A stretch of 64,000 bases of DNA. It comes from an uncultured Clostridia bacterium. Its GTDB lineage: Bacteria; Bacillota; Clostridia; Christensenellales; Aristaeellaceae. The position numbers and the translations under genes were made by a program. Numbering within the stretch: the stretch's first letter is position 1; each line of letters begins with the position of its first letter. Shown one piece after another: positions 1 to 64,000 of the stretch. The notes under the pieces were generated by a model. It made no database searches, had not been told where the DNA came from, and was given only the letters and a program-made list of their open reading frames with translations. The DNA lies in contig CAMHSI010000001.1 in the NCBI GenBank assembly GCA_946187775.1, forward strand, positions 20,988 through 84,987. Direction: 5' to 3'.

Positions 1-1
1 C

Positions 2-601
2 GTGATCCTCTCCGGGGAGGAGGAAGCCCGGCTCAGCTTTTTCGGCGCTTCCCGGGCGGTGAAGGACGAATGCTACTGCGGCGTGATCGATATCGGCGGC
101 GGGAGCACGGAGATCGTCACCGGATGCGGGGAGGAAGTGGAAACCGCCTTTTCCTGCCAGATGGGGGCGGTGCGCCTGTTCCGGGAGATCCCCATTGCCC
201 GGAAGGAGGACATGGAGCCTGTGACGGCAGCGGCGGCAGGAATCCTGGAAAGGAAGCTGGAGGAAACCGGGGAGGTGCGGCTGCCGGAAACCTGGATCGG
301 CACCGGTGGAACGTTTACCACCCTGGCGGCCATGGTGAAAGGGATTCCCTGGACCGCCCGGACCCATATGCACGGGACCCGGGTGTCCCGGGAGGAGATC
401 CGGCAGGTTGGGGAAAAGCTGGCGGGCATGCCGCTGGAGGAGCGGATCCGGCTTCCCGGGCTGCAGCCCGGACGGGCGGATATCGTGGTGCACGGCATCT
501 GCATCCTGCTGGCGGTGACGGAGCGGTTCGGCATCGGAAGCATCACGGTGAGCGAATGGGGAAACATGGACGGCTACCTGTGGAAAAAGCTGATGTGCTG
601 A
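2..601 (+). CDS. ppx: Ppx/GppA family exopolyphosphatase (5' truncated by window edge)
   Basis: Motifs ILSGEEEARLSF, DIGGGSTE, GTGGT and GRADIV are typical of the Ppx/GppA (ASKHA) fold. Confidence 0.9.
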   Translation: MILSGEEEARLSFFGASRAVKDECYCGVIDIGGGSTEIVTGCGEEVETAFSCQMGAVRLFREIPIARKEDMEPVTAAAAGILERKLEETGEVRLPETWIGTGGTFTTLAAMVKGIPWTARTHMHGTRVSREEIRQVGEKLAGMPLEERIRLPGLQPGRADIVVHGICILLAVTERFGIGSITVSEWGNMDGYLWKKLMC

Positions 602-634
602 TCCTGTAAATATCTGAATGGAACTGGAGTAGTT

Positions 635-1393
635 ATGCTGGAGTTGAAAAATGTTTCCTTCCAGGTGGACGCGGAAGGAGCGGAAAAGGAAATCGTGCGG
701 GATGTGAACCTGACCATCCCGGACAGGAAACTGATTGTGGTGACCGGGCCCAACGGCGGGGGAAAGTCCACCCTGGCCCGGCTGATCGCCGGAATTGAAA
801 AGCCCACCGGAGGACGGATCTTCTTCGGCGGGGAGGACATTACGGACAGGAGCGTTACGGACCGGGCGAAGATGGGAATCGCCTACGCGTTCCAGCAGCC
901 GGTGCGCTTCAAGGGAATCCGGGTGGTGGACCTGATCCGGATCGCCGCGGGGAAAAAGGTGACGGCGGCGGAAGCCTGCGAATACCTGAGCGCGGTGGGA
1001 CTGTGCGCCCGGGACTATGTGGAGCGGGAAGTGAACGCCAGCCTTTCCGGCGGAGAGCTGAAGCGGATCGAAATCGCGACGGTGCTGGCGCGCCACGCAA
1101 AGCTTTCCGTGTTTGACGAGCCGGAGGCCGGAATTGACCTGTGGAGCTTCCGGAACCTGATCGACGTATTCCGGAACATGCGGGAAACGATTGAGGACAG
1201 CTCCATCCTTGTGATCTCCCACCAGGAGCGGATTCTGAACATCGCCGACGAGATCGTTGTGATCCGGGAAGGCAAGGTGGAGAAGCAGGGACCCCGGGAG
1301 GAAGTGTATCCTTCCCTGGGAGCGGACAGCGCGGAGGCTCCGGCCTGCGACCGCCTGCTCCGGAATATGCGGGAAGAGGGGGAGGACGCGTGA
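635..1393 (+). CDS. sufC: SufC-like Fe-S cluster assembly ABC ATPase
   Basis: Walker A GPNGGGKS, Q-loop AFQQP, signature LSGGELKRIE and DEPEAGID; overlaps the next SufB-like gene; GGAG RBS. Confidence 0.9.
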   Translation: MLELKNVSFQVDAEGAEKEIVRDVNLTIPDRKLIVVTGPNGGGKSTLARLIAGIEKPTGGRIFFGGEDITDRSVTDRAKMGIAYAFQQPVRFKGIRVVDLIRIAAGKKVTAAEACEYLSAVGLCARDYVEREVNASLSGGELKRIEIATVLARHAKLSVFDEPEAGIDLWSFRNLIDVFRNMRETIEDSSILVISHQERILNIADEIVVIREGKVEKQGPREEVYPSLGADSAEAPACDRLLRNMREEGEDA

Positions 1394-2310
1394 TGGACGA
1401 GATTCAGAAGCGGCTGCTGCAGGAGGTAGCCGATCTCCACGAGGTGCCGGAAGGCGCGTATAACATCCGGGCCAACAGCCAGTCCGCCGGGCGCCGCTCC
1501 ACCGCCAACATTGAAATCACCTCCAAGGAGGATGTGAGCGGGCTGGAGATCCGGATCCGGCCGGGGACGAAGCACGAGAGCGTGCATATCCCGGTGGTGA
1601 TGACGGAAAGCGGCCTGAAGGAAGTTGTGTACAACGACTTTTACATCGGCGAGGATTCCGATGTGGTGATCATCGCCGGGTGCGGCATCGACAACTGCGG
1701 AAACCAGGATTCGGAGCACGACGGCATTCATCGGTTCTTCGTGGGAAAAGGCGCGAAGATCCGCTATGTGGAAAAGCATTACGGGTCCGGCGACGGCCGG
1801 GGAAAGCGGATCCTGAATCCCCGCACGGAGGTCTACATGGAGGAAAACAGCTCCATGGAGATGGAAATGGTGCAGATCAAGGGCGTGGACGACACGGTGC
1901 GGGACACGGTGGCGGAGCTGGCGGCCGGGGCGTCCCTGGTGGTTCGGGAGCGGCTGATGACCCACGGGGAGCAGCGCGCCCTGAGCACCTACGACGTGCA
2001 GCTGAACGGAAAGGACTCCAGCGCGGACGTGGTCAGCCGGTCCGTGGCCCGGGACCGGTCCTTCCAGAAATTTGACGCGAAGATTGTGGGGAAGGCTCCC
2101 TGCCACGGGCATACGGAATGCGACTCCATCATCATGGACGAGGGAAAGATCCTGGCGGTGCCCGGGCTGGAGGCGGATCATGTGGACGCCTCCCTGTTCC
2201 ACGAGGCAGCCATCGGCAAGATCGCCGGGGAACAGCTGACGAAGCTGATGACCCTGGGACTGACGGAGGCGGAAGCAGAGGAGCAGATTATCAACGGATT
2301 CCTCCGGTAA
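1390..2310 (+). CDS. sufB: SufB/SufD family Fe-S scaffold protein (short form)
   Basis: Beta-helix character with GHTECDSII, HEAAIGKIA and LMTLGLTEAEAEEQIINGFL. Confidence 0.88.
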   Translation: MMDEIQKRLLQEVADLHEVPEGAYNIRANSQSAGRRSTANIEITSKEDVSGLEIRIRPGTKHESVHIPVVMTESGLKEVVYNDFYIGEDSDVVIIAGCGIDNCGNQDSEHDGIHRFFVGKGAKIRYVEKHYGSGDGRGKRILNPRTEVYMEENSSMEMEMVQIKGVDDTVRDTVAELAAGASLVVRERLMTHGEQRALSTYDVQLNGKDSSADVVSRSVARDRSFQKFDAKIVGKAPCHGHTECDSIIMDEGKILAVPGLEADHVDASLFHEAAIGKIAGEQLTKLMTLGLTEAEAEEQIINGFLR

Positions 2311-2320
2311 GGAAGGACAG

Positions 2321-2389
2321 CGGCGGTCCCGCAGGAGCGGAGCCGCCGTTTTTTTGCGCAAAAAAAACGGACCCCTTCGCGGGGTCCGG
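2321..2389. terminator. Back-to-back intrinsic terminators for sufCB (+) and degV (-)
   Basis: cggcgg...ccgccg followed by a T run, then an A run plus the hairpin cggacccc-ttcgc-ggggtccg, between convergent genes. Confidence 0.8.
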
Positions 2390-2400
2390 AAGATATGGGC

Positions 2401-3282
2401 TCAGGGTTTCCGCTTTTCCTTGCCGATGAAGCAGAGGGCGACGGTTCCGGGGCCGGCGTGGGCACCGATGACGGGGCCCACATGCTCGATCAGCACCCGG
2501 GCGCCGGGAAGGCGCTGCTCCACGGCGGCCTTGACGCGCTCCGCATCCTCCGGGGCGTCGGCATTCAGCACGATAATGGGACTCTCCTCCGGATCGGGCT
2601 CACACTTCATCATGGCATCCACGATATAGGCCAGGGCCTTTTTGCGGCCGCGGATCTTTTCACCGGCCTGGAGGGAGCCGTCGCTGCCTTCGACAATGAT
2701 GGGCTTCAGGTCCAGCATGGTGCCTACGGCGGCCGCGGCGCCGGAGATCCGTCCGCCGCGCTTGAGGTATTTCAGGTCGTCCACGGTGAAGAAGGCCTGG
2801 CACCGGAGCTTATTGTCCTCCAGCCAGGAGGCGACCTCCTCCATGGGCTTGCCGGCGCGGTACATCTCATGGGCCTTGAGCACCAGGAGGGCCATGGGGC
2901 CGGAGATGCTCAGGGTATCCACAACGGTGATTTTCCGGCCGGGATATTTCTCCAAGAGCTTTTCCCGGGCGGAGTAAACCGCCTGGATGGTGGAGGAAAG
3001 CTTGCTGGAGAAGGCAACGAAAAGCAGGTCCTTCCCGCCCTCCAGGACCGGAGTGAAGTAGTCCAGGTACGCGTCCTCATTGAGGGCGGAGGTAACGGGA
3101 TTGGCCCCGGCGCGCATGGCATCGTAATAGCTCTTGAAATCAAGCGACTGGCCCAGGTCGTCGAAATATTCCTTGCCGTTGAGGGCATAGGGCATATAGA
3201 CCACGGGAATATCGTATTCCTCTTTCAGGTGAAAGGGAAGATCACTGTCGCTGTCTGTCATGAAAACATAATTCTGGTCCAT
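2401..3282 (-). CDS. DegV family fatty-acid-binding protein (FakB-like)
   Basis: TDSDSDLP, FSSKLSST, LKRGGRIS and IGAHAGPG; start moved to ATG 3282, which follows AAGGAGG. Confidence 0.92.
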   Translation of the reverse strand: MDQNYVFMTDSDSDLPFHLKEEYDIPVVYMPYALNGKEYFDDLGQSLDFKSYYDAMRAGANPVTSALNEDAYLDYFTPVLEGGKDLLFVAFSSKLSSTIQAVYSAREKLLEKYPGRKITVVDTLSISGPMALLVLKAHEMYRAGKPMEEVASWLEDNKLRCQAFFTVDDLKYLKRGGRISGAAAAVGTMLDLKPIIVEGSDGSLQAGEKIRGRKKALAYIVDAMMKCEPDPEESPIIVLNADAPEDAERVKAAVEQRLPGARVLIEHVGPVIGAHAGPGTVALCFIGKEKRKP

Positions 3283-3326
3283 GAATCCGGCCTCCTTCAG
3301 CCTGCGAGTAAATTCCATCGAATACC

Positions 3327-3355
3327 ATTTTATAATACGGCAGTGGAAATTGCAA
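3327..3355 (-). promoter_or_regulatory. SigA-type promoter for degV embedded in the last codons of the GH31 gene
   Basis: Minus strand TTGCAA-N17-TAAAAT. Confidence 0.55.
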
Positions 3356-5387
3356 CCCCGGGGACGGGAACGGAGGGAGCGGCGGCAGGCAGGAAAACCG
3401 GTGTCAGGTGTTCTTCCAGGACGGGATGGGGGTCAATTCCGTCGTCCCGGTAAAGGTCATAACGGACGGCCGTATCCGTTCGGCCGAGAACGGTGAAGGA
3501 GCGGTCGTCCAGGGTTTCGGTGCTGGTTCCGCCGGGGCAGAGAAGCACCGCGTGGTTCTTTTTCACAAACAGGGGGAATTCCCGCAGGCCCAGGCTGATC
3601 CGATGGTCCCCCCGGTCCAGGGGCACCAGATCGTAATCCTCCGGGGAGCGGAAGCGGATCATCAGCATATCCTCCGGCAGGTAGACATACCTTCCGGAAG
3701 CGTTCTGCTCCAGCACCGGGGCAATCATGCAGCCCTCCCCCAGGAGGAGCTGGTCCTCCGTGGCGACGGCCCGGGGATCCTCCGGATAGTCAAAGGCCAG
3801 GGGACGGAAATACATGCCGTCGGACAGGGCGGCCTTCATGAACTCACTGTAAAGGAAGGGCAGGAGGGCGTAGCGGACCCGGAGGATGCTGCGCAGGTCC
3901 TCCCAGCTGGAGAAGCGGTAGACCTCCTGCTCCCGGGTGTGGAGGGCGGAGTGGTTCCGCATCAGGGGAGTGAAGACCCCCAGCTGGAGGAAGCGGGCCA
4001 GCAGGTCTTCCGTGACATTGCAGCTGAAGCCGCCCAGGTCGCAGCCGGAATACAGGAAGCCGCAGAGGTTCAGGTTCGGGAGCATCTGCAGGACCAGCTT
4101 CAGGTGGCTCCACCAGGAGGAATTGTCCCCGGTCCACACGCCGCCGTTGCGGTGGGCGCCGATGAAGGAGGAACGGGAGAAAAGGAGGAACCGCCGGTCC
4201 GGATCGAACCGCCGGAAGCCTTCCGCGGAGGCCCGGGTCATGAAGGCGCCGTAGAGGTTATGCACCTTGTCATGCCGGACGGCAGTGCCGGAGGGATGAT
4301 GGAAGAAGGAGCGGTAATCCTCCTCGTTGTTGGCCAGGGAGTTGAAGGCGGAGCTGAGACTCCAGAGGGCTTCGTAATCCCCGCCGGATGCGGTTTCCCG
4401 GGTCCGGAGGAGGGCGGCCTCCAGCCGCTCGGGGGTATAGAACAGGGAGGGCTCGTTCATATCGTTCCAGAAGCCTTCCACGCCGGCCTCCAGCAGGGGA
4501 CGGTACAGAGAGCCGAACCAGCGGCGGACATCCTCCCGCAGGAAGTCCGGAAAGCAGCAGAGCCCCGGCCACACAGCCGCGGTGAAATCGCTGCCGTCTC
4601 CTTTTTTGCAGAAGGAGTCCCCGGCCTTTCCGGAATCATAGGGCGGATAGCCCTCCTCCTGCCGGATGCCCGCGTCGATGATGGGAACCAGGTGGATATG
4701 CTCCTCCCGCATATCCCGGCTGAAGCGCTCCAGGTCCGGGAAGGCGTCCTTCCGCCAGGTGAAGTTTTTGTACTCCTCCATGTAGTCGATATCCATGCAG
4801 ATTCCGTCCAGGGGGATGTCCCGTTTCCGGTGCTCCTCCGCAACGGCGCGGCATTCCGCTTCGCTGGCGTATCCCCAGCGGCTCTGGATATAGCCGAAGG
4901 CCCAGCGGGGCGGGAGATAGCTGCGGCCGGTCAGCTTCCGGAAGGAGCGGGCCAGGGCAGGGAGGGAGTCCTCCTCCAGCACATACAGGTCCAGGTTTCC
5001 GTTTTCGGAGGTGATGACCGCGGTGTCGGACCGGGTAAAGCCCAGGTCCCAGGAGACGCGGCCGGGATCGTCCAGGTAGACGCCGAAGAGGCACCCGGGA
5101 CCGAAGAAGACCAGGAAATTATGGGAAGCGTAGAGGCTTTCCGTGCTTTCCGTATGGGAAAAGATATCGCTGTTCCAGGAAACATACCGGAACCCGCGCT
5201 TGTTGATGCCCCGCACGGATTCCCCGAGACCGAAGAGGACATCCTCCGGCTGCAGCTTCCGTGTGAGGACGACCTGATTTCCCTCCCGGGAGAGATCCAG
5301 GTAAGGAACCGGCCCCTTTTCCGCCGGCAGAGAGAGCACCACCGCATCCGTGGGGAACGGCGTTCCGAAGGTGTATTTCCGAATCAT
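3330..5387 (-). CDS. GH31 alpha-glucosidase family glycoside hydrolase (no signal peptide)
   Basis: QSRWGY, MDIDYM, nucleophile motif WNDMNEP, acid/base motif WTGDN and MRNHS. Confidence 0.93.
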   Translation of the reverse strand: MIRKYTFGTPFPTDAVVLSLPAEKGPVPYLDLSREGNQVVLTRKLQPEDVLFGLGESVRGINKRGFRYVSWNSDIFSHTESTESLYASHNFLVFFGPGCLFGVYLDDPGRVSWDLGFTRSDTAVITSENGNLDLYVLEEDSLPALARSFRKLTGRSYLPPRWAFGYIQSRWGYASEAECRAVAEEHRKRDIPLDGICMDIDYMEEYKNFTWRKDAFPDLERFSRDMREEHIHLVPIIDAGIRQEEGYPPYDSGKAGDSFCKKGDGSDFTAAVWPGLCCFPDFLREDVRRWFGSLYRPLLEAGVEGFWNDMNEPSLFYTPERLEAALLRTRETASGGDYEALWSLSSAFNSLANNEEDYRSFFHHPSGTAVRHDKVHNLYGAFMTRASAEGFRRFDPDRRFLLFSRSSFIGAHRNGGVWTGDNSSWWSHLKLVLQMLPNLNLCGFLYSGCDLGGFSCNVTEDLLARFLQLGVFTPLMRNHSALHTREQEVYRFSSWEDLRSILRVRYALLPFLYSEFMKAALSDGMYFRPLAFDYPEDPRAVATEDQLLLGEGCMIAPVLEQNASGRYVYLPEDMLMIRFRSPEDYDLVPLDRGDHRISLGLREFPLFVKKNHAVLLCPGGTSTETLDDRSFTVLGRTDTAVRYDLYRDDGIDPHPVLEEHLTPVFLPAAAPSVPVPGVAISTAVL

Positions 5388-5453
5388 TTGGGAAGACCCC
5401 TTTTCCAGTCCTTTTTTGCAAGTATATCACAGGGCGGCGGCGGTTGAAAACAG

Positions 5454-5482
5454 AAAAAAACCGCCGGCATTCCGCCGGCGGG
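5454..5482 (-). terminator. Intrinsic terminator of the nfeD-floA operon
   Basis: A run plus ccgccggc-attcc-gccggcgg on +, giving a hairpin and U tract on -. Confidence 0.75.
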
Positions 5483-5490
5483 GCTTGGGT

Positions 5491-5907
5491 TCAGCGTTTC
5501 CTGTTCAGGATTTCGCTCATGACAATTCCACGGACCACATCGTTCTCCGTCCATCCCAGGGGGATGCCGGAAGAGGCCGGCTGCGGATGCAGCGGGGGCT
5601 CTTCCTGTTCCGCCAGGGTCAGGGAAGCCATCTGCTCATCATGGCAGGGATCGTATCCCTCCCCGGTGTCGGCGTCCAGGCTTCCCCGGTAAGGGGGAAG
5701 ATCCGGCCGCGGGGGGGAAACGGTGGGAGTGAGAACCTGCGGAGGCTCCTCCTCCTGCAGGGGAGGGAATTCCGGGACCTGGGCCTGCCGGGGCGGGGCG
5801 GCAGCATTTTTCTTCTGCCGCTCCGTGGCCTTTTTCGCAACGGAGAGGGGAACCCCGATCATGATCCAGATCATCAGGAGCAGGAAAAGGGGTACGAACG
5901 CGTCCAT
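5491..5907 (-). CDS. Small membrane-anchored Pro-rich protein in the third position of the floA operon (YqfB-like position)
   Basis: N-terminal TM helix, low-complexity middle and C-terminal 'VVRGIVMSEIL' motif; RBS GGAGG. Confidence 0.75.
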   Translation of the reverse strand: MDAFVPLFLLLMIWIMIGVPLSVAKKATERQKKNAAAPPRQAQVPEFPPLQEEEPPQVLTPTVSPPRPDLPPYRGSLDADTGEGYDPCHDEQMASLTLAEQEEPPLHPQPASSGIPLGWTENDVVRGIVMSEILNRKR

Positions 5908-5930
5908 TCTTCCATTCCTCCGATTCGGGA

Positions 5931-6929
5931 TTACTTCTTGGGACGGGGATCAGGATCCTGCTGGGGCTGGCTGGCCTTGGCGATGGATTCGCGCATTTCG
6001 GTATCGGCGATGGTGTTCTTCATCTGGTAGTAATCCAGGACGCCCATCTTGCCGTCCCGCAGGGCGGTGGCCATGGCGCGCGGCACTTCTGCTTCGGCTT
6101 CCACAACCTTGGCGCGCATTTCCTGCACGGAGGCTTTCATTTCCTGCTCCCGGGCCACAGCCATGGCGCGGCGCTCCTCCGCCTTCGCCTGGGCGATGCG
6201 GCGGTCGGCTTCGGCCTGGTCCATCTGGAGCTGGGCGCCTACGTTGCGGCCCACGTCCACATCCGCGATATCGATGGAGAGGATTTCATAGGCGGTTCCG
6301 GCATCCAGGCCCTTATCCAGCACGGTGCGGCTGATCAGGTCCGGGTTTTCCAGCACCTGCTTGTGGGTTTCGGCGCTGCCGACGGTGGTGACGATGCCTT
6401 CGCCGACGCGGGCGATGACCGTTTCCTCGCCGGCGCCGCCGACCAGGCGCTCGATGTTGGTGCGCACGGTCACCCGGGCCTTGGCCCGCAGCTCAATACC
6501 GTCCTTGGCGATGGCGGCGACCACGGGGGTTTCGATGACCTTGGGGGTAACGCTCATCTGCACGGCCTGGAAAACATCGCGGCCGGCCAGGTCGATGGCG
6601 CAGGCCTTTTCAAAGGCCATTTCGATATTTGCCCGCTGGGCGGCGATGAGGGCGTTGATGACCCGGTCCACGTTACCGCCGGCCAGGTAATGGGTTTCCA
6701 GCTGGGAAATGGTCAGGTTCAGGCCGGCCTTGTTGGCCTTGATCAGGGGGTACACCAGGCGCTGGGGCTGGATCCGGCGGATCCGCATGCCCACCAGGGA
6801 ACCGATGGAGACGTGCACGCCGCTGGCCAGGGAGGAAATCCACAGGCCCATGGGCACGAAGTGCAGGAAGACGGCCAGCACGATCAGCGCGATGACGATG
6901 ATGATAATGGTTACAGGATTAAAAGGCAT
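5931..6929 (-). CDS. floA: Flotillin-like protein FloA (YqfA)
   Basis: [29 protein letters not shown] and [14 protein letters not shown] are diagnostic. Confidence 0.95.
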
Positions 6930-6947
6930 AGAACATTCTCCTCCTTC

Positions 6948-7436
6948 TTAAATCTTACGGATGACAAGATGATCGCCTTCGGCGCCGACCACACGCACCG
7001 GAGTTCCCTTGGACAGGAACTCCCCGGAAGTGGACGCGTTCAGGCGCTTTCCGCCGATTTCAATGAAGCCGGCGGGGCGCAGGGCGGTAACGGTGATTCC
7101 TTCCTGGTTCAGCCATTCCTGCAGGGAGGACTGGGTGACAGGGGAGGCTTCCGTGTCCTTCAGGACCAGGGTTTTGCTGAGGCGGCCCTTCATGGCGCTC
7201 CGGTAGGAGAGGAACACGGCGATCCCGATGACCACGATCACTCCCAGGGTTCCGATCAGGCTCCACGTAACGCCGTAGAACTGATTGGTGAGGACGATGG
7301 CGGCAATTTCCAGCACCGCGCCGGAAATGCCGGCAACCCCGAAGCCCGGCATGAACGCCTCCACAATGATCAGCCCGCTGCCGAAGAGATAGCAGAGAAC
7401 CATAATCAACGTACCGGTTGAGATATCCAAATGCAT
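6948..7436 (-). CDS. nfeD: Short NfeD family membrane protein (start may be TTG 7430)
   Basis: TM helices with EAFMPGFGVAG; C-terminal OB fold TALRPAG...GEFLSKGTPVRVV; directly upstream of floA. Confidence 0.88.
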   Translation of the reverse strand: MHLDISTGTLIMVLCYLFGSGLIIVEAFMPGFGVAGISGAVLEIAAIVLTNQFYGVTWSLIGTLGVIVVIGIAVFLSYRSAMKGRLSKTLVLKDTEASPVTQSSLQEWLNQEGITVTALRPAGFIEIGGKRLNASTSGEFLSKGTPVRVVGAEGDHLVIRKI

Positions 7437-7567
7437 GACCTCCTTTCCGCAAAGCGTATTCCTTCTGCGGAATCATCGTAGCAAAAACAGGGCGGAGAAT
7501 ACAGGACGATCCGGGAAAGATAAGGGCCTCTATTTCTCCGCGCGGGGAAGGGAACAATCTTATATGT

Positions 7568-7596
7568 ATTATAAGCAGAAAGGAAGCAGATTGCAA
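7568..7596 (-). promoter_or_regulatory. SigA-type promoter upstream of nfeD
   Basis: Minus strand TTGCAA-N17-TATAAT in an AT-rich patch. Confidence 0.7.
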
Positions 7597-7597
7597 A

Positions 7598-9007
7598 TTA
7601 CGCGGCCCTGCGGAGACGGACCGGGGAACGGCCCCGGGGGGTTTCCTTCATGTCGGGCATCAGCCGCTGGCGCAGGGTACGCATGATCTGGTAATAGCAG
7701 GGGAAGAGGAATACGTCCGCCAGCACCCAGGCGGCGGGATTGGCAAAGCAGGCGCCGGTAAAACCGGCGGCAGGCACCACGAACAGCGCCACCGCGGTAC
7801 GGGCGATCATTTCAAACAGGCCGGCCAGCATGGCCACCCGGGTGAAGCCCATCCCCTGGATGCTCAGCCGGATGATATTGACGAAGAGCAGGGGAATATA
7901 GAAGGCGGCATTGATGGTCAGGTAACGGACACCCATGGAAGTGACTTCCGGCGCGGCCTGGGCGTCGATGAACAGGCCCAGCATAGGACGGGCGAACAGC
8001 GCAACCACCCCGAAGGCCGCCAGGCAGTACACGATGCCGAGGGCGGAGGAGCAGCGCAGCCCCTGATGGATCCGGTCCAGCTTCCGGGCGCCCATGTTCT
8101 GGCCGGCATAGGTGGCCATGGTGGAGGCCAGGGCGTCGAAGAAGCAGGCGAAGAAGGCGCTGAGCTTCGCCGCGCCGCTGATGGCGGCTACGGCGGAAAC
8201 GCCCAGCCCGTTGACGGACCACTGGACCATCACGGAGCCGATGGCCGTGATGGAGAACTGCAGCCCCATGGGCAGGCCGGTTCCCAGCATCTTCCGGGCG
8301 AGGACGGGGTCGAACCGCCGGTCCTCCCGGGAAAGACGCAGCACGGGGAAGTGCCGGATCATGAACCAGACGCAGCCGATACCGGAAAGGAGCTGGCTGA
8401 CGGCGGTGGCAACGGCGGCGCCGGCCACATCCATGCCGCAGACGATGATCAGGAACAGGTCCAGGACGATGTTGATGAGGGAAGCGATGACCAGGAAGAC
8501 CACGGGCGTCCGGCTGTCCCCCAGGGAACGCAGGATGCCGCTGGCCATGTTATAAAGCACGCAGCAGGGAATGGCCGCGAAGATGATGCCGATATAACTG
8601 GCGGAATGATCCAGGATCTCCTCCGGGGTGTTCATCAGCCGGAGCAGGGGCCGGCACAGCAGGAAGGAAGCGATGGCAAAGACCAGGCTCAGCACGCCGC
8701 TGAGGATTACCGCATGCCAGACGCAGCGGCGGATCTCCCCTTCGTCCTTGGCCCCGAAGGCCTGGGCGATGGGGATGGAAAAGCCGGAGCACAGGCCGAG
8801 GCACAGGCCGATGACCAGGAAGTTTACGGAGCCGGTGGCCCCGACGGCCGCCAGGCGCTCCGCCCCCAGGAAACGGCCGACAACCGCCGTATCCACAAAG
8901 CTGTACAGCTGCTGAAACAGCACGCCAAAAAGCAACGGCAGGGCGAAGGAAACAATCTGCTTCAGGGGGCGGCCTTCCGTCAGGTCGCGGGTAAGATTCC
9001 GGGCCAT
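7598..9007 (-). CDS. MATE family efflux transporter
   Basis: DLTEG..KQIVSFALP, QQLYSFVDT and LRSLGDSRTP; about 12 TMs; start moved to ATG 9007 after AGAGGT. Confidence 0.92.
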   Translation of the reverse strand: MARNLTRDLTEGRPLKQIVSFALPLLFGVLFQQLYSFVDTAVVGRFLGAERLAAVGATGSVNFLVIGLCLGLCSGFSIPIAQAFGAKDEGEIRRCVWHAVILSGVLSLVFAIASFLLCRPLLRLMNTPEEILDHSASYIGIIFAAIPCCVLYNMASGILRSLGDSRTPVVFLVIASLINIVLDLFLIIVCGMDVAGAAVATAVSQLLSGIGCVWFMIRHFPVLRLSREDRRFDPVLARKMLGTGLPMGLQFSITAIGSVMVQWSVNGLGVSAVAAISGAAKLSAFFACFFDALASTMATYAGQNMGARKLDRIHQGLRCSSALGIVYCLAAFGVVALFARPMLGLFIDAQAAPEVTSMGVRYLTINAAFYIPLLFVNIIRLSIQGMGFTRVAMLAGLFEMIARTAVALFVVPAAGFTGACFANPAAWVLADVFLFPCYYQIMRTLRQRLMPDMKETPRGRSPVRLRRAA

Positions 9008-9121
9008 AGAGTACCTCTTTCCGGCGGCGCTTGCCGTCCGGAAGGTTATAACACTTTTTGCCCGGGGGTACAAGCCGTTTTTTTCAGCCGGATTTCCGGA
9101 CAGATCGGCCATTTTCCGCAC

Positions 9122-9153
9122 AAAAAAAGGGCGGATCCGAACCGGATCCGCCC
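9122..9153 (-). terminator. hsp20 terminator
   Basis: A7 plus the hairpin gggcggatcc-gaacc-ggatccgccc. Confidence 0.85.
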
Positions 9154-9167
9154 GGGCAGGGAGGAGA

Positions 9168-9629
9168 TTATCCTTCGATACAGATGGTTTTCTTTTCGGG
9201 AACCTTCTGGGCGTCCTTCTTCGGGACGGTCAGGCTGAGGACGCCGTTCTCATACCTGGCTTTGATTTCCTCTTCGGTGACATTCTCGCCGACGTAGAAG
9301 CTCCTGGACATGGCGCCGGAATAACGCTCCTGGCGGAGTACCCGGCCCTGCTTTTCCTCCTTGTTCTCCAGGGATTTCTCTGTGGAGATGGTCAGGTAGC
9401 CGTTCTCCAGCTCCAGGTGGATCTCTTCCTTCTTAAAGCCGGGCAGGTCCACATCCACTTCATAGCCGGTATCCGTTTCCTTCACGTCCGTCTTCATCAT
9501 GTTGGCGGCGTTCTTGCCGTAGAGCACATGCTCCGGACGGTTCCATCCGCGGAAGAAATTCCGGTCAAAGTCATCAAACATATCCATCATGTTTTCTCCG
9601 AATACTGCAGGCAGGAAGCTACTCATCAT
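9168..9629 (-). CDS. Hsp20/alpha-crystallin small heat-shock protein
   Basis: MKTDVKE, DLPGFKKEEI, RQERYSG..SRSF and YENGVLSLTVPK. Confidence 0.95.
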   Translation of the reverse strand: MMSSFLPAVFGENMMDMFDDFDRNFFRGWNRPEHVLYGKNAANMMKTDVKETDTGYEVDVDLPGFKKEEIHLELENGYLTISTEKSLENKEEKQGRVLRQERYSGAMSRSFYVGENVTEEEIKARYENGVLSLTVPKKDAQKVPEKKTICIEG

Positions 9630-9742
9630 AAAACCCTCCATTCATCGGGCACCGCCGGAATCATTTCCCGGGGAGCCCGCACTCTTTTTCATTCCTGTGG
9701 TCTTTTGCACCGCCCCGTTCTCCCGAACGCTGATTATAGTAT

Positions 9743-9792
9743 AGTCAAAGATCAAAGATAGTCAAATAATGAAAAGGTCAAAGAAGGTCAAA
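9743..9792. promoter_or_regulatory. CtsR-type heptad direct repeats overlapping the hsp20 promoter
   Basis: GGTCAAA-GAA-GGTCAAA (9776-9792), GATCAAA-GAT-AGTCAAA (9750-9766) and AGTCAAA (9743-9749); minus-strand TTGACT-N16-TATACT overlaps them. Confidence 0.8.
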
Positions 9793-9860
9793 ACAATGCG
9801 GGAAAGCGCTGTTTCCTGAATCATTCACGGTTTTTCTTCAAATATCGCAGGTTTTCAAAG

Positions 9861-9883
9861 AAAAAAAGCAGCCGGAAGGCTGC
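9861..9883 (-). terminator. Terminator of the CPBP gene
   Basis: A7 plus gcagcc-ggaa-ggctgc. Confidence 0.7.
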
Positions 9884-9911
9884 GGGTTTCGGGAGGGGGA
9901 AGCGGCGGGCT

Positions 9912-10646
9912 TCAGCCCTTCTTCATGCGTTTCAGGAGATAAAAGGCATAAAGGAGGAGCAGCGCCGCGCCGGCGGCCGCGGGAATCAGCGCAGCGGGGA
10001 GAGCACCGCCGAAAAAGCGGATCCGGGCCTCCCCGTCAGCCAGGACGGAGAAGGCGTTGAACAGGCCGTGGAAAAGCATCCCGGGAAGGAGGCTTCCGCA
10101 GGCGAGGAACAGCACTGCCAGGGTGAAGCCGACGGCGGCGGCGAAGAAAGCCTGGATACAGGTGTACACCGGAGACTGCCCGTTCAGCAGGTTGAGAAAA
10201 TGCATGAGGCCGAAGAGCAGGGAGGAAAGGACCGCGGAGCGCATCGGGCGGTTTCCCTCCAGCGCCCGGAAGAAGAATCCCCGGTAAAGAAGCTCCTCCA
10301 GGAAGCCGGCGCACAGCATGCTGATGAGGCGGAAGACAGAAACCGGAAGGGGATCCTGCAGGGAGACGCCGAAGCAAAGCTGGAGGCAAAGCACCGGAAG
10401 GAGGGGCAGGAAAAAGCCGGTCCGGGACAAAGGACTGCGGGGAAGGCAGAGGCCGTATTTTTCCGCAAGTCCGTTCCGCCGGATCCACAGGAGGAGGAAA
10501 AGGGACAGCAGCAGGTGGAAGACAGCGGGAGCCGGCAGGATGCCCGGCTTTTCCCGCAGGGATTCCGCCAGCCCGGAGCCGGCCGCAAGGAAAAGGATCC
10601 ACAGGAAGGAGAAGAGGAGCTCGTTTTGATGATACAGTTTCTTCAT
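9912..10646 (-). CDS. CPBP (CAAX protease-like) intramembrane metalloprotease
   Basis: EELLYRG, FGLMH and HGLFN motifs; multiple TMs. Confidence 0.88.
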   Translation of the reverse strand: MKKLYHQNELLFSFLWILFLAAGSGLAESLREKPGILPAPAVFHLLLSLFLLLWIRRNGLAEKYGLCLPRSPLSRTGFFLPLLPVLCLQLCFGVSLQDPLPVSVFRLISMLCAGFLEELLYRGFFFRALEGNRPMRSAVLSSLLFGLMHFLNLLNGQSPVYTCIQAFFAAAVGFTLAVLFLACGSLLPGMLFHGLFNAFSVLADGEARIRFFGGALPAALIPAAAGAALLLLYAFYLLKRMKKG

Positions 10647-10695
10647 ATATACTTCGGGCCGGGTAGGCGCCGGCGGTTCGGGAGGGAAAAAGCTG

Positions 10696-10729
10696 AAAAA
10701 AAGCCGGTACGGTTCCGTACCGGCTTTTG
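10696..10729. terminator. Terminator downstream of the DUF1858 gene
   Basis: aaaagccggtacgg-tt-ccgtaccggctttt inverted repeat with A and T tails. Confidence 0.8.
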
Positions 10730-10739
10730 CCAGGAAGCC

Positions 10740-10952
10740 TTACCGCGCTTCGGCGATTTTGGCGTTGATGGCTTCGAGCACCCGATCCACAGGCATGCCG
10801 TGCACAGCGCAGGCATCCGCAAGGGATTCCGCGCGGGAGGCGGGGCAGCCCAGGCAGTGCATGCCGATGGACAGCAGCACTTCGATCGCTTCCGGGTACT
10901 GGGTGACAATTTCGCCCACCAGCGTTTCGCCGGTGACATACGTTTCAGCCAT
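10740..10952 (-). CDS. DUF1858 domain small protein
   Basis: GMHCLGCPAS..ESLADACAVHG is diagnostic; RBS GAGGAGG. Confidence 0.9.
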   Translation of the reverse strand: MAETYVTGETLVGEIVTQYPEAIEVLLSIGMHCLGCPASRAESLADACAVHGMPVDRVLEAINAKIAEAR

Positions 10953-11032
10953 AAAAAGGTACCTCCTCGTGAATTCGCAGACAGTTTACCATCTTTAACC
11001 GCAAAAGACAACAGGAAAAAAGGGGAAGGAAA

Positions 11033-11632
11033 TCACAGGGCGCCGCGGATCAGGGCCAGCAGCTCGTCGTAGGTTTCGCAGGCGGGGAGCTCCGGATGGT
11101 CCTTCCGGATCTGCTCCGTGCTGCGGAAAAGGAAGCCGGCCTTGCTGGCCTGGATCATCCCCAGGTCGTTGTAGCTGTCCCCGGAGGCAATGGTGTCAAA
11201 CCCGATGCCCTGGAGGGCCCGGACGGTGGTCAGCTTGCTCTGGGGCACCCGGATGCGGTAGCCGGTGATCATGCCGTCCCCTCCCACCTCCAGCTCGTTG
11301 CAGAAGATGGCCGGCCAGCCCAGCTTTTCCATCAGGGGGGAGGCAAACTGGGTGAAGGTATCGGAAAGAATCAGCACCTGGGTTTCCGCCCGCAGGGTGT
11401 CGAGGAATTCCTTTGCCCCGGGCAGGGGATCGATGGTGGCGATGGTGCGCTGGATATCCTTCAGCCCCAGGCCGTGCTCCCGCAGGATGTCCAGGCGGAA
11501 GCGCATGAGCTTGTCGTAATCCGGCTCATCCCGGGTGGTGCGGCGCAGCTCCGGGATGCCGCTGGCTTCGGAAAAGGCAATCCAGATTTCGGGAACGAGT
11601 ACTCCCTCCAGGTCCAGGCAGACGATATTCAT
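11033..11632 (-). CDS. thrH: Phosphoserine phosphatase / homoserine phosphotransferase ThrH (HAD)
   Basis: CLDLEGVLVPEIW, TTRDEPDYD, ILSDTF and GDSYND. Confidence 0.93.
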   Translation of the reverse strand: MNIVCLDLEGVLVPEIWIAFSEASGIPELRRTTRDEPDYDKLMRFRLDILREHGLGLKDIQRTIATIDPLPGAKEFLDTLRAETQVLILSDTFTQFASPLMEKLGWPAIFCNELEVGGDGMITGYRIRVPQSKLTTVRALQGIGFDTIASGDSYNDLGMIQASKAGFLFRSTEQIRKDHPELPACETYDELLALIRGAL

Positions 11633-11766
11633 GGTATCAGAATCCTTTCCAGATCATTCTTCACAGCGTGCGCGAACCGCGCCCCGGAAGAATGTACCAC
11701 AGGGCCCAAAGGGCGTCAAGCAAAAAAAGGCCGCCCTCGCGCGGCAGTCAGGCGGGAAAAAACGAA

Positions 11767-12759
11767 TCAGACGCGGCTGACAAGGGACACGGGAAGGCAC
11801 AGCTGCTGCTGCGGCAGGGAGGGATCGTGGATCCGCCTGCGGATCATCTCAATGGCGGCGCGGGCTTCTTCCTGCAGGCAGCAGTCTATGGAGGAAATGG
11901 GCTTGGGGAACTTGAGATAACCGAGGATATTGTCGAACCCGACCACCGTCAGGTCTCCGGGTACGCGGAATCCGGCGCTTTCCAGCAGGGTGATGGTGCT
12001 CCAGGCCTCCACGTCGCAGAAGGAGAAAAGGCCGGTGATTCCTTCGGCGATCCACTCCTTCAGCTGCGCAAGGATCCGGTCCGGATCCTCCAGGCAGGCA
12101 AAACGGACATTTTCCTCCGGAAGGCCGGCTTCCCGGCAGGCCCGGCGGAAACCGGTAAAGCGCTCCCGGGAGGAGAAAACCACCTGATGGTGGGTCAGCA
12201 TGGCCAGGTGCCTGTGGCCGCCGTCAATCAGATGGCGGCCGGCCAGGTAGCCGCCCTCCTCGTCGTTGCAGTAAACGCAGTCGTCCCGGGTCCCCTCCTG
12301 GTAGCGGCTGAGCAGCACAAAGGGGACCCCGGAGGAGCGAAGCATGGACAGGGCCGGGGAATCAAAGGAACAGGGGGTGATGAGGATGCCGTCCACCTGC
12401 CGGGAAAGGGCGTTTTCCACCGCCTGCAGTTCAGTATCCTGCTCCTCCCGGGAGCAGAAAACCATTACACTGTAGCCCAGGCGGCCGGCTTCCTGCTGGA
12501 TCAGGTCCGTGAGCACGGAATAGAAGGGATTCATCATGGAGCCGGCAATCAGGGCCAGGGTTTTTGTGCGCCCGGAGCGCAGGGAGCTGGCCAGGAAATT
12601 GCGCACATAGCCCATGTCCCGGGCCACCTGCTGGATTTTCAGGCAGGTTTCCCGGGAAATATCCTCTTTATTCTTCAGGGCGCGGGAAACGGTGTTGACT
12701 GTAAAACCCGTTGCCCGGGCGATATCCTGAAGGGTTACGCGTCCGTTGTTTTTGCTCAT
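11767..12759 (-). CDS. LacI family transcriptional regulator of the arabinan locus
   Basis: VTLQDIARATGFTVNTVSRAL HTH, RVPGDLTVVGFDN; divergent from the GH43/GH51 operon. Confidence 0.93.
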   Translation of the reverse strand: MSKNNGRVTLQDIARATGFTVNTVSRALKNKEDISRETCLKIQQVARDMGYVRNFLASSLRSGRTKTLALIAGSMMNPFYSVLTDLIQQEAGRLGYSVMVFCSREEQDTELQAVENALSRQVDGILITPCSFDSPALSMLRSSGVPFVLLSRYQEGTRDDCVYCNDEEGGYLAGRHLIDGGHRHLAMLTHHQVVFSSRERFTGFRRACREAGLPEENVRFACLEDPDRILAQLKEWIAEGITGLFSFCDVEAWSTITLLESAGFRVPGDLTVVGFDNILGYLKFPKPISSIDCCLQEEARAAIEMIRRRIHDPSLPQQQLCLPVSLVSRV

Positions 12760-12771
12760 TTTTATCCCCTC

Positions 12772-12787
12772 ACATGATCGATCATGT
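12772..12787. promoter_or_regulatory. Candidate LacI operator (autoregulatory)
   Basis: Perfect palindrome ACATGATCGATCATGT just upstream of the lacI RBS; resembles the other two operators. Confidence 0.6.
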
Positions 12788-12866
12788 TCAGCGGCCTCAT
12801 GGTATCATGAAGCACCGGAGATTGTCAATTTCCCGGGAAATTATAAAGAAGTCCGGCTTTCAGGGG

Positions 12867-12895
12867 TTGACAGGGGAGGACAAAGGTGGTATCTT
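12867..12895 (+). promoter_or_regulatory. SigA promoter of the arabinan operon
   Basis: TTGACA-N17-TATCTT with an extended -10 TG. Confidence 0.7.
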
Positions 12896-12908
12896 TTTCG
12901 ACAGAAAG

Positions 12909-12925
12909 AACATTAACGTTATTGG
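12909..12925. promoter_or_regulatory. Candidate LacI operator O1 near the transcription start
   Basis: AACATTAACGTTATTGG, a near-copy of the perfect palindrome at 12990. Confidence 0.7.
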
Positions 12926-12989
12926 AAAGGCATTCTGTCCCGGGTGGGAAATCCGGAAAAGGCAGGCTGTGCAGAATTATCTGTTTATA

Positions 12990-13009
12990 CAACATTAACG
13001 TTAATGTTG
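12990..13009. promoter_or_regulatory. Candidate LacI operator O2
   Basis: Perfect 20-bp palindrome CAACATTAACGTTAATGTTG with the central CG typical of LacI-family sites. Confidence 0.8.
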
Positions 13010-13029
13010 AGATACAGGAGAGATGACCA

Positions 13030-13974
13030 ATGACGGTAAAACCCCTGATTGAACAGAGAGCGGATCCGTATATCCTCCGGAAGGACGGATGGTATTTTTT
13101 TACTGCCTCCGTTCCTGCCTTTGACCGGATTATCCTCCGGAAAAGCCGTACGCTGGAAGGCCTGGCGGAAGCAGAGGAAATTACCGTATGGCGCAGCCAC
13201 CCGGAAGGGGACATGAGCTGCAATATCTGGGCCCCGGAGCTGCACTTCGTGGACGGCTGCTGGGTGATTTATTTTGCCGCGGCCCGGGAGGGGGCCGACG
13301 GGGAAGGCTGCTATGACCACCGCACCTACGCGCTGGTGAATCCGGCAGAGGATCCCACGGAAGGAACCTTTACCGAAGCGGGAAAGATCGAAACGGGCTG
13401 GGAAAGCTTCACGATTGATTCCACCACCACGGTTTTCGAAGGAAAACGATACTTCATCTGGGCCCAGCGGGACTTCGCCATTCCGGGAAACAGCAACCTG
13501 TATATCGCCGGGATGAAAAACGCGCTGGAGCTGGAGCTGCCGGCGGTGCGGCTGAGCATTCCGGAGTACGACTGGGAGTGCCAGGGATTCCTGGTCAATG
13601 AGGGTCCGGGGTGCCTGCAGCATAACGGGGACCTGTATGTGACCTATTCCGGAAGCGCGACGGATGAGCGGTACGCCATGGGCCTGCTGCACCTGAAGGC
13701 CGGGAGGAATCCCCTGGATGCCTCCGCCTGGGAGAAGAGCCCGGAGCCGGTGATGACGACGGAAGAAGGGAACGGGCTGTACGGCCCCGGCCACAATTCC
13801 TTCACCACGGACGAAGAGGGAAACGACATCCTGGTTTTCCACGCAAGGCCTTATCCGGGATTCCGGGGAACCGCCCTGAGCGACCCGAACCGGCACTGCT
13901 ACCTGAGAAGGGTCCGGTACACCCCGGAAGGAACTCCCGTTTTCCGGGACGGGAACGGCACCACGGAGCACTGA
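13030..13974 (+). CDS. GH43 exo-alpha-L-arabinofuranosidase-like enzyme (cytoplasmic)
   Basis: EQRADPY, IWAPELH, SFTIDST, VNEGP and GPGHNSF; no signal peptide. Confidence 0.9.
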   Translation: MTVKPLIEQRADPYILRKDGWYFFTASVPAFDRIILRKSRTLEGLAEAEEITVWRSHPEGDMSCNIWAPELHFVDGCWVIYFAAAREGADGEGCYDHRTYALVNPAEDPTEGTFTEAGKIETGWESFTIDSTTTVFEGKRYFIWAQRDFAIPGNSNLYIAGMKNALELELPAVRLSIPEYDWECQGFLVNEGPGCLQHNGDLYVTYSGSATDERYAMGLLHLKAGRNPLDASAWEKSPEPVMTTEEGNGLYGPGHNSFTTDEEGNDILVFHARPYPGFRGTALSDPNRHCYLRRVRYTPEGTPVFRDGNGTTEH

Positions 13975-13998
13975 GGCGAAGATTCAACCAATCAATAA

Positions 13999-15519
<1,521 letters not shown>

Positions 15520-15582
15520 AGAGAAGACTTCACCGGAGGGCGGTTTGCGATGAGCGAGAGACGGAGGAAAGGGAAAAAAGCA

Positions 15583-17004
15583 ATGAGGCAGGTGCTTGCG
15601 CTGATGCTTGGATGTTTGCTGCTGGCGACGGCCGGCTCCGCTGCCGCGTCCAACCGGGACCTGCCCGTTCCCCGTTTCCGGGACGCTGCGGTGCATGACC
15701 CCTCCGTCATTCGGGCAGAGGACGGAACCTGGTATATTTACGGAAGCCACATGGCAGCGGCGCGGAGCGATGACCTGATCCAGTGGACCATGATCAGCCG
15801 GGACGCCGGCAGCGGATGCACCCTGGTGGAGAACGTGCAGGAGCAGATGAAGGAAGCCCTGGAATACGCCAGGACGAACACCTTCTGGGCTCCGGACGTG
15901 GAACGGCTGGCGGACGGGAAATACTACTTCTACTACTGCACCTGCGAGGGATCCAGCCCGCTGAGCATGCTTGGACTGGCGGTGGGAGACAGTCCGGAAG
16001 GGCCCTTTGAAAACAGGGGGATCCTGCTGAAAAGCGGATATCCCGGATACAACGCGACGGTTTACCCCAACGTGGTGGATCCCTGCGTGTTCCATGACCG
16101 GGACGGAAAGCTCTGGATGGTTTACGGAAGCTATTCCGGAGGCATTTACATCCTGGAAATGGATGAAAGCACCGGAAAACCCACGGAGGGACAGGGGTAC
16201 GGGAAAAGACTGCTGGGAAAGAACCATGCCCGGATTGAAGGTCCCTATATCCTCTACAGCCCGGAAACAGAGTACTATTACCTGTTTCTGAGCTTTGGAG
16301 GGCTGGATTCCGGTGGGGGATACAACATCCGGGTCTGCAGGAGCCGGAACCCGGACGGCCCCTATGAGGACGCCCTGGGCCAGGACATGACGGCATGCGG
16401 CGGACAGCCGGGCACCTTTTTCCACGACGTGGATTATGAGGGATACGGGGTCAAGCTGATGGGAGGGTACTGCTTTGAAAACCTCCCCGGGGACACCAAC
16501 CAGTTCCGCCTGGCTTACCGGAGTCCAGGCCACAACAGCGCGTTCTACGAGGAGGAAACGGGAAGGTATTTCCTCGTGTTCCATACACGGTTTGCGGGGG
16601 CGGGGGAAAAGTTCTCCGTCCGCGTTCACCAGATGATGATGAATGAAGACGGGTGGCCGGTGGTGCTTCCCCAGCGTTACGCCGGGGAGATGCCGGAAGC
16701 GGTGGAACCGGAGCAGCGGACCGGAATCTACAAGGTCATTCTCCACGGAAGGGACATCAATGCGGAGGAGCATTCCAGCAGGACGATCCTCCTGAAGGAG
16801 GACGGGACCGTGGAGGGAGACCTTTCCGGAAGCTGGGAGAGTCCGGACGGCCGGGTTTTCCGATGCGTGCTGGACGGAGTCAGCTACCGCGGCGTGATGA
16901 ACACGGCACTGGATTCGAAGGAGGAGGCCTGGGTGACCTGCTTCTCAGCCCTGGATGAGAGCGGAGCGGCGCTGTGGGGAAGCCACGCGGCGCATGAAGA
17001 ATAA
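15583..17004 (+). CDS. Secreted GH43 endo-1,5-alpha-L-arabinanase-like enzyme with C-terminal beta domain
   Basis: Signal peptide; VHDPS, WAPDV, NVVDP, YGSYSGG, IEGPY and SPGHNS; start moved to ATG 15583. Confidence 0.88.
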   Translation: MRQVLALMLGCLLLATAGSAAASNRDLPVPRFRDAAVHDPSVIRAEDGTWYIYGSHMAAARSDDLIQWTMISRDAGSGCTLVENVQEQMKEALEYARTNTFWAPDVERLADGKYYFYYCTCEGSSPLSMLGLAVGDSPEGPFENRGILLKSGYPGYNATVYPNVVDPCVFHDRDGKLWMVYGSYSGGIYILEMDESTGKPTEGQGYGKRLLGKNHARIEGPYILYSPETEYYYLFLSFGGLDSGGGYNIRVCRSRNPDGPYEDALGQDMTACGGQPGTFFHDVDYEGYGVKLMGGYCFENLPGDTNQFRLAYRSPGHNSAFYEEETGRYFLVFHTRFAGAGEKFSVRVHQMMMNEDGWPVVLPQRYAGEMPEAVEPEQRTGIYKVILHGRDINAEEHSSRTILLKEDGTVEGDLSGSWESPDGRVFRCVLDGVSYRGVMNTALDSKEEAWVTCFSALDESGAALWGSHAAHEE

Positions 17005-17021
17005 GGCGGAGGCGGAGCGAT

Positions 17022-19907
17022 ATGAGGAAAAAGGCCGAAAAATTGCTGTCAGTTCTGCTGGCTTTGCTGTTTTTTCCGTTGGTCGGAACCGGAACGGCGG
17101 AGGAAACGGAAAACTGGATGATGTTTTCCAGCAGGACGGAGCCCTATTACAGCGAGTACCGGAAAGGCCTGACGGCGGAGACGTACAGGGGGGAAGAGAT
17201 TGCAGCCTCCATGGACCGGACGCTCCAGACGGGGGATACGGCGGAGGTTACCCTGACGGTGACGGAAAAGGCGCTGTATGAAGTCTGGATCCAGTACCGG
17301 ACGGAGACGCAAAGCGCCCTGCCCAGCGAGATGACCGTGCGGATTGACGACGCCATTCCCTTCTATGAACTCAGGAGGGTCAAGCTGAAGGCGGAGTGGA
17401 AGGATGACGGGGTCTTCCCGCTGGACCGCTACGGGAATGAAATCGCCACCACCCCGACGGCCCAGCCGGTGATCCAGGAGGCAGGCATGACTGACAGCGC
17501 AGGCTGGACGGACGGTCCCTTCCGGATTGAGCTGGAGCCCGGCGAGCACACCTTTGCCCTGGAGGTCCAGGAAGGCGCCCTCTGGATCGGGAACATCAGC
17601 CTGCGGGCGGGAGAGGAAGTTCCTGCGTACGCGGGAGAGACCGCCGAAGGGGATGGGCTGATTTCCATCAGCGCCGAAAAGATCGACACCAGGAACAAGA
17701 GCAGCATCCGGGCTGCCGGCGAATTTGACGTGAACCTGACCCCCTACGAGACGGATCACCGCAGGATGAATTTCCTGGACGGCGCCAGCTTCGACACCGC
17801 GGGGGATGAGGTCCGCTGGCGCTTTACCGCCGAAAAGGAAGGCTGGTATTACCTGTCCATGAATTACCGGCAGAGCGTGAAGGCGGATTTCCCGGTGTTC
17901 GCGGACGTGCTGATTGACGGGAAGGTGCCGAGCGCCGAGGCGGCCAGGGTACCCTTTGATTACCAGACGGGATTTGAAACCCGGACCGTGAACACCTCCG
18001 CAGGGGAGAAGCAGAGCTTTTTCCTGACCGCGGGCGAGCATACCATCGGCCTGCGGATCAGCGGGGAAAACCTGAGCCCGGTGTATGACGTGATCAACCG
18101 GGTGCTGGGAGAAATCAACGGACTGAGCCTGGAGGTCGTACGGCTGACCGGGGGAATCACTACGGACCGGTACCGGGATTATGAATTGCTGACCTATATC
18201 CCGAACCTGGTGGAGATCCTGACAGGCTGGGCGGATGAACTGGACGCGACGGTGGATTCCATGAAACAGTATTCCTCCAGCGGAAGCGGCAGCGCCTTCA
18301 GCAACCTGACCCTGGCGGCGGACCAGCTCCGGAGGCTGGCGGAAAAACCGGAGGATCTGCCCCGGCGCCTGAGCGAGCTGAGCACCGGCAGCAACAGCGC
18401 AAGCCGGATGCTGGCACAGCAGCTGCAGGATATCGCACAGAACGATCTGAGCATTGACGAGATCTGGCTCTGGCAGGAGGGAGCCACCCTGCCCGGGAAA
18501 AAGAGCTTCCTGCAGTCCACGGCGGAAGGAGTCAACCGCTTCGCCCGCAGCTTCGGAAACCAGGATTACGCGGCCGGAACCGGGAAGGAAGGCCATCTCC
18601 AGGTGTGGATGGGCCGCAGCCGCCAGTACGTGGAGCTGGTGCAGAATATGATTGACGCGGAGTTCACGCCGCAGACCGGCATCGAGGTGGACCTGGGCAT
18701 TATGCCGGACGCCAACAAGCTGGTGCTGGCCAACGCCGCCGGAACAGCCCCGGACGTGGTACTGAGCCTGCAGTATGTGGTTCCCAGCTACCTGAATATC
18801 CGCGGTGCGCTGTACGACCTGACACAGTTTGAGGATTTCGGCGAGGTGGCGCAGCGTTTCAGCAGCGGCCTGTTCATCCCCTACATCCTGGGGGACGGGG
18901 TGTACGCCATGCCGGAAACGGTCAACTTCTGGGTGCAGTTTTACCGGAAGGACATCCTGAACGCGCTGAACATCGAAGTGCCGGACACCATGGAACAGGT
19001 AAAGATGATCCTGCCTGAGCTGCAGCGCCGGAACATGAACTATTACTTCCCGACAGCGGGCATGGTGGGTATGAAGGTCTTTCCGGGAACCCTGCCGCTG
19101 ATCCTGCAGAACGGCGGCAGCATCTACGCGGATACGGTCGGGGATACAACGCTGGACAGCGAGGAAAGCCTGAAGGGCTTCCGGGAAATGACGGACCTGT
19201 TCACCGTGTACAACATGCCGACGGATGTGCCGGCACCCGGCTTCTACCAGCAGTTCCGGGACGGAACCCTCCCCATCGGCATCGCCGACCTCGCGACCTA
19301 CAACCTGCTGCTGAACGCGGCACCGGAGCTGGACGGCATGTGGGAGATCAGCCTGTTCCCGGGAACCAACGGAACCCGCTGGACCACAGGAGGCGCCGAA
19401 ACCATGGCGATCCTGAGCCAGACAAAGATGCCGGAGGAAAGCTGGACCTTCCTGAAATGGTGGAGCAGCACCGAGGTCCAGAGCCGGTTCGGGAACCTGC
19501 TGCAGAGCACCTACGGCAGTGAGTACATCTGGCCCACGGCCAACCGGGAAGCCTTTGAGAGCCTGCCCCTCAAGGCGAAGGACAAAAAGGTGATCCTGGA
19601 GCAGATGAAATGGATGACCGAGGCTCCCTGGGTACTGGGAACATACATGCTGGAGCGGGAGCTGAGCAATGCCTTCGTCAGCGTGGTGGTGGACGGAACG
19701 GACGCCAGGCGGGCGCTGGATACGGCAGTAAAAAGAATCAATCGCGAGACCTACCGGAAGCTGGAGGAATTCGGATACTACAAGGACGGAGTCATGGTCC
19801 GCGAATTCCCGACGCCCACAGTCCGGGTGGTGGAAAAACTGATTGAGGCGGCTCGGCAGAAAAACGGAAACGGGACGACCGAGGGAGAGGAGGGAGCCGG
19901 CCGGTGA
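17022..19907 (+). CDS. Giant extracellular solute-binding protein (N-terminal CBM-like beta-sandwiches and helical region; C-terminal family 1 SBP)
   Basis: Signal peptide; two beta-sandwich repeats ending LEPGEHTFAL and LTAGEHTIGL; SBP motifs AGTAPDV, YAMPET and FYRKDIL. Confidence 0.85.
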   Translation: MRKKAEKLLSVLLALLFFPLVGTGTAEETENWMMFSSRTEPYYSEYRKGLTAETYRGEEIAASMDRTLQTGDTAEVTLTVTEKALYEVWIQYRTETQSALPSEMTVRIDDAIPFYELRRVKLKAEWKDDGVFPLDRYGNEIATTPTAQPVIQEAGMTDSAGWTDGPFRIELEPGEHTFALEVQEGALWIGNISLRAGEEVPAYAGETAEGDGLISISAEKIDTRNKSSIRAAGEFDVNLTPYETDHRRMNFLDGASFDTAGDEVRWRFTAEKEGWYYLSMNYRQSVKADFPVFADVLIDGKVPSAEAARVPFDYQTGFETRTVNTSAGEKQSFFLTAGEHTIGLRISGENLSPVYDVINRVLGEINGLSLEVVRLTGGITTDRYRDYELLTYIPNLVEILTGWADELDATVDSMKQYSSSGSGSAFSNLTLAADQLRRLAEKPEDLPRRLSELSTGSNSASRMLAQQLQDIAQNDLSIDEIWLWQEGATLPGKKSFLQSTAEGVNRFARSFGNQDYAAGTGKEGHLQVWMGRSRQYVELVQNMIDAEFTPQTGIEVDLGIMPDANKLVLANAAGTAPDVVLSLQYVVPSYLNIRGALYDLTQFEDFGEVAQRFSSGLFIPYILGDGVYAMPETVNFWVQFYRKDILNALNIEVPDTMEQVKMILPELQRRNMNYYFPTAGMVGMKVFPGTLPLILQNGGSIYADTVGDTTLDSEESLKGFREMTDLFTVYNMPTDVPAPGFYQQFRDGTLPIGIADLATYNLLLNAAPELDGMWEISLFPGTNGTRWTTGGAETMAILSQTKMPEESWTFLKWWSSTEVQSRFGNLLQSTYGSEYIWPTANREAFESLPLKAKDKKVILEQMKWMTEAPWVLGTYMLERELSNAFVSVVVDGTDARRALDTAVKRINRETYRKLEEFGYYKDGVMVREFPTPTVRVVEKLIEAARQKNGNGTTEGEEGAGR

Positions 19908-20788
19908 TTACGAAAAAAAAGACACCTTATCTGTTTCTGCTTCCTTATCTGATTCTTTTTACCGTGTTCATCATCATTCCGACGGTGATGGCCGTGGGAC
20001 TGAGCTTTACCAACTACAACGCGGTGCAGACCCCCTCCTTTGTAGGACTTACAAATTACATCAACCTGCTGACCCAGGACACCATCTTCCTGCAGTACGT
20101 CCTGCCCAACACGATCCTGTTCAGCCTGGTGGTGGGCCCCGTCGGATACATGCTGGCGTTCTTCCTGGCCTGGAGCCTGAGCCAGCTGACGAAGCTGCCG
20201 CGGACGATCCTGGCGCTGATCCTTTACAGCCCCAGCATGACCATGGGCGTCGCGATGACCGTCATGTGGCGGGTGGTATTCCTGGGCAACCAGAGCGGTA
20301 TCGCCAACTATGTGCTGACCCAGCTGGGCGTGATCACGGAGCCCATCGTCTGGATGCTGAATACCAATTACATTATGCCCATCGTGATTATCGTGGCATT
20401 GTGGGGAAGCATGGGAGTCGGATTCCTGGCGATGCTGGCCGGCCTGCTGGACGTCAACCCGGAGCTGTATGAGGCAGCGGCGATTGACGGCGTGAAGAAC
20501 AGGTTTCAGGAAGTGTTCTATATTACGATTCCCAGCATGAAACCCCAGATGCTCTTCGGCGCGGTTATGAGCATCGTCAACGCCTTCCAGGCGGGTAACA
20601 TCGGCGTGATGCTGACGGGCAGCAACCCGACGCCCCAGTACGCGGCGCAGCTGATGACCAACCATATTGAGGATTACGGATTCACCCGGTATGAGATGGG
20701 ATACGCGGCGGCAGTCAGCGTCGGGCTGCTTGGACTGATCTACGCATTCAGCTTTGTGGCGCGGATGCTGTTCAGCGAAAAGGAGTGA
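19904..20788 (+). CDS. Carbohydrate ABC permease (MalF-type) 1
   Basis: FVGLTNY and EAA loop ELYEAAAIDG; about 6 TMs. Confidence 0.93.
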   Translation: MITKKKTPYLFLLPYLILFTVFIIIPTVMAVGLSFTNYNAVQTPSFVGLTNYINLLTQDTIFLQYVLPNTILFSLVVGPVGYMLAFFLAWSLSQLTKLPRTILALILYSPSMTMGVAMTVMWRVVFLGNQSGIANYVLTQLGVITEPIVWMLNTNYIMPIVIIVALWGSMGVGFLAMLAGLLDVNPELYEAAAIDGVKNRFQEVFYITIPSMKPQMLFGAVMSIVNAFQAGNIGVMLTGSNPTPQYAAQLMTNHIEDYGFTRYEMGYAAAVSVGLLGLIYAFSFVARMLFSEKE

Positions 20789-20794
20789 TGGAAG

Positions 20795-21664
20795 ATGGCA
20801 GCGATCGGAGGAACAAAGGTCAATCCGAAGAAATTCCACAAAAACCAGATTCCGTTCTATCTGTATCTTGTCCCGATTGCGATTTTCATGGGGATGCCGA
20901 TTGTATATATCATCAATCACGCCTTCAAACCCATGGATGAACTGTTCGCTTTCCCGCCGAAATTCTTTGTCAGCCATCCTTCGCTGATCAACTTCCAGAA
21001 CCTGTTCCAGGCGGCAGGCACCAGCAGCATTCCCTTCAGCCGCTACGTTTTCAACAGCCTGGTGGTGACGGTGGCGGTGGTGGGGCTCAGCGTGCTGATC
21101 AGCACCATGGCGGCCTTCGCACTGAGCAAGATGAAATTCCGTTTCAAAAAGCCGATTTTTGAAATCAACAACCTGGCCCTGATGTTTGTGGCCACCGCGG
21201 TGACCATTCCCCGGTACCTGACCATCAGCCAGATCGGAATCCTGGATACCTACTGGGCGCACATCCTTCCCCAGGTGGCGATGCCGGTCTGCCTGTTCCT
21301 GATCAAGCAGTTTGTGGACGGGGTTCCCAACAGCCTGATTGAGGCGGCGCAGCTGGAGGGCGCGGGCAGCTGGAAAATCTACTACAAGATCATTCTTCCG
21401 CTGATCAAGCCCGCGATTGCCACCGGCGCGATCCTGGTGTTCCAGAATGTATGGAACAATATCGAAACCAGCAACCTTTTCACTACGAGCGAGGGAATCA
21501 AAACGCTGGCTTTCTACATGAACACGCTGTCCACGGCGGGCTCCGTACAGGGGCAGGGCATGGCGGCGGCAGCTTCGCTGATCATGTTTATTCCGAACCT
21601 GCTGCTGTTCATCGTGATGCAGAGCAGCGTTATGAACACGATGGCGCACAGCGGACTGAAGTAA
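20795..21664 (+). CDS. Carbohydrate ABC permease (MalG-type) 1
   Basis: YVFNSLVV, SLIEAAQLEGA and FQNVWN. Confidence 0.93.
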   Translation: MAAIGGTKVNPKKFHKNQIPFYLYLVPIAIFMGMPIVYIINHAFKPMDELFAFPPKFFVSHPSLINFQNLFQAAGTSSIPFSRYVFNSLVVTVAVVGLSVLISTMAAFALSKMKFRFKKPIFEINNLALMFVATAVTIPRYLTISQIGILDTYWAHILPQVAMPVCLFLIKQFVDGVPNSLIEAAQLEGAGSWKIYYKIILPLIKPAIATGAILVFQNVWNNIETSNLFTTSEGIKTLAFYMNTLSTAGSVQGQGMAAAASLIMFIPNLLLFIVMQSSVMNTMAHSGLK

Positions 21665-21677
21665 GGAGGGAAAAGGA

Positions 21678-23717
21678 GTGAAAAAAAGGATCCTGATCCT
21701 GATGCTCCTGTGCCTCCTGCTGGTATCCGCCGTCGGGGCGCAGGCATCCACGCCTTACCGGACGTTTACCCTGGGCGTGAACAAGGAGCTGGTGGAAACG
21801 CAGACGGCCTATGAGCCGGTGCGGAGCATGATCCGTTTCGGGGAGGAGACCCTGAAAGATCCTCAGGACCTGAGGATGGGAAAGGACGGAAACCTCTATA
21901 TTGCCGATACGGGCAACAAGCGGGTTCTGGTGGTTACCCGGGAGGGCGAACTGATCCGGGAAATCAAGGACAAGAAGAACATGAAAACGCCCAGCGGCGT
22001 AAACGTGGACGAGGAAGGCAACATCTACGTTGCCGACGAGAGCAGCCGGGCGGTGCTGGTGTACAACAAGGAAGGCACCCTGATCCGGACCTGGGGACGG
22101 CCGACCCACCCCCTCTTCGGGGAAACGGCTCCCTATAAGCCCAGGAAGGTCGTAATCGACAAGCGGGGGAACCTGTACATCTCCAGCAAGGGCAACACCA
22201 ACGGCATCGTGCAGCTGAGCCCTGCCGGGGAGGGAGAGTTCCTGGGCTACTACGGCGCGAACACCTCCAGCGTCAGCTTCCTGACGGCAATCCGGAAAGC
22301 CATCTTCTCGGAAGAGCAACTGTCCGGTATGGCGGGAATCATCCCCATCAGCGTGGAGAACCTGTGCATTGACGATAAGGGAATGGTTTACGCGGTCAGC
22401 CAGACCAACGACGAGCGGAGCCTGCGGCGGCTGAACGTGGCCGGGCGCAACACGATGGTTCCGGACTTCTGGACGGAGCTGACCACCGCGGTGGCGGTGT
22501 CGGAGGGCGGAAGCGTCTTCACGGCCAACGCCAACGGGCGGATCGTGGAATACACCTCGGAAGGAGACATGCTGTTCGTCTTCGGAGCCTTTGACAGCGG
22601 AGACCAGCGGATCGGAACCTTCAAGAGCGTGACGGGCATGGTGGCGGACGAGGAATACCGCCTGTACGTCCTCGACAGCGTGCTTGGAAGCATCCAGGTG
22701 CTGGAGCCGACGGAATTCACCTCCCTGGTGCACACCGCCTTCACCCTGTTCCAGAACGGTAAATACGAGGAAAGCAAGACCCCCTGGGGACAGGTGCAGC
22801 GGATGAACAGCCTCTTCACCTACGCCAATACGGGCATGGGCGAGGCGCTGTACCGGGAAGGGGAATACCAGGACGCCCTTACCAACTTCCGCAACAGCGG
22901 CAACCGGCAGGGGTATTCCGACGCCTGGTGGGAGCTGCGCAGCGACTGGCTGCACAGCCATGTAGGCCTCATCCTGATCCTGCTGGCAGCCCTGGTGGTG
23001 GTCTGGCAGGGACTGAAGCTGCTGAACCGGAAGACCCGGGTGCTGGCGCCTGCGGGCAAAGCCCTCCGGAAGATCGGGGACATCCGGATCCTGAACCAGA
23101 CCGGTTACTGTTTCCGGATGCTGAAGAATCCCTACGACTGCTGCTACGGGATCAAGCGGGAGAACCGGGCGTCCATCCTCAGCGCGGTCATTGTGCTGGT
23201 GCTGGTGTTTATCCTCATCGAAATCAGCAAATACTTCAGCGGATTCCTGTTCAAGACGGTTCAGGAAGGCCAGTATGAGGTGCTCAACGACGCGATCATG
23301 TTCTTCGGCGTATGGGCGCTGCTGGTGATCTGCTGTTACCTGGTCTGCACGATCAAGGAAGGTGAAGCGAGGTTCAGGGACCTGTTCATTGGCGCGTCCT
23401 ACGTGCTTACCCCGATGCTGGTCTTCCTGCCGATACGGATCCTGCTGACCAACGTGCTGACCTTCAACGAGGCGTTCTTCATCACGCTGATCGATGTGGT
23501 CAGCTACGGATGGACGGGACTCCTGGTGGTGCTGATGATCATGTACCTGAATGATTACAGCTTCAAACGGACGCTGGTCATTCTCATCCTTACGGCCTTC
23601 ACGGTGCTGATCGTGGCGGCACTGGGATTTGTGATCTGGGTCCTGGTGAACCAGCTGATTAACTTTGTTTCCGGAATTTACGGAGAGGTGGTGTATCGCT
23701 TTGTCAGGAGGACGTAA
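21678..23717 (+). CDS. NHL-repeat beta-propeller + TPR-like helices + YIP1-like membrane domain fusion
   Basis: Signal peptide; NHL repeats (GNLYIADTGNKRV, GNIYVADESSRAV, GNLYISS); TPR-like ANTGMGEALYREGEYQDAL; TM; then LKNPYD and about 5 TMs. Confidence 0.8.
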   Translation: MKKRILILMLLCLLLVSAVGAQASTPYRTFTLGVNKELVETQTAYEPVRSMIRFGEETLKDPQDLRMGKDGNLYIADTGNKRVLVVTREGELIREIKDKKNMKTPSGVNVDEEGNIYVADESSRAVLVYNKEGTLIRTWGRPTHPLFGETAPYKPRKVVIDKRGNLYISSKGNTNGIVQLSPAGEGEFLGYYGANTSSVSFLTAIRKAIFSEEQLSGMAGIIPISVENLCIDDKGMVYAVSQTNDERSLRRLNVAGRNTMVPDFWTELTTAVAVSEGGSVFTANANGRIVEYTSEGDMLFVFGAFDSGDQRIGTFKSVTGMVADEEYRLYVLDSVLGSIQVLEPTEFTSLVHTAFTLFQNGKYEESKTPWGQVQRMNSLFTYANTGMGEALYREGEYQDALTNFRNSGNRQGYSDAWWELRSDWLHSHVGLILILLAALVVVWQGLKLLNRKTRVLAPAGKALRKIGDIRILNQTGYCFRMLKNPYDCCYGIKRENRASILSAVIVLVLVFILIEISKYFSGFLFKTVQEGQYEVLNDAIMFFGVWALLVICCYLVCTIKEGEARFRDLFIGASYVLTPMLVFLPIRILLTNVLTFNEAFFITLIDVVSYGWTGLLVVLMIMYLNDYSFKRTLVILILTAFTVLIVAALGFVIWVLVNQLINFVSGIYGEVVYRFVRRT

Positions 23718-25929
23718 GATCATCTGCGTGATGCTTGCCCTGCTGCTGGCCGCGATGCCCCTCTGGCTTGCCGCCGGAGAGGAGGCTCCCCAGGTTCAGG
23801 ACGCGGAGACGGCTGCGGAAAGTGAAGCCGTCCGTGAGGACACGATCCCTGCGGAATACGAGAAAATTGCGGAAAACAGCCGGTTCAACCTGTACCTGAG
23901 GCGGGACACCCTGGCGCTGATCGCGGAGAGCAAAAACAGCGGGAAGGTGCTTTACTCAACGGTACAAAATCCGGACGAAATGAAGGATAACGCAACCTGG
24001 AAGGGCTTTTACCAGAGCGGAATCGTCATGGAATACCTGGAGGGCGTCAAGAGCCTTCCCCTGCAGGCGGATTTCATCAATACCGCCAGCGAGATCGACC
24101 TGAAGCTGACAGGGGACGGGTACGAGGCGGAGGTCCTCTATCCGGAGATCGGCATCAGCTACAGCGTAGCCCTGAAGATGGACGAGCGCGGGTTCAGCGT
24201 AAGCATCCCGAAGAGCGGCATCCGGGAATCGGATCCGGAAAACTTCACCGTGTCCGGATTCTATGTCTACCCCTTCATGGGATACAGTTACCTGGGGCAG
24301 GACGACGGATACATGATCATCCCGGACGGACAGGGAGCGATCATCGAACTGAAGGACAACGAGGAACGGTACCAGAGTCCCTTTGACCGGGCGGTGTACG
24401 GCACCAACATCGGCATTGAGGACACGGTGTACAGCGACTGGGGCGTCAGCGCGGAGCAGGTGCTGCTGCCGGCCTTCGGCATGGTGCACGAGGACGACCA
24501 GATGGCGGTGCTGGGCTTCATTGAGAACGGGGACGCCGCGGCAAGGATCCAGGCGTACCCCAACGGGGTCCGGATGAAATTTGACTGGGTCTGCGCCCGG
24601 TACCTGTACCGGATGGTTTACAGCCAGCCCACCGGGCCGAATTCCTCCACCATCAGCATGCGCACGGAATATGCCCGGGAAATTGACATTGTGCAGCAGT
24701 TCCTGCTGGAGGAAGGCGAAACCGCCAATTACGCCGGCCTGGCCACCGCCCTGCGGGACTATATGACGGAAAAGGGGTATTTCGGCGAGGCGGAAACCGG
24801 GAACTTTGATATCGCCGTTGACTTTATCGGCGCGGAAACGGAAAACTTTGTGCTGGGAAAGCAGAGCGTCGTCATGACCTCCTTTGACCAGGCGGCCGAG
24901 ATCCTGAAGGAGCTCGGGAGCCGTGACGTGCACGAAATCAACGTGACCTACCGCGGCTGGCAGGAGGGCGGACTGATCGGAGCCCTGCCGACGGACGGAT
25001 ACAAGCCGGCGGGGGCCCTGGGCGGAGACAGCGGCCTGCAGCGGCTGAAGAGCGCTGCGGAAGGGCAGCGGGACAGGCTCAGCCTGGAGGCAGACTTCCT
25101 CCGCCTGAACACGGAAACCCATCCGCTGCTGTTTTATTCCAGCTTCAAGAAGATCACCAGCCAGACCTGGAAACGGCCTACCTTCGGCAAGGTATACGAC
25201 ACCCTGTACGCCCTGACGCCGAAAAAAAGCCTGGAGATCGGAAGAAACACCGTCCGGGAGCTGAGCGGGCACGGAATCGGCGGGATCACCCTGACGGGCA
25301 TTCCCACGCTGATGAGCGACTGCTACGAGGACAACCATTACCAGGATTCCACCAAGGTCATGAAAGCCTATGAGACCCTGGTGAAGGAAAGCAGCGAGCA
25401 GATGGAAACCATGCTGGAAAAGGCGAACTGCTACCTGTGGCGGTATGCGGCGGCCCTGAAGAACATGCCCATTGCCTGCTCGGATTACACCTATGTGAAG
25501 CGGGAAATCCCCTTCCTGGCCATTACGGTCAGCGGGAAGATTCCGTACTATACGGAATATGTCAACTTTCAGGCCAACACGACTAAATTCTTCCTCCACC
25601 TGGTGGAGCAGGGAACCCGTCCGACCTTCCTGATTACGGCGGAGGATCCCATCAAGCTGCAGAACACCAACAGCAACGATATCTACAGCGCGAAATGGGA
25701 TATGTACCAGGAGATGATTCCCCAGTGGTACGCGGAACTGAAGCAGCTGCATGAGGTGATCGGAAAGGCCCAGATTACCGGCCACACTTTCCGGGGAGAA
25801 CTGGTTCGGGTGGACTGGTCCAACGGCGTCCGGGTGTACGTGAACTTCGGCAGACAGGCAGCCGAAATGGACGGGGTTGCAGTGGAAAAAACCTCATATG
25901 TTATCCTGCAGGGGGGTGAACAGCCGTGA
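23701..25929 (+). CDS. DUF5696-like secreted protein
   Basis: Signal peptide; GYMIIPDGQGAII, LPAFGM and YRGWQEGG; position after the YIP1 gene; TTG 23701 preferred over 23665. Confidence 0.75.
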   Translation: MSGGRKIICVMLALLLAAMPLWLAAGEEAPQVQDAETAAESEAVREDTIPAEYEKIAENSRFNLYLRRDTLALIAESKNSGKVLYSTVQNPDEMKDNATWKGFYQSGIVMEYLEGVKSLPLQADFINTASEIDLKLTGDGYEAEVLYPEIGISYSVALKMDERGFSVSIPKSGIRESDPENFTVSGFYVYPFMGYSYLGQDDGYMIIPDGQGAIIELKDNEERYQSPFDRAVYGTNIGIEDTVYSDWGVSAEQVLLPAFGMVHEDDQMAVLGFIENGDAAARIQAYPNGVRMKFDWVCARYLYRMVYSQPTGPNSSTISMRTEYAREIDIVQQFLLEEGETANYAGLATALRDYMTEKGYFGEAETGNFDIAVDFIGAETENFVLGKQSVVMTSFDQAAEILKELGSRDVHEINVTYRGWQEGGLIGALPTDGYKPAGALGGDSGLQRLKSAAEGQRDRLSLEADFLRLNTETHPLLFYSSFKKITSQTWKRPTFGKVYDTLYALTPKKSLEIGRNTVRELSGHGIGGITLTGIPTLMSDCYEDNHYQDSTKVMKAYETLVKESSEQMETMLEKANCYLWRYAAALKNMPIACSDYTYVKREIPFLAITVSGKIPYYTEYVNFQANTTKFFLHLVEQGTRPTFLITAEDPIKLQNTNSNDIYSAKWDMYQEMIPQWYAELKQLHEVIGKAQITGHTFRGELVRVDWSNGVRVYVNFGRQAAEMDGVAVEKTSYVILQGGEQP

Positions 25930-26861
25930 GCAAAAAGCAGAGGAACCCTCATGACAAGCGTCGCCTGACGAAAAGAATGGTCCGGGAATGGGGATGGGGC
26001 TACCTGTTTGTTGCCCCGTGGATTGTCGGCGTCAGCATCTTTTTCCTGCGGTCCATGGTGCAGAGCCTGCAGTTCGCCTTCAACCGGGTGGAGCTGTCCA
26101 ACGGCGTCATCCTGCACCCGCTTGAGAACGGCATTTTTGAGAACTTTGTCAAGGTATTCACCACGGATGTCAATTTCCCGATGATCCTGGCGAATTTCGG
26201 CATCGGCCTGGTGCTGCAGCTGCCGGTAATCATCTCCTTCAGCCTGATTATTGCCCTGCTGCTGAACAGCAAAATCCGGTGCCGCGGCCTGTTCCGGCTG
26301 ATCTTCTTCCTCCCGGTGATTATCGCCACCGGGCCGGTGATGAACCAGCTGTCGGCCCAGGGCGTCTCCAGCGTTCCCATGGTCAGCCAGAATGCCCTGC
26401 TGGGGGTGCTGCAGGGACTGCCGGAATTCATCTATGAGCCCATCAACAACCTGTTTTCCAGCCTGATCATGATCCTGTGGAACAGCGGTATCCAGATCCT
26501 GATCTTCCTGGCGGGGCTGCAGAAGGTGCCCAGGGCCATGTATGAGGCGGCCAAAATCGACGGGGCCAGCGCCTGGGAGACATTCTGGAAGATCACGCTG
26601 CCCAGCGTGAAAAGCCTGATCCTGCTGAATTCCATCTACACCGTTGTCACCCTCGCCACCGGCGGCAGCAATGAAATCATCGAGCTGATCTATACCGCCA
26701 CCTACACGGCGACACAGGGCTACAGCTACGCCATGGCGATGAGCTGGATCTACACGGCGGTGGTCGCGGTGATTCTGATTATTGTCTTCCTGCTTCTGAA
26801 GGAAAAGAGCGACCGGAAAGTGGTTTACGAACAGAAGCGCGTGGTCATGAAGGGAGTGTAA
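25926..26861 (+). CDS. Carbohydrate ABC permease (MalF-type) 2
   Basis: GYLFVAPW, RLIFFLPVII and MYEAAKIDGASAWETFWKITLP. Confidence 0.93.
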   Translation: MSKKQRNPHDKRRLTKRMVREWGWGYLFVAPWIVGVSIFFLRSMVQSLQFAFNRVELSNGVILHPLENGIFENFVKVFTTDVNFPMILANFGIGLVLQLPVIISFSLIIALLLNSKIRCRGLFRLIFFLPVIIATGPVMNQLSAQGVSSVPMVSQNALLGVLQGLPEFIYEPINNLFSSLIMILWNSGIQILIFLAGLQKVPRAMYEAAKIDGASAWETFWKITLPSVKSLILLNSIYTVVTLATGGSNEIIELIYTATYTATQGYSYAMAMSWIYTAVVAVILIIVFLLLKEKSDRKVVYEQKRVVMKGV

Positions 26862-26868
26862 CCGAAGC

Positions 26869-27861
26869 ATGAACGCAGTCATCGGGAAAGAAAGGAATGC
26901 GGCAGTCCGGCAGAACCGGAAGGAAAAATGGAAGAAGCGGTTCCTGGGCAGCGCGGAGAAGCGGGGATGGATCGGCAGCTTCGTGGTATACGCACTGCTG
27001 ATCGTGATCAGTTTCATCTTCGTTTATCCGGTACTGTACATGATCAGCCGCTCCCTAATGAGCCGCAGCGACCTGCTGGACTCGTCGGCCATGTGGATTC
27101 CCAGCAGCATTACGCTGCACAATTACGAGAGCGCGATCCTGACAATGGATTACTGGAACAGCCTGCTGAAGAACCTGTACCTGGCGGTGGTGCCCACGGT
27201 TGCCCAGGTGCTGATCTGCTCCGCGGTGGGCTATGGATTTGCCCGGTACAACTTCCCGGGAAAGAAAATCTGGATGGGAGTCCTGATCCTGGCTTTCCTG
27301 CTTCCCAGCCAGACCACCGCGCTCCCCAATTACCTGATTTTCCAGAACCTGAGGATGATCGACGGGACCATCAAGCCTTTCCTGATCACCTCGATCCTCG
27401 GGCAGGGATTCAAGAGCACCCTGTGTATCCTGATTTTCTACAATTTCCACAAGCAGACGCCCCAGAGCCTCATCGAGGCGGCGGAAATTGACGGAGCGGG
27501 GCATATCAAGGCCTATTTCCGGATTGCCCTGCCGCTGGCTACGGCGGCCATCGTGGTTGTGACGCTGTTCAGCTTTGTCTGGTACTGGAATGAAACGTAC
27601 CTGGTCCGGAATTACCTGGGCTACGGAACAACCCGGGCGACGGGACTGACGACCCTGATGCTGGAGCTGAACGCCTTTGAGGACAGCTACGCCAGCGCCT
27701 ATACGACCTGGGCTTCCAGTGTTACCAGCTCGGACCGGATCAACGACGCGATCCGGATGGCGGGAACGGTGCTGGCCATCGCGCCGCTGATGATCTTCTA
27801 CTTTGTGCTGCAGAAGCAGTTTGTCGAAAGCGTCGACCGTGCCGGAATCACCGGCGAGTAA
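26869..27861 (+). CDS. Carbohydrate ABC permease (MalG-type) 2
   Basis: GYGFARYNFPGK, LIEAAEIDGA, FVWYWNE and QKQFVESVDRAGITG. Confidence 0.93.
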   Translation: MNAVIGKERNAAVRQNRKEKWKKRFLGSAEKRGWIGSFVVYALLIVISFIFVYPVLYMISRSLMSRSDLLDSSAMWIPSSITLHNYESAILTMDYWNSLLKNLYLAVVPTVAQVLICSAVGYGFARYNFPGKKIWMGVLILAFLLPSQTTALPNYLIFQNLRMIDGTIKPFLITSILGQGFKSTLCILIFYNFHKQTPQSLIEAAEIDGAGHIKAYFRIALPLATAAIVVVTLFSFVWYWNETYLVRNYLGYGTTRATGLTTLMLELNAFEDSYASAYTTWASSVTSSDRINDAIRMAGTVLAIAPLMIFYFVLQKQFVESVDRAGITGE

Positions 27862-27921
27862 TCTCCCCGTATCGAAGCCAGTGATGGCTAGAGATAAAAC
27901 ATTATGAAGGAGGAAGACCCA

Positions 27922-29352
27922 ATGAAGAAAATCCTGGCACTCATCCTGACCCTGGCAATGCTGATCGGCGTTGTGTCCTTCGCAGGCGCGGAAGGAACCT
28001 ACAACATGCCCGAAATGAACACGACAGACCCGATCACCCTGACCTTCATGACCTGGGACGATTTTGAAATGACCGAAGCCCTGGCCAAGAAGTTCATGGA
28101 AAAGTATCCGAACATTACGGTTGAAGTGATCCGCACCACCACGGCTGACGTGGCCGGCGAGCTGCTGAACCGCGCTGCCACCAACGACCTGCCGGACGTG
28201 TATTTCTGGCTGGACCTGGAGCCCCTGATGGCCAGCAAATACATGTACGACATCACCGAGTACATCGAGAACGATGAGGAAGCCCAGACCAGCCTGTACG
28301 ACACCCTGAAGCGGGTCGGCTACCTGGATGGAAAACGCTGCTACTTCATGGCCGGTGAATTCCTGCCCGCCACCGTGTACTGCGACGCCAACGTTTTCGA
28401 GAAGATGAACGTGGAACTGCCTGCCCAGGACTGGAAATGGGAAGACATGCTCGCTCTGATCGACAAGCTGGCGGATCCGTCCCAGGGCTACTGGGGACAT
28501 TTCGGCGGCATGTACAGCTATGTGACCCAGGGACCGCTCTCCCTGACCAGCAACGCCATCGGCGAATTCGGCTGGGACGGCGAGAAGTATGACTTCTCCT
28601 CCGGCTGGGTGGACGCTGTTGAAACCATGATTGAAAACAACCGTCTGGGCAAGGACCTGAACGTCACCTCCGATGAGTATGTGGCTTTGAACCTGGGCGA
28701 CGAGTGGGGCGGCCAGACCGGCCATGTGGGCATTGTGACCGACGCCTTCTGGACCCTGAACAATATCTACACCAAGCCCATCTGCCTCGACCGCGGCACC
28801 AAGATGATCCCCTACAACCCGCCGTTAGGCGCGGACGCCGAGAATGCCGCCCAGCTGGCCTTCCTGGATATGTATTCCATCTCCGCCACCTGCGAGCATC
28901 CCCGCGAGGCTTATGAACTGGCCAAGTACCTGACCTGGGGCAAGGAAGGCTGGCTCGAGCGGATCAAGCTGTTCCCTGAAATCACCTGGGAAGCCACCGG
29001 AGAAAAGGCTTATGACGTTCCCAACTGCCTGCCGATGGTTACGGACGAAGAAGTGGTTGCCAAGTATGTCGAGCTGATGCCCGACCTGGGATACTGGAAC
29101 GACTGGGCTGCCTTCATGGACGGCATCCAGAACCCCGTGACCTGGGGCAGCCGCACGATTCCCGGCTTCGCTTCCTTCGTGAACAATTACTATCATGGCT
29201 CCGACTATAACGGAACCGTGGGTATCGAAGCCGCCATCGCTGCCGGCACTGTGGATCCCTATGACTATACCGATATCCTGGCGGAAGCCGGACGGAAGTA
29301 CTACGACGAAGCTATGGAAGTTTTCTACGGCGTATACGGAAAGCCCGAATAA
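27922..29352 (+). CDS. Sugar ABC solute-binding protein (family 1)
   Basis: Signal peptide, ITLTFMTW, LPDV, DWKWEDML and EHPREAYEL; start moved to ATG 27922 after AGGAGG. Confidence 0.88.
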   Translation: MKKILALILTLAMLIGVVSFAGAEGTYNMPEMNTTDPITLTFMTWDDFEMTEALAKKFMEKYPNITVEVIRTTTADVAGELLNRAATNDLPDVYFWLDLEPLMASKYMYDITEYIENDEEAQTSLYDTLKRVGYLDGKRCYFMAGEFLPATVYCDANVFEKMNVELPAQDWKWEDMLALIDKLADPSQGYWGHFGGMYSYVTQGPLSLTSNAIGEFGWDGEKYDFSSGWVDAVETMIENNRLGKDLNVTSDEYVALNLGDEWGGQTGHVGIVTDAFWTLNNIYTKPICLDRGTKMIPYNPPLGADAENAAQLAFLDMYSISATCEHPREAYELAKYLTWGKEGWLERIKLFPEITWEATGEKAYDVPNCLPMVTDEEVVAKYVELMPDLGYWNDWAAFMDGIQNPVTWGSRTIPGFASFVNNYYHGSDYNGTVGIEAAIAAGTVDPYDYTDILAEAGRKYYDEAMEVFYGVYGKPE

Positions 29353-29373
29353 GCCGGACGGTAACCATCGACC

Positions 29374-29398
29374 GGGGAGGAGCGCAACGCTCCTCCCC
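29374..29398 (+). terminator. Strong intra-operon stem-loop after the SBP gene (partial terminator or stabiliser)
   Basis: ggggaggagcg-caa-cgctcctcccc with a weak U tail. Confidence 0.65.
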
Positions 29399-29448
29399 AT
29401 TCTGATAAAAAACGCGGGCAGGGCTCCGCGGAGGAAGGGGAGAATACT

Positions 29449-31416
29449 GTGGGCAGAATGCTGACGGCCCTGGCGGCGGCAGCGGTGCTCCTGCTGCAGG
29501 CGGGAGCGGGAACGGGGGAAACCCTGACTGTCGACCCGGCCCGGCCGGTTCATGGGATCAGCCAGACCCTGTACGGCCTCTTTTTTGAGGATATCAACCA
29601 CGCCGCGGACGGCGGGCTGTATGCGGAGCTGCTGCAGAACCGGTCCTTTGAATATGAGGAGCTTCTCAATCCCGCCCCGCACCAGCACCTGACAGGCTGG
29701 GCTTTCAATATGGGGACGGGAAAGGGACAAATCGGGATCAGCACGGAGGATCCGCTGAACGAAAACAACAGGACCTACATCCGCCTGGACGCGGAGGACG
29801 GCTACGCCTTCCAGAACCTGGGCTGGGGCCAGAGCGCCTTCCGGGGCGGGATTCCCGTCCGAAAAGGGGAGCTGTATGACGTCAGCGTATGGCTGAGGAG
29901 CGTTTCCCCGGGGGAAAGCGCCCAGAAGATCGCCGTGTCCCTGACGACCAGGGCCGGGGCAGGCTTAAGCAGCGAGGTTGTTTTTGAGCCCGGCGGCAGC
30001 TGGAAACGGATGGAGGCGGTGCTGGAGGCCTCGGAGACCGCGGAGGACGCCTGCCTCAGCTTCCGGGCCGTCGGGACCGGGGAGACGGATGTGGACATGG
30101 CGTCGCTGATGCCCCGGGACCGGATCGGCGCGGAATGGCCGGGCGGAGGCATGCGCCGGGACCTGGTGGAGGCGCTGGCAGAGCTGCATCCCGCATTCCT
30201 GCGGTTCCCCGGAGGATGTGTCACGGAGGGATCCTGGGTATGGGAGAACCTGTACCGCTGGAAGGACACTGTCGGACCGGTGGAAGAACGGAAGGAAAAC
30301 TGGAACACCTGGGGATATATGCAAAGCTACGGCATCGGCTTCTATGAATACTTCTGCCTGTGCGAGGAAATCGGAGCCCTGCCCCTGCCCGTGGTGGGGA
30401 GCGGAGTGCTCTGCCAGGCCAGGGAACCCGCGGAAAGCCCCATGAACGAGGAGAAGCTGGCGGAGTGGACCCGGGATGTGCTGGACCTGGTGGAATTCGC
30501 GAAAGGAGACGCCGGAACCGAATGGGGAGCCCTGCGGGCCGCCATGGGGCATGAGGAGCCTTTTGACCTGCGCTTCCTGGCCATCGGGAACGAAAACTGG
30601 GCGAATATCTATTTTGACCGGTATGAAAAAATCCGGAACGCCGTGAAGGAGGCCTGGCCGGAGATTACCTGCGTCGTGGCCAACGGCCCCGTGGCGGACG
30701 GATCCCTGTTCAGTGCCGGCCGCAGCACGATCCTGCGCCGCTTCCCGGAGGACCTGGCGGATGAGCATTACTACATGGACAGCGGCTGGTTCCTGAAAAA
30801 CACCCACCGGTACGACCTCTATCCCAGGAGCAGCGGGGTATTCCTGGGGGAATACGCAGCCCATGAGAGCGCCGCCGGAGGGCGCAGGCCCAACAACCTG
30901 TACAGCGCGCTGTGCGAAGCCGCGTACCTGACCGGCATCGAAAGGAACAGCGATGTGGTGCGGATGTGCTGTTACGCGCCGCTGCTGGCGCGCCAGGGAA
31001 TGGATCAGTGGACACCGGACCTGATCTGGTTTGACGGCACCAGGGTCCTGCGCACGCCGAACTACTATATCCAGCAGATTTTCTCCGGATCCCTGGCGGA
31101 GGAGCTTATTGAGAGCCGCTGGATAACGGAAGGAGCGGACCCCGATCCGGAGCGGGAAGGGCTGTACCAGACCGCCGGAAGGAAAAAGGACGGAACGGTA
31201 TATATCAAGATCGTCAACGTATCCGGGGAGGAACGGGAAATCCGGGTAACGGATCCGGAGGGAAATCCCCTGGCCGGAAGGATGACGGTGCTGTCCGGAG
31301 AACGGCAGGCGGTCAATACCCTTTCCGAAGAAAAGGTGAAGCCGGAGGAGACGGCATTTGAAGGTTCCGCCGCCTTTCCGGGATACGCGGCGGCAGTGAT
31401 TGAAATCCGCCCGTAG
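29449..31416 (+). CDS. Secreted GH51 alpha-L-arabinofuranosidase with CBM-like insert
   Basis: Signal peptide; YGLFFEDINHAADGGLYAELLQNRSFE, LRFPGGC, AIGNEN, FLGEYA and YAPLL. Confidence 0.92.
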   Translation: MGRMLTALAAAAVLLLQAGAGTGETLTVDPARPVHGISQTLYGLFFEDINHAADGGLYAELLQNRSFEYEELLNPAPHQHLTGWAFNMGTGKGQIGISTEDPLNENNRTYIRLDAEDGYAFQNLGWGQSAFRGGIPVRKGELYDVSVWLRSVSPGESAQKIAVSLTTRAGAGLSSEVVFEPGGSWKRMEAVLEASETAEDACLSFRAVGTGETDVDMASLMPRDRIGAEWPGGGMRRDLVEALAELHPAFLRFPGGCVTEGSWVWENLYRWKDTVGPVEERKENWNTWGYMQSYGIGFYEYFCLCEEIGALPLPVVGSGVLCQAREPAESPMNEEKLAEWTRDVLDLVEFAKGDAGTEWGALRAAMGHEEPFDLRFLAIGNENWANIYFDRYEKIRNAVKEAWPEITCVVANGPVADGSLFSAGRSTILRRFPEDLADEHYYMDSGWFLKNTHRYDLYPRSSGVFLGEYAAHESAAGGRRPNNLYSALCEAAYLTGIERNSDVVRMCCYAPLLARQGMDQWTPDLIWFDGTRVLRTPNYYIQQIFSGSLAEELIESRWITEGADPDPEREGLYQTAGRKKDGTVYIKIVNVSGEEREIRVTDPEGNPLAGRMTVLSGERQAVNTLSEEKVKPEETAFEGSAAFPGYAAAVIEIRP

Positions 31417-31440
31417 GCCCCGGGAAAACCGGGGAAAAAA

Positions 31441-31471
31441 GGAAATGCCCCCGCAGCGCGGGGGCGTTTCC
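31441..31471. terminator. Bidirectional terminator between GH51 and rubredoxin
   Basis: ggaaatgcccccgc-a-gcg-cgggggcgtttcc inverted repeat between convergent genes. Confidence 0.7.
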
Positions 31472-31482
31472 TGTTCCTGTGA

Positions 31483-31635
31483 TCAGGCCGGGGTGAAGGC
31501 ATCCTTTCCCAGGCCGCAAACCGGGCAGACCCAGTCTTCGGGAATGTCCTCAAAGGCGGTTCCGGGAGCGATGCCGCTGTCCGGATCACCGACTGCAGGG
31601 TCATAGACGTAACCGCAGGGGCACTCGTACTTCAT
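31483..31635 (-). CDS. Rubredoxin (50 aa)
   Basis: [47 protein letters not shown]; RBS AAGGAGG; the ORF-track N-terminal extension is spurious. Confidence 0.95.
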
Positions 31636-31740
31636 GGATGTTTCCTCCTTGTCATGTTCTCCAGCCATCCGGCTGTTTCCTGGTTCCATCATATCCGACG
31701 GAACACCGGGCGTCAAGGAAAAAAGACGCCGACAGATAAG

Positions 31741-31794
31741 CAAGATTTGCATATTTTCAAGCACAATCAGCATGGAAGCAAATGGATTTTGCAT
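31741..31794 (+). promoter_or_regulatory. Three 12-bp direct repeats at 21-bp period (candidate AraC-family sites)
   Basis: CAAGATTTGCAT-N9-CACAATCAGCAT-N9-TGGATTTTGCAT. Confidence 0.6.
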
Positions 31795-31885
31795 ATACAA
31801 TGAACTTGCAGAATATGGTAACGATATATGGTTTTTTTCACATCAATTTTTTGCGCTGCTGCTTTTCAAGAAAGGAAGATGCTGG

Positions 31886-32860
31886 TTGAGTCAGGTACAA
31901 CAGCCCTCTCTGAGCCGGGAAATCCACCGGCCCCGCACGAACTGGAACACCTATCTGAAACGGTACTGGACACTGTATCTCCTGCTGGCGCTCCCGATTG
32001 CGTTCTTTGTTATTTTCCGCTATATCCCCATGGCCTACATCCTGATGGCCTTCAAGAAGAACAACATCATCCAGCCGCCGTGGTTTGTGGCCTGGGCCAA
32101 GAACAACGGTTTCGAATGGTTTATCAAGGCCTTCAAGGACCAGCTTTTCCTCCGGTCGCTGGAAAACACCATCAAGCTGAACCTGCTGGATCTGATCTGC
32201 GGCTTCCCGGCGCCGATCCTGATGGCGCTGGTGCTCAACGAGCTGGCCTTCAAGAAGTTCAAGCGCTTTACCCAGACGGTTCTTTACCTGCCCCACTTCC
32301 TGAGCTGGATCATCATTTCCTCCCTGGCGCTGCGGCTGCTGGCGGACAATGACGGCCTGGTCAACATCCTGTACAAGAACGCGACAGGCAACAAGGATGC
32401 TGTCATTCCCTTCCTGAGCAGCCCCAACTGGTGGGTCGGATCCTACATCGGCCTGGGCATCTGGAAAGAAGCGGGCTGGGGAACCATCATTTACCTGGCG
32501 GCCCTGACCGGCATCAGCCCCGAGCTGTATGAGGCTGCCGCCGTGGACGGCGCCGGGCGGTTCCGCCGGATCTGGCATGTTACGCTTCCCGGCCTGCGGC
32601 CTACCATTATCGTGCTGCTGATCATGCGGCTGGGCTATATCCTGGGCAGCGAATTTGACCGGCCCCTGGCCCTGAGCAACAAGCTGGTTACGGATGCATC
32701 CACGGTGATTTCCATTTATGTTTACCAGAAGGGCATCAACGGCGGCGGACAGTTCAGCCTGACGACAGCTGTGGGACTGTTCCAGTCCGTGGTGGGCGTG
32801 CTGTTCCTCTTCGGTGCCAACTTCCTGGCCAAGCGCTTCGGCGAGCGCGGCATCATGTAA
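31886..32860 (+). CDS. ABC permease (LplB/YteP-type)
   Basis: YLPHFLSW, WKEAGWGTIIYLAAL, ELYEAAAVDGA and TAVGLFQS; probable TTG start at 31886. Confidence 0.9.
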   Translation: MSQVQQPSLSREIHRPRTNWNTYLKRYWTLYLLLALPIAFFVIFRYIPMAYILMAFKKNNIIQPPWFVAWAKNNGFEWFIKAFKDQLFLRSLENTIKLNLLDLICGFPAPILMALVLNELAFKKFKRFTQTVLYLPHFLSWIIISSLALRLLADNDGLVNILYKNATGNKDAVIPFLSSPNWWVGSYIGLGIWKEAGWGTIIYLAALTGISPELYEAAAVDGAGRFRRIWHVTLPGLRPTIIVLLIMRLGYILGSEFDRPLALSNKLVTDASTVISIYVYQKGINGGGQFSLTTAVGLFQSVVGVLFLFGANFLAKRFGERGIM

Positions 32861-32876
32861 GGGAGGGAGGACGCGT

Positions 32877-33749
32877 ATGATTAAATCGAAATCCACAAAA
32901 TTCGGCGACTTTGTGATCGTTGCCGTGTGTATCGTCCTGATCTTTATCTGCCTGCTGCCGATGCTGAACGTGCTGGCCCGGTCCCTCTCGGATACGCGGT
33001 ACCTGATCCGGAACGAGGTGACGCTCTGGCCCAAGGGCCTGAATTTCGAAGCCTACAAGACGGTCCTGAAGAATGAGCGGTTTGTGCATTCCCTGTGGTA
33101 CACTGCCCTGCTGACCATCGGATGTACGCTGCTGAGCCTTTTCATGACGGTGATCTGCGCCTATCCGCTGACCTATGACAAGCTGAAGGGCCGGAAGTTC
33201 CTGAACGGGTTCATCGTATTCACCATGTACTTCAGCGCCGGTATGATCCCGCACTACGTGATGCTCAGCAACATGGGCATGCTGGAGACCGTCTGGGTGC
33301 TGGTGATCCCGAGCTGCCTGAGCGTGTACAACATGATTATCATGCGCTCCAGCTTCTACAGTGTTCCGGAATCCCTGCGGGAGGCAGCGGAAATTGACGG
33401 CGCCGGGCCCATCCGGATCCTGGTCCAGATTTACCTGCCCCTGAGCAAACCGGTATTGGCAACCCTGGCGCTGTTCTACGCGGTAGGCCGCTGGAACGGA
33501 TTCTCCGATGCGCTGCTGTACATCAAGAAGACCCGGGATCTTTATCCCATCCAGCTGTACCTGTACAACATCCTGCAGAACGCCAGCAGCGGCGAAGCGG
33601 CTGCCCAGGAAGGATTTGCCATGCCAGGCCTGAGTGAAACGCTGAAGATGGCATCCGTTATGTTTGCCACCGTTCCGATTCTGCTGGTTTATCCCTGGCT
33701 GCAGCGCTACTTCGTCAGCGGCGTTACGATTGGGGCAGTCAAGGGATGA
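32877..33749 (+). CDS. ABC permease (LplC/YtcP-type)
   Basis: FTMYFSAGMIP, LREAAEIDGA, LFYAVGRWN and YPWLQRYFVSG...GAVKG. Confidence 0.92.
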   Translation: MIKSKSTKFGDFVIVAVCIVLIFICLLPMLNVLARSLSDTRYLIRNEVTLWPKGLNFEAYKTVLKNERFVHSLWYTALLTIGCTLLSLFMTVICAYPLTYDKLKGRKFLNGFIVFTMYFSAGMIPHYVMLSNMGMLETVWVLVIPSCLSVYNMIIMRSSFYSVPESLREAAEIDGAGPIRILVQIYLPLSKPVLATLALFYAVGRWNGFSDALLYIKKTRDLYPIQLYLYNILQNASSGEAAAQEGFAMPGLSETLKMASVMFATVPILLVYPWLQRYFVSGVTIGAVKG

Positions 33750-33823
33750 TTGAGGCTGCGAACACATACGTTGGAAATTTTAAGGGTGGAAAACCCTTGA
33801 AATAATTAAAAGGAGGAATAACC

Positions 33824-35434
33824 ATGAAGAGAATCCTGGCTCTGGTACTGGCGCTGGCACTGATTGCCACGCTGGGCATCACCTCCGCCTTCGCGGCGGA
33901 CGAGGGTTTTGTGGACGGCAAGTTCACCGAGACCCGTCACATCACCGTGCGTCTTTTCCAGCGCGGTGACAACGTTCCCGAGACGTCCCCCTTCGCAGAC
34001 TACATCCGCAAGGGCATGCTGGAAAAGTACAACGTGGAAGTTGAATTTTCCGTGTGCGGCCGCTGGGATGACGAGACGGACCTGGGCAACCTGCTGGCCG
34101 CCCAGAACGCTCCCGATGTCATCTACACCTACGCCTATCCCACGATCCTGAACTACGCCGACATGGGCGGCATCATCGACCTGGCTCCCTACATCGAGGA
34201 GTACAAGGACCTGCTGCCGAATATGTTCAACCTGCTGGGCGAAGAAAACGTCTACTGGGACAAGGATCCCGAGACCGGCAAGCTGTGGGCGCTGGAAACC
34301 CGCCTGGTCAACAATGCCCGCATCAACACCTTCATCCGCAAGGACTGGCTGGACAAGCTGAATATGCCCCTGCCCACCAACAAAGCCGAGTTTGAAGCCT
34401 GCCTGATCGCCTTCCGCGACAACGCCGAGACCCTGCTGGGCGCGGATGCTGCCAAGATGGTTCCCTACAGCACCAGCCAGGATATCGGCTGGCGGAACAA
34501 CAACCTGACGGTGTCCTTTGTGCCGGACGCCATCACGGACGAAGAGCTCTACATCCGCGGCTTCGATGACAGGCAGCAGTTCCTGCCCGGCGCCAAGGAA
34601 GCCATGCGCCTGCTGAACAAGTGGTACAACGAAGGCCTGGTCTGGAAAGACTTCGCCCTGTACGGCAGCGGCGACACCACCGAGGATGACAACCTGAAGG
34701 CCGGTTTCGTGGGTGCCTTCCAGCACAACTATGACTATCCCTACCGCAACGGCGACGACTCCATCGAAGCGAACCTGAAGCGCAACGTAGGCCCCGAGGC
34801 CGAGTTCGTGGCTGTGGACTGCTTCGAGAATGACGCCGGACTGTACCGCAAGTACCTGGGCAGCACCGTGGACCGGAAGGTTTGCTTCCCCACCACGAAT
34901 GACGAAGTGCTGGCCAGCCTGCTGTACCTGGACTTCATCTCCTCCCCGGAGACCATCCTGGCCCTGCAGACCGGTACCGAAGGCATCAACCATGAGCGCA
35001 TGGAAGACGGCGCTTACAAGATGCTGGTTGTGGATCCCACAGATCCGAACTACCAGGCCAGCCTGAACAACATCGACTTCACCATGACCTGCAACGGACA
35101 GTACCTGGGCGAATACACCGAAGCGAGCTTCGCCTACGGCTACGCTCCCGTGGATCCGGAAGTGGTTCTCAACGCCCTGAAGGTTGCCAAGAATGACGGC
35201 CGCGTTCCCAAACACTTCAGCCTTCCGGCCATCGAAGCGGAAGTCGGCATCGGCAGCACGCTGTCCGAAGAGCGCGACAAATTCCTGAACCAGGCTGTGA
35301 CCGCTCCCGTTGAAGAGTTTGACGCGGTTTATGACGCCGGTGTTGCAAACTACATGGCGATCGGCGGCGAAGCGATCATGAATGAGCGCGCCGAGAAGAT
35401 CGAAGCGGCGACCGGATACAAGTTCGAGAAGTAA
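33824..35434 (+). CDS. ABC solute-binding protein (LplA-type, oligosaccharide)
   Basis: Signal peptide; APDVI and FIRKDWLDKLNMPLPT; RBS AGGAGG; strongly biased codon usage. Confidence 0.9.
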   Translation: MKRILALVLALALIATLGITSAFAADEGFVDGKFTETRHITVRLFQRGDNVPETSPFADYIRKGMLEKYNVEVEFSVCGRWDDETDLGNLLAAQNAPDVIYTYAYPTILNYADMGGIIDLAPYIEEYKDLLPNMFNLLGEENVYWDKDPETGKLWALETRLVNNARINTFIRKDWLDKLNMPLPTNKAEFEACLIAFRDNAETLLGADAAKMVPYSTSQDIGWRNNNLTVSFVPDAITDEELYIRGFDDRQQFLPGAKEAMRLLNKWYNEGLVWKDFALYGSGDTTEDDNLKAGFVGAFQHNYDYPYRNGDDSIEANLKRNVGPEAEFVAVDCFENDAGLYRKYLGSTVDRKVCFPTTNDEVLASLLYLDFISSPETILALQTGTEGINHERMEDGAYKMLVVDPTDPNYQASLNNIDFTMTCNGQYLGEYTEASFAYGYAPVDPEVVLNALKVAKNDGRVPKHFSLPAIEAEVGIGSTLSEERDKFLNQAVTAPVEEFDAVYDAGVANYMAIGGEAIMNERAEKIEAATGYKFEK

Positions 35435-35465
35435 GATCCGGAAGCATCTTCAGACCACACAAACA

Positions 35466-35498
35466 ACGGGCACCGGAAAATTCCGGTGCCCGCTTTTT
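35466..35498. terminator. Terminator between the SBP gene and araC
   Basis: cgggcaccgga-aaat-tccggtgcccg plus T run. Confidence 0.8.
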
Positions 35499-35513
35499 CG
35501 GCCTTGCCTGGAT

Positions 35514-36431
35514 TTACAGCTTCATCTGCGGCTCCATTTCCAGGTTCCTATACTGCTTCAGCTGCTTCCGGTACCGGCTGGGGGACATGCCCACAACCTT
35601 TCCGAAGGAGCGGAGGAAGTTGGAATAATCATTGAAGCCGCACTGGTAAGCGATGTCGTTGAGGGAAGCGCTGCCCATCATCTGCTGCCGGGCCAGCATA
35701 ACCCGGCGGTAGAGCACATAGTCATAGACGCTGCGGTGGGTGAAGCGGGTAAACTCGTGGGACAGCCAGGACACGCTGACGCCGAAGGAACGGGCCAGGT
35801 TTTCGATCCGGATCGGCTGGGTATAATGGTTGTTGATATAGTCCAGGATCTCCTGGATCATGCCGCTTCCGAAGGCTTCCCCTTCCAGGGGATCATGCCG
35901 GCGCATGGTCCTGCAGAGCATGCTCAGCAGGTGAACCATCAGGGCATAGTTCCGAAAACGGATAAAGGCATCGCTCTCCCAGGAAGGATTTTGCTGGTTG
36001 GACTGGATTTCCCGGAGAATGAATACATATTTTTCCGCGTCGCTGTCATTGAGCTGGTAGGTGCAGACTCCTCCGGAAGCCTGGGAGCGGAAAAACTGAT
36101 CCAGGTCGATCTGGCCGCAGCCCAGCACCCGGAGGATTTCAGGAGAAAGGTTCAGGTAACCCCTTTCATAGTTGTGCATGGTCTGGGTGCAGGAAAGGCC
36201 GTGCATGGAAAAAGGGGGCAGGATGAAAACCTGGTTGGGCAGCAGCGGATACAGCCGATTTTCCACGCCCATGGATTCCCCGCCGCGGAGATGAATATAA
36301 AACTCGTAGTAATCATGGCAGTGAAACTGGGTGGATTCCAGGGATTCGCTGAGCTCAAGATGCGCTTCATAGCCCTGGTTTCCCTGCTGCCCCATGGGAA
36401 GAAACGGAGCCTGGGTGACATCCTTCTGCAT
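35514..36431 (-). CDS. AraC family transcriptional regulator (cupin sensor)
   Basis: FHCHDYYEFY; C-terminal ILDYINNHY...CGFNDYSNFLRSF..VVGMSPSRYRK; start moved to ATG 36431 after AGGAGG. Confidence 0.92.
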   Translation of the reverse strand: MQKDVTQAPFLPMGQQGNQGYEAHLELSESLESTQFHCHDYYEFYIHLRGGESMGVENRLYPLLPNQVFILPPFSMHGLSCTQTMHNYERGYLNLSPEILRVLGCGQIDLDQFFRSQASGGVCTYQLNDSDAEKYVFILREIQSNQQNPSWESDAFIRFRNYALMVHLLSMLCRTMRRHDPLEGEAFGSGMIQEILDYINNHYTQPIRIENLARSFGVSVSWLSHEFTRFTHRSVYDYVLYRRVMLARQQMMGSASLNDIAYQCGFNDYSNFLRSFGKVVGMSPSRYRKQLKQYRNLEMEPQMKL

Positions 36432-36458
36432 CGGTGGGCCTCCTTCTCCGGGATTGTG

Positions 36459-36519
36459 CAGAATTTGCATACAATGAAACATGATTTATATGGTTTTCCG
36501 CCCGGAAGACGGATACACT
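36459..36519 (+). promoter_or_regulatory. Two 21-bp-period repeats abutting the -35 region, with -10 TACACT (candidate AraC-activated promoter)
   Basis: CAGAATTTGCAT-N9-CATGATTTATAT, the same motif as at 31741; TACACT at 36514-36519. Confidence 0.6.
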
Positions 36520-36589
36520 TGAATTACAGGAAAAAAAGGCAAGAATATCGCGAAAAGAGAGAAGAAACTGCAGGGAAGGACGATGAACA

Positions 36590-37759
36590 ATGATACGTGT
36601 TGCAGTCGTCGGAACGGGCAACATCGCCAACGCCCATATCAAAGCTTATCTTCAGTTCCCGGACCGGTGCCGGATCGTCGCGCTTGTGGATATTATCCCC
36701 GGAAAGGCGCAGAAAGTCAAGGAGCAGTACGGCCTGGACGCAGAGGTGTTCCTGGATCACCGGGAGATCCTGGGGAAGGAAATCGACCTGGTGGACGTGT
36801 GCACGCCCCCTTATGTCCACGCGGAAATCAGCATCAACGCCCTGCGGAGCGGCAAGAACGTAGTATGCGAAAAACCCATGGCAGCCTCCCTGGAGGAATG
36901 CGACGCCATGCTGAAGGCCCGGGACGAGAGCGGAAAGAAGCTGTCCATCATCGCCCAGAACCGTTTCCGGGAACCGATCCGGAACCTGAAAGCCCTGCTG
37001 GACAGCGGGATGGCCGGGGCGGTGCGCCATGCTGAGATCAATTCCTTCTGGTTCCGGGGCCACAGCTATTACGACCTGTGGTGGCGGGGCACCTGGGAAA
37101 AGGAGGGGGGCGGATGCACCCTGAACCACGCGGTGCATCATATCGACATGCTGGGATGGATGATGGGCACGCCGGACCGGGTGACCAGCATCCTGGCAAA
37201 CACGGGGCACGATAACGCGGAGGTGGAGGACCTGTCCGTTTCCATCATGGAATATCCGGGCGCCCTGGCGACGGTAACGGCTTCGGTGGTTCACCACGGG
37301 GAGGAGCAGGAGCTGGTTTTCCAGTGCGAGAAGGCGAAGATTGCCGCACCCTACAGCGTTTTTGCCTCCCTGCCGCAGCCCAACGGGTTCCCGCTGAAGG
37401 AAGCGGATCCGGCGTTCCGGGAAAAAGCGGACGCGTTTATCGCCGGATTGCCGCCCATTCCCTGGGAGCTGCATACCGGCCAGCTGGAAAATGTGCTGAC
37501 GGCCCTGGAAACCGGCGGGGACGTGGCGATTACGGGAGAGGACGGCAGGCGGACCATCGAGCTGATCACCGCGATCTACAAGTCGGGGGCGGAGCGGAAA
37601 ACGGCGGCGCTGCCGCTGGACAGGGAGGATCCCTTCTACACGGTGGAGGGAATCCAGGCCAATGTTCCCCATTTTTATGAGAAGACGGTTTCCGTGATGG
37701 ACCAGGCGGGAGAAATATCATTCGGAGCGGATTTCAGGCAGGGAGGAGAAAAAAAGTGA
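36590..37759 (+). CDS. Gfo/Idh/MocA family oxidoreductase
   Basis: VAVVGTGNIA, CEKPMA and GGGCTLNHAVHHID. Confidence 0.92.
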   Translation: MIRVAVVGTGNIANAHIKAYLQFPDRCRIVALVDIIPGKAQKVKEQYGLDAEVFLDHREILGKEIDLVDVCTPPYVHAEISINALRSGKNVVCEKPMAASLEECDAMLKARDESGKKLSIIAQNRFREPIRNLKALLDSGMAGAVRHAEINSFWFRGHSYYDLWWRGTWEKEGGGCTLNHAVHHIDMLGWMMGTPDRVTSILANTGHDNAEVEDLSVSIMEYPGALATVTASVVHHGEEQELVFQCEKAKIAAPYSVFASLPQPNGFPLKEADPAFREKADAFIAGLPPIPWELHTGQLENVLTALETGGDVAITGEDGRRTIELITAIYKSGAERKTAALPLDREDPFYTVEGIQANVPHFYEKTVSVMDQAGEISFGADFRQGGEKK

Positions 37760-38832
37760 ACGTATCGGACGGCATGAACTACGCACCCAAGGGAAAACCG
37801 CAGCCGGTGGTAAAGGGCCGGGAATTCGTGTTTTCCGCCGTGCGCCTGGATCACGGGCATATCTACGGCATGTGCAACGGGCTGACGGAAGCCGGCGGGA
37901 CGCTGAAATATGTCTACGATCCGGACAAGAAAAAGGTGGCGGCTTTCCTCAAGGCCTTCCCCCAGGCCCGGGCGGCCAACAGCGAGGAGGAAGCCCTGGA
38001 GGATCCGGAAACCCACATGATCGCCGGGGCGGCGGTGACCAGCGAGCGCTGCGCCCTGGGACTCCGGGCCATGGCCGCCGGGAAGGACTACTTCACGGAC
38101 AAGGCGCCCTTCACGACCATGGAGCAGCTGGCCTCCGCCCGGGAGGCCGTGAAGCGCACCGGAAAGAAATATATGGTTTATTACGCCGAGCGGCTGCATG
38201 ACGAGGGCTCCATCCTGGCGGGCTATATCGCCCGGTCCGGGGAAATCGGGAAGGTCATCGGCGTGACGGGATTCGGCCCCCACCGGCTGGGAGCGCCGGG
38301 ACGGCCAGCCTGGTTCTTCGAGCGGGAGAAATACGGGGGAATCCTCTGCGATATCGGCAGCCACCAGTTTGAGCAGTTCCTGTATTATACGGGGGAAGAG
38401 GACGCCGTTGTGACCTCCAGCAGGATCGCGAACTTCGCGCATCCGGAATACCCGGAGCTGGAGGATTTCGGGGACGCGCAGCTGACCGGGAAAAACGGAT
38501 CCGCCGGGTACTTCAAGCTGGACTGGTTTACGCCGGACGGGCTGCGGACCTGGGGGGACGGGCGGATGTTCATCCAGGGAACCGAGGGCTTCATCGAGAT
38601 CCGGAAATACGTGAACCTGGCCTCCGAAAAGGATGGCGGGGGACATGTGTTCGTGGTGAACGGGCAGGGGGAGAAATACCTGAACGCCGTGGGGGCGACG
38701 GGGTATCCCTTCTTCGGGCAGCTGATCCTGGACTGCCTGAACCGGACGGAAAACGCCATGACCCAGGAGCACGCCTTCAAGGCGGCGGAGCTGAGCCTGC
38801 TGGCGCAGGAGAAGGCAATCCGGATCAGGTAA
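37756..38832 (+). CDS. Gfo/Idh/MocA family oxidoreductase (YteT-like)
   Basis: LDHGHIYGM, YFTDKAP, GGILCDIGSHQ and DWFTPDGLRTWGDGR. Confidence 0.9.
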   Translation: MNVSDGMNYAPKGKPQPVVKGREFVFSAVRLDHGHIYGMCNGLTEAGGTLKYVYDPDKKKVAAFLKAFPQARAANSEEEALEDPETHMIAGAAVTSERCALGLRAMAAGKDYFTDKAPFTTMEQLASAREAVKRTGKKYMVYYAERLHDEGSILAGYIARSGEIGKVIGVTGFGPHRLGAPGRPAWFFEREKYGGILCDIGSHQFEQFLYYTGEEDAVVTSSRIANFAHPEYPELEDFGDAQLTGKNGSAGYFKLDWFTPDGLRTWGDGRMFIQGTEGFIEIRKYVNLASEKDGGGHVFVVNGQGEKYLNAVGATGYPFFGQLILDCLNRTENAMTQEHAFKAAELSLLAQEKAIRIR

Positions 38833-38854
38833 TACGGCCGGAAAAGGACGCATG

Positions 38855-38890
38855 GAAAACGGGCATCGGAAGCATCCGGTGCCCGTTTTC
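38855..38890. terminator. Bidirectional terminator between the oxidoreductase and GH10
   Basis: gaaaacgggcatcgga-agca-tccggtgcccgttttc. Confidence 0.8.
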
Positions 38891-38905
38891 CATGCCCGCG
38901 GGGAT

Positions 38906-39958
38906 TTACTCCGCGGCGGAGAGCACGGCGTCGAAGGCCGGCTTGGCTTGGCGGTCGGCGGAAAAGAGCAGGGGGAAACTGGGCTCCCGGCGGAAGCCCG
39001 GAAGCCAGCTGTCCGCGTCGGTGACGCCCCAGAAGGTGACGGCCTCGATGCAGATCCCCTCCCGGGAAAGCTTTTTCATCATGGAGAACCAGCTGCCGTA
39101 CAGGCCGGCGAGGGCCTCCCGGGCGGCTTCATCATCGGAGGCGCAGTGGATATCCAGCTCGGTGACCTGCAGCTTCAGGCCCAGGGCCGCGTAAGAGCGG
39201 GCGGCGGTTTCACATTGCGCGATATCCAGGCTGCTGAGCACATAGTGGCCCTGCATCCCCATGGTATCCACCAGGTTTTCCGCCTGCAGGGTTTTCAGCA
39301 TGCGGAGGATGGCGTCCCGCTTGACGGGATCAAAGGCGTTATAGTCGTTGTAGCAAAGGGTCTGCCCCGGGGCGGCGCCCCTGCGGGCGGCGCGGAAGGC
39401 AGCCGGGAGGAAGTCCTGTCCGGTGAGGGCAAACCAGGGGCTCCGGGTGCGGTAGAAGCCGGGGCCTCCCTGATCCGGCTCGATGGCTTCATTCACCACA
39501 TCCCAGGTGTATACCACGCCGGGGAAGGCGGTGTTCACATGATTCATCACATCAAGGATATAGTTTTCCAGGCGGGCGAGCATCACTTCCTTCGAAGCGG
39601 GGGGAGCGTCCGTTTCCGCCTCCCAGTTTTCCCGGAAGAACCATACGGGAGTCTGGTTATGCCAGAGAAGGGTATGGAACCGCATGGGAATACCGTTGTC
39701 CCGGGCAAAGGACAGCAGGGCGTCCACCCGGGTGAAATCCAGGACGGCATGGCGGGAATCCCCCCGGGCAAGGGTTCCTGCCCGGTCCAGCACGCTCTCC
39801 GGCTTCATCTGGTTATCCGCGGTGATGGAATTGAAATGTCGGCAGACAATCTGCGCGAGCTCCGGATCCGCCAGGAGCCGGCTGCTGAGGGCGGCGCCGA
39901 CGCGGAAGCAGGGTTCGAAGGCTTTGAAAAGGGAAGGGGCCTGGAGCGCGCTTATCAT
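38906..39958 (-). CDS. GH10 endo-1,4-beta-xylanase (no signal peptide)
   Basis: HTLLWHNQTP, acid/base WDVVNEA, YNDYN, GMQGH and nucleophile VTELDI; start moved to ATG 39958 after AGGAGGT. Confidence 0.92.
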   Translation of the reverse strand: MISALQAPSLFKAFEPCFRVGAALSSRLLADPELAQIVCRHFNSITADNQMKPESVLDRAGTLARGDSRHAVLDFTRVDALLSFARDNGIPMRFHTLLWHNQTPVWFFRENWEAETDAPPASKEVMLARLENYILDVMNHVNTAFPGVVYTWDVVNEAIEPDQGGPGFYRTRSPWFALTGQDFLPAAFRAARRGAAPGQTLCYNDYNAFDPVKRDAILRMLKTLQAENLVDTMGMQGHYVLSSLDIAQCETAARSYAALGLKLQVTELDIHCASDDEAAREALAGLYGSWFSMMKKLSREGICIEAVTFWGVTDADSWLPGFRREPSFPLLFSADRQAKPAFDAVLSAAE

Positions 39959-39990
39959 GGGTCGGTGTACCTCCTGTTTCTCGTGGATAC

Positions 39991-40020
39991 AGTATAACAG
40001 AGAAAAGACCGTGTACGCAA
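39991..40020 (-). promoter_or_regulatory. SigA-type promoter of GH10
   Basis: Minus strand TTGCGT-N18-TATACT with extended -10 TG. Confidence 0.55.
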
Positions 40021-40070
40021 GGATCCGGGACGCTTCCAGGCGGTCCGGCAGGGGGAGGCCGGGGCCGCGG

Positions 40071-40099
40071 TTGAGGGAAAGGGGGGAGTATGGTATAAT
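40071..40099 (+). promoter_or_regulatory. SigA-type promoter of the acyltransferase gene
   Basis: TTGAGG-N17-TATAAT with extended -10 TG. Confidence 0.7.
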
Positions 40100-40134
40100 T
40101 ACCAGGCTACCCTGACTGGAAGAGAGAAGGAGCA

Positions 40135-41403
40135 ATGAGGAAGCAATGGTACCGGCTGGATAACGCGGCGCTGATTTTTCCGGCGGTAATGCGGAAAAAC
40201 TGGAACAATGTGTTCCGGGTATCGGTAACGCTGCGGGACAAGGTGGATCCGGAGACGCTGAGCCGGGCAGCGGAGGATTTACTGGCAAGATTTCCCACGA
40301 TTTATGTCCGGCTCAGGACGGGGTTTTTCTGGTACTACCTGGAGACGGTGAACAAGGCGCCGAAGGCGGAGGAGGATTACGCCTGGCCCCTGACCCCAAT
40401 GAGCCGCCGGAAACTGAAAAAATGCTGCATACGCATTCTTTATTATCAAAACAGAATCGCCGTTGAGTTTTTCCATTCCGTGACGGACGGGCACGGGGGA
40501 ATGGCTTTCCTGAAAAACCTTACGGCTCGCTACCTGACGCTGAAGGAAGACATCGCCGTTCCGGCGGAAGGGGAGATTGTGGATCCGGCGGAGGCTCCCC
40601 GGCGGGAGGAAACCCGGGACTGCTTCCAGCTGTGCGGAGCGAAGAAAGGCATCTCCCGGGCGGAGGAGAACGCCTACCGGCTGCGGGGCAATCCGGAGGA
40701 GGATTCCTTCCGCTACATCGTGACGGGCATCGTTCCTACGGAAAAGCTGGTGGAGAAAGCCCACGAGCAGAAGGTGACGGTGACGGCGTGGCTGGCGGCG
40801 GTGATGGCGGAGGCTGTGCAGAAGCGCCGGGAAGAGGACCCGCACCCCGGGAGGAGAAGGCATATCAAGATCACGATTCCGGTGGATCTCCGCCGGACCT
40901 TCGGGATGAATACCATGCGCAATTTCTCCCTGGCGGTGAACATCGGATTTGATCCCCTGCTGGGAGAATACAGCCACGGGGAAATCTGCCGGCTGATGTA
41001 CCACCAGCTGGCGGCGGAAACTATTCCCCAGCGGATGGCCGGGCGGGTAGCCACCAACGTGAACCTGCAGCGGAGCCTGCTCCTGCGGCTGGTTCCCCTT
41101 CCGCTGAAGACGCAGGCCATGCGGCTGGTCTATTCCCTGAGCGGGGAAAGCAAGGGATGCCTGAATATCTCCAATATGGGAACCGTGACGCTGCCGGAGG
41201 CGATGGTTCCCTATGTGGAACGGTTTGATTTTGTGATCGGGGTGCAGTATTCCTATCCCAACAACTGCTCGGTGGTGAGCTGGCAGGGGAAAACCTGCAT
41301 CAACATGATCCGGGGGATCCGGGATTCGGAGCTGGAGCGGCTTTTCTTCTCCCTGCTGGTGGAGAAGGGGCTCCCGGTGGAGATTGAAAGCAACAGGCGG
41401 TGA
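40135..41403 (+). CDS. Alcohol acetyltransferase-like CoA-dependent acyltransferase (condensation/CAT fold)
   Basis: WYRLDNAA, catalytic FFHSVTDG (HxxxDG), IPVDLR, RNF and SNMG. Confidence 0.82.
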   Translation: MRKQWYRLDNAALIFPAVMRKNWNNVFRVSVTLRDKVDPETLSRAAEDLLARFPTIYVRLRTGFFWYYLETVNKAPKAEEDYAWPLTPMSRRKLKKCCIRILYYQNRIAVEFFHSVTDGHGGMAFLKNLTARYLTLKEDIAVPAEGEIVDPAEAPRREETRDCFQLCGAKKGISRAEENAYRLRGNPEEDSFRYIVTGIVPTEKLVEKAHEQKVTVTAWLAAVMAEAVQKRREEDPHPGRRRHIKITIPVDLRRTFGMNTMRNFSLAVNIGFDPLLGEYSHGEICRLMYHQLAAETIPQRMAGRVATNVNLQRSLLLRLVPLPLKTQAMRLVYSLSGESKGCLNISNMGTVTLPEAMVPYVERFDFVIGVQYSYPNNCSVVSWQGKTCINMIRGIRDSELERLFFSLLVEKGLPVEIESNRR

Positions 41404-42110
41404 GGAACATGTATTGCGTATATTGCGGAGTAAAGCTGCAGGACGGGGCGGAGGAATGTCCCCTGTGCCACACGGCGGTGGCGCTGCCTCTGCGGGACGG
41501 CCCGCAGGCGGTGAAACAGGAGGCCTGGTCGGACCGGGTGCCCCGGGCGGAAAAGCAGAGCGGGAAATACCTGGCGGCCGGGCTGGTGACGGTGATTCTT
41601 GCGGCGGCAGCGCTGAGCTGCCTGATTTTCTGCCTGAAGAGCCTGGGAGAGGCGGCCTGGTCCGGCTATGTGGCGCTGGGCATGGCCCTGCTGTGGGTAT
41701 GGCTGGTACTCCCGGTGCTGTTTCCAAGGTGGAGGCCGATGATCTTCCTGCCGCTGGATTTCGCATGTCTGGCGGGATACCTGCTGTACATCTGCGCGAA
41801 GACGGGAGGAAACTGGTTCCTGAGCTTCGCCTTCCCGGTAACGGCGCTGATTGCAATCGTTACCCTGGCCGGGGTGGCCATGATGCGCTACATCGTGCAG
41901 GGCCGGCTGCGGCTGATGAGCCTGCTGGTGATTTTCATCGGGCTGAGTTTCATGCTGATTGAGTTTTTCCAGCACATCACCTTCGGGACCCCGATGTTTG
42001 TCTGGTCCCTTTACTGCGTGAGCGGTTTCTGTCTGATCGGACTGTTCCTGCTGGTTTCTTCCTTTGTCCCGTCCATGCGGGGATGGCTGAGGCGAAAATT
42101 TTTCTTTTGA
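41400..42110 (+). CDS. Zinc-ribbon + multi-TM membrane protein (DUF6320-like)
   Basis: YCVYCG...CPLC followed by 6 TMs and a basic C-terminal LRRKFFF; overlaps the acyltransferase stop. Confidence 0.78.
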   Translation: MRNMYCVYCGVKLQDGAEECPLCHTAVALPLRDGPQAVKQEAWSDRVPRAEKQSGKYLAAGLVTVILAAAALSCLIFCLKSLGEAAWSGYVALGMALLWVWLVLPVLFPRWRPMIFLPLDFACLAGYLLYICAKTGGNWFLSFAFPVTALIAIVTLAGVAMMRYIVQGRLRLMSLLVIFIGLSFMLIEFFQHITFGTPMFVWSLYCVSGFCLIGLFLLVSSFVPSMRGWLRRKFFF

Positions 42111-42181
42111 GGAAGCAGCCTTCCGGTACCGCCGTTCGTATGAATGAGTGGTACCTGATTTTTTTGACCCGGAGGGATGAC

Positions 42182-44674
42182 ATGATTCGGAAAGTATTTG
42201 GATGGATGGCCGCGCTGGCGCTTCTCCTGGGGATCCTGTGCCCGGGAGCCCTGGCGGACAGCCTTCATACGGAAATCGGGAACGACGCGCTGGAGGTCAG
42301 CGTCGCTTTGGGATATGACGGAAAAATGACCTACGGAAAGAGCATGCCCGTGCGGGTGACGGTGCGGAACAACGGAGAGGACCTGGAGGGAACCGTTGCC
42401 GTGAACGCATATGCCAGCGGGCTGAAATACGACCGGTACGAGACGGACATTTCCGTGCCGGCGGGCGGGGAGCGGACGGTGCTGCTGGCCGTGAACGCGG
42501 GAACCCGCCAGGACATTTTCACGGTGGAGATCCTGCGGGAAAACCGGGTGATCTGCGCCGTGAACACAAAGCCGGAAGGAATCATCAACCCCTCTGCCAT
42601 GATGATCGGGGTGCTTTCCTCCCGGCCCCGGAACCTGACATACCTGGATATCAACACGGAAAACGACACCCTGAACCGGTATGAGTTCTGGCAGACGGTG
42701 CCGCTGACGCCGGAAACCCTGCCGGAGGATCCGCAGCTGCTGGAATCCTTCGGTATGCTGGTGCTGGACGATCCGGACACAGCGCTGTGGACGGATCGGC
42801 AGCGGGAGGCGGTGCGGCAGTGGCTGGAAGGCGGAGGCCTCCTGATCTGCGGCGGCGGAGCCGCCGCGCCCGAAAACCTGGCATTCCTGGACTGCGGCCT
42901 GCGGGTGTCGGAGTTTACGGTTTCCGACGGGGTGCATGAAGCGCTGGAAAGCTACGCGGGCCGGAAGCACACGGACCGGAAGCCGGAGGTTGCCCTGGCC
43001 GTGATCGAAGGCAGGGTGCCGCTGGTGAGGGACGCGGACGGAAACGGGCTGCTCTGGCGGGTGCCCGCGGAGAGCGGAGCGGCCTATGTGCTGGCCTGGG
43101 AAGCGGGGGATCCGGCGATGAGCGCGGATCCGATGATGCATGCTTTCTTCCAGCAGGTGTTTGTGCGGGATGAACAGTCGCTTTACAACAGCGCCCTCTA
43201 CGCAATGGGAAGGAACGGAATCCAGAATACCGTCGGGGACAACAACCCGGTTCCGGTCCGCAATTCGCTTCCGCTGGCGGTCTGGATTGTGGCGGGCGCG
43301 GCGGCGCTGGGATGCGCGGCCTGGTTCCTGCTGAAACGCAGGGAAATGTCCCGGTGGATGTGGGTTGTGCTGCCGGCGCTGGCCGCGGCGGCGGGAACCG
43401 CGGTGCTGCTGGTTGCCGCTTCCTCCGCCATGAACAGGCCGGTGGCGGGCATGGTGGTGAACACACTCCAGCTGCAGGACGGACGCACGGACTGCTATAC
43501 CACGGTGTCCGTGGCGGCTCCGCGGCCCGGCGCCCACAGCTATGAGATCGAAGGGGAAAGGCCCGAGGTCCTGGCCCGGGACGAGTACTACTGGGAGAAC
43601 GAGGAAGATGAGGATGCCCCGAAGGAGCCGGTGATCCTGCGGATGAGCCGGCGGAACGGGGAGAGGAACAGCGTGACGGTGTATCCGGAAAGCGCCTGGG
43701 AGACGGTTCAGATGGCCGCCCACCGCCGGGTGCAGGAAACGGGCCGGGTCCGGGCGGAAATCTGGATGGAGGAGGACGGCCTGCACGGGGAAGTGGTCAA
43801 CGGAACGGAACAGAAGCTGAAGGAGGGAACCGTGTTCACCATATGGGGCTATGTCGGAATTCCGGCGCTGGCTCCGGGGGAGAGCGCTCCCTTTGTCCTG
43901 AAAGCGGAGGACGCGCCGGATCCCGCCGCACCGGTATTCCGGGACGGCGTGATGCTCCGGAACACGGGTTCCACCCTGTACAGCGTGATCAGCCAGAAGT
44001 TCTACGGAACCGGGATGGTCGACTATGACCGGCCGGACCTGCGGACGGATGTGATTTCCTCCGCGGCGGATGAGGTCACCCGGGCGAGAGCGGCCCGGGG
44101 AGGCACCGACCGGGAATCCGCCACCATTATTTACAGTGCGGAGCCGGAGAAAACGGAAGCGGCTCCGGTGTTCGCGGACGGGGAAAGGATCGAAAGCATT
44201 TCCGTGACGGAGGTGCGCACAACAGAGGTGGAATACCTGTCCGTGGGACGGACCGGACTGGTTTCCCGGGCGGCAGGCATGGACAAGGCGGTTCGCTGCG
44301 CCCTGGACGCGGACGGCATGCCCGACGGCGTCATGGAAGCAAGCCAGTCCAAGTACGGATACACCTATTACGACGTATCGGAAAACCCCGTCTTCCGCTT
44401 CCGGCCGGAAGGACTGGAAAACACGGAAATTACCATGATCCGGATCAGCATGGATGAGTGGTACGTAAACGATGTGCGGCTGTTTGTGCTGAACGCGAAG
44501 AAGCAGGAATGGGAGGAGAAACCGGTGAACACGCCCCTGGACCGGCCGGCGGACTACCTGGACGCGGAGGGCAGCCTGTACTGCCAGCTGCGGCCTGCCG
44601 CGCCGGACGGCTATACGGAAGTATCCGCGCCGACGATTTCGGTGGAAGGGAGGGTAAAGCATGCTGCGCCTTGA
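42182..44674 (+). CDS. Large exported membrane protein with class I GATase-like domain and central TM hairpin
   Basis: Signal peptide; Ig-like PVRVTVRNNG; LESFGMLVLDD...QREAVRQWLEGGGLLICGGG; two TMs around LKRRE; start moved to ATG 42182. Confidence 0.75.
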   Translation: MIRKVFGWMAALALLLGILCPGALADSLHTEIGNDALEVSVALGYDGKMTYGKSMPVRVTVRNNGEDLEGTVAVNAYASGLKYDRYETDISVPAGGERTVLLAVNAGTRQDIFTVEILRENRVICAVNTKPEGIINPSAMMIGVLSSRPRNLTYLDINTENDTLNRYEFWQTVPLTPETLPEDPQLLESFGMLVLDDPDTALWTDRQREAVRQWLEGGGLLICGGGAAAPENLAFLDCGLRVSEFTVSDGVHEALESYAGRKHTDRKPEVALAVIEGRVPLVRDADGNGLLWRVPAESGAAYVLAWEAGDPAMSADPMMHAFFQQVFVRDEQSLYNSALYAMGRNGIQNTVGDNNPVPVRNSLPLAVWIVAGAAALGCAAWFLLKRREMSRWMWVVLPALAAAAGTAVLLVAASSAMNRPVAGMVVNTLQLQDGRTDCYTTVSVAAPRPGAHSYEIEGERPEVLARDEYYWENEEDEDAPKEPVILRMSRRNGERNSVTVYPESAWETVQMAAHRRVQETGRVRAEIWMEEDGLHGEVVNGTEQKLKEGTVFTIWGYVGIPALAPGESAPFVLKAEDAPDPAAPVFRDGVMLRNTGSTLYSVISQKFYGTGMVDYDRPDLRTDVISSAADEVTRARAARGGTDRESATIIYSAEPEKTEAAPVFADGERIESISVTEVRTTEVEYLSVGRTGLVSRAAGMDKAVRCALDADGMPDGVMEASQSKYGYTYYDVSENPVFRFRPEGLENTEITMIRISMDEWYVNDVRLFVLNAKKQEWEEKPVNTPLDRPADYLDAEGSLYCQLRPAAPDGYTEVSAPTISVEGRVKHAAP

Positions 44675-45599
44675 CAAGCTGACAAAACAGTACGGAAAAT
44701 TCACGGCCCTGGACGGGCTGAGCCTGGAGATCGCGGACGGCCAGCTCCACGGCTTCGTGGGGCCCAACGGCGCCGGGAAGACCACCACCATGCGGATCAT
44801 CTCCACCCTCCTGCAGCCGACCTCCGGAACGGCGGAGATCGACGGGGTGGACGTGGTTCGCTCCGGGAGCAAAGCCCGGAAGCTGATTGGCTATATGCCG
44901 GATTTCTTCGGCGTATACGACAGCCTGAAATGCTGGGAATACCTTGATTTCTACGGCCGGTGCTACCGGCTGTCCGCCGGGGAGCGGAAACAGATGGCGG
45001 ATCAGCTGCTGGACCTGGTTCAGCTGACGGAGAAGCGGGACGCCTATGTGGATTCCCTTTCCCGGGGAATGAAGCAGCGCCTGTGCCTGGCCCGGAGCCT
45101 GATTCATGACCCGAAGCTGCTGATCCTGGACGAACCGGCCTCCGGAATGGACCCCCGGGCCCGGGCAGAGATGAAGGGGATCCTGAAAACCCTGCGGGAC
45201 ATGGGAAAGACGGTGATGATCTCCTCCCATATCCTGCCGGAGCTGAGTGAGATGTGCGACAGCCTGACTATCCTGGACCACGGACACCTGGTTTTTTCCG
45301 GAAGCGTGGAGGAGCTGTCGGAGAAGATGAACGGAAACGCGCCGCTGGATATCCGGCTGCAGGCGGGCTGCGGGGAGGAAACGGTGGAACGCGCCGTGGC
45401 CTGCCTGAAGGAGCTGCCTTTTATCCGGGAAATCCTGCAGGAGGAAACAACCCTGCTGCGGGCCAGGCTGGAGGGCGGGGAAGCGGAGACGCAGCAGATC
45501 CTGCGGGAGCTGGTCTCCCGGAATATTCCCGTTTGCGATTTCCACCGGGCACCCATGAATCTGGAGAAGGTCTTCATGGAGGTGACAGTCGATGCTTAA
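44661..45599 (+). CDS. ABC-2 type exporter ATP-binding protein
   Basis: GPNGAGKTT, IGYMPDFFGVY, LSRGMKQR, LDEPASG and ISSH. Confidence 0.93.
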   Translation: MLRLDKLTKQYGKFTALDGLSLEIADGQLHGFVGPNGAGKTTTMRIISTLLQPTSGTAEIDGVDVVRSGSKARKLIGYMPDFFGVYDSLKCWEYLDFYGRCYRLSAGERKQMADQLLDLVQLTEKRDAYVDSLSRGMKQRLCLARSLIHDPKLLILDEPASGMDPRARAEMKGILKTLRDMGKTVMISSHILPELSEMCDSLTILDHGHLVFSGSVEELSEKMNGNAPLDIRLQAGCGEETVERAVACLKELPFIREILQEETTLLRARLEGGEAETQQILRELVSRNIPVCDFHRAPMNLEKVFMEVTVDA

Positions 45600-46506
45600 T
45601 CCGATTCTTTCCTTCTCGGCCACGCGCCGGATGCGGAGCGGGAAGACCCTGGTCATCCTGGGCGCATGGCTGGCGGTGATGCTGGGAACGGCGCTGCTGA
45701 TGATGGGAAGGCTGCTGGGGCCTGAGGTGACCGTCAACGGCCTGCGCTCCGGCACCAACTGCTATATCGTGCTGATGATTGTACAGTTTTTCCTGATTGT
45801 GCTGATTTCCCCGGCCATGACCTCCGGCACCGTTGCCGGAGAGCGGGAACGGCAGACGCTGGAGCTGCTGCTGGTGACCAATACCCGGTCCCTGCGCATC
45901 GTCTGGGGAAAAGCGATGGACAGCTTCGGCATGCTGTGCCTGCTGCTGGTCTGCGGGGCGCCGGTGATGTTCCTTCCGGCGGTGGCCGGCGCGGTGACGC
46001 CGCTGCAGGTGCTGGAGGGAGAGCTGTTCCTGCTGGTGACTGCCTTCGCGGCGGTCTGCGTGGGGATGCTGGCATCCGCTGTGGCACGGACCTCCATGGC
46101 CGGAGGGATCCTGGCCTACCTGTTTGTTTTCGGGATCGCAGTGGTGACCTCCCTGCCGCTTTTCCTGGATTACCCCCAGGCGGTGACGGACATCGTGTAC
46201 GATCCCCGGGCCCTGGCGCAGCTGTCCCCCGGGGCGGCGACGGCGATGATTTTCCCCGTCCTGTTCCTGAATCCGGGCTACGGGCTCATTGCCCTGCTGC
46301 ACGGGCAGACGCGGTTCCTGAGCTCCGCGCTGCAATACCAGCAGACGGGCCGCCTGCTCTGCTCCTTCAACCTGATGGACCGGGCCGGAGGCGAAAGGAT
46401 CGCGCTGATCAGCTCGGGGGCCGTGCTGCTGCTGGGCCTGGCGCTGCTGTTCCTGTCCGCCGCGTTTGTAAGGCGGAGGGGATTCGGGGGAAAACGGAAA
46501 GGATAA
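45592..46506 (+). CDS. ABC-2 type permease
   Basis: PAMTSGTVAGERERQTLELLLVT...IVWGK; about 6 TMs. Confidence 0.88.
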   Translation: MLNPILSFSATRRMRSGKTLVILGAWLAVMLGTALLMMGRLLGPEVTVNGLRSGTNCYIVLMIVQFFLIVLISPAMTSGTVAGERERQTLELLLVTNTRSLRIVWGKAMDSFGMLCLLLVCGAPVMFLPAVAGAVTPLQVLEGELFLLVTAFAAVCVGMLASAVARTSMAGGILAYLFVFGIAVVTSLPLFLDYPQAVTDIVYDPRALAQLSPGAATAMIFPVLFLNPGYGLIALLHGQTRFLSSALQYQQTGRLLCSFNLMDRAGGERIALISSGAVLLLGLALLFLSAAFVRRRGFGGKRKG

Positions 46507-46509
46507 ACG

Positions 46510-47970
46510 ATGACAGAGTTGATAAAAGCCCTGGGACCGGTAAAGCGCAGGCTCCGGCTGGGAAGGCTGCTCAGCGGGGCCGCGGCAGGCTTTGCCGCAG
46601 GCGCGGCGGCCGCGCTGGCGCTCCTTACGGTGACGGTCTTTGTTCCGCTGGAGGGGCGGCTGCTGTATGCGGCGGCGCTGGCGGCGGGAGGAACGCTGGC
46701 GGGAGCCCTGGGGAACGCGCTGCGGCCGGTGAAAAACGAAGAGGCTGCCCGGGCGGCGGACGGCTGCGGGCTGCGGGAGCGGACGATTACGGCGCTGGAG
46801 CTGGCGGACGCCCCGGATTCTGAAATGCTGAAAGCCCAGCGGGAAGACGCCGCGGCCTGCCTGAAGGCCCTGGATCCCCGGCAGATCCGCTTTCGCCCTC
46901 CGCGGAAGCTCCTGGCCGCGGGAGCGGCGGCGCTGGCCCTGTGCGTGATTCCGGCGCTCCTGCAGGGACCCGGGGAAAAGCAGGTAAGCCTCCGCAGGGA
47001 ACTGCGGGACCGGGTGGCGCAGATGGAAAAACAGATTGACGACGCCGAAGCGAAGGAAGAGAAGTCCGGAATTTCCGAAAAGGAAAAGGCGGAGCTCCGG
47101 CGGCTGACGGAGGACCTGAAGCGGGAGCTGTCGGAAAGCCGGGATACGGTGGACGCAATGGTTGCCCTGGACAAGGCGGAAACCCGGCTGGAGGAAATCC
47201 GGCCGAAGACGGCGGGAGACGCGGAAAAAGCGATGCAGGAGCTGGCGGAGGCCCTGGCCGGCGCGGGAATGGACGCCGCGGCCCAGGCGCTGGAAGCCGC
47301 GGACGCCGCGGCCCTGGCCGCCCAGGCAGGGGGCCTGGACGCGGATGCGGTGCGCAGCGCGGCGGAAAACCTGGCCGCCGAAGCCCGGGAGATGGCGGAA
47401 CAGCTTGCGTCGGCCGCGCAGCAGGGACAGATGTCCGCCTCCGAAGCGCAGCAGATGATGAGCGGCAGCCAGGAGGGCCAGCAGCCCGGCAGCCCGATGC
47501 AGCAGGCGCTCTCCGGAATGAAGGCCATGCTGGGAGGACAGGGACAGAACGCGTCCCCTTCAGGCGCCGGTTCCGGCGGGCAGGCAGGGGGATCCGGGAA
47601 GCAGCCCGGCGGCGGGGCCGGCAGCGGAACCACCAACGAGGAGCAGAAGGGCAGCGGAAGCAGCCCCTCCTCCGGCGGAAAGGGAAGCCGGGAACCCGAA
47701 TTCAAGGAAGCTGAGTACGAAACCATTTACGATCCGGAAAAGGTGGAGGCGGCCAGCCGGGATGTTGCCACGGAGCAGCACAGCCTGGGAAAGGATTCGG
47801 TGCAGATTGAAACCGGACCGGGCAAGGGAAGCCTGCAAGGGGATGTGCCCTACCGGCAGGTGGTCGGAGAGTACGCCCGGGAAGAGGTACAGGCGGCGGA
47901 ATCCGCCCGGCTGACCCGGGAGCAGAAGGAATGGGTGGACGAGTATTACCGGAGGATTACGGAGGAGTAA
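46510..47970 (+). CDS. Membrane-anchored coiled-coil protein with Gly/Ser/Gln-rich linker (DUF4175-like architecture)
   Basis: Three N-terminal TMs, LRERTITALE, long Ala/Glu helical region, G/S/Q low complexity, C-terminal VPYRQVVGEY...VDEYY. Confidence 0.75.
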   Translation: MTELIKALGPVKRRLRLGRLLSGAAAGFAAGAAAALALLTVTVFVPLEGRLLYAAALAAGGTLAGALGNALRPVKNEEAARAADGCGLRERTITALELADAPDSEMLKAQREDAAACLKALDPRQIRFRPPRKLLAAGAAALALCVIPALLQGPGEKQVSLRRELRDRVAQMEKQIDDAEAKEEKSGISEKEKAELRRLTEDLKRELSESRDTVDAMVALDKAETRLEEIRPKTAGDAEKAMQELAEALAGAGMDAAAQALEAADAAALAAQAGGLDADAVRSAAENLAAEAREMAEQLASAAQQGQMSASEAQQMMSGSQEGQQPGSPMQQALSGMKAMLGGQGQNASPSGAGSGGQAGGSGKQPGGGAGSGTTNEEQKGSGSSPSSGGKGSREPEFKEAEYETIYDPEKVEAASRDVATEQHSLGKDSVQIETGPGKGSLQGDVPYRQVVGEYAREEVQAAESARLTREQKEWVDEYYRRITEE

Positions 47971-48026
47971 GGAGCCGCGGGTTCCTGCCTCCGGACGGCC
48001 GGAAAACAGAGCATATGGGGGAGAAT

Positions 48027-48992
48027 ATGAACGCGAAGGATTTTGCTGAGAAGTATGAAAAGGTACGGGGAGAAATCGCGAAGGAAATGATCGGGCAGGA
48101 GGATGTGGTGGAGCATCTGCTGCTGGCGGTGATCGCAGGGGGAAACGTCCTGCTGGAAGGCGTTCCCGGCCTGGGAAAGACCCATCTGGTGCGGGTGCTG
48201 AGCAAGACGCTGGACCTGCCCTTTTCCCGGATCCAGTTTACGCCGGACCTGATGCCCGCGGACATCACCGGAACGAATATCCTCATCCGCACGGAGGAGG
48301 GGAGCAGTTTCCGGTTCCAGCAGGGGCCGCTGTTTGCCTCCATCGTGCTGGCGGATGAAATCAACCGCGCCACGCCCAAGACCCAGGCGGCCCTGCTGGA
48401 GGCCATGCAGGAGCACAGCGTTACCGTGGCGGGGGAAACCATGCGCCTGCCGGAACCCTATTTCGTGCTGGCGACCCAGAACCCGGTGGAGCAGGAAGGC
48501 ACCTATCCGCTGCCGGAAGCCCAGCTGGACCGGTTCCTTTTCAAGGTGCTGGTTCCCTTCCCGAACCTGGAGGAGCTGGGCGGAATCATGAACCTGACCG
48601 TGGGTGGACAGACAAGGGACGCCGGAAAGGCTGCGGACGCGCGGGAGCTGCTGGAGATGCGGGAGACCGCCCGGCAGGTTCCGGTGGCGGAAAGCGTACA
48701 GCAGAGCGCCCTCCGGCTGATCCTGGCAACGCATCCGGAGCTGGCGGAGGCACCGGAGATCACCCGGAAATACCTGCGCTTTGGCGCCAGTCCCCGGGCG
48801 GCCCAGGCCATCCTTTCCACCGCCCGGGTCCGGGCGCTGGAGCAGGGACGCTTCAATGTGGCCTATGAGGATATCCGCTATGTGGCTCCGGCCTGCCTGC
48901 GCCACCGCCTGGCCCTGAACTTCGCCGCGGTGACGGAGGGGAAGGATATGGAATCCATCGTGGCGGAGCTGGTGGACGCCTATGTTAAGTGA
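48027..48992 (+). CDS. moxR: MoxR family AAA+ ATPase
   Basis: LLEGVPGLGKT, RIQFTPDLMPADITG, LADEINRATPKTQAALLEAMQE, ATQNPVEQEGTYPLPEAQLDRF and GASPRA; start moved to ATG 48027. Confidence 0.95.
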   Translation: MNAKDFAEKYEKVRGEIAKEMIGQEDVVEHLLLAVIAGGNVLLEGVPGLGKTHLVRVLSKTLDLPFSRIQFTPDLMPADITGTNILIRTEEGSSFRFQQGPLFASIVLADEINRATPKTQAALLEAMQEHSVTVAGETMRLPEPYFVLATQNPVEQEGTYPLPEAQLDRFLFKVLVPFPNLEELGGIMNLTVGGQTRDAGKAADARELLEMRETARQVPVAESVQQSALRLILATHPELAEAPEITRKYLRFGASPRAAQAILSTARVRALEQGRFNVAYEDIRYVAPACLRHRLALNFAAVTEGKDMESIVAELVDAYVK

Positions 48993-49830
48993 CGCTTTTC
49001 TTTCCCGGCTGGACACGCTGCAGCTGGCCATGAAGGGCCGGGCTTCCGGCGGAGCCGGCGGCACCCGCCGCTCCCGGCAGACCGGGTCCTCCGCGGAATT
49101 TTCCGATTACCGGGAGTACATCCCCGGGGACGACATCCGGCGGATCGACTGGAACGCCATGGCGAGGTTTGACAAAATTTTCCTGAAGCTTTTCATGGAG
49201 GAACAGGAATCCGCCGTCACCGTGCTGCTGGACGGCAGCGCGTCCATGGGGGAGAAGTGGGACAGCGCCCGGAAGGCCGCGGAAGCGGTGAGCTATCTTG
49301 CCCTTACCGGCGGCGACCGGCTCCGGCTGATTCTCCTGCAGGAGGAAGGCAACAGGGTATCCCCCCGGCTTTCCGGACGGCAGGCGTTTGCCCGGCTGGA
49401 GCAGTTCCTGGATACCTGCGCCCCCCGGGGAGCCGGGAACCTGACGGAAGAGGTGTTCCGGGCGGAGGGCCTGGGAAAGGGCCTGTGCTTCCTGATTTCC
49501 GACTGCTACGGGGAGGGGGGCATTGCCACAGCGCTGGACAACCTGCGCTACCGGGGGCAGGAATGCGCTGTGATCCAGCCCCTTTCCGCCTTCGAGCTGC
49601 GCCCGGAGCTGGACGGAGCCCTGCGGCTGACGGACAGCGAGACCGGGGAAACCGTGGACCTGCTGGCAGACCGGGAGGCCCTGGAAAGCTACCGACGCGC
49701 CCTGGAGGCGTTCCTGCGGGAGGTCCGGGAGACCTGTTTCCGCCGGGAAACCCCCTACGCCCTGCTGGATGCCGGGAAGGATTTTGAGGAACAATGGATT
49801 CCCATGATTTCCGCGGCGGGGATGATTTAG
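48982..49830 (+). CDS. DUF58 vWA-like protein
   Basis: EFSDYREYIPGDDIRRIDWN, LLDGSASM and ISD. Confidence 0.92.
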   Translation: MLSDAFLSRLDTLQLAMKGRASGGAGGTRRSRQTGSSAEFSDYREYIPGDDIRRIDWNAMARFDKIFLKLFMEEQESAVTVLLDGSASMGEKWDSARKAAEAVSYLALTGGDRLRLILLQEEGNRVSPRLSGRQAFARLEQFLDTCAPRGAGNLTEEVFRAEGLGKGLCFLISDCYGEGGIATALDNLRYRGQECAVIQPLSAFELRPELDGALRLTDSETGETVDLLADREALESYRRALEAFLREVRETCFRRETPYALLDAGKDFEEQWIPMISAAGMI

Positions 49831-49845
49831 TATGGAGATGGAAGA

Positions 49846-51411
49846 ATGATTTCGTTTGCTGCTCCGCAGTTTGCCTGGTTCCTGGCGGTGCCCGCCGGCA
49901 TCGTGGTGCTTTACCTGCTGCGAAGGAAATACCTCCCGCGGCCGGTTCCCAGCACCTTTCTCTGGCGGACGGCCATCCGGGATCACGCTGCCAACAAGCC
50001 GCTTCAGAAGCTGCGGAAAAACCTGCTGCTGCCGGTACAGGTACTGGCGGCCCTGGCCCTGGCCCTGGCGCTGATGCAGCCGGTGCTGGCGGGACAGGAG
50101 GCGTCCCGGACGGTGATGATTTTTGACCTTTCCGCCGGCATGCAGTCCATGACCGCCGGGAAAACCCGGCTGGAGGAAGCCCGGGAGGAGGCGGAGGCGA
50201 TCCTCAGCGGCCTTCCTTCCGGGGAGGAAGTTACAATCCTTGCCGCCGGGGAGGAAGTGCGCCAGGTGCTGTCCGGCAGCACGGACCGGGAGGATATACG
50301 GCAGGCGCTCCGGGGGCTGGCCTGCGGCCGGGCCGGTGCGAACCTGAACCGCGCGGTGTCCCTGGCGGAGGCCATCCGCCGGGAGGACCCCGAGCGGGGG
50401 GCCCGGATCATTGTGTTTTCAGACAATTACATTCCGCCGGAAGGAATTTCCGCGGTGAACGTCGGGAAGAGCGCGGCGAACCGGGGAATATACGCCCTGA
50501 CGGCGGAGGACGGGTCCGCGTACGCCCGGATCTGCAATTACGGGGAGGACTGCGTCCTCACGGTGATCTGCGAGGCGGACGGCAGCCTGTGCGAGGCGAA
50601 GGAGACGGAGATTCCCGCCGGGGAAACAGCCGGCGTGCTCTTTGCCATTCCCCGGGACGCCTCCGTTGTGGAGGTGAGGATCCGGGAGAAGGACGCCCTT
50701 GAGGCGGACAATTCCGCCCGGGCGGCAGTGCGCCGCAGCGCGGCCCGGACCGTGGCGCTGACGGGGGACAGCCTGTTCCTTGAAAGCGCCCTGCAGATCC
50801 GGCCGGAGCTGCGGGTGGTACGCATGAAGGAGGACGCTCCGGCGGAAACCGAGGCGGACCTGTATATTTACGGCACCTCTCCCCTGGTTTTCACCACGGA
50901 TCCCGAAAAAACGGAGATTACCTGGTCCGAGGAGAAAACGCCGGAAGGCAGCATCTCGGCGGAGGATACGCCGCTGACCGGCGGCGTTACCCTGCGCGGC
51001 ATGACGCTGCGCTCCTGCCGGGAGCTGACCGGCGGCCGGGCGGCAATCCGCGCCGGGGACAGCGTCATCGCGGCCTATACGGACCGGGAGGCGGTCATCG
51101 GCTTCAGCCTGCAGGATACGAACCTGCCGCTGAAATATGATTTCCCCATCCTGGTCCAGAACATCCTGAACCTGCTGCTGCCGAGGACGGAGGAAGCGGA
51201 AACGGTGACGGAGCTTCCCGTGCCGCGGGAGGAAAGCGACGCGCGCAGCGTCGCGCCGGACCGGGAAGCCGGCGGAAGCGCGGACGCGGGAAGCCGGGGG
51301 CAGGACCTGAGCGGAATGCTGCTGGGGCTGTTCCTCGCATTGCTGGTGATTGAGTTTGTGCTGGCCAGGGAACCCTGGACCCGCTGTCGGAAAAAGGAGG
51401 CCGCGGGATGA
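49846..51411 (+). CDS. BatA N-terminal + vWA domain membrane protein
   Basis: BatA double TM (LYLLRRK...PSTFLW...LALMQP), vWA with degenerate MIDAS IFDLSAGM, C-terminal TM LLVIE. Confidence 0.85.
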   Translation: MISFAAPQFAWFLAVPAGIVVLYLLRRKYLPRPVPSTFLWRTAIRDHAANKPLQKLRKNLLLPVQVLAALALALALMQPVLAGQEASRTVMIFDLSAGMQSMTAGKTRLEEAREEAEAILSGLPSGEEVTILAAGEEVRQVLSGSTDREDIRQALRGLACGRAGANLNRAVSLAEAIRREDPERGARIIVFSDNYIPPEGISAVNVGKSAANRGIYALTAEDGSAYARICNYGEDCVLTVICEADGSLCEAKETEIPAGETAGVLFAIPRDASVVEVRIREKDALEADNSARAAVRRSAARTVALTGDSLFLESALQIRPELRVVRMKEDAPAETEADLYIYGTSPLVFTTDPEKTEITWSEEKTPEGSISAEDTPLTGGVTLRGMTLRSCRELTGGRAAIRAGDSVIAAYTDREAVIGFSLQDTNLPLKYDFPILVQNILNLLLPRTEEAETVTELPVPREESDARSVAPDREAGGSADAGSRGQDLSGMLLGLFLALLVIEFVLAREPWTRCRKKEAAG

Positions 51412-54065
51412 ATATTGAGATTGCGCATCCGCTGCGGCTGCTGGCGATTCCGGTCTGCGCCGGAATCATCTTCCTGGCTGCAAGGATACAGAAAAGCAGA
51501 AGCCGGAAGGAGCGGGTCTCCCATATCCTCCGGTATGTGCTGATTCTCCTGGTTTCCCTGGCCATCGCCGGGACAAGCCTGCTGACGGCCAGCCCGGACA
51601 AGACGGCCTGGCTGGTGCTGGACGTATCCGCCTCTGTGAAGGAGGAGGAAGTGCTTTCCCTGGCCCGTCAGGCCCTGGGGGAATCCGGCGGGGAAAGGAA
51701 AACGGGGATCATCGTGTTCGGCCGGGACGCTGCGGTGGAGCGGTCCATCGGCGGAACCGGGGAGCTTACGGAAATTCACGCGGCTGCCGACCGGAGCGGA
51801 AGCGACCTGGGAGAGGCCCTGACCCTGGCTTCCGCGCTGCTGCCGACGGACTCCAACGGCGGAATCGCCGTGATCAGCGACGGAGCGGTTACGGGGGCGG
51901 AGAAATGGCTGAAGGCAGGAAACCCTGTGGCTGTGAATATCCTGAAGGCAGGGAGGAACTCCGGACCGGACGCCCAGGTAACGGAAATCTCGGTTCCGGA
52001 TACCCTGTATGAAGGACAGAAATATACCACGCTGGTGACGGTGCATTCCAACACCGCCGGAGAGGCCACGCTGCTGCTGAGTGAAAACCGGGGGACGCCC
52101 CGGACCCAGCGGGTTACCCTTCGCAAGGGGGAAAACACCTTTGCCTTCGAATCCACCGCGGGAAGCAGCGGCGTGATCCCCTGCGAGGCCCGGATCCTCC
52201 TGGAGGGGGACACGGCGCCGGCCAACAACCTGAACAGCGCCTTTTCCGTGGTCACCGGCGGGATGAATGTGCTGGTGGCGGAAGGTACCGCCGGGGACGG
52301 CGGGGAGCTGCAGCGCATGCTGGAGAGCGCCGGAATGAAGGTGCGGACCATCCCGGCGTCCATGCTCAGCGACAAGGCGGCGGAGCTGTGGGCCTACCAG
52401 GCGGTTGCCCTGGTGAATGTGGACGCGGACCAGCTCAGCGCGGAGCAGACGAAAGCGCTGGACGAGGCCGTGCGGAATCTCGGCTGCGGACTGGCGGTTT
52501 TCGGCGGGAATTCCAGCTATGCGCTGGGGGGATACCGGGGCAGCGAACTGGAAAAGATGCTTCCGGTGACCATTGACGTCAAAAACAAAATGGACCTTCC
52601 CTCCACCGCGCTGGTGATCGCCATCGACAAATCCGGCTCCATGATGGAAAGCTCCTGGGGGACCTCGCGCCTGCAGCTGGCCCGGGAAGCGGCCTGCGGC
52701 GCGCTGGAGGTGCTGAACGAAAGGGACAGCGCCGGGGTGATCGCCTTTGACGACGCGGGGAAATGGGTGGTTCCGCTCTCGCCCGTAACGGATGTGCCGG
52801 CCATGCAGGACCAGGTGCGGACCATCCGGCTGGGGGGAGGCACCGCCTTCTATTCCCCGCTGAAAATGGCGAAGGAGGCGCTGGAGGGCGCCAGCGCCCA
52901 GTACAAGCATGTGATCTTCCTGACGGACGGCGAGGCCGGGGACACCGGCTATGAAGGGCTGGTCCGGGAAATGGCGGAGGAAGGCATCACCGTAACCACC
53001 GTGGCGGTGGGGGACGGCGCCGACGCGGCCGGCATGCGGAAGCTGGCGCAGATCGGCGGGGGCCGGATGTACTTTGCAGGTCCCTTTGACAGCCTGCCGA
53101 AGATTTTCACCAAGGAAACCATGATGATTTCCGCGTCCTATGTACAGAACCGGGTTTTCACCCCTTCCGTGACGGACGCTTCCATGACGGATTTTGAGGG
53201 CTTTCCGCAGCTGTCGGGATATCTGGCGGCCACGGAGAAACCCCTGGCCACCGTATCCCTGTGCAGCGACCGGCAGGATCCGGTGCTGGCCTGGTGGCAG
53301 TACGGCGCGGGCAGGGTCGCGGCCTGGACAAGCGATGTGCAGGGAGGCTGGAGCAGCGCGTTCCTGCAGTGGAAGGACGCGCCGGCTTTCTTCGGCGGGA
53401 TTCTCTCTTTCGTGCTTCCCCACCGGGAAAACAACGGCAGCGCGGCGCTGGCGGACGGGAAACTGGTCTTTACCGCGGAGGCGGAGGAAGAGCTGCTGAG
53501 CCGGGCGGTGAAGGCGGAGGCGCAGATCATCCGGCCGGACGGCACGCGGGAAACCGCGGAGCTGGAGCAGACCAGCGCAGGCACCTTTGAGGGCGCGGCC
53601 GACACGGAGCAGGCGGGAGCCTACACGGTGCATGTATCCGTACGGGACAGGCTGGGGAATGAGCTGCTGGCGGCGGACTGCGGCGCGTCCGGATCCTGGA
53701 GCCGGGAATATGACCTGCGTTACGGGGATGAAGGCGCGCTGGAAAAGATCAGCGCGGAAACCGGCGGCAGGATCGCCCAGGGCCCCGGGGAGCTCCTCTC
53801 CTTCCGGGATACCAGCGCAAGGAAGCGCCGGGACCTGACGCCCCTGCTGGCGCTGCTGGCCGGGCTGCTGTTCCTCTTCGATGTGGCGCAGCGCAGGCTG
53901 GACTGGCTTCGGGAGCCGGAGGGGAAGGAAGAAACGCCCCCGGAAGAAAAGGAAACGAAGGCGGTAAAGCAGAAGAAAGCGAAGAAAAAGCCGGAGCCGG
54001 CGCCGGAGGAGAAAAAAGCGGCGGATGTGCTCTGGCAGCAGATGCAGAAAAAGAAAAGGCTGTAA
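51408..54065 (+). CDS. vWA + Ig-like + GATase-like + vWA membrane protein
   Basis: LDVSAS/ISDG; GGNSSYALGGY..SELEKMLPV; IDKSGSM/GGT/LTDGE; PVLAWWQYGAGRVAAWTSD; C-terminal TM and Lys-rich tail. Confidence 0.85.
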   Translation: MNIEIAHPLRLLAIPVCAGIIFLAARIQKSRSRKERVSHILRYVLILLVSLAIAGTSLLTASPDKTAWLVLDVSASVKEEEVLSLARQALGESGGERKTGIIVFGRDAAVERSIGGTGELTEIHAAADRSGSDLGEALTLASALLPTDSNGGIAVISDGAVTGAEKWLKAGNPVAVNILKAGRNSGPDAQVTEISVPDTLYEGQKYTTLVTVHSNTAGEATLLLSENRGTPRTQRVTLRKGENTFAFESTAGSSGVIPCEARILLEGDTAPANNLNSAFSVVTGGMNVLVAEGTAGDGGELQRMLESAGMKVRTIPASMLSDKAAELWAYQAVALVNVDADQLSAEQTKALDEAVRNLGCGLAVFGGNSSYALGGYRGSELEKMLPVTIDVKNKMDLPSTALVIAIDKSGSMMESSWGTSRLQLAREAACGALEVLNERDSAGVIAFDDAGKWVVPLSPVTDVPAMQDQVRTIRLGGGTAFYSPLKMAKEALEGASAQYKHVIFLTDGEAGDTGYEGLVREMAEEGITVTTVAVGDGADAAGMRKLAQIGGGRMYFAGPFDSLPKIFTKETMMISASYVQNRVFTPSVTDASMTDFEGFPQLSGYLAATEKPLATVSLCSDRQDPVLAWWQYGAGRVAAWTSDVQGGWSSAFLQWKDAPAFFGGILSFVLPHRENNGSAALADGKLVFTAEAEEELLSRAVKAEAQIIRPDGTRETAELEQTSAGTFEGAADTEQAGAYTVHVSVRDRLGNELLAADCGASGSWSREYDLRYGDEGALEKISAETGGRIAQGPGELLSFRDTSARKRRDLTPLLALLAGLLFLFDVAQRRLDWLREPEGKEETPPEEKETKAVKQKKAKKKPEPAPEEKKAADVLWQQMQKKKRL

Positions 54066-54067
54066 GG

Positions 54068-54106
54068 AAAAAAACAACCGGGATCCCGTCGGGGATCCCG
54101 GTTTTC
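54068..54106. terminator. Bidirectional terminator between the MoxR operon and potD
   Basis: aaccgggatccc-gtcg-gggatcccggtt with A and T tails. Confidence 0.85.
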
Positions 54107-54118
54107 AGTGACATCGGT

Positions 54119-55204
54119 TTACTGGGCGGCCATGACCTTCGTCCAGCGGTGATTCAGTTCTCCCGCCAGGTCGGGAAGATCCACATAGATCTCATCCGCC
54201 GCATAACCGGCCCGGGGCATATACGCGGAATTGCCTTCATAGGTTCCGCCGGGGCCGTAGAGCTCCTCCAGCACCTGGGCGTTGGGGGAAGCATAGCCGG
54301 TGTAATCGGAGATGAGCAGGCTGGATTCATATTCGGTGACGTGGCGGATAAACAGGTTGGCCAGGCGCGGGTTGCCGGCGTTCGCAGGGATGACCATCGC
54401 GTCCACGGCAATGTTGGTGCCCTGCCAGGGAGCGCAGAAGGCCATGTCCTCATTTTCGCTGATGATATAGGCGATATCGCCGCTGTAGCCCAGGGAAATC
54501 CACTTCAGGCCTTCCGCCATACCATCGATCATTTCATCCGTCACATAGGACGGGTCGATGGTCCGGTGCATGTTCAGCAGCCATTCGTTGGCGGCGTCAA
54601 TCTCCTCCAGGTTTTCCGAGTTGGCGGAATACCCCAGGGATTTCAGCGCGATCATGAAGGCGTCCCGGGCGGAATCGTACATATAGGCATGTCCCTTGAT
54701 GGAGGGATCCAGGAAGATCTCCCAGCCTTTTTCCTCTACCAGTGCCGGATCCAGCTTGGTGGTATCATAGACGATGCCGACGCTCTGCCAGAGATAGGGA
54801 ACGGAATAGGTGTTGTCCGGGTCAAAGGCAAGATTCCGGACCGGCTCCGCCAGGTTGTCCAGGTTGTCGATGATGGACTTGTCCAGGGGCTGGAGGCGCT
54901 TTTCCTTGATGAGGCGCTCGATCATGTAATCGCTGGGCACCAGGATGTCCCAGGGATCGTCGCCGCCCAGGAGTTTGGTATACAGCGTTTCGTTGGAATC
55001 ATAGTTCTTGTAGTTGATCTCGCAGTTGTATTTCTTCTTGAAACTCTCGAGAACCTGTTCATCTTCGTCGATATAGGAGCCCCAGTTGAAAACGTTGAGC
55101 ACGGCTCCGTGGAAGTCTTCGACGACATCCTCTGCGCCTGCGAGGACGGGGAACACCAGGGAAACCAGGACGAGGGCCATCAGGGCGGACAGGATTTTTT
55201 TCAT
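54119..55204 (-). CDS. potD: Spermidine/putrescine-binding protein
   Basis: LNVFNWGSYID, YDSNETLY, PSDYMI, YSVPY and YSGD. Confidence 0.92.
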   Translation of the reverse strand: MKKILSALMALVLVSLVFPVLAGAEDVVEDFHGAVLNVFNWGSYIDEDEQVLESFKKKYNCEINYKNYDSNETLYTKLLGGDDPWDILVPSDYMIERLIKEKRLQPLDKSIIDNLDNLAEPVRNLAFDPDNTYSVPYLWQSVGIVYDTTKLDPALVEEKGWEIFLDPSIKGHAYMYDSARDAFMIALKSLGYSANSENLEEIDAANEWLLNMHRTIDPSYVTDEMIDGMAEGLKWISLGYSGDIAYIISENEDMAFCAPWQGTNIAVDAMVIPANAGNPRLANLFIRHVTEYESSLLISDYTGYASPNAQVLEELYGPGGTYEGNSAYMPRAGYAADEIYVDLPDLAGELNHRWTKVMAAQ

Positions 55205-55209
55205 GCGGT

Positions 55210-56007
55210 TTATTCCTCCTTTTTGTTTTTCTTATCCTTCAGATACGGGACGAGGTTGGCCAGGATGAGAATGAAGGCCACCGCGACCACGATCAGGGCA
55301 GACAGCGCGTTGACGGCGGGGTTGAAGCGTTTCATGGAATACACGTACATGGAGATGTTCTGCACATCCATGCCGGCTGTGAAGTAGGAAATCACGAAAT
55401 CGTCGAAGGACATGCTGAAGGCGATCAGCGCGCCGGAGAAAATGGCCGGGGCGATCTGCGGGAGGATGACCTTCGTCAGCGCCTGGAAGGGATTGGCCCC
55501 CAGGTCCATGGCAGCCTCCGCCACATTGTCGTCCAGCTGGCGGAGCTTGGGCAGGATGGAAAGGATCACATAAGGGATACAGAAGGAAATATGCGCCAGG
55601 GTCAGCGTCACGATGCTGCGGCGGACCTTCAGGGAGAGGAAAAGCAGCATCAGGCCGATGGCGGTTACGATATCCGGATTGAGCACCGGAAGGTTATTGA
55701 CTTCCAGGACGATGGTCCGGAGGATCCTGCGCGCCTTGGACAGGCCGATGGCCGCCACGGTTCCGATGACCGTGGAGACCACCGTGGCGATGACGGCCAC
55801 CTCCACCGTGGTCCAGATGCTCTGCAGCATGCTCCTGTTGGTGAACAGGCTTTCATACCACCGGAGGGAGAAGCCGGAGAAGGAAATCATGGATTTCGAA
55901 TCATTGAAGGAAAAAAGGATCAGGTACAGGATCGGCAGATATATGAAGAGGAGCACCAGGATCAGGTAACCGGAGGTGAAAAAACTCCAGGAACGTTTCT
56001 GCTTCAT
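55210..56007 (-). CDS. potC: Spermidine/putrescine ABC permease
   Basis: GFSLRWY, NPDIVTAI, EAAMDLGA and SFDDFVISYF. Confidence 0.93.
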   Translation of the reverse strand: MKQKRSWSFFTSGYLILVLLFIYLPILYLILFSFNDSKSMISFSGFSLRWYESLFTNRSMLQSIWTTVEVAVIATVVSTVIGTVAAIGLSKARRILRTIVLEVNNLPVLNPDIVTAIGLMLLFLSLKVRRSIVTLTLAHISFCIPYVILSILPKLRQLDDNVAEAAMDLGANPFQALTKVILPQIAPAIFSGALIAFSMSFDDFVISYFTAGMDVQNISMYVYSMKRFNPAVNALSALIVVAVAFILILANLVPYLKDKKNKKEE

Positions 56008-56011
56008 CCGG

Positions 56012-56794
56012 TCATTCCTCCTCTGCCGCCCGGTCGATCTTCCGGGTGAAATACATGGCGGCGATAATAATCAGGGCCATAATCAGGGAAATGGCGCTGC
56101 CGAAGTTCCAGTCGCCGGCCACCAGGAAGTAGTTTTCGATCAGGGTTCCGATCAGCACATAGTTGCCGCCGCCCAGGAGCTTGGGGATCACGAAGCTGGA
56201 AACCGCAGGCAGGAACACCAGCGTCACGCCGGAGATGATTCCCGGAATGCTCAGGGGAAGCGTTACCTTCAGGAAGGATTTCCATTTGTCCGCTCCCAGG
56301 TCATAGCTGGCGGTGAGAAGCTCCCGGTCCAGCTTGGCGATGGCGGTGTGGATCTGGATGATCATATAGGGCAGGAAATCGTACACCATGCCGATGAAGA
56401 CCTTGATCTCGCTGGACATATCGTCAAAGTTCAGGAGAATGCCGCGCCAGGCGTAGGTTTTCAGGAGCATGTTGATCCACATGGGGAGGGTGATCAGCAG
56501 GATCATCAGCGTCTGCCTGCGTTCCGGCAGGTTCGCGATGAAAAGCGCCGCCGGGTAGCCGATGAGGATACACACCACGGTGGTAATGAAGGCGATCCGC
56601 AGGCTGGTCCACAGCACGCGCATGAAATCCGGGTCGGAAAAGAAGCGGCCGAAGTTTTCCAGGGTAAAATGGATGGTCAGCGTGCTGTTTCCGCCGCGGG
56701 TGAAGGCGTAGAGCAGGATCATGATCATGGGCGCCACGACGAATATCCCGATCCACAGGATGTAGGGATAGCTCATTCGAACAAAAGATTTCAT
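56012..56794 (-). CDS. potB: Spermidine/putrescine ABC permease
   Basis: [29 protein letters not shown] and LLGGG. Confidence 0.93.
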
Positions 56795-58371
56795 GCGTCC
56801 GCCACTTCCTTATGCATAACATGGATATCCTCCGGGCCGATGGAAAGGCCCACCCGGTCTCCCACCTCGTGGTGGGCGGTGGTTTCCACCTTGAAAACCC
56901 GGCCGCGGGTTGAGAAGGTAATCTGATAGGAGCCCTCCGTCACCGTCGCGGGATCAAAATCGAATTTCACATCGGTGATATCCACAGCGGTATCATCCTG
57001 CAGGTTCCAGGCTTCCGCGCTGGCCCAGGTTTTCAGGTCCGTGGAGATGGCCATGGATTCCTGCAGATCCTCCGGTGTGATGAAGAAATCCAGGGCGCTG
57101 ATACCGATATTGTGCCGGGCGTCCTCCACGTATTCGGGATGCACCACGTACACCTTTACGGTGACTTCCGTCCCTTTTTCCGTGCCGAAGGTAATATGGT
57201 AGACTCCTGGGGTGTTTCCGATATTGTGGGTGACCCGCGTCAGGGAAATATCCCGGTTATCCCCGTCCCAGGCCTGGGCGTTGGCGATGGAAATAAAGTC
57301 AGCGTCCGTCATTTCCCGGGTGTTCAGGTCCTCGGAGTCCACATAGAAATCATTGGCCGAGATCTTTTCCCCGGACTGGGGGTTCTCGATGTCATGCTGG
57401 GTGACCACGTGCATTTCCACGGTCTTGCTGGTACCGGTTTTCGTTTCCACCATCAGCTCGTAATGCACGCCCTTGAACAGGACGCTCTTCACCTCTCCCC
57501 GCATGACGCCTTCCTCGGGACGGACGATGGAAATATCCTCCGGGCGGATCAGGACATCCACCGGCTCATTGCTGCGGAAGCCGAAATCCACGCACTCATA
57601 ATCCCGGTCGTCGAAGCGGACTTTATAGTCCTCCTTCATGATTCCGTCCACGATGTTGCTCTCCCCGATGAAGCGGGCAACATACGCGTTCACGGGCTCG
57701 TTGTAGATTTCCAGCGGGGTGCCGATCTGCTTGATCTCCCCGGCGTTCATCACCACGATCTTGTCGCTCATGGTCAGGGCTTCCTCCTGGTCATGGGTAA
57801 CATAGATGAAGGTAATGCCGACCTCCTGCTGGATGCGCTTGAGTTCACGCTGCATTTCCTTGCGCAGCTTCAGGTCCAGCGCTCCCAGGGGCTCGTCCAG
57901 CAGCAGGACGTTGGGCTCGTTCACCAGGGCCCGGGCAATGGCCACCCGCTGCTGCTGGCCGCCGGAAAGCTTGGTGACCCTGCGCTTTTCATAGCCCTCC
58001 AGGTTCACCAGGGAGAGCATCCGGGAGACCTTCTGGCGGATGATGTCGTCGCCGGTCTTTTTGATGCGCAGGCCGAAGGCGATGTTCTCATATACATTCA
58101 GGTGGGGGAAAAGGGCATAGCGCTGGAACACGGTATTGATCTCCCGGCGGTACGGCGGCACCTTGTCAATGCACTGGCCGTCAAAGATCACGGTTCCCTC
58201 ATCCTGCTCCAGGAATCCGCCGAGGATCCGCAGCAGGGTGGTTTTCCCGCAGCCGGAGGGACCCAGCAGGGTAACGAATTCATTCTCATAGATATTCAGG
58301 TTGACGCCCTTGAGGACCACCTGCCCGTCAAAGGTTTTCACGATGTTTTTGAATTCGATGAGCTTGCGCAT
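56791..58371 (-). CDS. potA: Spermidine/putrescine ABC ATPase with ~180-aa insertion in the C-terminal domain
   Basis: [37 protein letters not shown] and [13 protein letters not shown]; 526 aa. Confidence 0.92.
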
Positions 58372-58383
58372 GGGAATCCCTCC

Positions 58384-58917
58384 TTAAAAAGATGGCGGTG
58401 TGGTAATCCAGAGAACCCGGGCGGGAGAGGCGCTGCTGTTGCGCAGGCAGTGCTCCTGGTCGCCCCGGATATAAAAGGTTTCGCCCTTGTGAACCCGGTG
58501 CTTCCTGCCGCCGTATTCCAGGATGACGCTCCCGGAGAGGACATAACCGAATTCCTCGCCTTCGTGGGGAAGCATGGTCCGGGTGGACTGATGGGGCTGG
58601 ACCGTAATCAGGATCGGCTCCATGGCGTTTTTCTGCGCGTTGGGGACAACCCAGAGGATACTGCAGTTTTCCCGGGTATCCTCAAAGTAATCCTCCCTGC
58701 CGAAAACCACCTGCTGATCCTGCTCCTCGGAGAAGAAGGCCGCCATATCGCTGCCCAGCGCCTCCACCAGGTCCATCAGGGCAGGCAGGGAGGGCGTCGT
58801 CAGGTTGTTTTCCAGCTGGCTTACAAAGCCCTTTGTCAGTTCGCACCGGCTGGCCAGTTCCTGCTGCGTCAGCCCGTTCCGGACCCGCAGCTGGCGGATG
58901 CGTTTTCCAATATCCAT
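58384..58917 (-). CDS. XRE HTH + cupin transcriptional regulator (PuuR/PotR-like)
   Basis: LTQQELASRCELTKGFVSQLEN, HEGEEFGYVLSG and TPPSF; first gene of the pot operon. Confidence 0.9.
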   Translation of the reverse strand: MDIGKRIRQLRVRNGLTQQELASRCELTKGFVSQLENNLTTPSLPALMDLVEALGSDMAAFFSEEQDQQVVFGREDYFEDTRENCSILWVVPNAQKNAMEPILITVQPHQSTRTMLPHEGEEFGYVLSGSVILEYGGRKHRVHKGETFYIRGDQEHCLRNSSASPARVLWITTPPSF

Positions 58918-58938
58918 CTCGGAGCCCTCCTTCCGGCC

Positions 58939-58955
58939 GTTTAGAATTACTAAAC
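58939..58955. promoter_or_regulatory. Candidate operator of the pot operon regulator
   Basis: Inverted repeat GTTTAG-N5-CTAAAC between the promoter (minus strand TTGCAA-N16-TATAAT, about 58985-59012) and the RBS. Confidence 0.55.
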
Positions 58956-59033
58956 AATTAGGGAAGAATAATTAAACCGGAATCATTATACATATTTTCC
59001 GCCCCGTTGCAATAGGAACCGGAAATTTTCCGC

Positions 59034-59059
59034 AAAAAAAACCGGCGGAAAACCGCCGG
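59034..59059 (-). terminator. Terminator of the esterase gene
   Basis: A run plus ccggcgg-aaaa-ccgccgg. Confidence 0.75.
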
Positions 59060-59086
59060 AGGAAAAACGAAACAGGAAGGGGTCCG

Positions 59087-60679
59087 TCAGGGACGGGAAA
59101 AGTTCTTCATGAACTGCCAGGCACGTTCACAGGTGTGCTCCCGGCACTCATGCGCCTGGTTGTCCACGCCGCCGAACACCGTGCGGCAGATACCGTCGCT
59201 GCTGTCATAGTAATGCAGGGTCAGCACCGCCTCCCGGGAGGGATCCGGAACCTGTTCCACCCGGTCGCCGGGAACGCCCCAGTATTTGTCCGGCCAGGAC
59301 TCCCGGCCTTCAAAGGAGAGATCCCAGGGCTTGCGGATCCGGTTCACCTCAAATACATACCGGGCCCGGTCGGCGCATTTTTCCGCCTGGCAGGGCATCT
59401 CCGGCAGGGGCGTCTGCTCCCCGGCGGAGTAGAACAGGGGAACGGGGGTATACCTGTTCAGGACGGGAGCCTTCTCCCCGTACTGGTTCAGCCCCACCTC
59501 AAAGGTGGCGCCCATGGGGGCGATGGCGGCAAAGGCCTTCGGATATTCCTGGAACAGATCCCAGCACTTGCAGCCGCCCATGGAGAAGCCGGAGGCGTAG
59601 ATCCGCCGGTCGTCCACGGCGTATTTCTCCTTCAGGTGGGAAATCAGCTCCTGTACTTCCGTGGCGGTCACATTCAGGTGGTTTTCCACACAGACCAGCA
59701 GGAATCGGTTGCGCATGGCTACCCGCCACCAGCCGGAAACCCAGGCGATATGGTACGCGGAATCCCCGCCGCCGTGGAAGGCCAGCAGGAGCGGAAGCGG
59801 CTCCGAAGCGTCCGCGGGATGCCAGGCGATATAGCCCACGGGATGGCGCTCGGTTCCGGCATAATCCCCCCGGTTGTCGGGAGAGGTGGTGACCTCGGTG
59901 ATGCAGGCTTCTTCGGTCATGCCGCACTCCGCGGGATCCTCCTCCCGGACCAGGGTGCCGCACCAGCGCTTGTAACGGCCCCAGAAGTCCCGGCAGTCCG
60001 CCCTGAAATCCGGCTCATCCCGCACCAGCAGCTGGTCGCAGGAGGTGCGCAGCGCCTCGTTGATTTCCTTGCTGTTGCCCACGGAGACCACCGGGATATC
60101 CCGCCTTTCCGGCCGGGGAGTGATGGACAGGTTTTCCAGCGTCACCACGGCGGGGGTGATTTCCCCGGGCCCCCAGAGGTATTCCCCCTCCAGGGTTTTC
60201 AGGCAGCAGCGGGCAATATAGTCCGCGCTTTCCCCCCGGCCGAAGAGCACGGTGCGGAAAAGGGCGCCCCGGATGCTTGTCCCGATGAATTCCTTCGTGC
60301 GGAATTTGTAGTTGATGAGATATCCGTCCTCGTAATACGGGCCGATTTTGCTTTCGGCAGCCAGTTCCCGGAAGATGGTTTCCGGCGCGTTTTTCCAGCC
60401 GCCTTCGCAGTTGGGAATCACAAAAACCACGGAGGAGGAGGCAGCGCGGGCAATGTCCGCCAGGCCCCGGCGCTCCGCGTATTCCACGGCGTCCGCAATG
60501 GAGCGGGCCGGGTCGCCGAACACCAGGAGATAGGGGGCGAAAAAGCCGAAGTTGATGATCTCCGCCCGGGGATCCCCGACGGGAACATAGACCATTACGC
60601 TGAAATTTCCGTAGTCATGGGTCCAGTAACGGCCGCCGTCCGGCAGAACGGATACGGCAGGTCTCTCCTGCATACTCAT
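59087..60679 (-). CDS. Alpha/beta hydrolase (PHB-depolymerase/esterase-like) with an extra N-terminal domain
   Basis: PLLLAFHGGG, RIYASGFSMGG, FAAIAP and C-terminal QAHE; start moved to ATG 60679 after GGAGGT. Confidence 0.8.
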   Translation of the reverse strand: MSMQERPAVSVLPDGGRYWTHDYGNFSVMVYVPVGDPRAEIINFGFFAPYLLVFGDPARSIADAVEYAERRGLADIARAASSSVVFVIPNCEGGWKNAPETIFRELAAESKIGPYYEDGYLINYKFRTKEFIGTSIRGALFRTVLFGRGESADYIARCCLKTLEGEYLWGPGEITPAVVTLENLSITPRPERRDIPVVSVGNSKEINEALRTSCDQLLVRDEPDFRADCRDFWGRYKRWCGTLVREEDPAECGMTEEACITEVTTSPDNRGDYAGTERHPVGYIAWHPADASEPLPLLLAFHGGGDSAYHIAWVSGWWRVAMRNRFLLVCVENHLNVTATEVQELISHLKEKYAVDDRRIYASGFSMGGCKCWDLFQEYPKAFAAIAPMGATFEVGLNQYGEKAPVLNRYTPVPLFYSAGEQTPLPEMPCQAEKCADRARYVFEVNRIRKPWDLSFEGRESWPDKYWGVPGDRVEQVPDPSREAVLTLHYYDSSDGICRTVFGGVDNQAHECREHTCERAWQFMKNFSRP

Positions 60680-60751
60680 CACAAGGTACCTCCGGTTGTA
60701 AATCGGTTCGGTCAAATTCCAAGGCCATCATACCATCTTCCGGCTTTTTTT

Positions 60752-61855
60752 TCAATCTTCGCTGCCGACCTGGAAGGAAACCACAGCGCCTTCCGCGTCG
60801 TTCCAGGCTCCGGGATCGTATCCGGTGGACTGCTTCATCTTCTTCAGCACCCGTTCCGCGTCCGTTCCGGAAAGCAGGCGCGGGGAGTAATTGTTGTAGT
60901 GGGAGTCGCTGGTGACCGAAATGGGATAAAAATGCAGGTCCACCCGGTCCAGGGCGCCCCCGGTGAAATGGAGCACCGCCTGCAGGGCCAGGGCGTCCAG
61001 GTCCTTCGGCCGGGTGTTGCCGCCGAAAACGCAGTTCCCCAGGCTGTAAACCACGGGAACCCCCTGCAGCACCGTGTATCCCTGCACGACGTGGGGATGA
61101 TGGCCGACGATCAGGTCGCTGAGAGGAACGGCGCGGTTTGTGATCTGCCGCTGGTAGGAATCCGGGGGCTCCGTGCTGTACTCGGTGCCGGCGTGCATGA
61201 CCGTGATGACCGCGGCGCAGCCCATCTCCCGCAGCAGCTCCGCCTGCTTTTTGAACTGGTTGTACCGGTTTCCGGAGAGGTTGCCGTTGACTCCCAGGAA
61301 CCCGATGCGCAGGCCTTCGCTGTTTTCCCAGACCGCGGGGGCTTCCGCGGCGAACCAGCAGATGCCGGCGGCGTCCAGCGCCTCTTTGGTATCCGCGTAG
61401 CCTTCCTTTTTATAGTCCATGGTATGGTTGTTAGCCAGGGTCACACATTCCACGGATCCCAGCTTCAGGATTTCCGTGTAGGCGGTGGGACCGGAGAAGT
61501 TGTACTTCTTTTTTTCCTTTTTCAGCTTCCGGTCCGTCAGCACCCCTTCCAGGTTGGCCACCGTGAGATCGTCCTGCTCCGTCAGCTGCTTCAGCTCCCG
61601 GAAGGGAAAATCCGGGCCGTTTTCGGCGATGCGCGCGGCAAAGTCAATCTTCGGATACCGGGAGGGGGATTCCCCGCCCAGGGTGCAGTCCCCCAGGAAG
61701 GTGACGCGGACCTCCCCGGTATATTCGGAGGCCGGCCGGAGCAGGTCCTCCCCGGAAGGCTCCACGGAAACCGTCCGCAGGGTTCCTTCCCCCAGGGCGC
61801 AAGAGGACAGCAGCAGCATCAGGGACAGGAAAAAACAGCATTTCTTCATGATCAT
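60752..61855 (-). CDS. CapA family exported metallophosphoesterase-like protein
   Basis: FLGD, ANLEG, LANNHTMDY, MHAGTE, VGHHPHVVQ and YSLGN. Confidence 0.9.
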   Translation of the reverse strand: MIMKKCCFFLSLMLLLSSCALGEGTLRTVSVEPSGEDLLRPASEYTGEVRVTFLGDCTLGGESPSRYPKIDFAARIAENGPDFPFRELKQLTEQDDLTVANLEGVLTDRKLKKEKKKYNFSGPTAYTEILKLGSVECVTLANNHTMDYKKEGYADTKEALDAAGICWFAAEAPAVWENSEGLRIGFLGVNGNLSGNRYNQFKKQAELLREMGCAAVITVMHAGTEYSTEPPDSYQRQITNRAVPLSDLIVGHHPHVVQGYTVLQGVPVVYSLGNCVFGGNTRPKDLDALALQAVLHFTGGALDRVDLHFYPISVTSDSHYNNYSPRLLSGTDAERVLKKMKQSTGYDPGAWNDAEGAVVSFQVGSED

Positions 61856-61939
61856 TCTACCTTTCGCATGATGATCCGGCCCAGGGACGGAACTTTCTCA
61901 GTGTAGCACGAAAACAAAAAAATGGGAAACCGGGTTCCC

Positions 61940-61956
61940 TTTAAGGTTATTTTAAG
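61940..61956 (+). promoter_or_regulatory. Candidate OmpR-family response-regulator direct repeat
   Basis: TTTAAG-N5-TTTAAG (11-bp period) followed after 9 bp by GATAAT. Confidence 0.55.
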
Positions 61957-62035
61957 TTTCCGGAGGATAATAAGGACTGCCGGAGGGAAAAACCGGCAAA
62001 GGATATGAAAACGACGCAGGAAGAAGGGAAGACAA

Positions 62036-63523
62036 ATGATGAAGAGATTGATCGCGGTTATTCTTTCCGTGATGATGATTTTTGCCATAAGCCTGTCTGC
62101 TTACGCGGAGGATACAGGAACCCCGCCGGAGATGCCCTCCGGCAGCATGACGCCGCCGGACGGCGGAAACGGTCAGCCCCCCGAACCGCCGGACGGCGGA
62201 AACGGCCAACCCCCCGAACCGCCGGAAGGCGGCATGCCCAGCGGAACCCCTCCGGACGGGACGCCCGGCGGCTTCGGCGGTGGAACGCCTCCCGGAGGCG
62301 GATCCGCGGCATCCGTTGAATATACGGCAGCTGCGGAGATCACGGAAGCCGCCGAACAGTCCGGGGAAACCTACACCTCGGAGACCGCGAATGAAAACGC
62401 GCTGCTGATCAGCACGGCGGAAGCCGTTACCCTCACCGAGCCCACGGTGACCAAGACCGGCGACTCCGACGGCGGGGACAGCTGCAACTTCTACGGCCTG
62501 AACGCGGGCATCCTGGTCAAGGGCGGCTCCGTGACGACCATCACCGGCGGCACCGTTGAAACGAGCGCCTCCGGAGCCAACGGCGTGTTCTCCTACGGTG
62601 GAAACGGCGCCATGAACGGCGGCGAGGGAGACGGCACCACCGTGGTGATTTCCGACACCGTCATCACCACCACCGGGGACGGCTCCGGCGGCATCATGAC
62701 CACCGGCGGCGGCACCACCCTGGCCAGCAACCTGACGGTGAACACATCCGGGCGCTCTTCCGCGGCGATCCGCACCGACCGCGGCGGCGGAACCGTTGTC
62801 GTGGACGGCGGCAGCTATACCACCGGCGGGCTGGGTTCCCCGGCCATCTACTCCACGGCGGATATTACCGTGAAGAACGCGACCCTGACATCGAACCTGT
62901 CGGAGGGGGTATGCATTGAGGGAATGAATTCCATTACCCTGGAGAACTGCGACCTGACCGCCAGCAACACGCAGCGCAACGGAAACGCCACCTTCCTGGA
63001 TACCATCATGATTTACCAGTCCATGTCCGGGGACGCGGACAGCGGAACCTCCTCCTTCACCATGACGGGAGGCAGCCTGACGAGCCTGAGCGGCCATATG
63101 TTCCATGTGACCAACACCCACGCGGTGATCACCCTTTCCGGGGTGGAGCTGGTGAATTCCGGCAGCGACGTGCTCCTTTCCGTGTGCGATGACGGATGGA
63201 ACGGCGCCGGCAACACCGCGGAGCTGATCGCGGACGGCCAGGCCCTGGCCGGAACGATCCTGGTGGGAGACAACTCCAGCCTGACCCTTACCCTGAAGAA
63301 CGGATCCGCCTTCGAGGGGACCATCGGCGGAGAGATTGAAAACGCAAAGGGTGAAACGGTATCTTCCGAAACCGGCACGGTGTCCGTGGTGCTGGAGGAT
63401 ACCTCCACCTGGACCCTGACGGCGGATACCAGCATCACCTCCTTCCAGGGAGACGCCGGAAACATCATCAGCAACGGATATACCCTGTATGTGGACGGTA
63501 CTGCCCTGCAGGGAACAAACTGA
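62036..63523 (+). CDS. Secreted Gly/Thr-rich right-handed beta-helix protein with Pro/Gly linker
   Basis: Signal peptide AYA|ED; NFYGLNAGIL, SAAIRTDRGGG, SPAIYST and IMIYQSMSGDA; autotransporter-passenger-like end WTLTADTSITS. Confidence 0.78.
   Translation: MMKRLIAVILSVMMIFAISLSAYAEDTGTPPEMPSGSMTPPDGGNGQPPEPPDGGNGQPPEPPEGGMPSGTPPDGTPGGFGGGTPPGGGSAASVEYTAAAEITEAAEQSGETYTSETANENALLISTAEAVTLTEPTVTKTGDSDGGDSCNFYGLNAGILVKGGSVTTITGGTVETSASGANGVFSYGGNGAMNGGEGDGTTVVISDTVITTTGDGSGGIMTTGGGTTLASNLTVNTSGRSSAAIRTDRGGGTVVVDGGSYTTGGLGSPAIYSTADITVKNATLTSNLSEGVCIEGMNSITLENCDLTASNTQRNGNATFLDTIMIYQSMSGDADSGTSSFTMTGGSLTSLSGHMFHVTNTHAVITLSGVELVNSGSDVLLSVCDDGWNGAGNTAELIADGQALAGTILVGDNSSLTLTLKNGSAFEGTIGGEIENAKGETVSSETGTVSVVLEDTSTWTLTADTSITSFQGDAGNIISNGYTLYVDGTALQGTN
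62153..62233 (+). repeat. 33-bp coding tandem repeat (PPDGGNGQPPE x2.5)
   Basis: Units at 62153-62185 and 62186-62218, plus a partial unit at 62219-62233. Confidence 0.9.
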
Positions 63524-63585
63524 CAGCAGCATACGGAACCCGGGAGAATTAACGGCGGAAGAGAAGGAATCCGGCAGGGGGAAAG

Positions 63586-63614
63586 GGAACTTTTTCACGG
63601 GAGGAAACGTCTGA
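63586..63614 (+). promoter_or_regulatory. Candidate ECF-sigma promoter of the SIMPL gene
   Basis: GGAACTT-N16-GTCTGA. Confidence 0.55.
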
Positions 63615-63658
63615 AAGAGTGAGAACCCGAAAGGGAAGAAAGAGAGGAGATTGTTCCC

Positions 63659-64000
63659 GTGAAACAAAATATGATTAAGCGGATGACCGCGCTGGTGCTG
63701 GCCCTCCTGCTGCTGGCCGCTTCCGCGGCCGCGGCGGAAACGAAGATTTCCGTTACCGGAACAGGAGAAACCCGGGTGGCGGCGGATACCGCCGTGATCA
63801 CCCTGGGAGTCAACGCCCGGGACCGGGAGGTCCAGAAGGCCCAGCAGGCGGTGAATGAGCGGATCGCGGCCATCCGGAAGGCCCTGGCGGACCAGGGAAT
63901 CCCGGAGGAGAACATCAACACGGATTTCATGAACATCTATGCCATCTACGATTATGAAAAGGACCAGGAGCAGGTGCAGGCCTACAACGCCAGCTCCACC
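63659..64000 (+). CDS. SIMPL (DUF541) domain exported protein, 3' truncated (absent from ORF track)
   Basis: Translated by hand: MIKRMTALVLALLLLAASAAAAETKISVTGTGETRVAADTAVITLGV...GIPEENINT; GTG 63659 after GAGGAG, or in-frame ATG 63671. Confidence 0.88.
   Translation, partial: MKQNMIKRMTALVLALLLLAASAAAAETKISVTGTGETRVAADTAVITLGVNARDREVQKAQQAVNERIAAIRKALADQGIPEENINTDFMNIYAIYDYEKDQEQVQAYNASST

Follow-up and report, generated by a model that had tools for sequence, protein, structure and literature searches.

The closest described relatives of the locus are ABC importers of the CUT1 family (TC 3.A.1.1; MalEFGK2 type), which combine a binding protein (SBP) of Pfam families SBP_bac_1/8 with MalF- and MalG-type permeases that carry EAA motifs, and which can share an ATPase such as MsmX or MsmK instead of encoding one in the operon. 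According to the accessible text of PMC12838199, one ATPase is common to such systems in A. bescii. In Caldicellulosiruptor (Anaerocellum) bescii, a xylan locus with the order xloEFG-X-GH129-axoFGE (Athe_0174-0181) is induced on xylan; the available parts of PMC8579813 (Table 3 and the supplement) describe Athe_0177 as an NHL repeat protein and Athe_0178 as a putative GH129, and treat the locus as two separate predicted transporters, XloEFG and AxoFGE, plus an enzyme. Athe_0181 raises biomass hydrolysis, according to the part of a review that covers it (PMC10492685). Finally, the sections of PMC4338810 on Bacillus subtilis YknWXYZ describe YknW, a Yip1-family membrane protein, as an additional ABC subunit. 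Searches of the literature for DUF5696, for a transporter with Yip1 and NHL domains, and for NHL with xylan found no description of the module considered here, and we found no mechanistic study of it, with incomplete coverage for C. bescii Athe_0174-0181.

We analyzed a 64,000-nucleotide stretch of DNA (the window) from an uncultured gut member of the Clostridia. It encodes the same eight-gene order as the C. bescii locus (SBP, F, G, NHL protein, GH129-like protein, F, G, SBP; orthology is by order and labels), but in an arabinan context instead of a xylan context (Table 1). An earlier note on this DNA had allowed that the literature might already characterize the module: the gene order is indeed in print, but the available parts of PMC8579813 give two transporters and no mechanism. 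What we add is that the module has a conserved half (the trio S1-F1-G1) and a duplicable half (the quartet NY-D-F2-G2), which likely work together.

Table 1. Features of the locus, with positions in the window
Feature	Positions	Strand	Basis or remark
LacI-family regulator (context), divergent from operon	11767..12759	-	Pfam LacI + Peripla_BP_3
Perfect 20-bp palindrome, likely LacI operator	12990..13009	.	Second partial copy near 12910
GH43 (context)	13030..13974	+	Pfam
GH51 alpha-L-arabinofuranosidase, ArfA-type (context)	14014..15519	+	NCBIfam NF051901 above cut-off
Secreted GH43 endo-arabinanase, AbnB-like (context)	15550..17004	+	NF053746 609.7 bits (cut-off 750), Pfam
S1, trio part 1, 961 aa	17022..19907	+	Pfam SBP_bac_1/8 match restricted to residues 543-823
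F1, trio part 2, MalF/UgpA-type permease, EAA motif	19904..20788	+	BPD_transp_1
G1, trio part 3, MalG/UgpE-type permease, EAA motif	20795..21664	+	BPD_transp_1
NY, quartet part 1, 679 aa	21678..23717	+	Pfam NHL (60-85), Yip1 (480-648)
D, quartet part 2, secreted, 742 aa	23701..25929	+	Pfam DUF5696 (PF18952), E 1.4e-139, full length
F2, quartet part 3, second MalF-type permease, own subfamily, EAA motif	25926..26861	+	BPD_transp_1
G2, quartet part 4, second MalG-type permease, EAA motif	26869..27861	+	BPD_transp_1
S2, ordinary-size SBP	27904..29352	+	Pfam SBP_bac_1/8; better RBS at 27922
G+C-rich hairpin 3' of S2, -24.2 kcal/mol, without long U tract	29363..29405	+	
Secreted GH51 with CBM4/9-like domain (context)	29449..31416	+	Pfam

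The eight ORFs are intact and tightly packed on the forward strand, with GH43 and GH51 arabinan enzymes as neighbors. Two junctions overlap by 4 bases, NY and D overlap by 17 bases, and the gaps are of 6, 13, 7 and 42 bases. According to Pfam, none of the genes between 13030 and 31416 encodes an ABC ATPase. The earlier description, eight coupled or overlapping genes without an ATPase, was confirmed, with every ORF at the place given there. The ORF of D opens at 23665, and a TTG at 23701 is its likely start. Promoter and terminator scans gave matches at the chance level (7 versus 6.2 and 18 versus 16.7). The core of the 20-bp palindrome occurs only at the two sites in Table 1 across the 64%-complete genome; the palindrome is also present in loci L004 and L005, and none was seen in L002 or L006. 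Contigs from RNA libraries (four runs from two studies, of bovine and sheep gut) cover all eight genes and span several junctions; we do not read them as expression, and their depth gives no ranking of the genes.

S1 begins with a signal peptide, followed by a pair of CBM35/CBM6-like domains and a helical insert; next come a conserved and amphipathic-looking helix (about residues 495-512) and a CUT1-type SBP domain (about 525-915). The CBM35-like domains agree with the earlier proposal that S1 is an outer binding part. NY has a signal peptide and an NHL beta-propeller, then short helices that resemble TPRs, a single hydrophobic helix, and a five-helix Yip1 domain; the NHL and Yip1 assignments of the earlier note stand, but TPR_2 matched below its cut-off (E 1.3e-4). 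No lipobox was seen in S1, NY, D or S2. All four permeases are F/G-type BPD_transp_1 proteins, and the MalF/MalG-type profile scores of F1 and G1 are below the equivalog cut-offs. Because the C-terminal domain of S1 and S2 are both SBP_bac_1/8 proteins, and both pairs are MalF- and MalG-type permeases with EAA motifs, the module is a variant of the CUT1 importers, with predicted sugar uptake. Unlike other CUT1 systems, it has two permease pairs that belong to different subfamilies, a CBM35-like/SBP fusion of 961 amino acids, an NHL-Yip1 protein, and a protein with a GH129-type fold, and its trio is apparently shared between cassettes.

We compared 55 related DUF5696 loci, with kin included. 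NY lies immediately 5' of D in 54 of them (the other locus begins at a contig end), and F2-G2 lies immediately 3' of D in 51 (three are cut short and one is interrupted). Thus, the arrangement NY-D-F2-G2 is not due to chance. In 11 of the 55 loci, NY is encoded as two genes. In line with the earlier note, the module recurs next to glycan enzymes that differ from locus to locus (for arabinan, mannan, xylan, pectin and galactan). Its idea of an invariant eight-gene unit is not supported: what is conserved is a core of seven genes that falls into two separable parts, the trio and the quartet, which are permuted in 6 of the 55 loci. The trio is within the examined stretch in 36, and S2 is the variable member, which is moved or absent among loci.

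In searches of 401 genomes from the phylum, DUF5696 was present in 34 (about 8%), and the N-terminal region of S1 and the F1 subfamily were also present in 33 of those 34. F2-type permeases of at least 286 bits were found only in genomes with both DUF5696 and the trio (33 of 401), and the next best score was 179 (with six candidates scored per genome). Because these searches scored 3 to 6 candidates per genome, they give presence and not copy number. We obtained copy numbers from separate counts with all candidates scored. There were 10 quartets versus 4 trios in G050, 8 versus 4 in G219, at least 10 versus 4 in G161, at least 10 versus 6 in G040, and 4 versus 4 in G359. Since the first four genomes have 8 to 10 or more quartets for 4 to 6 trios, the trio is probably common to several quartets. 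Three of these four belong to one genus and the sampled genomes are kin, so the co-occurrence is largely linkage. The trio-less state of the quartet requires at least five changes on a quick tree of F2 and G2, so it seems to have arisen repeatedly, and on this tree we reject a single origin. Each of the four multi-copy genomes, as well as G128 and G293, has one intact stand-alone trio, and these are mostly distant from glycan enzymes. There are a few irregular cases: in G325 (100% complete), the quartet is divergent and the trio is missing, three genomes (G076, G102 and G160) have trios on 3-4-kb contigs with no detectable DUF5696, and one F2-G2 pair (G219:C18) has no NY-D and a shortened G2. 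We also considered weaker matches to PF18952 as family members, but those we scanned were GH129, DUF6259, GH13 or unassigned.

Could the operon instead encode two independent CUT1 importers, S1-F1-G1 and S2-F2-G2, with different ligands and with NY-D as an accessory of the second alone? Both pairs are complete as F/G heterodimers and carry EAA motifs, the trio and the quartet separate and permute, and XloEFG and AxoFGE are annotated as two transporters in the available parts of PMC8579813. In addition, F1-G1 exists without NY, D and F2-G2 in four genomes of the family f17, so the independent occurrence of the permease pairs, which the earlier note named among the findings that would refute it, is seen in part, for one pair. 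However, independent importers would leave unexplained why the trio is retained in 33 of 34 quartet genomes, why intact stand-alone trios persist, mostly at a distance from glycan enzymes, and why the S1 binding domain differs little between loci for mannan, xylan, pectin and arabinan. In a set of 15 loci whose glycan enzymes differ, the median identity was 42% for the S1 SBP domain versus 18% for S2, 51/46% for F1/G1, and 36/37% for F2/G2. This identity of the S1 SBP domain also exceeds that among 23 free paralogues from its subfamily in one genome (33%). We consider independent importers to be the less likely explanation. S2 is the variable and likely substrate-specific part; that it is specific for arabinan is suggested by its context and by a weak, second-best structure match (6rjy, E 1.7e-11).

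D has the predicted fold of GH129 and GH101: a beta-sandwich, a (beta/alpha)8 barrel, and a C-terminal beta domain (in an alignment-based model with pLDDT 87.7; a single-sequence model with pLDDT 32.5 was set aside). Its best Foldseek matches are 5opq (E 1e-31, TM 0.64), 8rzk and 5wzn, and it is 12-14% identical to GH129 (NagBb, 5wzn, and ZgGH129, 5opq) and GH101. The only Pfam match in D is PF18952, and PF11308 (GH129) has no match in D and none in the source genome at E 1e-20. We transferred catalytic positions, through two weak alignments, from D435 and E478 of NagBb, which we take to be the nucleophile and acid/base residues of GH129. The source-genome copy of D keeps a Glu at the acid/base position, but it has no acidic residue on the nucleophile strand and lacks the nucleophile Asp. 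Among 51 homologues, the aligned nucleophile column is D/E in 5, any of three columns is acidic in 21, the acid/base column is acidic in 25, and 11 have acids near both positions. Since the nucleophile strand has no acid, D is predicted to be, and likely is, a non-catalytic glycan binder. The fold, the Glu, the 11 homologues, and the label "putative GH129" in the available parts of PMC8579813 would instead suit a catalytically active D, which as a surface glycosidase or transglycosylase would trim glycans just before import, with NY as its membrane anchor. The lack of an acid on the nucleophile strand of this copy, the poorly conserved nucleophile column and the association of a single family with many different glycan types make this unlikely.

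The f17 genomes hint at what F1-G1 might do. They contain a single F1-G1 pair, next to which lie two MalK-type ATPases, and no quartet. Three of them that we searched have 34-42 free S1-type SBPs each but just 13-17 permease domains of any kind, and several of the free SBPs adjoin glycoside-hydrolase-like genes. This fits a broad-range conduit. It also argues against another idea, that one permease pair drives or signals instead of importing, by ATP-powered movement of the platform or by substrate sensing. The invariant S1 binding domain would suit such a role, and in G325 HlyD-like and MacB-like genes break up the quartet, which recalls YknWXYZ. However, both pairs resemble ordinary CUT1 permeases and the operon comes with a LacI regulator of its own, and we consider this idea very unlikely. 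YknWXYZ itself is a MacAB-type exporter with a membrane-fusion protein, and YknW lacks the propeller that NY has. Beyond Yip1, no YknWXYZ-type components were found by Pfam in the window, and HlyD and MacB genes occur solely in the G325 variant.

Overall, we favor, with a probability of roughly 0.52, a single two-part system for the uptake of arabinan fragments, in which the two permease pairs, three large surface proteins, and the small SBP act together: the swappable quartet and S2 would select the sugar, and the conserved trio would be the shared partner. The secreted endo-arabinanase and GH51 would free arabino-oligosaccharides at the cell surface, and S2 would bind them. NY, with its Yip1 helices beside F2-G2 (YknW is the precedent for Yip1 as an extra ABC subunit), would hold the putatively non-catalytic D as a glycan-holding antenna. 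The quartet would require a trio, linked or encoded elsewhere. The S1 binding domain would be a generic, permanently docked partner of F1-G1 and not a substrate-specific receptor, and in our preferred wiring F1-G1 would be a broad-range conduit that is loaded by the quartet. Both pairs would use an unlinked MalK/MsmX-type ATPase; the source genome has unlinked candidate MalK-type homologues on contig C2 (identities of 48% and 44% to a MalK-type query). This reading is based on the trio being present in 33 of 34 DUF5696 genomes, the excess of quartets over trios, the confinement of the F2 subfamily, the tight S1 domain relative to S2, and the intact stand-alone trios. Counting against it are F1-G1 without a quartet in f17, the trios without a detectable DUF5696 in G076, G102 and G160, the quartet without a trio in G325, the F2-G2 pair without NY-D in G219, the kinship and linkage behind the co-occurrence, and the surplus quartets, which could just as well work alone. 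The module is not the sole sugar gateway of the source cell, as about a dozen further CUT1-like permease pairs are encoded in its genome.

In Bacteroidetes, SusCD and surface glycan-binding proteins form a surface platform that holds glycan beside the transporter, with swappable specificity. The earlier note proposed that the module would capture long glycan in a similar way, as one large complex whose four TMDs would be bridged by YIP1. The resemblance is one of analogy alone: the module lacks a TonB-dependent barrel and SusD (Pfam matched neither in the 45 window proteins scanned) and lipoprotein anchors, and it is predicted to be an ATP-driven system of the cytoplasmic membrane.

The module bears on how Gram-positive fiber degraders, without SusCD, retain and take up large pieces of glycan. 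It is present in 34 of 401 sampled genomes, up to ten times per genome, and by gene order it matches the xylan locus of a tractable biofuel organism. More tentatively, it may represent a new architecture of Gram-positive glycan import: a membrane machine of seven subunits, powered by two ABC motors, whose universal trio (the CBM35-SBP fusion on a broad-range permease) would be common, much as an ATPase can be, to many substrate-specific quartets that capture long or branched glycans and feed them to it; stripped of the quartet, the same permease would be the single gateway for about forty binding proteins in another lineage. Should the trio indeed be shared and D prove to be a pseudo-enzyme, then substrate predictions from S1 and "GH129" annotations of DUF5696 proteins would be wrong.

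The eight-gene module is real and widespread, and it is made from CUT1 parts and unstudied accessories. In the window, its eight ORFs are intact and share one orientation, and the gene junctions are overlaps or gaps of 42 bases or less. By Pfam, two of the genes encode SBPs, four encode BPD_transp_1 permeases, one encodes an NHL plus Yip1 protein (NY), and one a full-length DUF5696 protein (D); there is no ATPase among the eight, so the earlier note's description of tightly coupled or overlapping genes without an ATPase is borne out by ORF coordinates and Pfam. It had also read NY as NHL/TPR/YIP1: Pfam agrees for NHL and Yip1 and supports TPR only weakly. We refer to the large SBP (S1) and the F1-G1 permease pair as the trio and to NY, D, and the F2-G2 permease pair as the quartet; S2 is the small SBP. 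S1 has a signal peptide without a lipobox and no further hydrophobic helices; its first 500 residues include two matches to CBM35/CBM6-type domains (profile search: 5x7g, E = 4e-10; 2vzp) and a helical insert (coiled-coil designs), and its SBP domain is C-terminal to these. NY has a propeller, a single hydrophobic helix, and five further hydrophobic helices in its Yip1 domain. EAA motifs are retained in all four permeases, and MalK-like ATPase genes are present elsewhere in the genome, unlinked to the locus. That one permease pair serves as a motor or sensor seems very improbable to us.

The context of the locus points to arabinan as the substrate, because a GH43, an ArfA-type GH51, and an AbnB-like secreted endo-arabinanase lie upstream and a secreted GH51 lies downstream. 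The operon is likely controlled by a divergent upstream LacI gene and a palindrome that is retained in two of four close relatives. The nearest loci are from Clostridia MAGs, one with sheep rumen in its title, and the stretch is present in gut sequencing runs from cattle and sheep.

Strong matches to DUF5696 (E below 1e-100) were found in 34 of 401 genomes of the phylum. S1 N-terminal and F1 profiles each match 33 of these 34, and F2 profile matches of at least 286 bits are confined to those same 33. We compared 55 loci, close kin included: all 50 strong ones listed outside this genome and 5 close ones. NY is immediately 5' of D in 54 of them, F2-G2 is 3' of D in 51, and S1-F1-G1 lies inside the fetched stretch in 36. 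A small SBP is often at one end and was undetected at some loci. The flanking enzymes vary (GH26/GH130, GH10/GH43, pectate lyases, GH28, GH42, and GH38, among others), but the gene order is not fixed: in 6 loci the quartet comes before the trio, and NY is split in 11.

Nor do the results favour an invariant eight-subunit machine. In four genomes of family f17, genes for two MalK-type ATPases, secreted proteins of CBM type, and a pair of small hydrophobic proteins lie downstream of the F1-G1 pair (about 400 bits), and profile searches of these genomes found no F2 subfamily member, Yip1-region match, or DUF5696. Free SBPs belonging to the S1 subfamily number 34-42 in each of the three f17 genomes searched, and all four genomes have just 13-17 permease domains of any kind. 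Because these genomes have the pair without the quartet, with many free SBPs and few permease domains, the quartet is dispensable for F1-G1, which looks like a broad-range conduit. The 100%-complete genome G325 has a divergent quartet, broken by HlyD- and MacB-like genes and reminiscent of YknWXYZ, and profile searches found no trio. In the available text of PMC4338810, YknW, of the Yip1 family, is an ABC accessory subunit. In G076, G102, and G160, fragments of the trio lie on contigs of 3-4 kb and D was not detected, and G219 has a single F2-G2 pair without NY-D and with a shortened G2, which is probably a relic.

These separations raise the alternative of two independent importers, which is how the available text of PMC8579813 handles a Caldicellulosiruptor bescii operon, xloEFG-X-GH129-axoFGE, as two predicted CUT1 transporters. 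This operon is xylan-induced, Athe_0177 in it is an NHL repeat protein, and its likeness to our module is in gene order and annotation; its C. saccharolyticus counterparts are xylan-responsive, according to the accessible part of PMC5658599. We consider two independent importers rather unlikely and take cooperation of quartet and trio in one uptake system to be the most likely reading, with a probability of about one-half. Every candidate was scored in five multi-copy genomes: four of them have more DUF5696 than S1 genes (10 versus 4, 8 versus 4, at least 10 versus 4, and at least 10 versus 6), three of these four belonging to one genus, and the fifth has four of each. The loci of those four comprise full modules, quartets without a nearby trio, and one stand-alone intact trio each; G128 and G293 also have a stand-alone trio. 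A quick tree built from 57 F2+G2 pairs requires seven changes to account for the trio-less state, at least five of them forced by strong branches. Across 15 loci, the SBP domain of S1 (median 42%) is far more conserved than S2 (18%) and about as conserved as F1/G1. The copy imbalance, the repeated trio-less state, and the conserved SBP domain therefore fit a generic trio common to several substrate-specific quartets.

The structure model of D (51-row alignment; pLDDT 87.7) matches GH129 over its full length (5opq: E = 1.1e-31, TM 0.64, 14% identity), followed by GH101. We mapped D435 and E478 of NagBb, which we take to be the catalytic positions, onto D through a three-sequence GH129 alignment. 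By these alignments, both of which are weak, D lacks an acid on the nucleophile strand and retains the acid/base Glu. Of 51 homologues, 5 have an acid in the nucleophile column and 21 have one in any of three neighbouring columns; 25 have one in the acid/base column, and 11 are acidic at both sites. Given the missing acid and this patchy acidity, D at this locus is likely a pseudo-enzyme; the retained Glu notwithstanding, an active enzyme is improbable.

Past the anatomy, every mechanistic step is one that we infer. Secreted arabinanases would produce oligosaccharides, which S2 would select; NY and D would sit on F2-G2 as a holding platform anchored in the membrane; and the trio, whether linked or shared, would be the common partner of the quartets, probably the conduit. 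The available text of PMC12838199 cites genetic evidence that one MsmK drives all oligosaccharide importers in C. bescii. A word search of a 2026 review on glycoside transporters (PMC13543919) gave no hit for "Yip", and no paper that treats the module as one unit turned up in literature searches, with subscription journals mostly outside their coverage.

Features of the window and of loci (L) fetched from other genomes (genome:contig in parentheses)
Sequence	Positions	Strand	Feature
Window	3330-5387	-	GH31 gene outside operon
Window	12990-13009		Perfect 20-bp palindrome
Window	17022-29352	+	Eight-gene module
Window	31634-38832		Another sugar ABC set, of ordinary type, with two permeases and a 536-aa secreted protein that has no Pfam hit; two Gfo/Idh/MocA oxidoreductases follow
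Window	~31648-31800		Small reading frame with two CxxC-type motifs, hence presumably rubredoxin-like
Window	38906-40288	-	GH10 gene outside operon
Window	42083-44674		863-aa protein without Pfam hit, precedes next cluster
Window	44661-54065		ABC-2 ATPase + permease, MoxR AAA, DUF58, BatA-vWA, vWA-GATase-like cluster
Window	62036-63523	+	495-aa secreted protein, Pro/Gly-rich low-complexity start, no Pfam hit
L044 (G317:C3)	13853-19654		Full module, then Omp85/POTRA and LpxD genes
L046	17305-18423		MalK-type ATPase immediately 5' of S1
L053 (G325:C60)	7633-17764		Divergent quartet, D and F2 separated by HlyD-like and MacB-like genes; GH16 follows the quartet
L105 (G219:C18)	3029-4750		F2-G2 pair, also without SBP; G2 just 264 aa, internal segment apparently missing

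The ATPase of L046 is the only linked one among the scanned neighbours of canonical loci. In L051 (G353:C17), which adjoins ribosomal protein genes, and in L036 (G019:C1), the core is complete, and the scan of neighbouring genes detected no glycoside hydrolase. Because Omp85/POTRA and LpxD genes adjoin the module in G317, its carriers include a member of the phylum that has an outer membrane; there, the large domains of the module's proteins would be periplasmic. The f17 genes, namely the F1-G1 pair with its neighbours, a stand-alone protein of 449-544 aa that resembles the N-terminal part of S1, and the free S1-type SBPs, are in L084 and L117-L120 (G006:C9, G131:C88, G053:C3, G093:C8), L122-L124, and L126-L142. 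GHL10 accounts for 7 of 36 neighbouring genes scanned. In f17, a single gateway looks to serve dozens of binding proteins, an arrangement that merits separate study.

Follow-up and report, generated by a model that had tools for sequence, protein, structure and literature searches.

The analysed stretch of DNA, 64,000 nucleotides long and referred to as the window, encodes four solute-binding proteins (SBPs), each preceded by a plausible ribosome-binding site. The first, a 961-residue SBP of the NHL/Yip1-DUF5696 module (17022..19907, plus strand), carries a 26-residue SPase I-type signal (17022-17099) that ends at GTA|EE. The other three are a family-1 sugar SBP (27922..29352, plus strand; AGA|EG), a probable oligosaccharide SBP located 3' of two permeases (33824..35434, plus strand; AFA|ADE) and the polyamine SBP PotD (54119..55204, minus strand; AGA|ED). 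The respective N-termini read GTGTA|EETE, SFAGA|EGTY, SAFA|ADEG and VLAGA|EDVV, and none of the signals contains a Cys. A sequence-only reading of the window had stated that no SBP encoded there has a lipobox Cys, and this was borne out on re-reading: the lipobox count is 0/4 and all four signals are SPase I-type. Three of the four proteins match Pfam SBP families. The Pfam scan of the 33824 protein returned no match; its gene lies downstream of the two ABC permease genes, the protein matches solved family-1 SBPs weakly (E about 4e-6), and it is ~50% identical to the protein L273:7315 of G112, a genome from a distant genus of Aristaeellaceae.

Six further exported proteins of the window were said to share a junction of a small residue followed by an acid, and they do, with caveats for two. 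These are a DUF5696 protein (23701..25929, plus strand; SPase I-type signal AAG|EE, TTG start), a GH51 arabinofuranosidase in which no wall anchor was seen (29449..31416, plus strand; GTG|ET), an exported protein without assigned function (42182..44674, plus strand; ALA|DS), a CapA/PGA_cap protein (60752..61855, minus strand; ALG|EG), a beta-helix-like exported protein with a weak Beta_helix match of E 0.0013 (62036..63523, plus strand; AYA|ED) and a SIMPL (DUF541) protein that continues past the window end (63659..64000, plus strand; AAA|ET). The CapA signal is ambiguous, with a lipobox-like LSSC upstream of its G|E site, and the 42182 protein is likely membrane-held anyway because it has two internal hydrophobic stretches (residues about 362-413). 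Non-acidic junctions also occur in the window, in a GH43 protein (A|SN) and the NHL/Yip1 protein (A|ST). Since SPase I often processes non-SBP proteins of these kinds in Firmicutes, the six add little to the argument. The reported absence of LPxTG, SLH and dockerin anchors stands within the window, where dockerins were sought by Pfam scan, but not genome-wide: the source genome (G000) encodes two sortases and four PxTG-tailed surface proteins outside the window. No SLH match was found in that genome.

Among 148 heuristically picked exported proteins with D or E as the first charged residue, Ala directly precedes that residue in 115, far above its background frequency of 0.18 (p 2e-55). The junction is acidic in 137/182 cases in G000 and in 85/163 cases in G112; the +1 residue varies among E, D, Q, A, S and T. 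The proposed shared acidic mature N-terminus is therefore strong in the source genome and weaker in the other genus; it is real, yet probably not a signal in itself. A special acidity of the mature SBPs was rejected, as mature PotD has the same pI (about 4.2) in SPase I-type and lipoprotein families.

Monoderm Firmicutes normally lipid-anchor their SBPs, and free SBPs typify diderms. With signal types assigned by our own patterns and by eye rather than by SignalP, 35/37 SBPs of G000, 24/26 of its congener G002 and 38/39 of G112 are SPase I-type. Clear lipoproteins, which had been considered as a possible majority of SBPs genome-wide, number two of the 37 in G000, and five of the 35 SPase I-type cases contain an ambiguous Cys. 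PotD served as the marker for comparison over family, order and class. It is SPase I-type in 35/40 Aristaeellaceae loci and a lipoprotein in all 26 loci of 15 sister families (SPase I-type 0/26); in other clostridial families it is a lipoprotein in 14/16 and unanchored in 2/16. An artefact of heuristic signal calling or wrong start sites is next to negligible as an explanation. A few rows were misparsed by the script and the patterns stood in for SignalP, but the same procedure gave lipoboxes in the 26/26 PotD controls and in 41/45 SBPs of three sister-family genomes, and most family sequences have no Cys within the first 40 residues.

The trait is family-wide in Aristaeellaceae and absent from the sister families. 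The switch to SPase I-type signals extends to at least 39 genera and to each of the SBP classes read, and signals of this type are also found in the family on LCP, MsrAB, DctP, ZnuA, Bmp and PrsA paralogues, classes that are usually anchored in Firmicutes. Five genera with lipoprotein PotD were considered as a natural control, which failed because their other SBPs are still SPase I-type in 18/20 cases. In a PotD tree built by a quick method, midpoint-rooted and with paralogy present, the lipoprotein PotDs are nested within Aristaeellaceae. The papers searched contained no earlier account of unanchored SBPs in Aristaeellaceae.

Judged from the sequences, the tether is lost together with the lipobox. 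The domain of sugar SBPs (PF13407) starts 2-6 residues after the predicted cut in four family proteins versus 26-77 residues in 11 sister-family lipoproteins, and the median tether of PF00497 SBPs is 10.5 residues in the family versus 26.5 in lipoproteins. Some lipoprotein SBPs with short tethers of 5-9 residues still work. The signals show the n-h-c layout and the small residues in positions -3 and -1 that, together with the presence of SPase I, characterize Sec/SPase I substrates; the (-3,-1) rule is satisfied in 137/148 cases versus about 64 expected. Loss of SPase I was entertained and rejected: a motif pattern missed the enzyme, which the PF10502 profile detects in 77/77 genomes, including all 50 family relatives searched. 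The sequence-only reading had also offered uncleaved signal peptides acting as N-terminal membrane anchors. Their uncharged stretch, with a median of 20 residues, is long enough to span the membrane, the G000 SPase I contains an insertion of about 100 residues, and one G112 Bmp protein looks like such an anchor. Uncleaved anchoring is nevertheless very unlikely, because SPase I is universal in the genomes searched, Ala at -1 and the (-3,-1) rule are under strong selection, and no tether separates the would-be anchor from the domain.

Loss of the lipoprotein pathway was likewise rejected. LspA is present in G000, canonical Lgt occurs in 18/24 congeners, including 8/8 of those at least 90% complete, and conserved true lipoproteins are common to G000 and G112; canonical Lgt was not found in G000, a 64% complete genome. 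The suggested check for lgt and lspA thus found the machinery in place, and the SBPs are nevertheless SPase I-type. The genus also has several divergent Lgt-like genes per genome, which adjoin NAGPA genes. The signature motif is important in Lgt. In the divergent paralogues the GRxGNFxNxExYG-type signature is not intact: the Asn of GRWGN is missing, and in alignments to the canonical G112 Lgt the Arg is kept and the GN lost in 7/7. Apart from a single match, the paralogues were not found in several genera with SPase I-type PotD. A divergent Lgt-like plus NAGPA module was rejected as the cause of the trait, its expansion being confined to part of the family.

The paralogues bear on the possibility that, once the signal is cleaved, the newly exposed N-terminus becomes the point of re-anchoring. 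It could be N-acylated, with the divergent Lgt-like membrane proteins as one possible enzyme, or joined to peptidoglycan by an L,D-transpeptidase. The latter is known from Brucella, where outer-membrane proteins with Ala-Asp N-termini are linked in this way. The stereotyped A|E/D junction of G000, the number of Lgt-like genes in the genus and the three to eight YkuD-family transpeptidases per genome in five family genomes are consistent with such re-anchoring. However, it is unlikely given the variable +1 residue and weaker acidity in G112, the incomplete signature, patchy distribution and NAGPA neighbourhood of the paralogues, and the two-residue link to the first strand, with which, judging from the known fold, a cluster-B SBP could not reach its permease.

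Searches for BamA/LPS and SLH S-layer genes did not find the standard outer-membrane or SLH genes. BamA/Omp85 was found in 0/41 genomes (25 of the source genus and 16 of other families) by a search that detects 7/14 controls, LpxC, TolC-type OEP and MlaD each in 0/5 near-closed family genomes (1-3 contigs), and TagA in 0/4. A Pfam scan (E 1e-12) of 99/272 G112 polytopic membrane proteins, about 30 of them without a match and with 15% of G112 outside the sequence searched, returned none of the LptFG, MlaE, LtaS and DltB families. An SLH S-layer was not found in G000 and was rejected, as the single weak SLH match in 8/24 congeners occupies one end of a peptidase-like protein. In 155 exported proteins of G112 no S-layer-type Pfam family was found, and a codon-bias ranking for an S-layer gene was uninformative with three reference genes.

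The absence of barrier genes from these searches favors a reading in which the proteins are released and not enclosed, being retained by tight binding to permeases, wall polymers, capsule or biofilm matrix with some loss tolerated. The PG_binding_1 or SH3 domains on many wall enzymes and the unanchored PotD of 2/16 other clostridial families point the same way. Release without enclosure is, however, decidedly unlikely: the 39 G112 SBPs showed no Pfam domain for wall binding, and with a switch that extends over all SBP classes read and so many genera, such loss would carry a high cost in the flow of the gut.

The explanation judged somewhat better than even holds that the signal peptides are removed and that the SBPs stay soluble within a compartment bounded by a non-canonical outer layer. 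Signals of the SPase I type, free of lipobox and tether, would export the SBPs; the mature proteins would be cut free into a space resembling a periplasm, enclosed by an outer barrier made without the BamA, LPS, TolC or Mla genes tested; and lipid anchoring would be reserved for a few membrane-bound proteins, such as PrsA-like and GerMN proteins. A periplasm-like compartment, as the sequence-only reading had proposed, is the best fit for the SBP signals because the tether is lost with the lipobox while the lipoprotein machinery and a few lipoproteins are retained, which is also the situation in diderms; the known outer-membrane and SLH genes that might close it were not found in the searches above. 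Against a barrier, the sortases and large PxTG-tailed surface proteins suggest that the peptidoglycan can be reached from outside.

A tight sieve formed by the wall and a surface layer (peptidoglycan plus a non-SLH protein or polymer coat) is favored as the barrier, by a modest margin, over a second lipid bilayer. Globular proteins of about 25 kDa can cross the peptidoglycan of B. subtilis, as stated in PMC12445088. The smallest SBPs in this analysis, at 245 residues, are near this size; exported proteins of 150-185 residues, which are also present, count against the barrier. An exported beta-meander protein of ~19 strands occurs in 33/50 family genomes versus 0/29 others. Structure comparison of the G112 candidate (L283:12267) gave a best Z score of 11.5 and an rmsd of 5.4 over 217 residues with no standout; the TM was about 0.2-0.3, and the protein's hydrophobic face is uneven. 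This family-restricted beta-sheet protein is a candidate outer-layer component, its role as a porin unproven. It is conceivable, though doubtful, that Aristaeellaceae are a further diderm-like Bacillota lineage that evolved independently and has a true periplasm and an outer layer of lipid that needs neither BamA nor LPS, in which the beta-meander protein would act as a channel or lipid carrier.

Aristaeellaceae SBPs resemble the free SBPs of diderms (E. coli MalE/RbsB type) in their SPase I signal, in the domain directly after the cut and in the few lipoproteins retained with Lgt/LspA. Unlike those diderms, the family has sortases and PxTG-tailed proteins, and Omp85, LpxC, OEP and MlaD were not found in the genomes searched. 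Free periplasmic SBPs also occur in Thermotoga, Halanaerobiales and Limnochordia. The mycomembrane of Mycobacteriales offers a precedent, being an outer barrier that has neither BamA nor LPS and is found alongside sortase-anchored proteins, but SBPs remain lipoproteins there, and MlaD/MCE was not found in the five near-closed family genomes. With monoderm Bacillota (sister Christensenellales families and other Clostridia) the family has in common its SBP families and orthologues, PotD being about 30-40% identical, as well as equally acidic mature domains and canonical Lgt/LspA, whereas about nine of ten family SBPs lack both the lipobox and the tether rich in Ser/Thr/Ala/Glu.

The description of Aristaeella reportedly gives a Gram-negative-type wall. 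The genus stains Gram-negative, according to PMC12694931; in PMC11448272, such staining without lpx or bamA is described as common in Bacillota, including Christensenella minuta, and is therefore not distinctive of Aristaeellaceae. The family resembles these atypical Bacillota in its staining and in the LPS and BAM genes not found. The terms 'lipoprotein' and 'binding protein' do not occur in PMC11448272, and within the order the SBP switch described above is confined to a single family.

A whole abundant, culturable rumen and gut family thus departs from the lipid anchoring of SBPs that is the rule in monoderm Firmicutes and that its sister families keep. SPase I-type SBPs may serve as a clean marker, readable from genomes, of a hidden periplasm in Gram-negative-staining Bacillota without LPS/BAM genes, and what encloses such cells is directly testable in Aristaeella cultures. 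The trait bears on the interconversion of monoderm and diderm envelopes and on private oligosaccharide capture by rumen fibre degraders. Host TLR2 sensing may also be affected, because few lipoproteins would be displayed.

The window (G000:C1:20988-84987) belongs to a genome that is 64% complete, with 60% GC. Close relatives of its PotD, a solute-binding protein (SBP), are found in rumen and gut Clostridia, one of which is titled Christensenellales; the name Aristaeellaceae is attached to homologues of the 17022 SBP at 68-69% identity, and Ca. Limiplasma to a homologue of one protein from a distant genus (G112). The family (f1) was equated with Aristaeellaceae by inference from such homologue names. 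Re-reading of the N-termini bore out the signals given by the sequence-only reading for the four window SBPs, all of them free of Cys. Three of the four match Pfam SBP families; the 33824 protein is a probable SBP on the strength of its gene context and weak PDB matches. The small-residue/acid junctions cited for other exported proteins do occur, with two caveats: CapA has a lipobox-like LSSC, and the 42182 protein has internal hydrophobic stretches. The window also contains an operon-like run (40135-54065, forward strand) encoding an unknown exported membrane protein, an ABC transporter, a MoxR AAA+ ATPase, DUF58, a BatA/vWA protein and a vWA-GATase-like protein.

In G000, 1604 genes were called with a purpose-made gene model and exported proteins were chosen by a heuristic, not SignalP. 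SBPs were gathered by four Pfam searches and a BLAST search seeded with 39 SBPs of G112 that Pfam had confirmed, a census that may miss SBP families lacking a seed; 38 rows, minus two without an N-terminus and plus one from a separate reading, gave 37. Lipoproteins are not the genome-wide majority among them, since only two are clear cases (LLSAC/HG and MLTGC/GK). The other 35 have a small residue at the signal end and an acid within a residue or two, and five of these are ambiguous, with an upstream Cys in a lipobox-like setting as well. The congener G002 has 30 loci, four of which were left out for a wrong frame or start; of the 26 readable SBPs, 24 carry SPase I-type signals (without a lipobox Cys) and two are lipoproteins. 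In the one-contig G112 genome (2.27 of 2.67 Mb covered), 38/39 SBPs are SPase I-type and the remaining one resembles an uncleaved anchor; one more probable SBP, without a Pfam match, is a lipoprotein. Three control genomes from other families of the order yielded 41 lipoproteins among 45 readable SBP-domain proteins, after nine rows were left out as LacI-type regulators or wrong frames. That the pattern is an artefact has a negligible probability.

PotD was matched in 140/151 family genomes. Forty loci read from 39 genera comprise 35 SPase I-type proteins and five lipoproteins, and where PotD is a lipoprotein (five genera), 18/20 of the other SBPs are SPase I-type. A lipobox occurs in all 26 best-scoring non-family PotD loci (15 families) and in 14 of 16 PotDs taken singly from further clostridial families, the other two being SPase I-like. 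From these counts the trait therefore belongs to the family, while single genes flip. Because kin are not independent, the counts reflect perhaps one evolutionary switch rather than many; labels cluster in a quick PotD tree, which does not resolve the order of events. The departure from lipid anchoring is real and family-wide, and apparently undescribed: no paper on it appeared among the article listings and abstract openings searched, whose coverage excludes most subscription journals. PotDs without a lipobox at L372 (G301) and L379 (G315), from two clostridial families outside the order, may mark further lineages with the same switch. Two family lipoprotein PotDs, L155 (G046) and L168 (G060), have very long Glu/Pro/Ala/Thr tethers of ~65 and ~117 residues.

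The signal peptides could instead serve as uncleaved anchors, and length alone does not speak against this because the uncharged stretch has a compatible median of 20 residues. Among exported proteins with an acidic first charged residue, however, the (-3,-1) rule is satisfied in 137/148, against ~64 expected, and SPase I was found in 77/77 genomes. Ala stands just before the first acidic charge in 115/148 proteins of G000 (background 0.18) and 65/127 of G112 (background 0.13). The tether argues more strongly against anchoring than these signal features. The domain of PF13407 sugar SBPs starts 26-77 residues past the Cys in 11 sister-family lipoproteins (one misparsed control row left out), whereas it starts 2-6 residues past the cut in four G002 proteins; in five G112 members it starts at residues 27-32. 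Median tethers of lipoprotein and family members are 26.5 versus 10.5 residues for PF00497 and 9 versus 3 for PotD, the latter with four misparsed rows. The first strand of the SBP fold begins away from the binding cleft, and an anchor two residues off would therefore be expected to hinder docking; tethers of 5-9 residues do work in some lipoprotein SBPs. Uncleaved anchors are thus highly unlikely. The G000 SPase I (C12:29208-30182) has a ~100-residue insertion in its catalytic domain that is absent from the G112 enzyme.

The acidic mature N-terminus of the sequence-only reading is real, with small-residue/acid junctions in 137/182 exported proteins of G000 and 85/163 of G112, but is not read as a targeting motif: mature PotD has a pI of ~4.2 in both its anchored and its unanchored forms, and Sec substrates in general avoid positive charge just behind the signal. 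Re-anchoring of the SBPs via the new N-terminus is unlikely.

We favor, as probable, that the SBPs would be exported by Sec, cleaved by SPase I and left to diffuse freely inside an enclosed space; their release without enclosure is quite unlikely. The family-wide switch points to the periplasm-like compartment suggested earlier, with a putative boundary, although none of the outer-membrane genes sought was found: Omp85 in 0/41 genomes, and OEP, LpxC and MlaD each in 0/5. Pfam scans of 155 exported and 99/272 polytopic membrane proteins of G112 detected no outer-membrane families, and TagA was not found in four family genomes. Sortases occur in 33/41 genomes, two of them in G000, which also encodes four PxTG-tailed proteins (three >1000 aa); in G112, 4/6 pattern matches look genuine. 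Sortases and PxTG-tailed proteins make it less likely that a bilayer fully seals off the wall, although the two are combined in Corynebacterium. A wall-plus-coat sieve would be favored over a second bilayer. Aristaeella reportedly has a Gram-negative-type wall in its species description. Aristaeella is listed as Gram-stain negative and non-sporulating (PMC12694931), and Bacillota that have outer layers yet lack lpx and bamA, C. minuta among them, are listed in PMC11448272. The main text of the latter, whose genome table may include Aristaeella, mentions neither lipoproteins nor binding proteins; PMC12445088 gives a wall permeability of 25 kDa and an inner wall zone, to which passages of PMC10454023 add nothing.

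The lipoprotein route itself is retained. LspA is encoded in G000, canonical Lgt in 18/24 congeners (8/8 of those at least 90% complete), and G000 and G112 share a lipoprotein core of a PrsA-like protein, GerMN, a ribonuclease, a PG-binding protein and one unknown. Divergent Lgt-fold membrane proteins of 314-352 aa, with the signature Asn lost, are expanded (G000 C2:62016-62963, C2:77974-79023, C8:116-1078, C54:6229-7173 and C61:7061-8119; G112 L273:2740-3696) and mostly adjoin exported NAGPA phosphodiester glycosidases; G000 has nine NAGPA matches and its relatives as many as 15, against 0-4 outside the family. Together they may form a lipid-linked glycan module that part of the family carries.

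SLH gave only single weak matches, on a peptidase-like protein; a ~1150-1300-aa ORF with a C-terminal SLH-like segment, presumably M16 peptidase-like, occurs in 8/24 congeners (L026-L028 in G024, G001 and G018). Two exported Big_6/SdrD_B Ig-like proteins without a sorting signal, candidate surface-layer proteins, are kept between distant genera (G112 L343:2297-3847 and G000 C21:7997-9589; G112 L289:6013-8919 and G000 C29:7987-11697).

A 540-aa candidate envelope protein of G112 (L283:12267-13889) has no Pfam match, and its 110 full-length homologues all lack a lipobox. Its profile matches 33/50 family genomes (~23 strongly) and 0/29 others, with no match in G000; the G002 homologue lies ~3.5 kb from canonical lgt. 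The predicted model (pLDDT 88.5, pTM 0.88) is a ~19-strand meander with helices. Outer-membrane barrels lead its structural matches (Z 11.5, rmsd 5.4 over 217 residues), with no match standing out and TM-scores of ~0.2-0.3, and its hydrophobic face is uneven; a porin would fit this model no better than a soluble lipid-binding groove. It is one of three exported β-rich G112 proteins of 490-540 aa without a Pfam match, the others being L283:14040-15614 and L304:8849-10309. G112 also encodes a heliorhodopsin (L272:18262-19050) and a PelG/DUF2194 Pel-like exopolysaccharide cluster adjoining a CotH lipoprotein (L248:10166-14895).

Follow-up and report, generated by a model that had tools for sequence, protein, structure and literature searches.

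The eight genes and their surroundings

The window that we analysed, a stretch of 64,000 nucleotides from an uncultured Clostridia bacterium, is filled between positions 42182 and 54065 by eight open reading frames, all on the + strand, named here g1 to g8 (Table 1). Successive genes are spaced by -14, -8, +3, +56, -11, +15 and -4 nucleotides. Pfam recognises, over cut-off, ABC_tran, AAA_3 (MoxR), DUF58, BatA together with VWA_2 (g7), and VWA together with GATase1_like (g8), while the same search gave no family over cut-off for g1 and g4. The tightly packed eight-gene operon proposed in the initial annotation is real: its frames share one strand and its gaps do not exceed 56 nucleotides. Within the host genome, which is 64% complete, g1 and g3 to g8 are each present as a single copy, with no paralogue elsewhere.

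Table 1. Features of the operon, in positions of the window
Feature	Positions	Strand	Basis
g1, 830 aa, predicted accessory subunit of the ABC pair	42182..44674	+	fold, topology, synteny
g2, 312 aa, DrrA/GldA-type ABC ATPase	44661..45599	+	Pfam, motifs
g3, 304 aa, six-TM ABC-2-like permease	45592..46506	+	weak ABC2_membrane match below cut-off, topology
g4, 486 aa, three TM segments	46510..47970	+	alignment, topology
g5, MoxR AAA+ ATPase, about 321 aa	48027..48992	+	AAA_3 209 bits
g6, DUF58, 282 aa, predicted cytoplasmic vWA adaptor, no TM	48982..49830	+	DUF58 99.5 bits
g7, 521 aa, BatA hairpin-vWA-Ig-GATase-like-TM	49846..51411	+	BatA 43.8 bits, topology
g7 codons 27-47, predicted DUF58-binding loop	49924..49986	+	complex model, conservation
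g8, 885 aa, g7 paralogue	51408..54065	+	fold, hhalign
Hairpin of 12 pairs, likely bidirectional intrinsic terminator	54076..54103	.	A run before, T run after

The single terminator that had been placed at the end of the operon stands as a sequence pattern only, that of the 12-pair hairpin with its A and T runs, which separates the operon from convergent spermidine/putrescine-type ABC genes. Around the operon, Pfam identifies a xylanase, an acyltransferase-like gene and this polyamine-type ABC importer. In this genus, two further genes of the same strand lie 71 nucleotides upstream of the operon. The sequencing runs in which this DNA occurs come from the gut metagenomes of cattle and sheep; among named loci, those of Clostridia are the closest. 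RNA contigs from three studies (X9, X10 and X11) cover the operon in short pieces of low depth. Two of them bridge the g1/g2 junction, and none in these studies reaches 31 letters into both the ABC half (g1 to g3) and the MoxR half. Contigs from X3, which may contain DNA, cover the operon evenly throughout.

The ABC half and the coiled-coil protein

The product of g1 begins with a signal peptide, followed by an Ig-like domain (residues 34-135), a GATase-like domain (138-340), a transmembrane hairpin (363-413) and beta-rich domains (417-826). Its structure model is of high quality (pLDDT 93.7, pTM 0.90), and hydropathy predicts that both of its large parts are outside the cell. The GATase-like domain noticed in the initial annotation is confirmed, by fold alone: residues 138-340 match 3rht (Z 13.8, rmsd 3.2, 180 residues aligned). 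They also match the N-domain of IFT52 (Z 12.2, rmsd 3.7, 180 aligned), and the same fold proves no function. Foldseek, run with the whole of g1, returned no full-length match (best TM 0.18); the C-terminal half, probed within the whole-protein model only, gave a mu-homology match with Z 9.7. DUF4350 is matched weakly by six of 31 relatives of g1, in no case over cut-off. In Bacillota, Acidobacteria and Planctomycetes, g1 adjoins an ABC ATPase gene.

The module made of an Ig and a GATase-like domain is common to g1 and g8 (hhalign 91.6%, E 8e-7), and g7 has it too. Activity as a class I glutamine amidotransferase was considered for it and rejected for want of a conserved cysteine nucleophile in either protein, Cys223 of g1 being present in 11 of 123 homologues and the matching stretch of g8 having no conserved cysteine. 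Walker A and B, the LSRGMKQ signature and the H-loop of g2 are intact; an ERERQTL motif is conserved in g3, for which a sequence search of the PDB retrieved no relative.

Next comes g4, which consists of three transmembrane segments, a conserved cytoplasmic loop (D84, T94, D113), a coiled coil, a linker rich in Gly, Ser and Gln, and a C-terminal helix. This helix is conserved, with an Asp or Glu within the last three residues in all 34 aligned members. It had been suggested that it is a handle for MoxR or DUF58. Its three membrane segments, with more Lys/Arg ahead of the third (3.97) than behind it (2.38), speak against this: everything from the coiled coil onward is predicted to be outside, and the proposed handle would thus be on the wrong side for MoxR and DUF58. 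A distant match to DUF4175 was seen in one of the 34 members, and g4 is lost or relocated together with the MoxR half. Selenocysteine in g4 was rejected, there being no in-frame UGA here and no TGA in any of 100 full-span copies; the open frame has no Cys codon beyond residue 150, and the host genome, 64% complete, yielded no selB over cut-off. A CxxC motif appears in the linker of five copies among 112.

The MoxR half

The start of g5 was chosen at 48027, behind GGGGAGA. Walker A and B, sensor I and the arginine finger are intact in its product and invariant in 38 aligned copies; both ATPases of the operon, g2 and g5, thus keep intact motifs. In g6, the residues of the metal-binding MIDAS site (D84, S86, S88 and D174) are invariant, and a candidate for the finger that would enter the pore of MoxR is the conserved stretch 27-62, which immediately precedes the MIDAS strand.

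By hhalign, the last two genes, g7 and g8, prove to be paralogues (99%, E 2e-18); they are fused to one another in 10 of 80 named loci and also in Deinococcus. All 30 members of the g7 family examined have the BatA domain. The last MIDAS serine of g7 is a glycine in this copy and a serine in 90 of 94; the glycine was seen also in four independent runs. In g8, both MIDAS motifs are invariant. This protein had been described as a linear succession of vWA, GATase and vWA domains, a view that has to be amended: a transmembrane hairpin with a short basic loop is followed by vWA1, an Ig domain, a GATase-like domain into which vWA2 is inserted, a second Ig domain and a transmembrane segment. The model of the whole protein (pLDDT 82.3, pTM 0.52) has vWA2 within the GATase-like domain, and the range 286-672 matches 2gk3 with Z 27.7 and rmsd 1.8 over 201 aligned residues. 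The vWA domains resemble vWA folds of adhesins and matrix proteins.

Topology was estimated with our own script, from family-averaged hydropathy and the Lys/Arg bias (positive-inside rule), and no trained predictor. It places most of the protein mass of the operon on the outer face of the membrane. Only g2, g5, g6 and short loops are predicted to be inside, and the large domains of g1, g7 and g8 are predicted to be outside, together with the g4 tail. Topology measured for the BatA-vWA protein BB0173 of Borrelia agrees with a loop inside and a vWA domain outside (PMC5700661).

A predicted contact at the inner face of the membrane

Because a cytoplasmic motor is unable to reach outer vWA domains, DUF58 was folded together with residues 1-85 of g7 and Mg. 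The complex scored 0.73 in three runs, the best of three controls reaching 0.01. Of 157 solved complexes, 116 attain the mark set for this score, as do two of 215 mismatched pairs; these counts are only a rough guide here because our own alignments and Mg were used. At least 95% of contacts are common to the runs, and the partner has a pLDDT of at least 72.

In the model, residues 27-47 of g7 lie on DUF58 residues 87-92, 174-177 and 202-244, so that the loop spans the MIDAS face and the 212-221 segment, with W40 and L39 packing on Y237. The best pairs of the interface bring together S36, L39 and W40 of g7 with S88, D218 and Y237 of DUF58, residues found in 87 to 94 of 94 homologues. V34, S36, L39 and W40 are conserved in the loop, which as a whole is no better conserved than the remainder of g7 1-85 (2.09 versus 1.86 bits). 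Covariation between DUF58 and the loop gave no signal: of the 40 top-ranked pairs, 1.2 would be expected to fall in the interface and two did. The motifs are kept in Deinococcus and partly in Bacteroides. At the matching position, g8 has just a short basic loop.

Recall of an already solved complex is an unlikely origin for this model, since a sequence search of the PDB found no solved relative of either partner (best E 0.079 for DUF58; no match at E 10 for g7 1-85). No solved structure of a contact between DUF58 and a BatA loop was found, and no account of one in the open-access literature, although subscription papers may mention it. The model predicts that the MIDAS face of DUF58 docks on the cytoplasmic BatA loop of g7.

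Conservation of the two halves

Of the 24 genomes of the genus, 13 have g1, and precisely these 13 also have DUF58, both halves being jointly missing in the other 11; wherever the contig permits, gene order is identical. We then drew evenly from the class 299 other Clostridia genomes, at least 90% complete. Among these, g8 is present in 31, g1 in 32 and both in 30. The exceptions are G089, with g8 alone, and G106 and G218, which have g1 without g8 and lack DUF58 as well. Among the 31 loci that carry g8, the full set stands in order at 20, of which four have one or two genes broken; two further loci reach contig ends, seven are split with both pieces kept, one is decayed and one is without g1. 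Splits occur at varied places: between g5 and g6 in five genomes, on the g3|g4 side in two and between g6 and g7 in the Blastocatellia genome G343, with g5-g6 moved out in two.

A second set was made of 80 named loci, from which 22 with less than 9 kb of upstream sequence were set aside. All eight genes were found in 51 of the remaining 58, in 50 of these in the present order; the genomes are akin and at least two are common to the class draw and the named loci, so that the two sets of counts are not independent. The named loci include Clostridium, Lachnospiraceae, Paenibacillus, Brevibacillus, Desulfosporosinus, a Chloroflexota metagenome-assembled genome and a rearranged copy in Xenobia, in which the ABC genes sit between MoxR and DUF58. 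The locus of Clostridium tetanomorphum is without the ABC ATPase. Among the loci compared, no client gene is conserved beside the operon, nor is any biosynthetic or substrate gene conserved near it.

Outside Bacillota, the linkage between the ABC half and the MoxR half is looser. In G343, g1 to g6 are together and g7-g8 apart; across 60 genomes of its phylum, g8 occurs in nine, g1 in five and both in four. Homologues of g1 are located elsewhere in Planctomycetes and Poribacteria, with g1-g2 pairs set apart, in several copies, in Planctomycetes. In Deinococcus aetherius, an importer-type ABC system replaces the ABC-2 set beside the MoxR half. The initial annotation had made its reading depend on the two halves being conserved together. 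On these counts they are so in Bacillota (30 genomes with both, one and two with either alone, n = 299), and only partly elsewhere.

What the operon might do

We propose that the operon encodes an ATP-driven trans-membrane machine that would remodel the envelope, behaving like NorQD inside the cell and like MxaRSACKL outside, and we give this proposal an even chance of being right. It combines a gene content, a co-inheritance and intact motifs that are matters of observation with predicted topology, folds and DUF58-loop contact. In NorQD, a finger of the vWA protein enters the pore of the MoxR-type ring and the vWA domain is twisted (PMC13036017, PMC9976466); by analogy, the cytoplasmic MoxR motor would turn the DUF58 adaptor. 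DUF58 would grip the cytoplasmic loop of the g7 membrane hairpin, and a pull on this hairpin would reposition the metal-binding vWA domains of g7 and g8, which are predicted to be outside and may act as a pair, as their genes fuse. By analogy with metal loading by MxaRSACKL, these domains might act on an exported client, which they would fold, load, open or release. As its partner or client, the MoxR half would likely have the ABC-2 pair with the large outer subunit g1: mostly outer in mass, this trio is the best candidate for that role because it is kept with the rest. A broader conjecture, which we regard as doubtful, is that the DUF58-BatA grip supplies the clutch that the MoxR-DUF58-BatA family as a whole has been missing, a general trans-membrane AAA+ transducer of force switching outer MIDAS domains from within the cell in the manner of integrins, with the ABC-2 system here adding a second motor to a single complex for the maturation of exported proteins.

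Several observations weigh against the remodelling machine: covariation gave no signal, the loop overall is not unusually conserved, the two halves occur apart in some genomes, no client gene is conserved beside the operon, and the last MIDAS serine of g7 is a glycine in this copy.

Binding of the loop would fit assembly or quality control of g7 equally with transfer of force. MoxR and DUF58 might grip it solely to assemble, unjam or recycle the complex, the outer array being a static scaffold or adhesin that transmits no force to a client. The same predicted contact suits this interpretation, as do the absence of any client gene travelling with the operon, the likeness of the vWA domains to those of adhesins and matrix proteins, and GATase-like domains without a conserved nucleophile. 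Yet the three outer MIDAS sites are nearly invariant, and every MoxR/vWA gene of the Mxa system, the relative studied best, is needed to load Ca2+ into a separate enzyme (PMC12276312); we hold this interpretation to be unlikely. Another way to account for the locus is to see in it two independent modules used under the same conditions, a g1-g2-g3 exporter of a small molecule, lipid or peptide, and a Bat-like set, g4-g8. The ABC half is alone in G218 and G106, the MoxR half is without detectable g1 in G089 and in five of the nine genomes of the G343 phylum, Planctomycetes keep multi-copy g1-g2 pairs apart, and the ABC system of Deinococcus is of a different type. All this would be expected of separate modules, but both pieces are retained after splits at varied sites, the Xenobia ABC genes are nested between MoxR and DUF58, the halves are jointly missing in 11 of the 24 genus genomes, and no conserved biosynthetic or substrate gene lies nearby; we find the two-module account distinctly unlikely.

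Secretion or extraction of a protein, with the permease and the membrane hairpins forming a channel through which the two ATPases would move their substrate, perhaps the tail of g4 or some surface protein, seems very unlikely to us. Makarova et al. predict a secretion system in the archaeal arCOG01314 cluster (GldG-like, vWA, Ig-like and MoxR proteins; PMC5898192), and the weak resemblance of g1 relatives to DUF4350 goes in the same direction. Against it, g1 carries a signal peptide, the other proteins are anchored by ordinary transmembrane segments, no cargo gene is linked, and the vWA finger of NorQD plugs the pore, so that the authors presume threading to be excluded (PMC9976466). As for the C-terminal helix of g4 being the handle pulled by MoxR and DUF58, it is conserved, its terminal Asp or Glu is a plausible MIDAS ligand, and g4 travels with the MoxR half; but topology alone disfavours the idea by predicting the tail outside, where the outer vWA domains are likelier partners, and in the model the MIDAS face of DUF58 is covered by the g7 loop. 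We find it barely credible.

The envelope-remodelling machine would matter beyond this locus. MoxR-DUF58-BatA operons are widespread, and both envelope defects and the loading of Ca2+ into methanol dehydrogenase have been connected with them; they present a puzzle, with the motor inside and vWA domains outside. A contact between DUF58 and the BatA loop described at the level of residues would, if true, close this gap. The predicted clutch is the new element, and it can be addressed with a few point mutants. Since the eight-gene form exists in cultured strains of Clostridium, Paenibacillus, Brevibacillus and Aneurinibacillus, knockouts are within reach.

Comparison with known systems

The operon is real, conserved and unexplained in the open-access literature, in which we found no description of the eight-gene set, although subscription papers may mention it. 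It is of the MoxR-DUF58-BatA kind and a member of neither the Bat nor the GldAFG systems. Its gene content is that which marks MoxR-proper (MRP) operons, an intact MoxR with adjacent DUF58 and BatA/vWA genes. The function of DUF58 is termed unclear in a 2025 review (PMC12067865). The Bat operons of Bacteroides, Leptospira and Borrelia, and the mycobacterial moxR1-DUF58-vWA set, likewise have MoxR, DUF58 and a pair of vWA paralogues with a TM hairpin, and their order is that seen here; MoxR, DUF58 and BatA of Bacteroides finegoldii match the profiles of the operon, and the DUF58 hairpin motif is kept. The differences are the extra Ig and GATase-like domains on the vWA proteins and the addition of the ABC-2 trio and g4. 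Membership in the Bat operons (BatA-E) was ruled out because TPR and BatD are missing: no Pfam match to these families was found on any of the eight genes, and both are present at the Bacteroides locus. In Leptospira biflexa, deletion of all bat genes gave no growth, shape or stress phenotype (PMC3557215), which speaks against the proposed machine.

With GldAFG and the arCOG01314 cluster, the operon shares an ABC ATPase and an ABC-2 permease, accompanied by a large outer subunit of GATase/GIFT-like fold. In contrast to GldAFG, g1 has a central transmembrane hairpin and about 400 further outer residues. Membership was ruled out, all Gld cut-offs being missed (GldA 216 against 402.6, GldF 21.7 against 288.5, and no GldG match on g1 at E 0.05). 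Another MoxR-led operon, cmdA-D of Rhizobium leguminosarum, presumably includes BatA and GATase-like content, and we take it to consist of four genes with no ABC trio. Its loss (RL3499-RL3502) is reported to harm envelope and shape, and RL3499 and RL3500 are listed, in a Tn-seq study, as growth-defective on complex medium (PMC5118466).

The Mxa system of methylotrophs likewise has a MoxR and several vWA proteins. One of these, MxaS, is in our assumption a DUF58 protein. A report on this system, which was rebuilt in Escherichia coli, states that MxaR, S, A, C, K and L are each required for Ca2+ loading of methanol dehydrogenase (PMC12276312). By comparison, the present operon has an ABC-2 trio, a monoderm host and no dehydrogenase or other client; Pfam found no methanol dehydrogenase gene linked to it among its neighbours. 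Finally, NorQ-NorD, together with CbbQ-CbbO, associates a MoxR hexamer with a vWA adaptor, and the MIDAS face of this adaptor meets a membrane target (PMC13036017, PMC9976466). In NorQD, the enzyme itself provides the MIDAS ligand, an acidic residue, whereas the predicted target here is a loop with Ser, Leu and Trp in a second vWA protein, the working end of which would be across the membrane.

Transcription and local variation in the operon

Immediately ahead of g1, the GATase-like outer subunit gene, lies a pair encoding an alcohol-acetyltransferase/PapA-like protein and a zinc-ribbon membrane protein (weak DUF6320), separated from the operon by 71 nt. The pair occupies this place in all 13 same-genus loci; at the other mapped Clostridia loci it was found at none. 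In the window the pair lies behind the only strong sigma70-like site, so a ten-gene transcript comprising the pair and g1-g8 may exist in this genus. A GH10 xylanase-family gene diverges from the pair. Downstream of the operon, a further gene encodes a 526-aa PotA-like ABC ATPase whose C terminus is extended by a long stretch of two similar repeats.

The metal-binding motif (MIDAS) of the vWA domain of g7 reads DxSxG, while 90 of 94 homologues have DxSxS. Four sequencing runs gave no alternative letter at this codon, and the substitution therefore looks species-specific rather than a sequencing error.

Features located in the window and at compared loci
Feature	Sequence	Position	Strand
GH10 xylanase-family gene	window	38906-39997	-
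sigma70-like site	window	40071-40099	
PapA-like/zinc-ribbon pair	window	40135-42110	+
g7 MIDAS codon	window	50137-50139	
PotA-like ABC ATPase gene	window	56791-58371	-
Motorless form	L136 (Clostridium tetanomorphum)	2194-12466	
Motorless form	L050 (genome G089)		
g4-like, MoxR, DUF58, fused g7-g8	L161 (Deinococcus aetherius plasmid)	4309-14772	

Divergent, decaying and motorless forms

A few Clostridia and Poribacteria (L041, L046, L100, L140, L141) carry a CxxC motif within the linker of g4. Relatives of g4 are present in all 11 Poribacteria genomes of the G342 phylum draw, at two places in six of them. Two loci of one family (L020 in G290, L047 in G045) hold an operon in decay: in one, g4 and g7 carry in-frame stops; in the other, g5-g6 have gone from the locus, with g4, g7 and g8 broken. 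Records L083 and L130, titled Calditrichales and Bacteroides sp., have operon profile scores and layout that agree with Clostridia and Lachnospiraceae; mislabelling or contamination is possible.

On the Deinococcus aetherius plasmid (L161), g4-like, MoxR and DUF58 genes and a fused g7-g8 lie behind an importer-type ABC set (binding protein, permeases, ATPase). The motorless form keeps g1 with a diverged permease-like gene and no ABC ATPase. In both L136 and L050 a 529-aa exported protein, with SLH and alpha-alpha toroid/TED-like Pfam matches in C. tetanomorphum, directly follows g8, and is a possible client.
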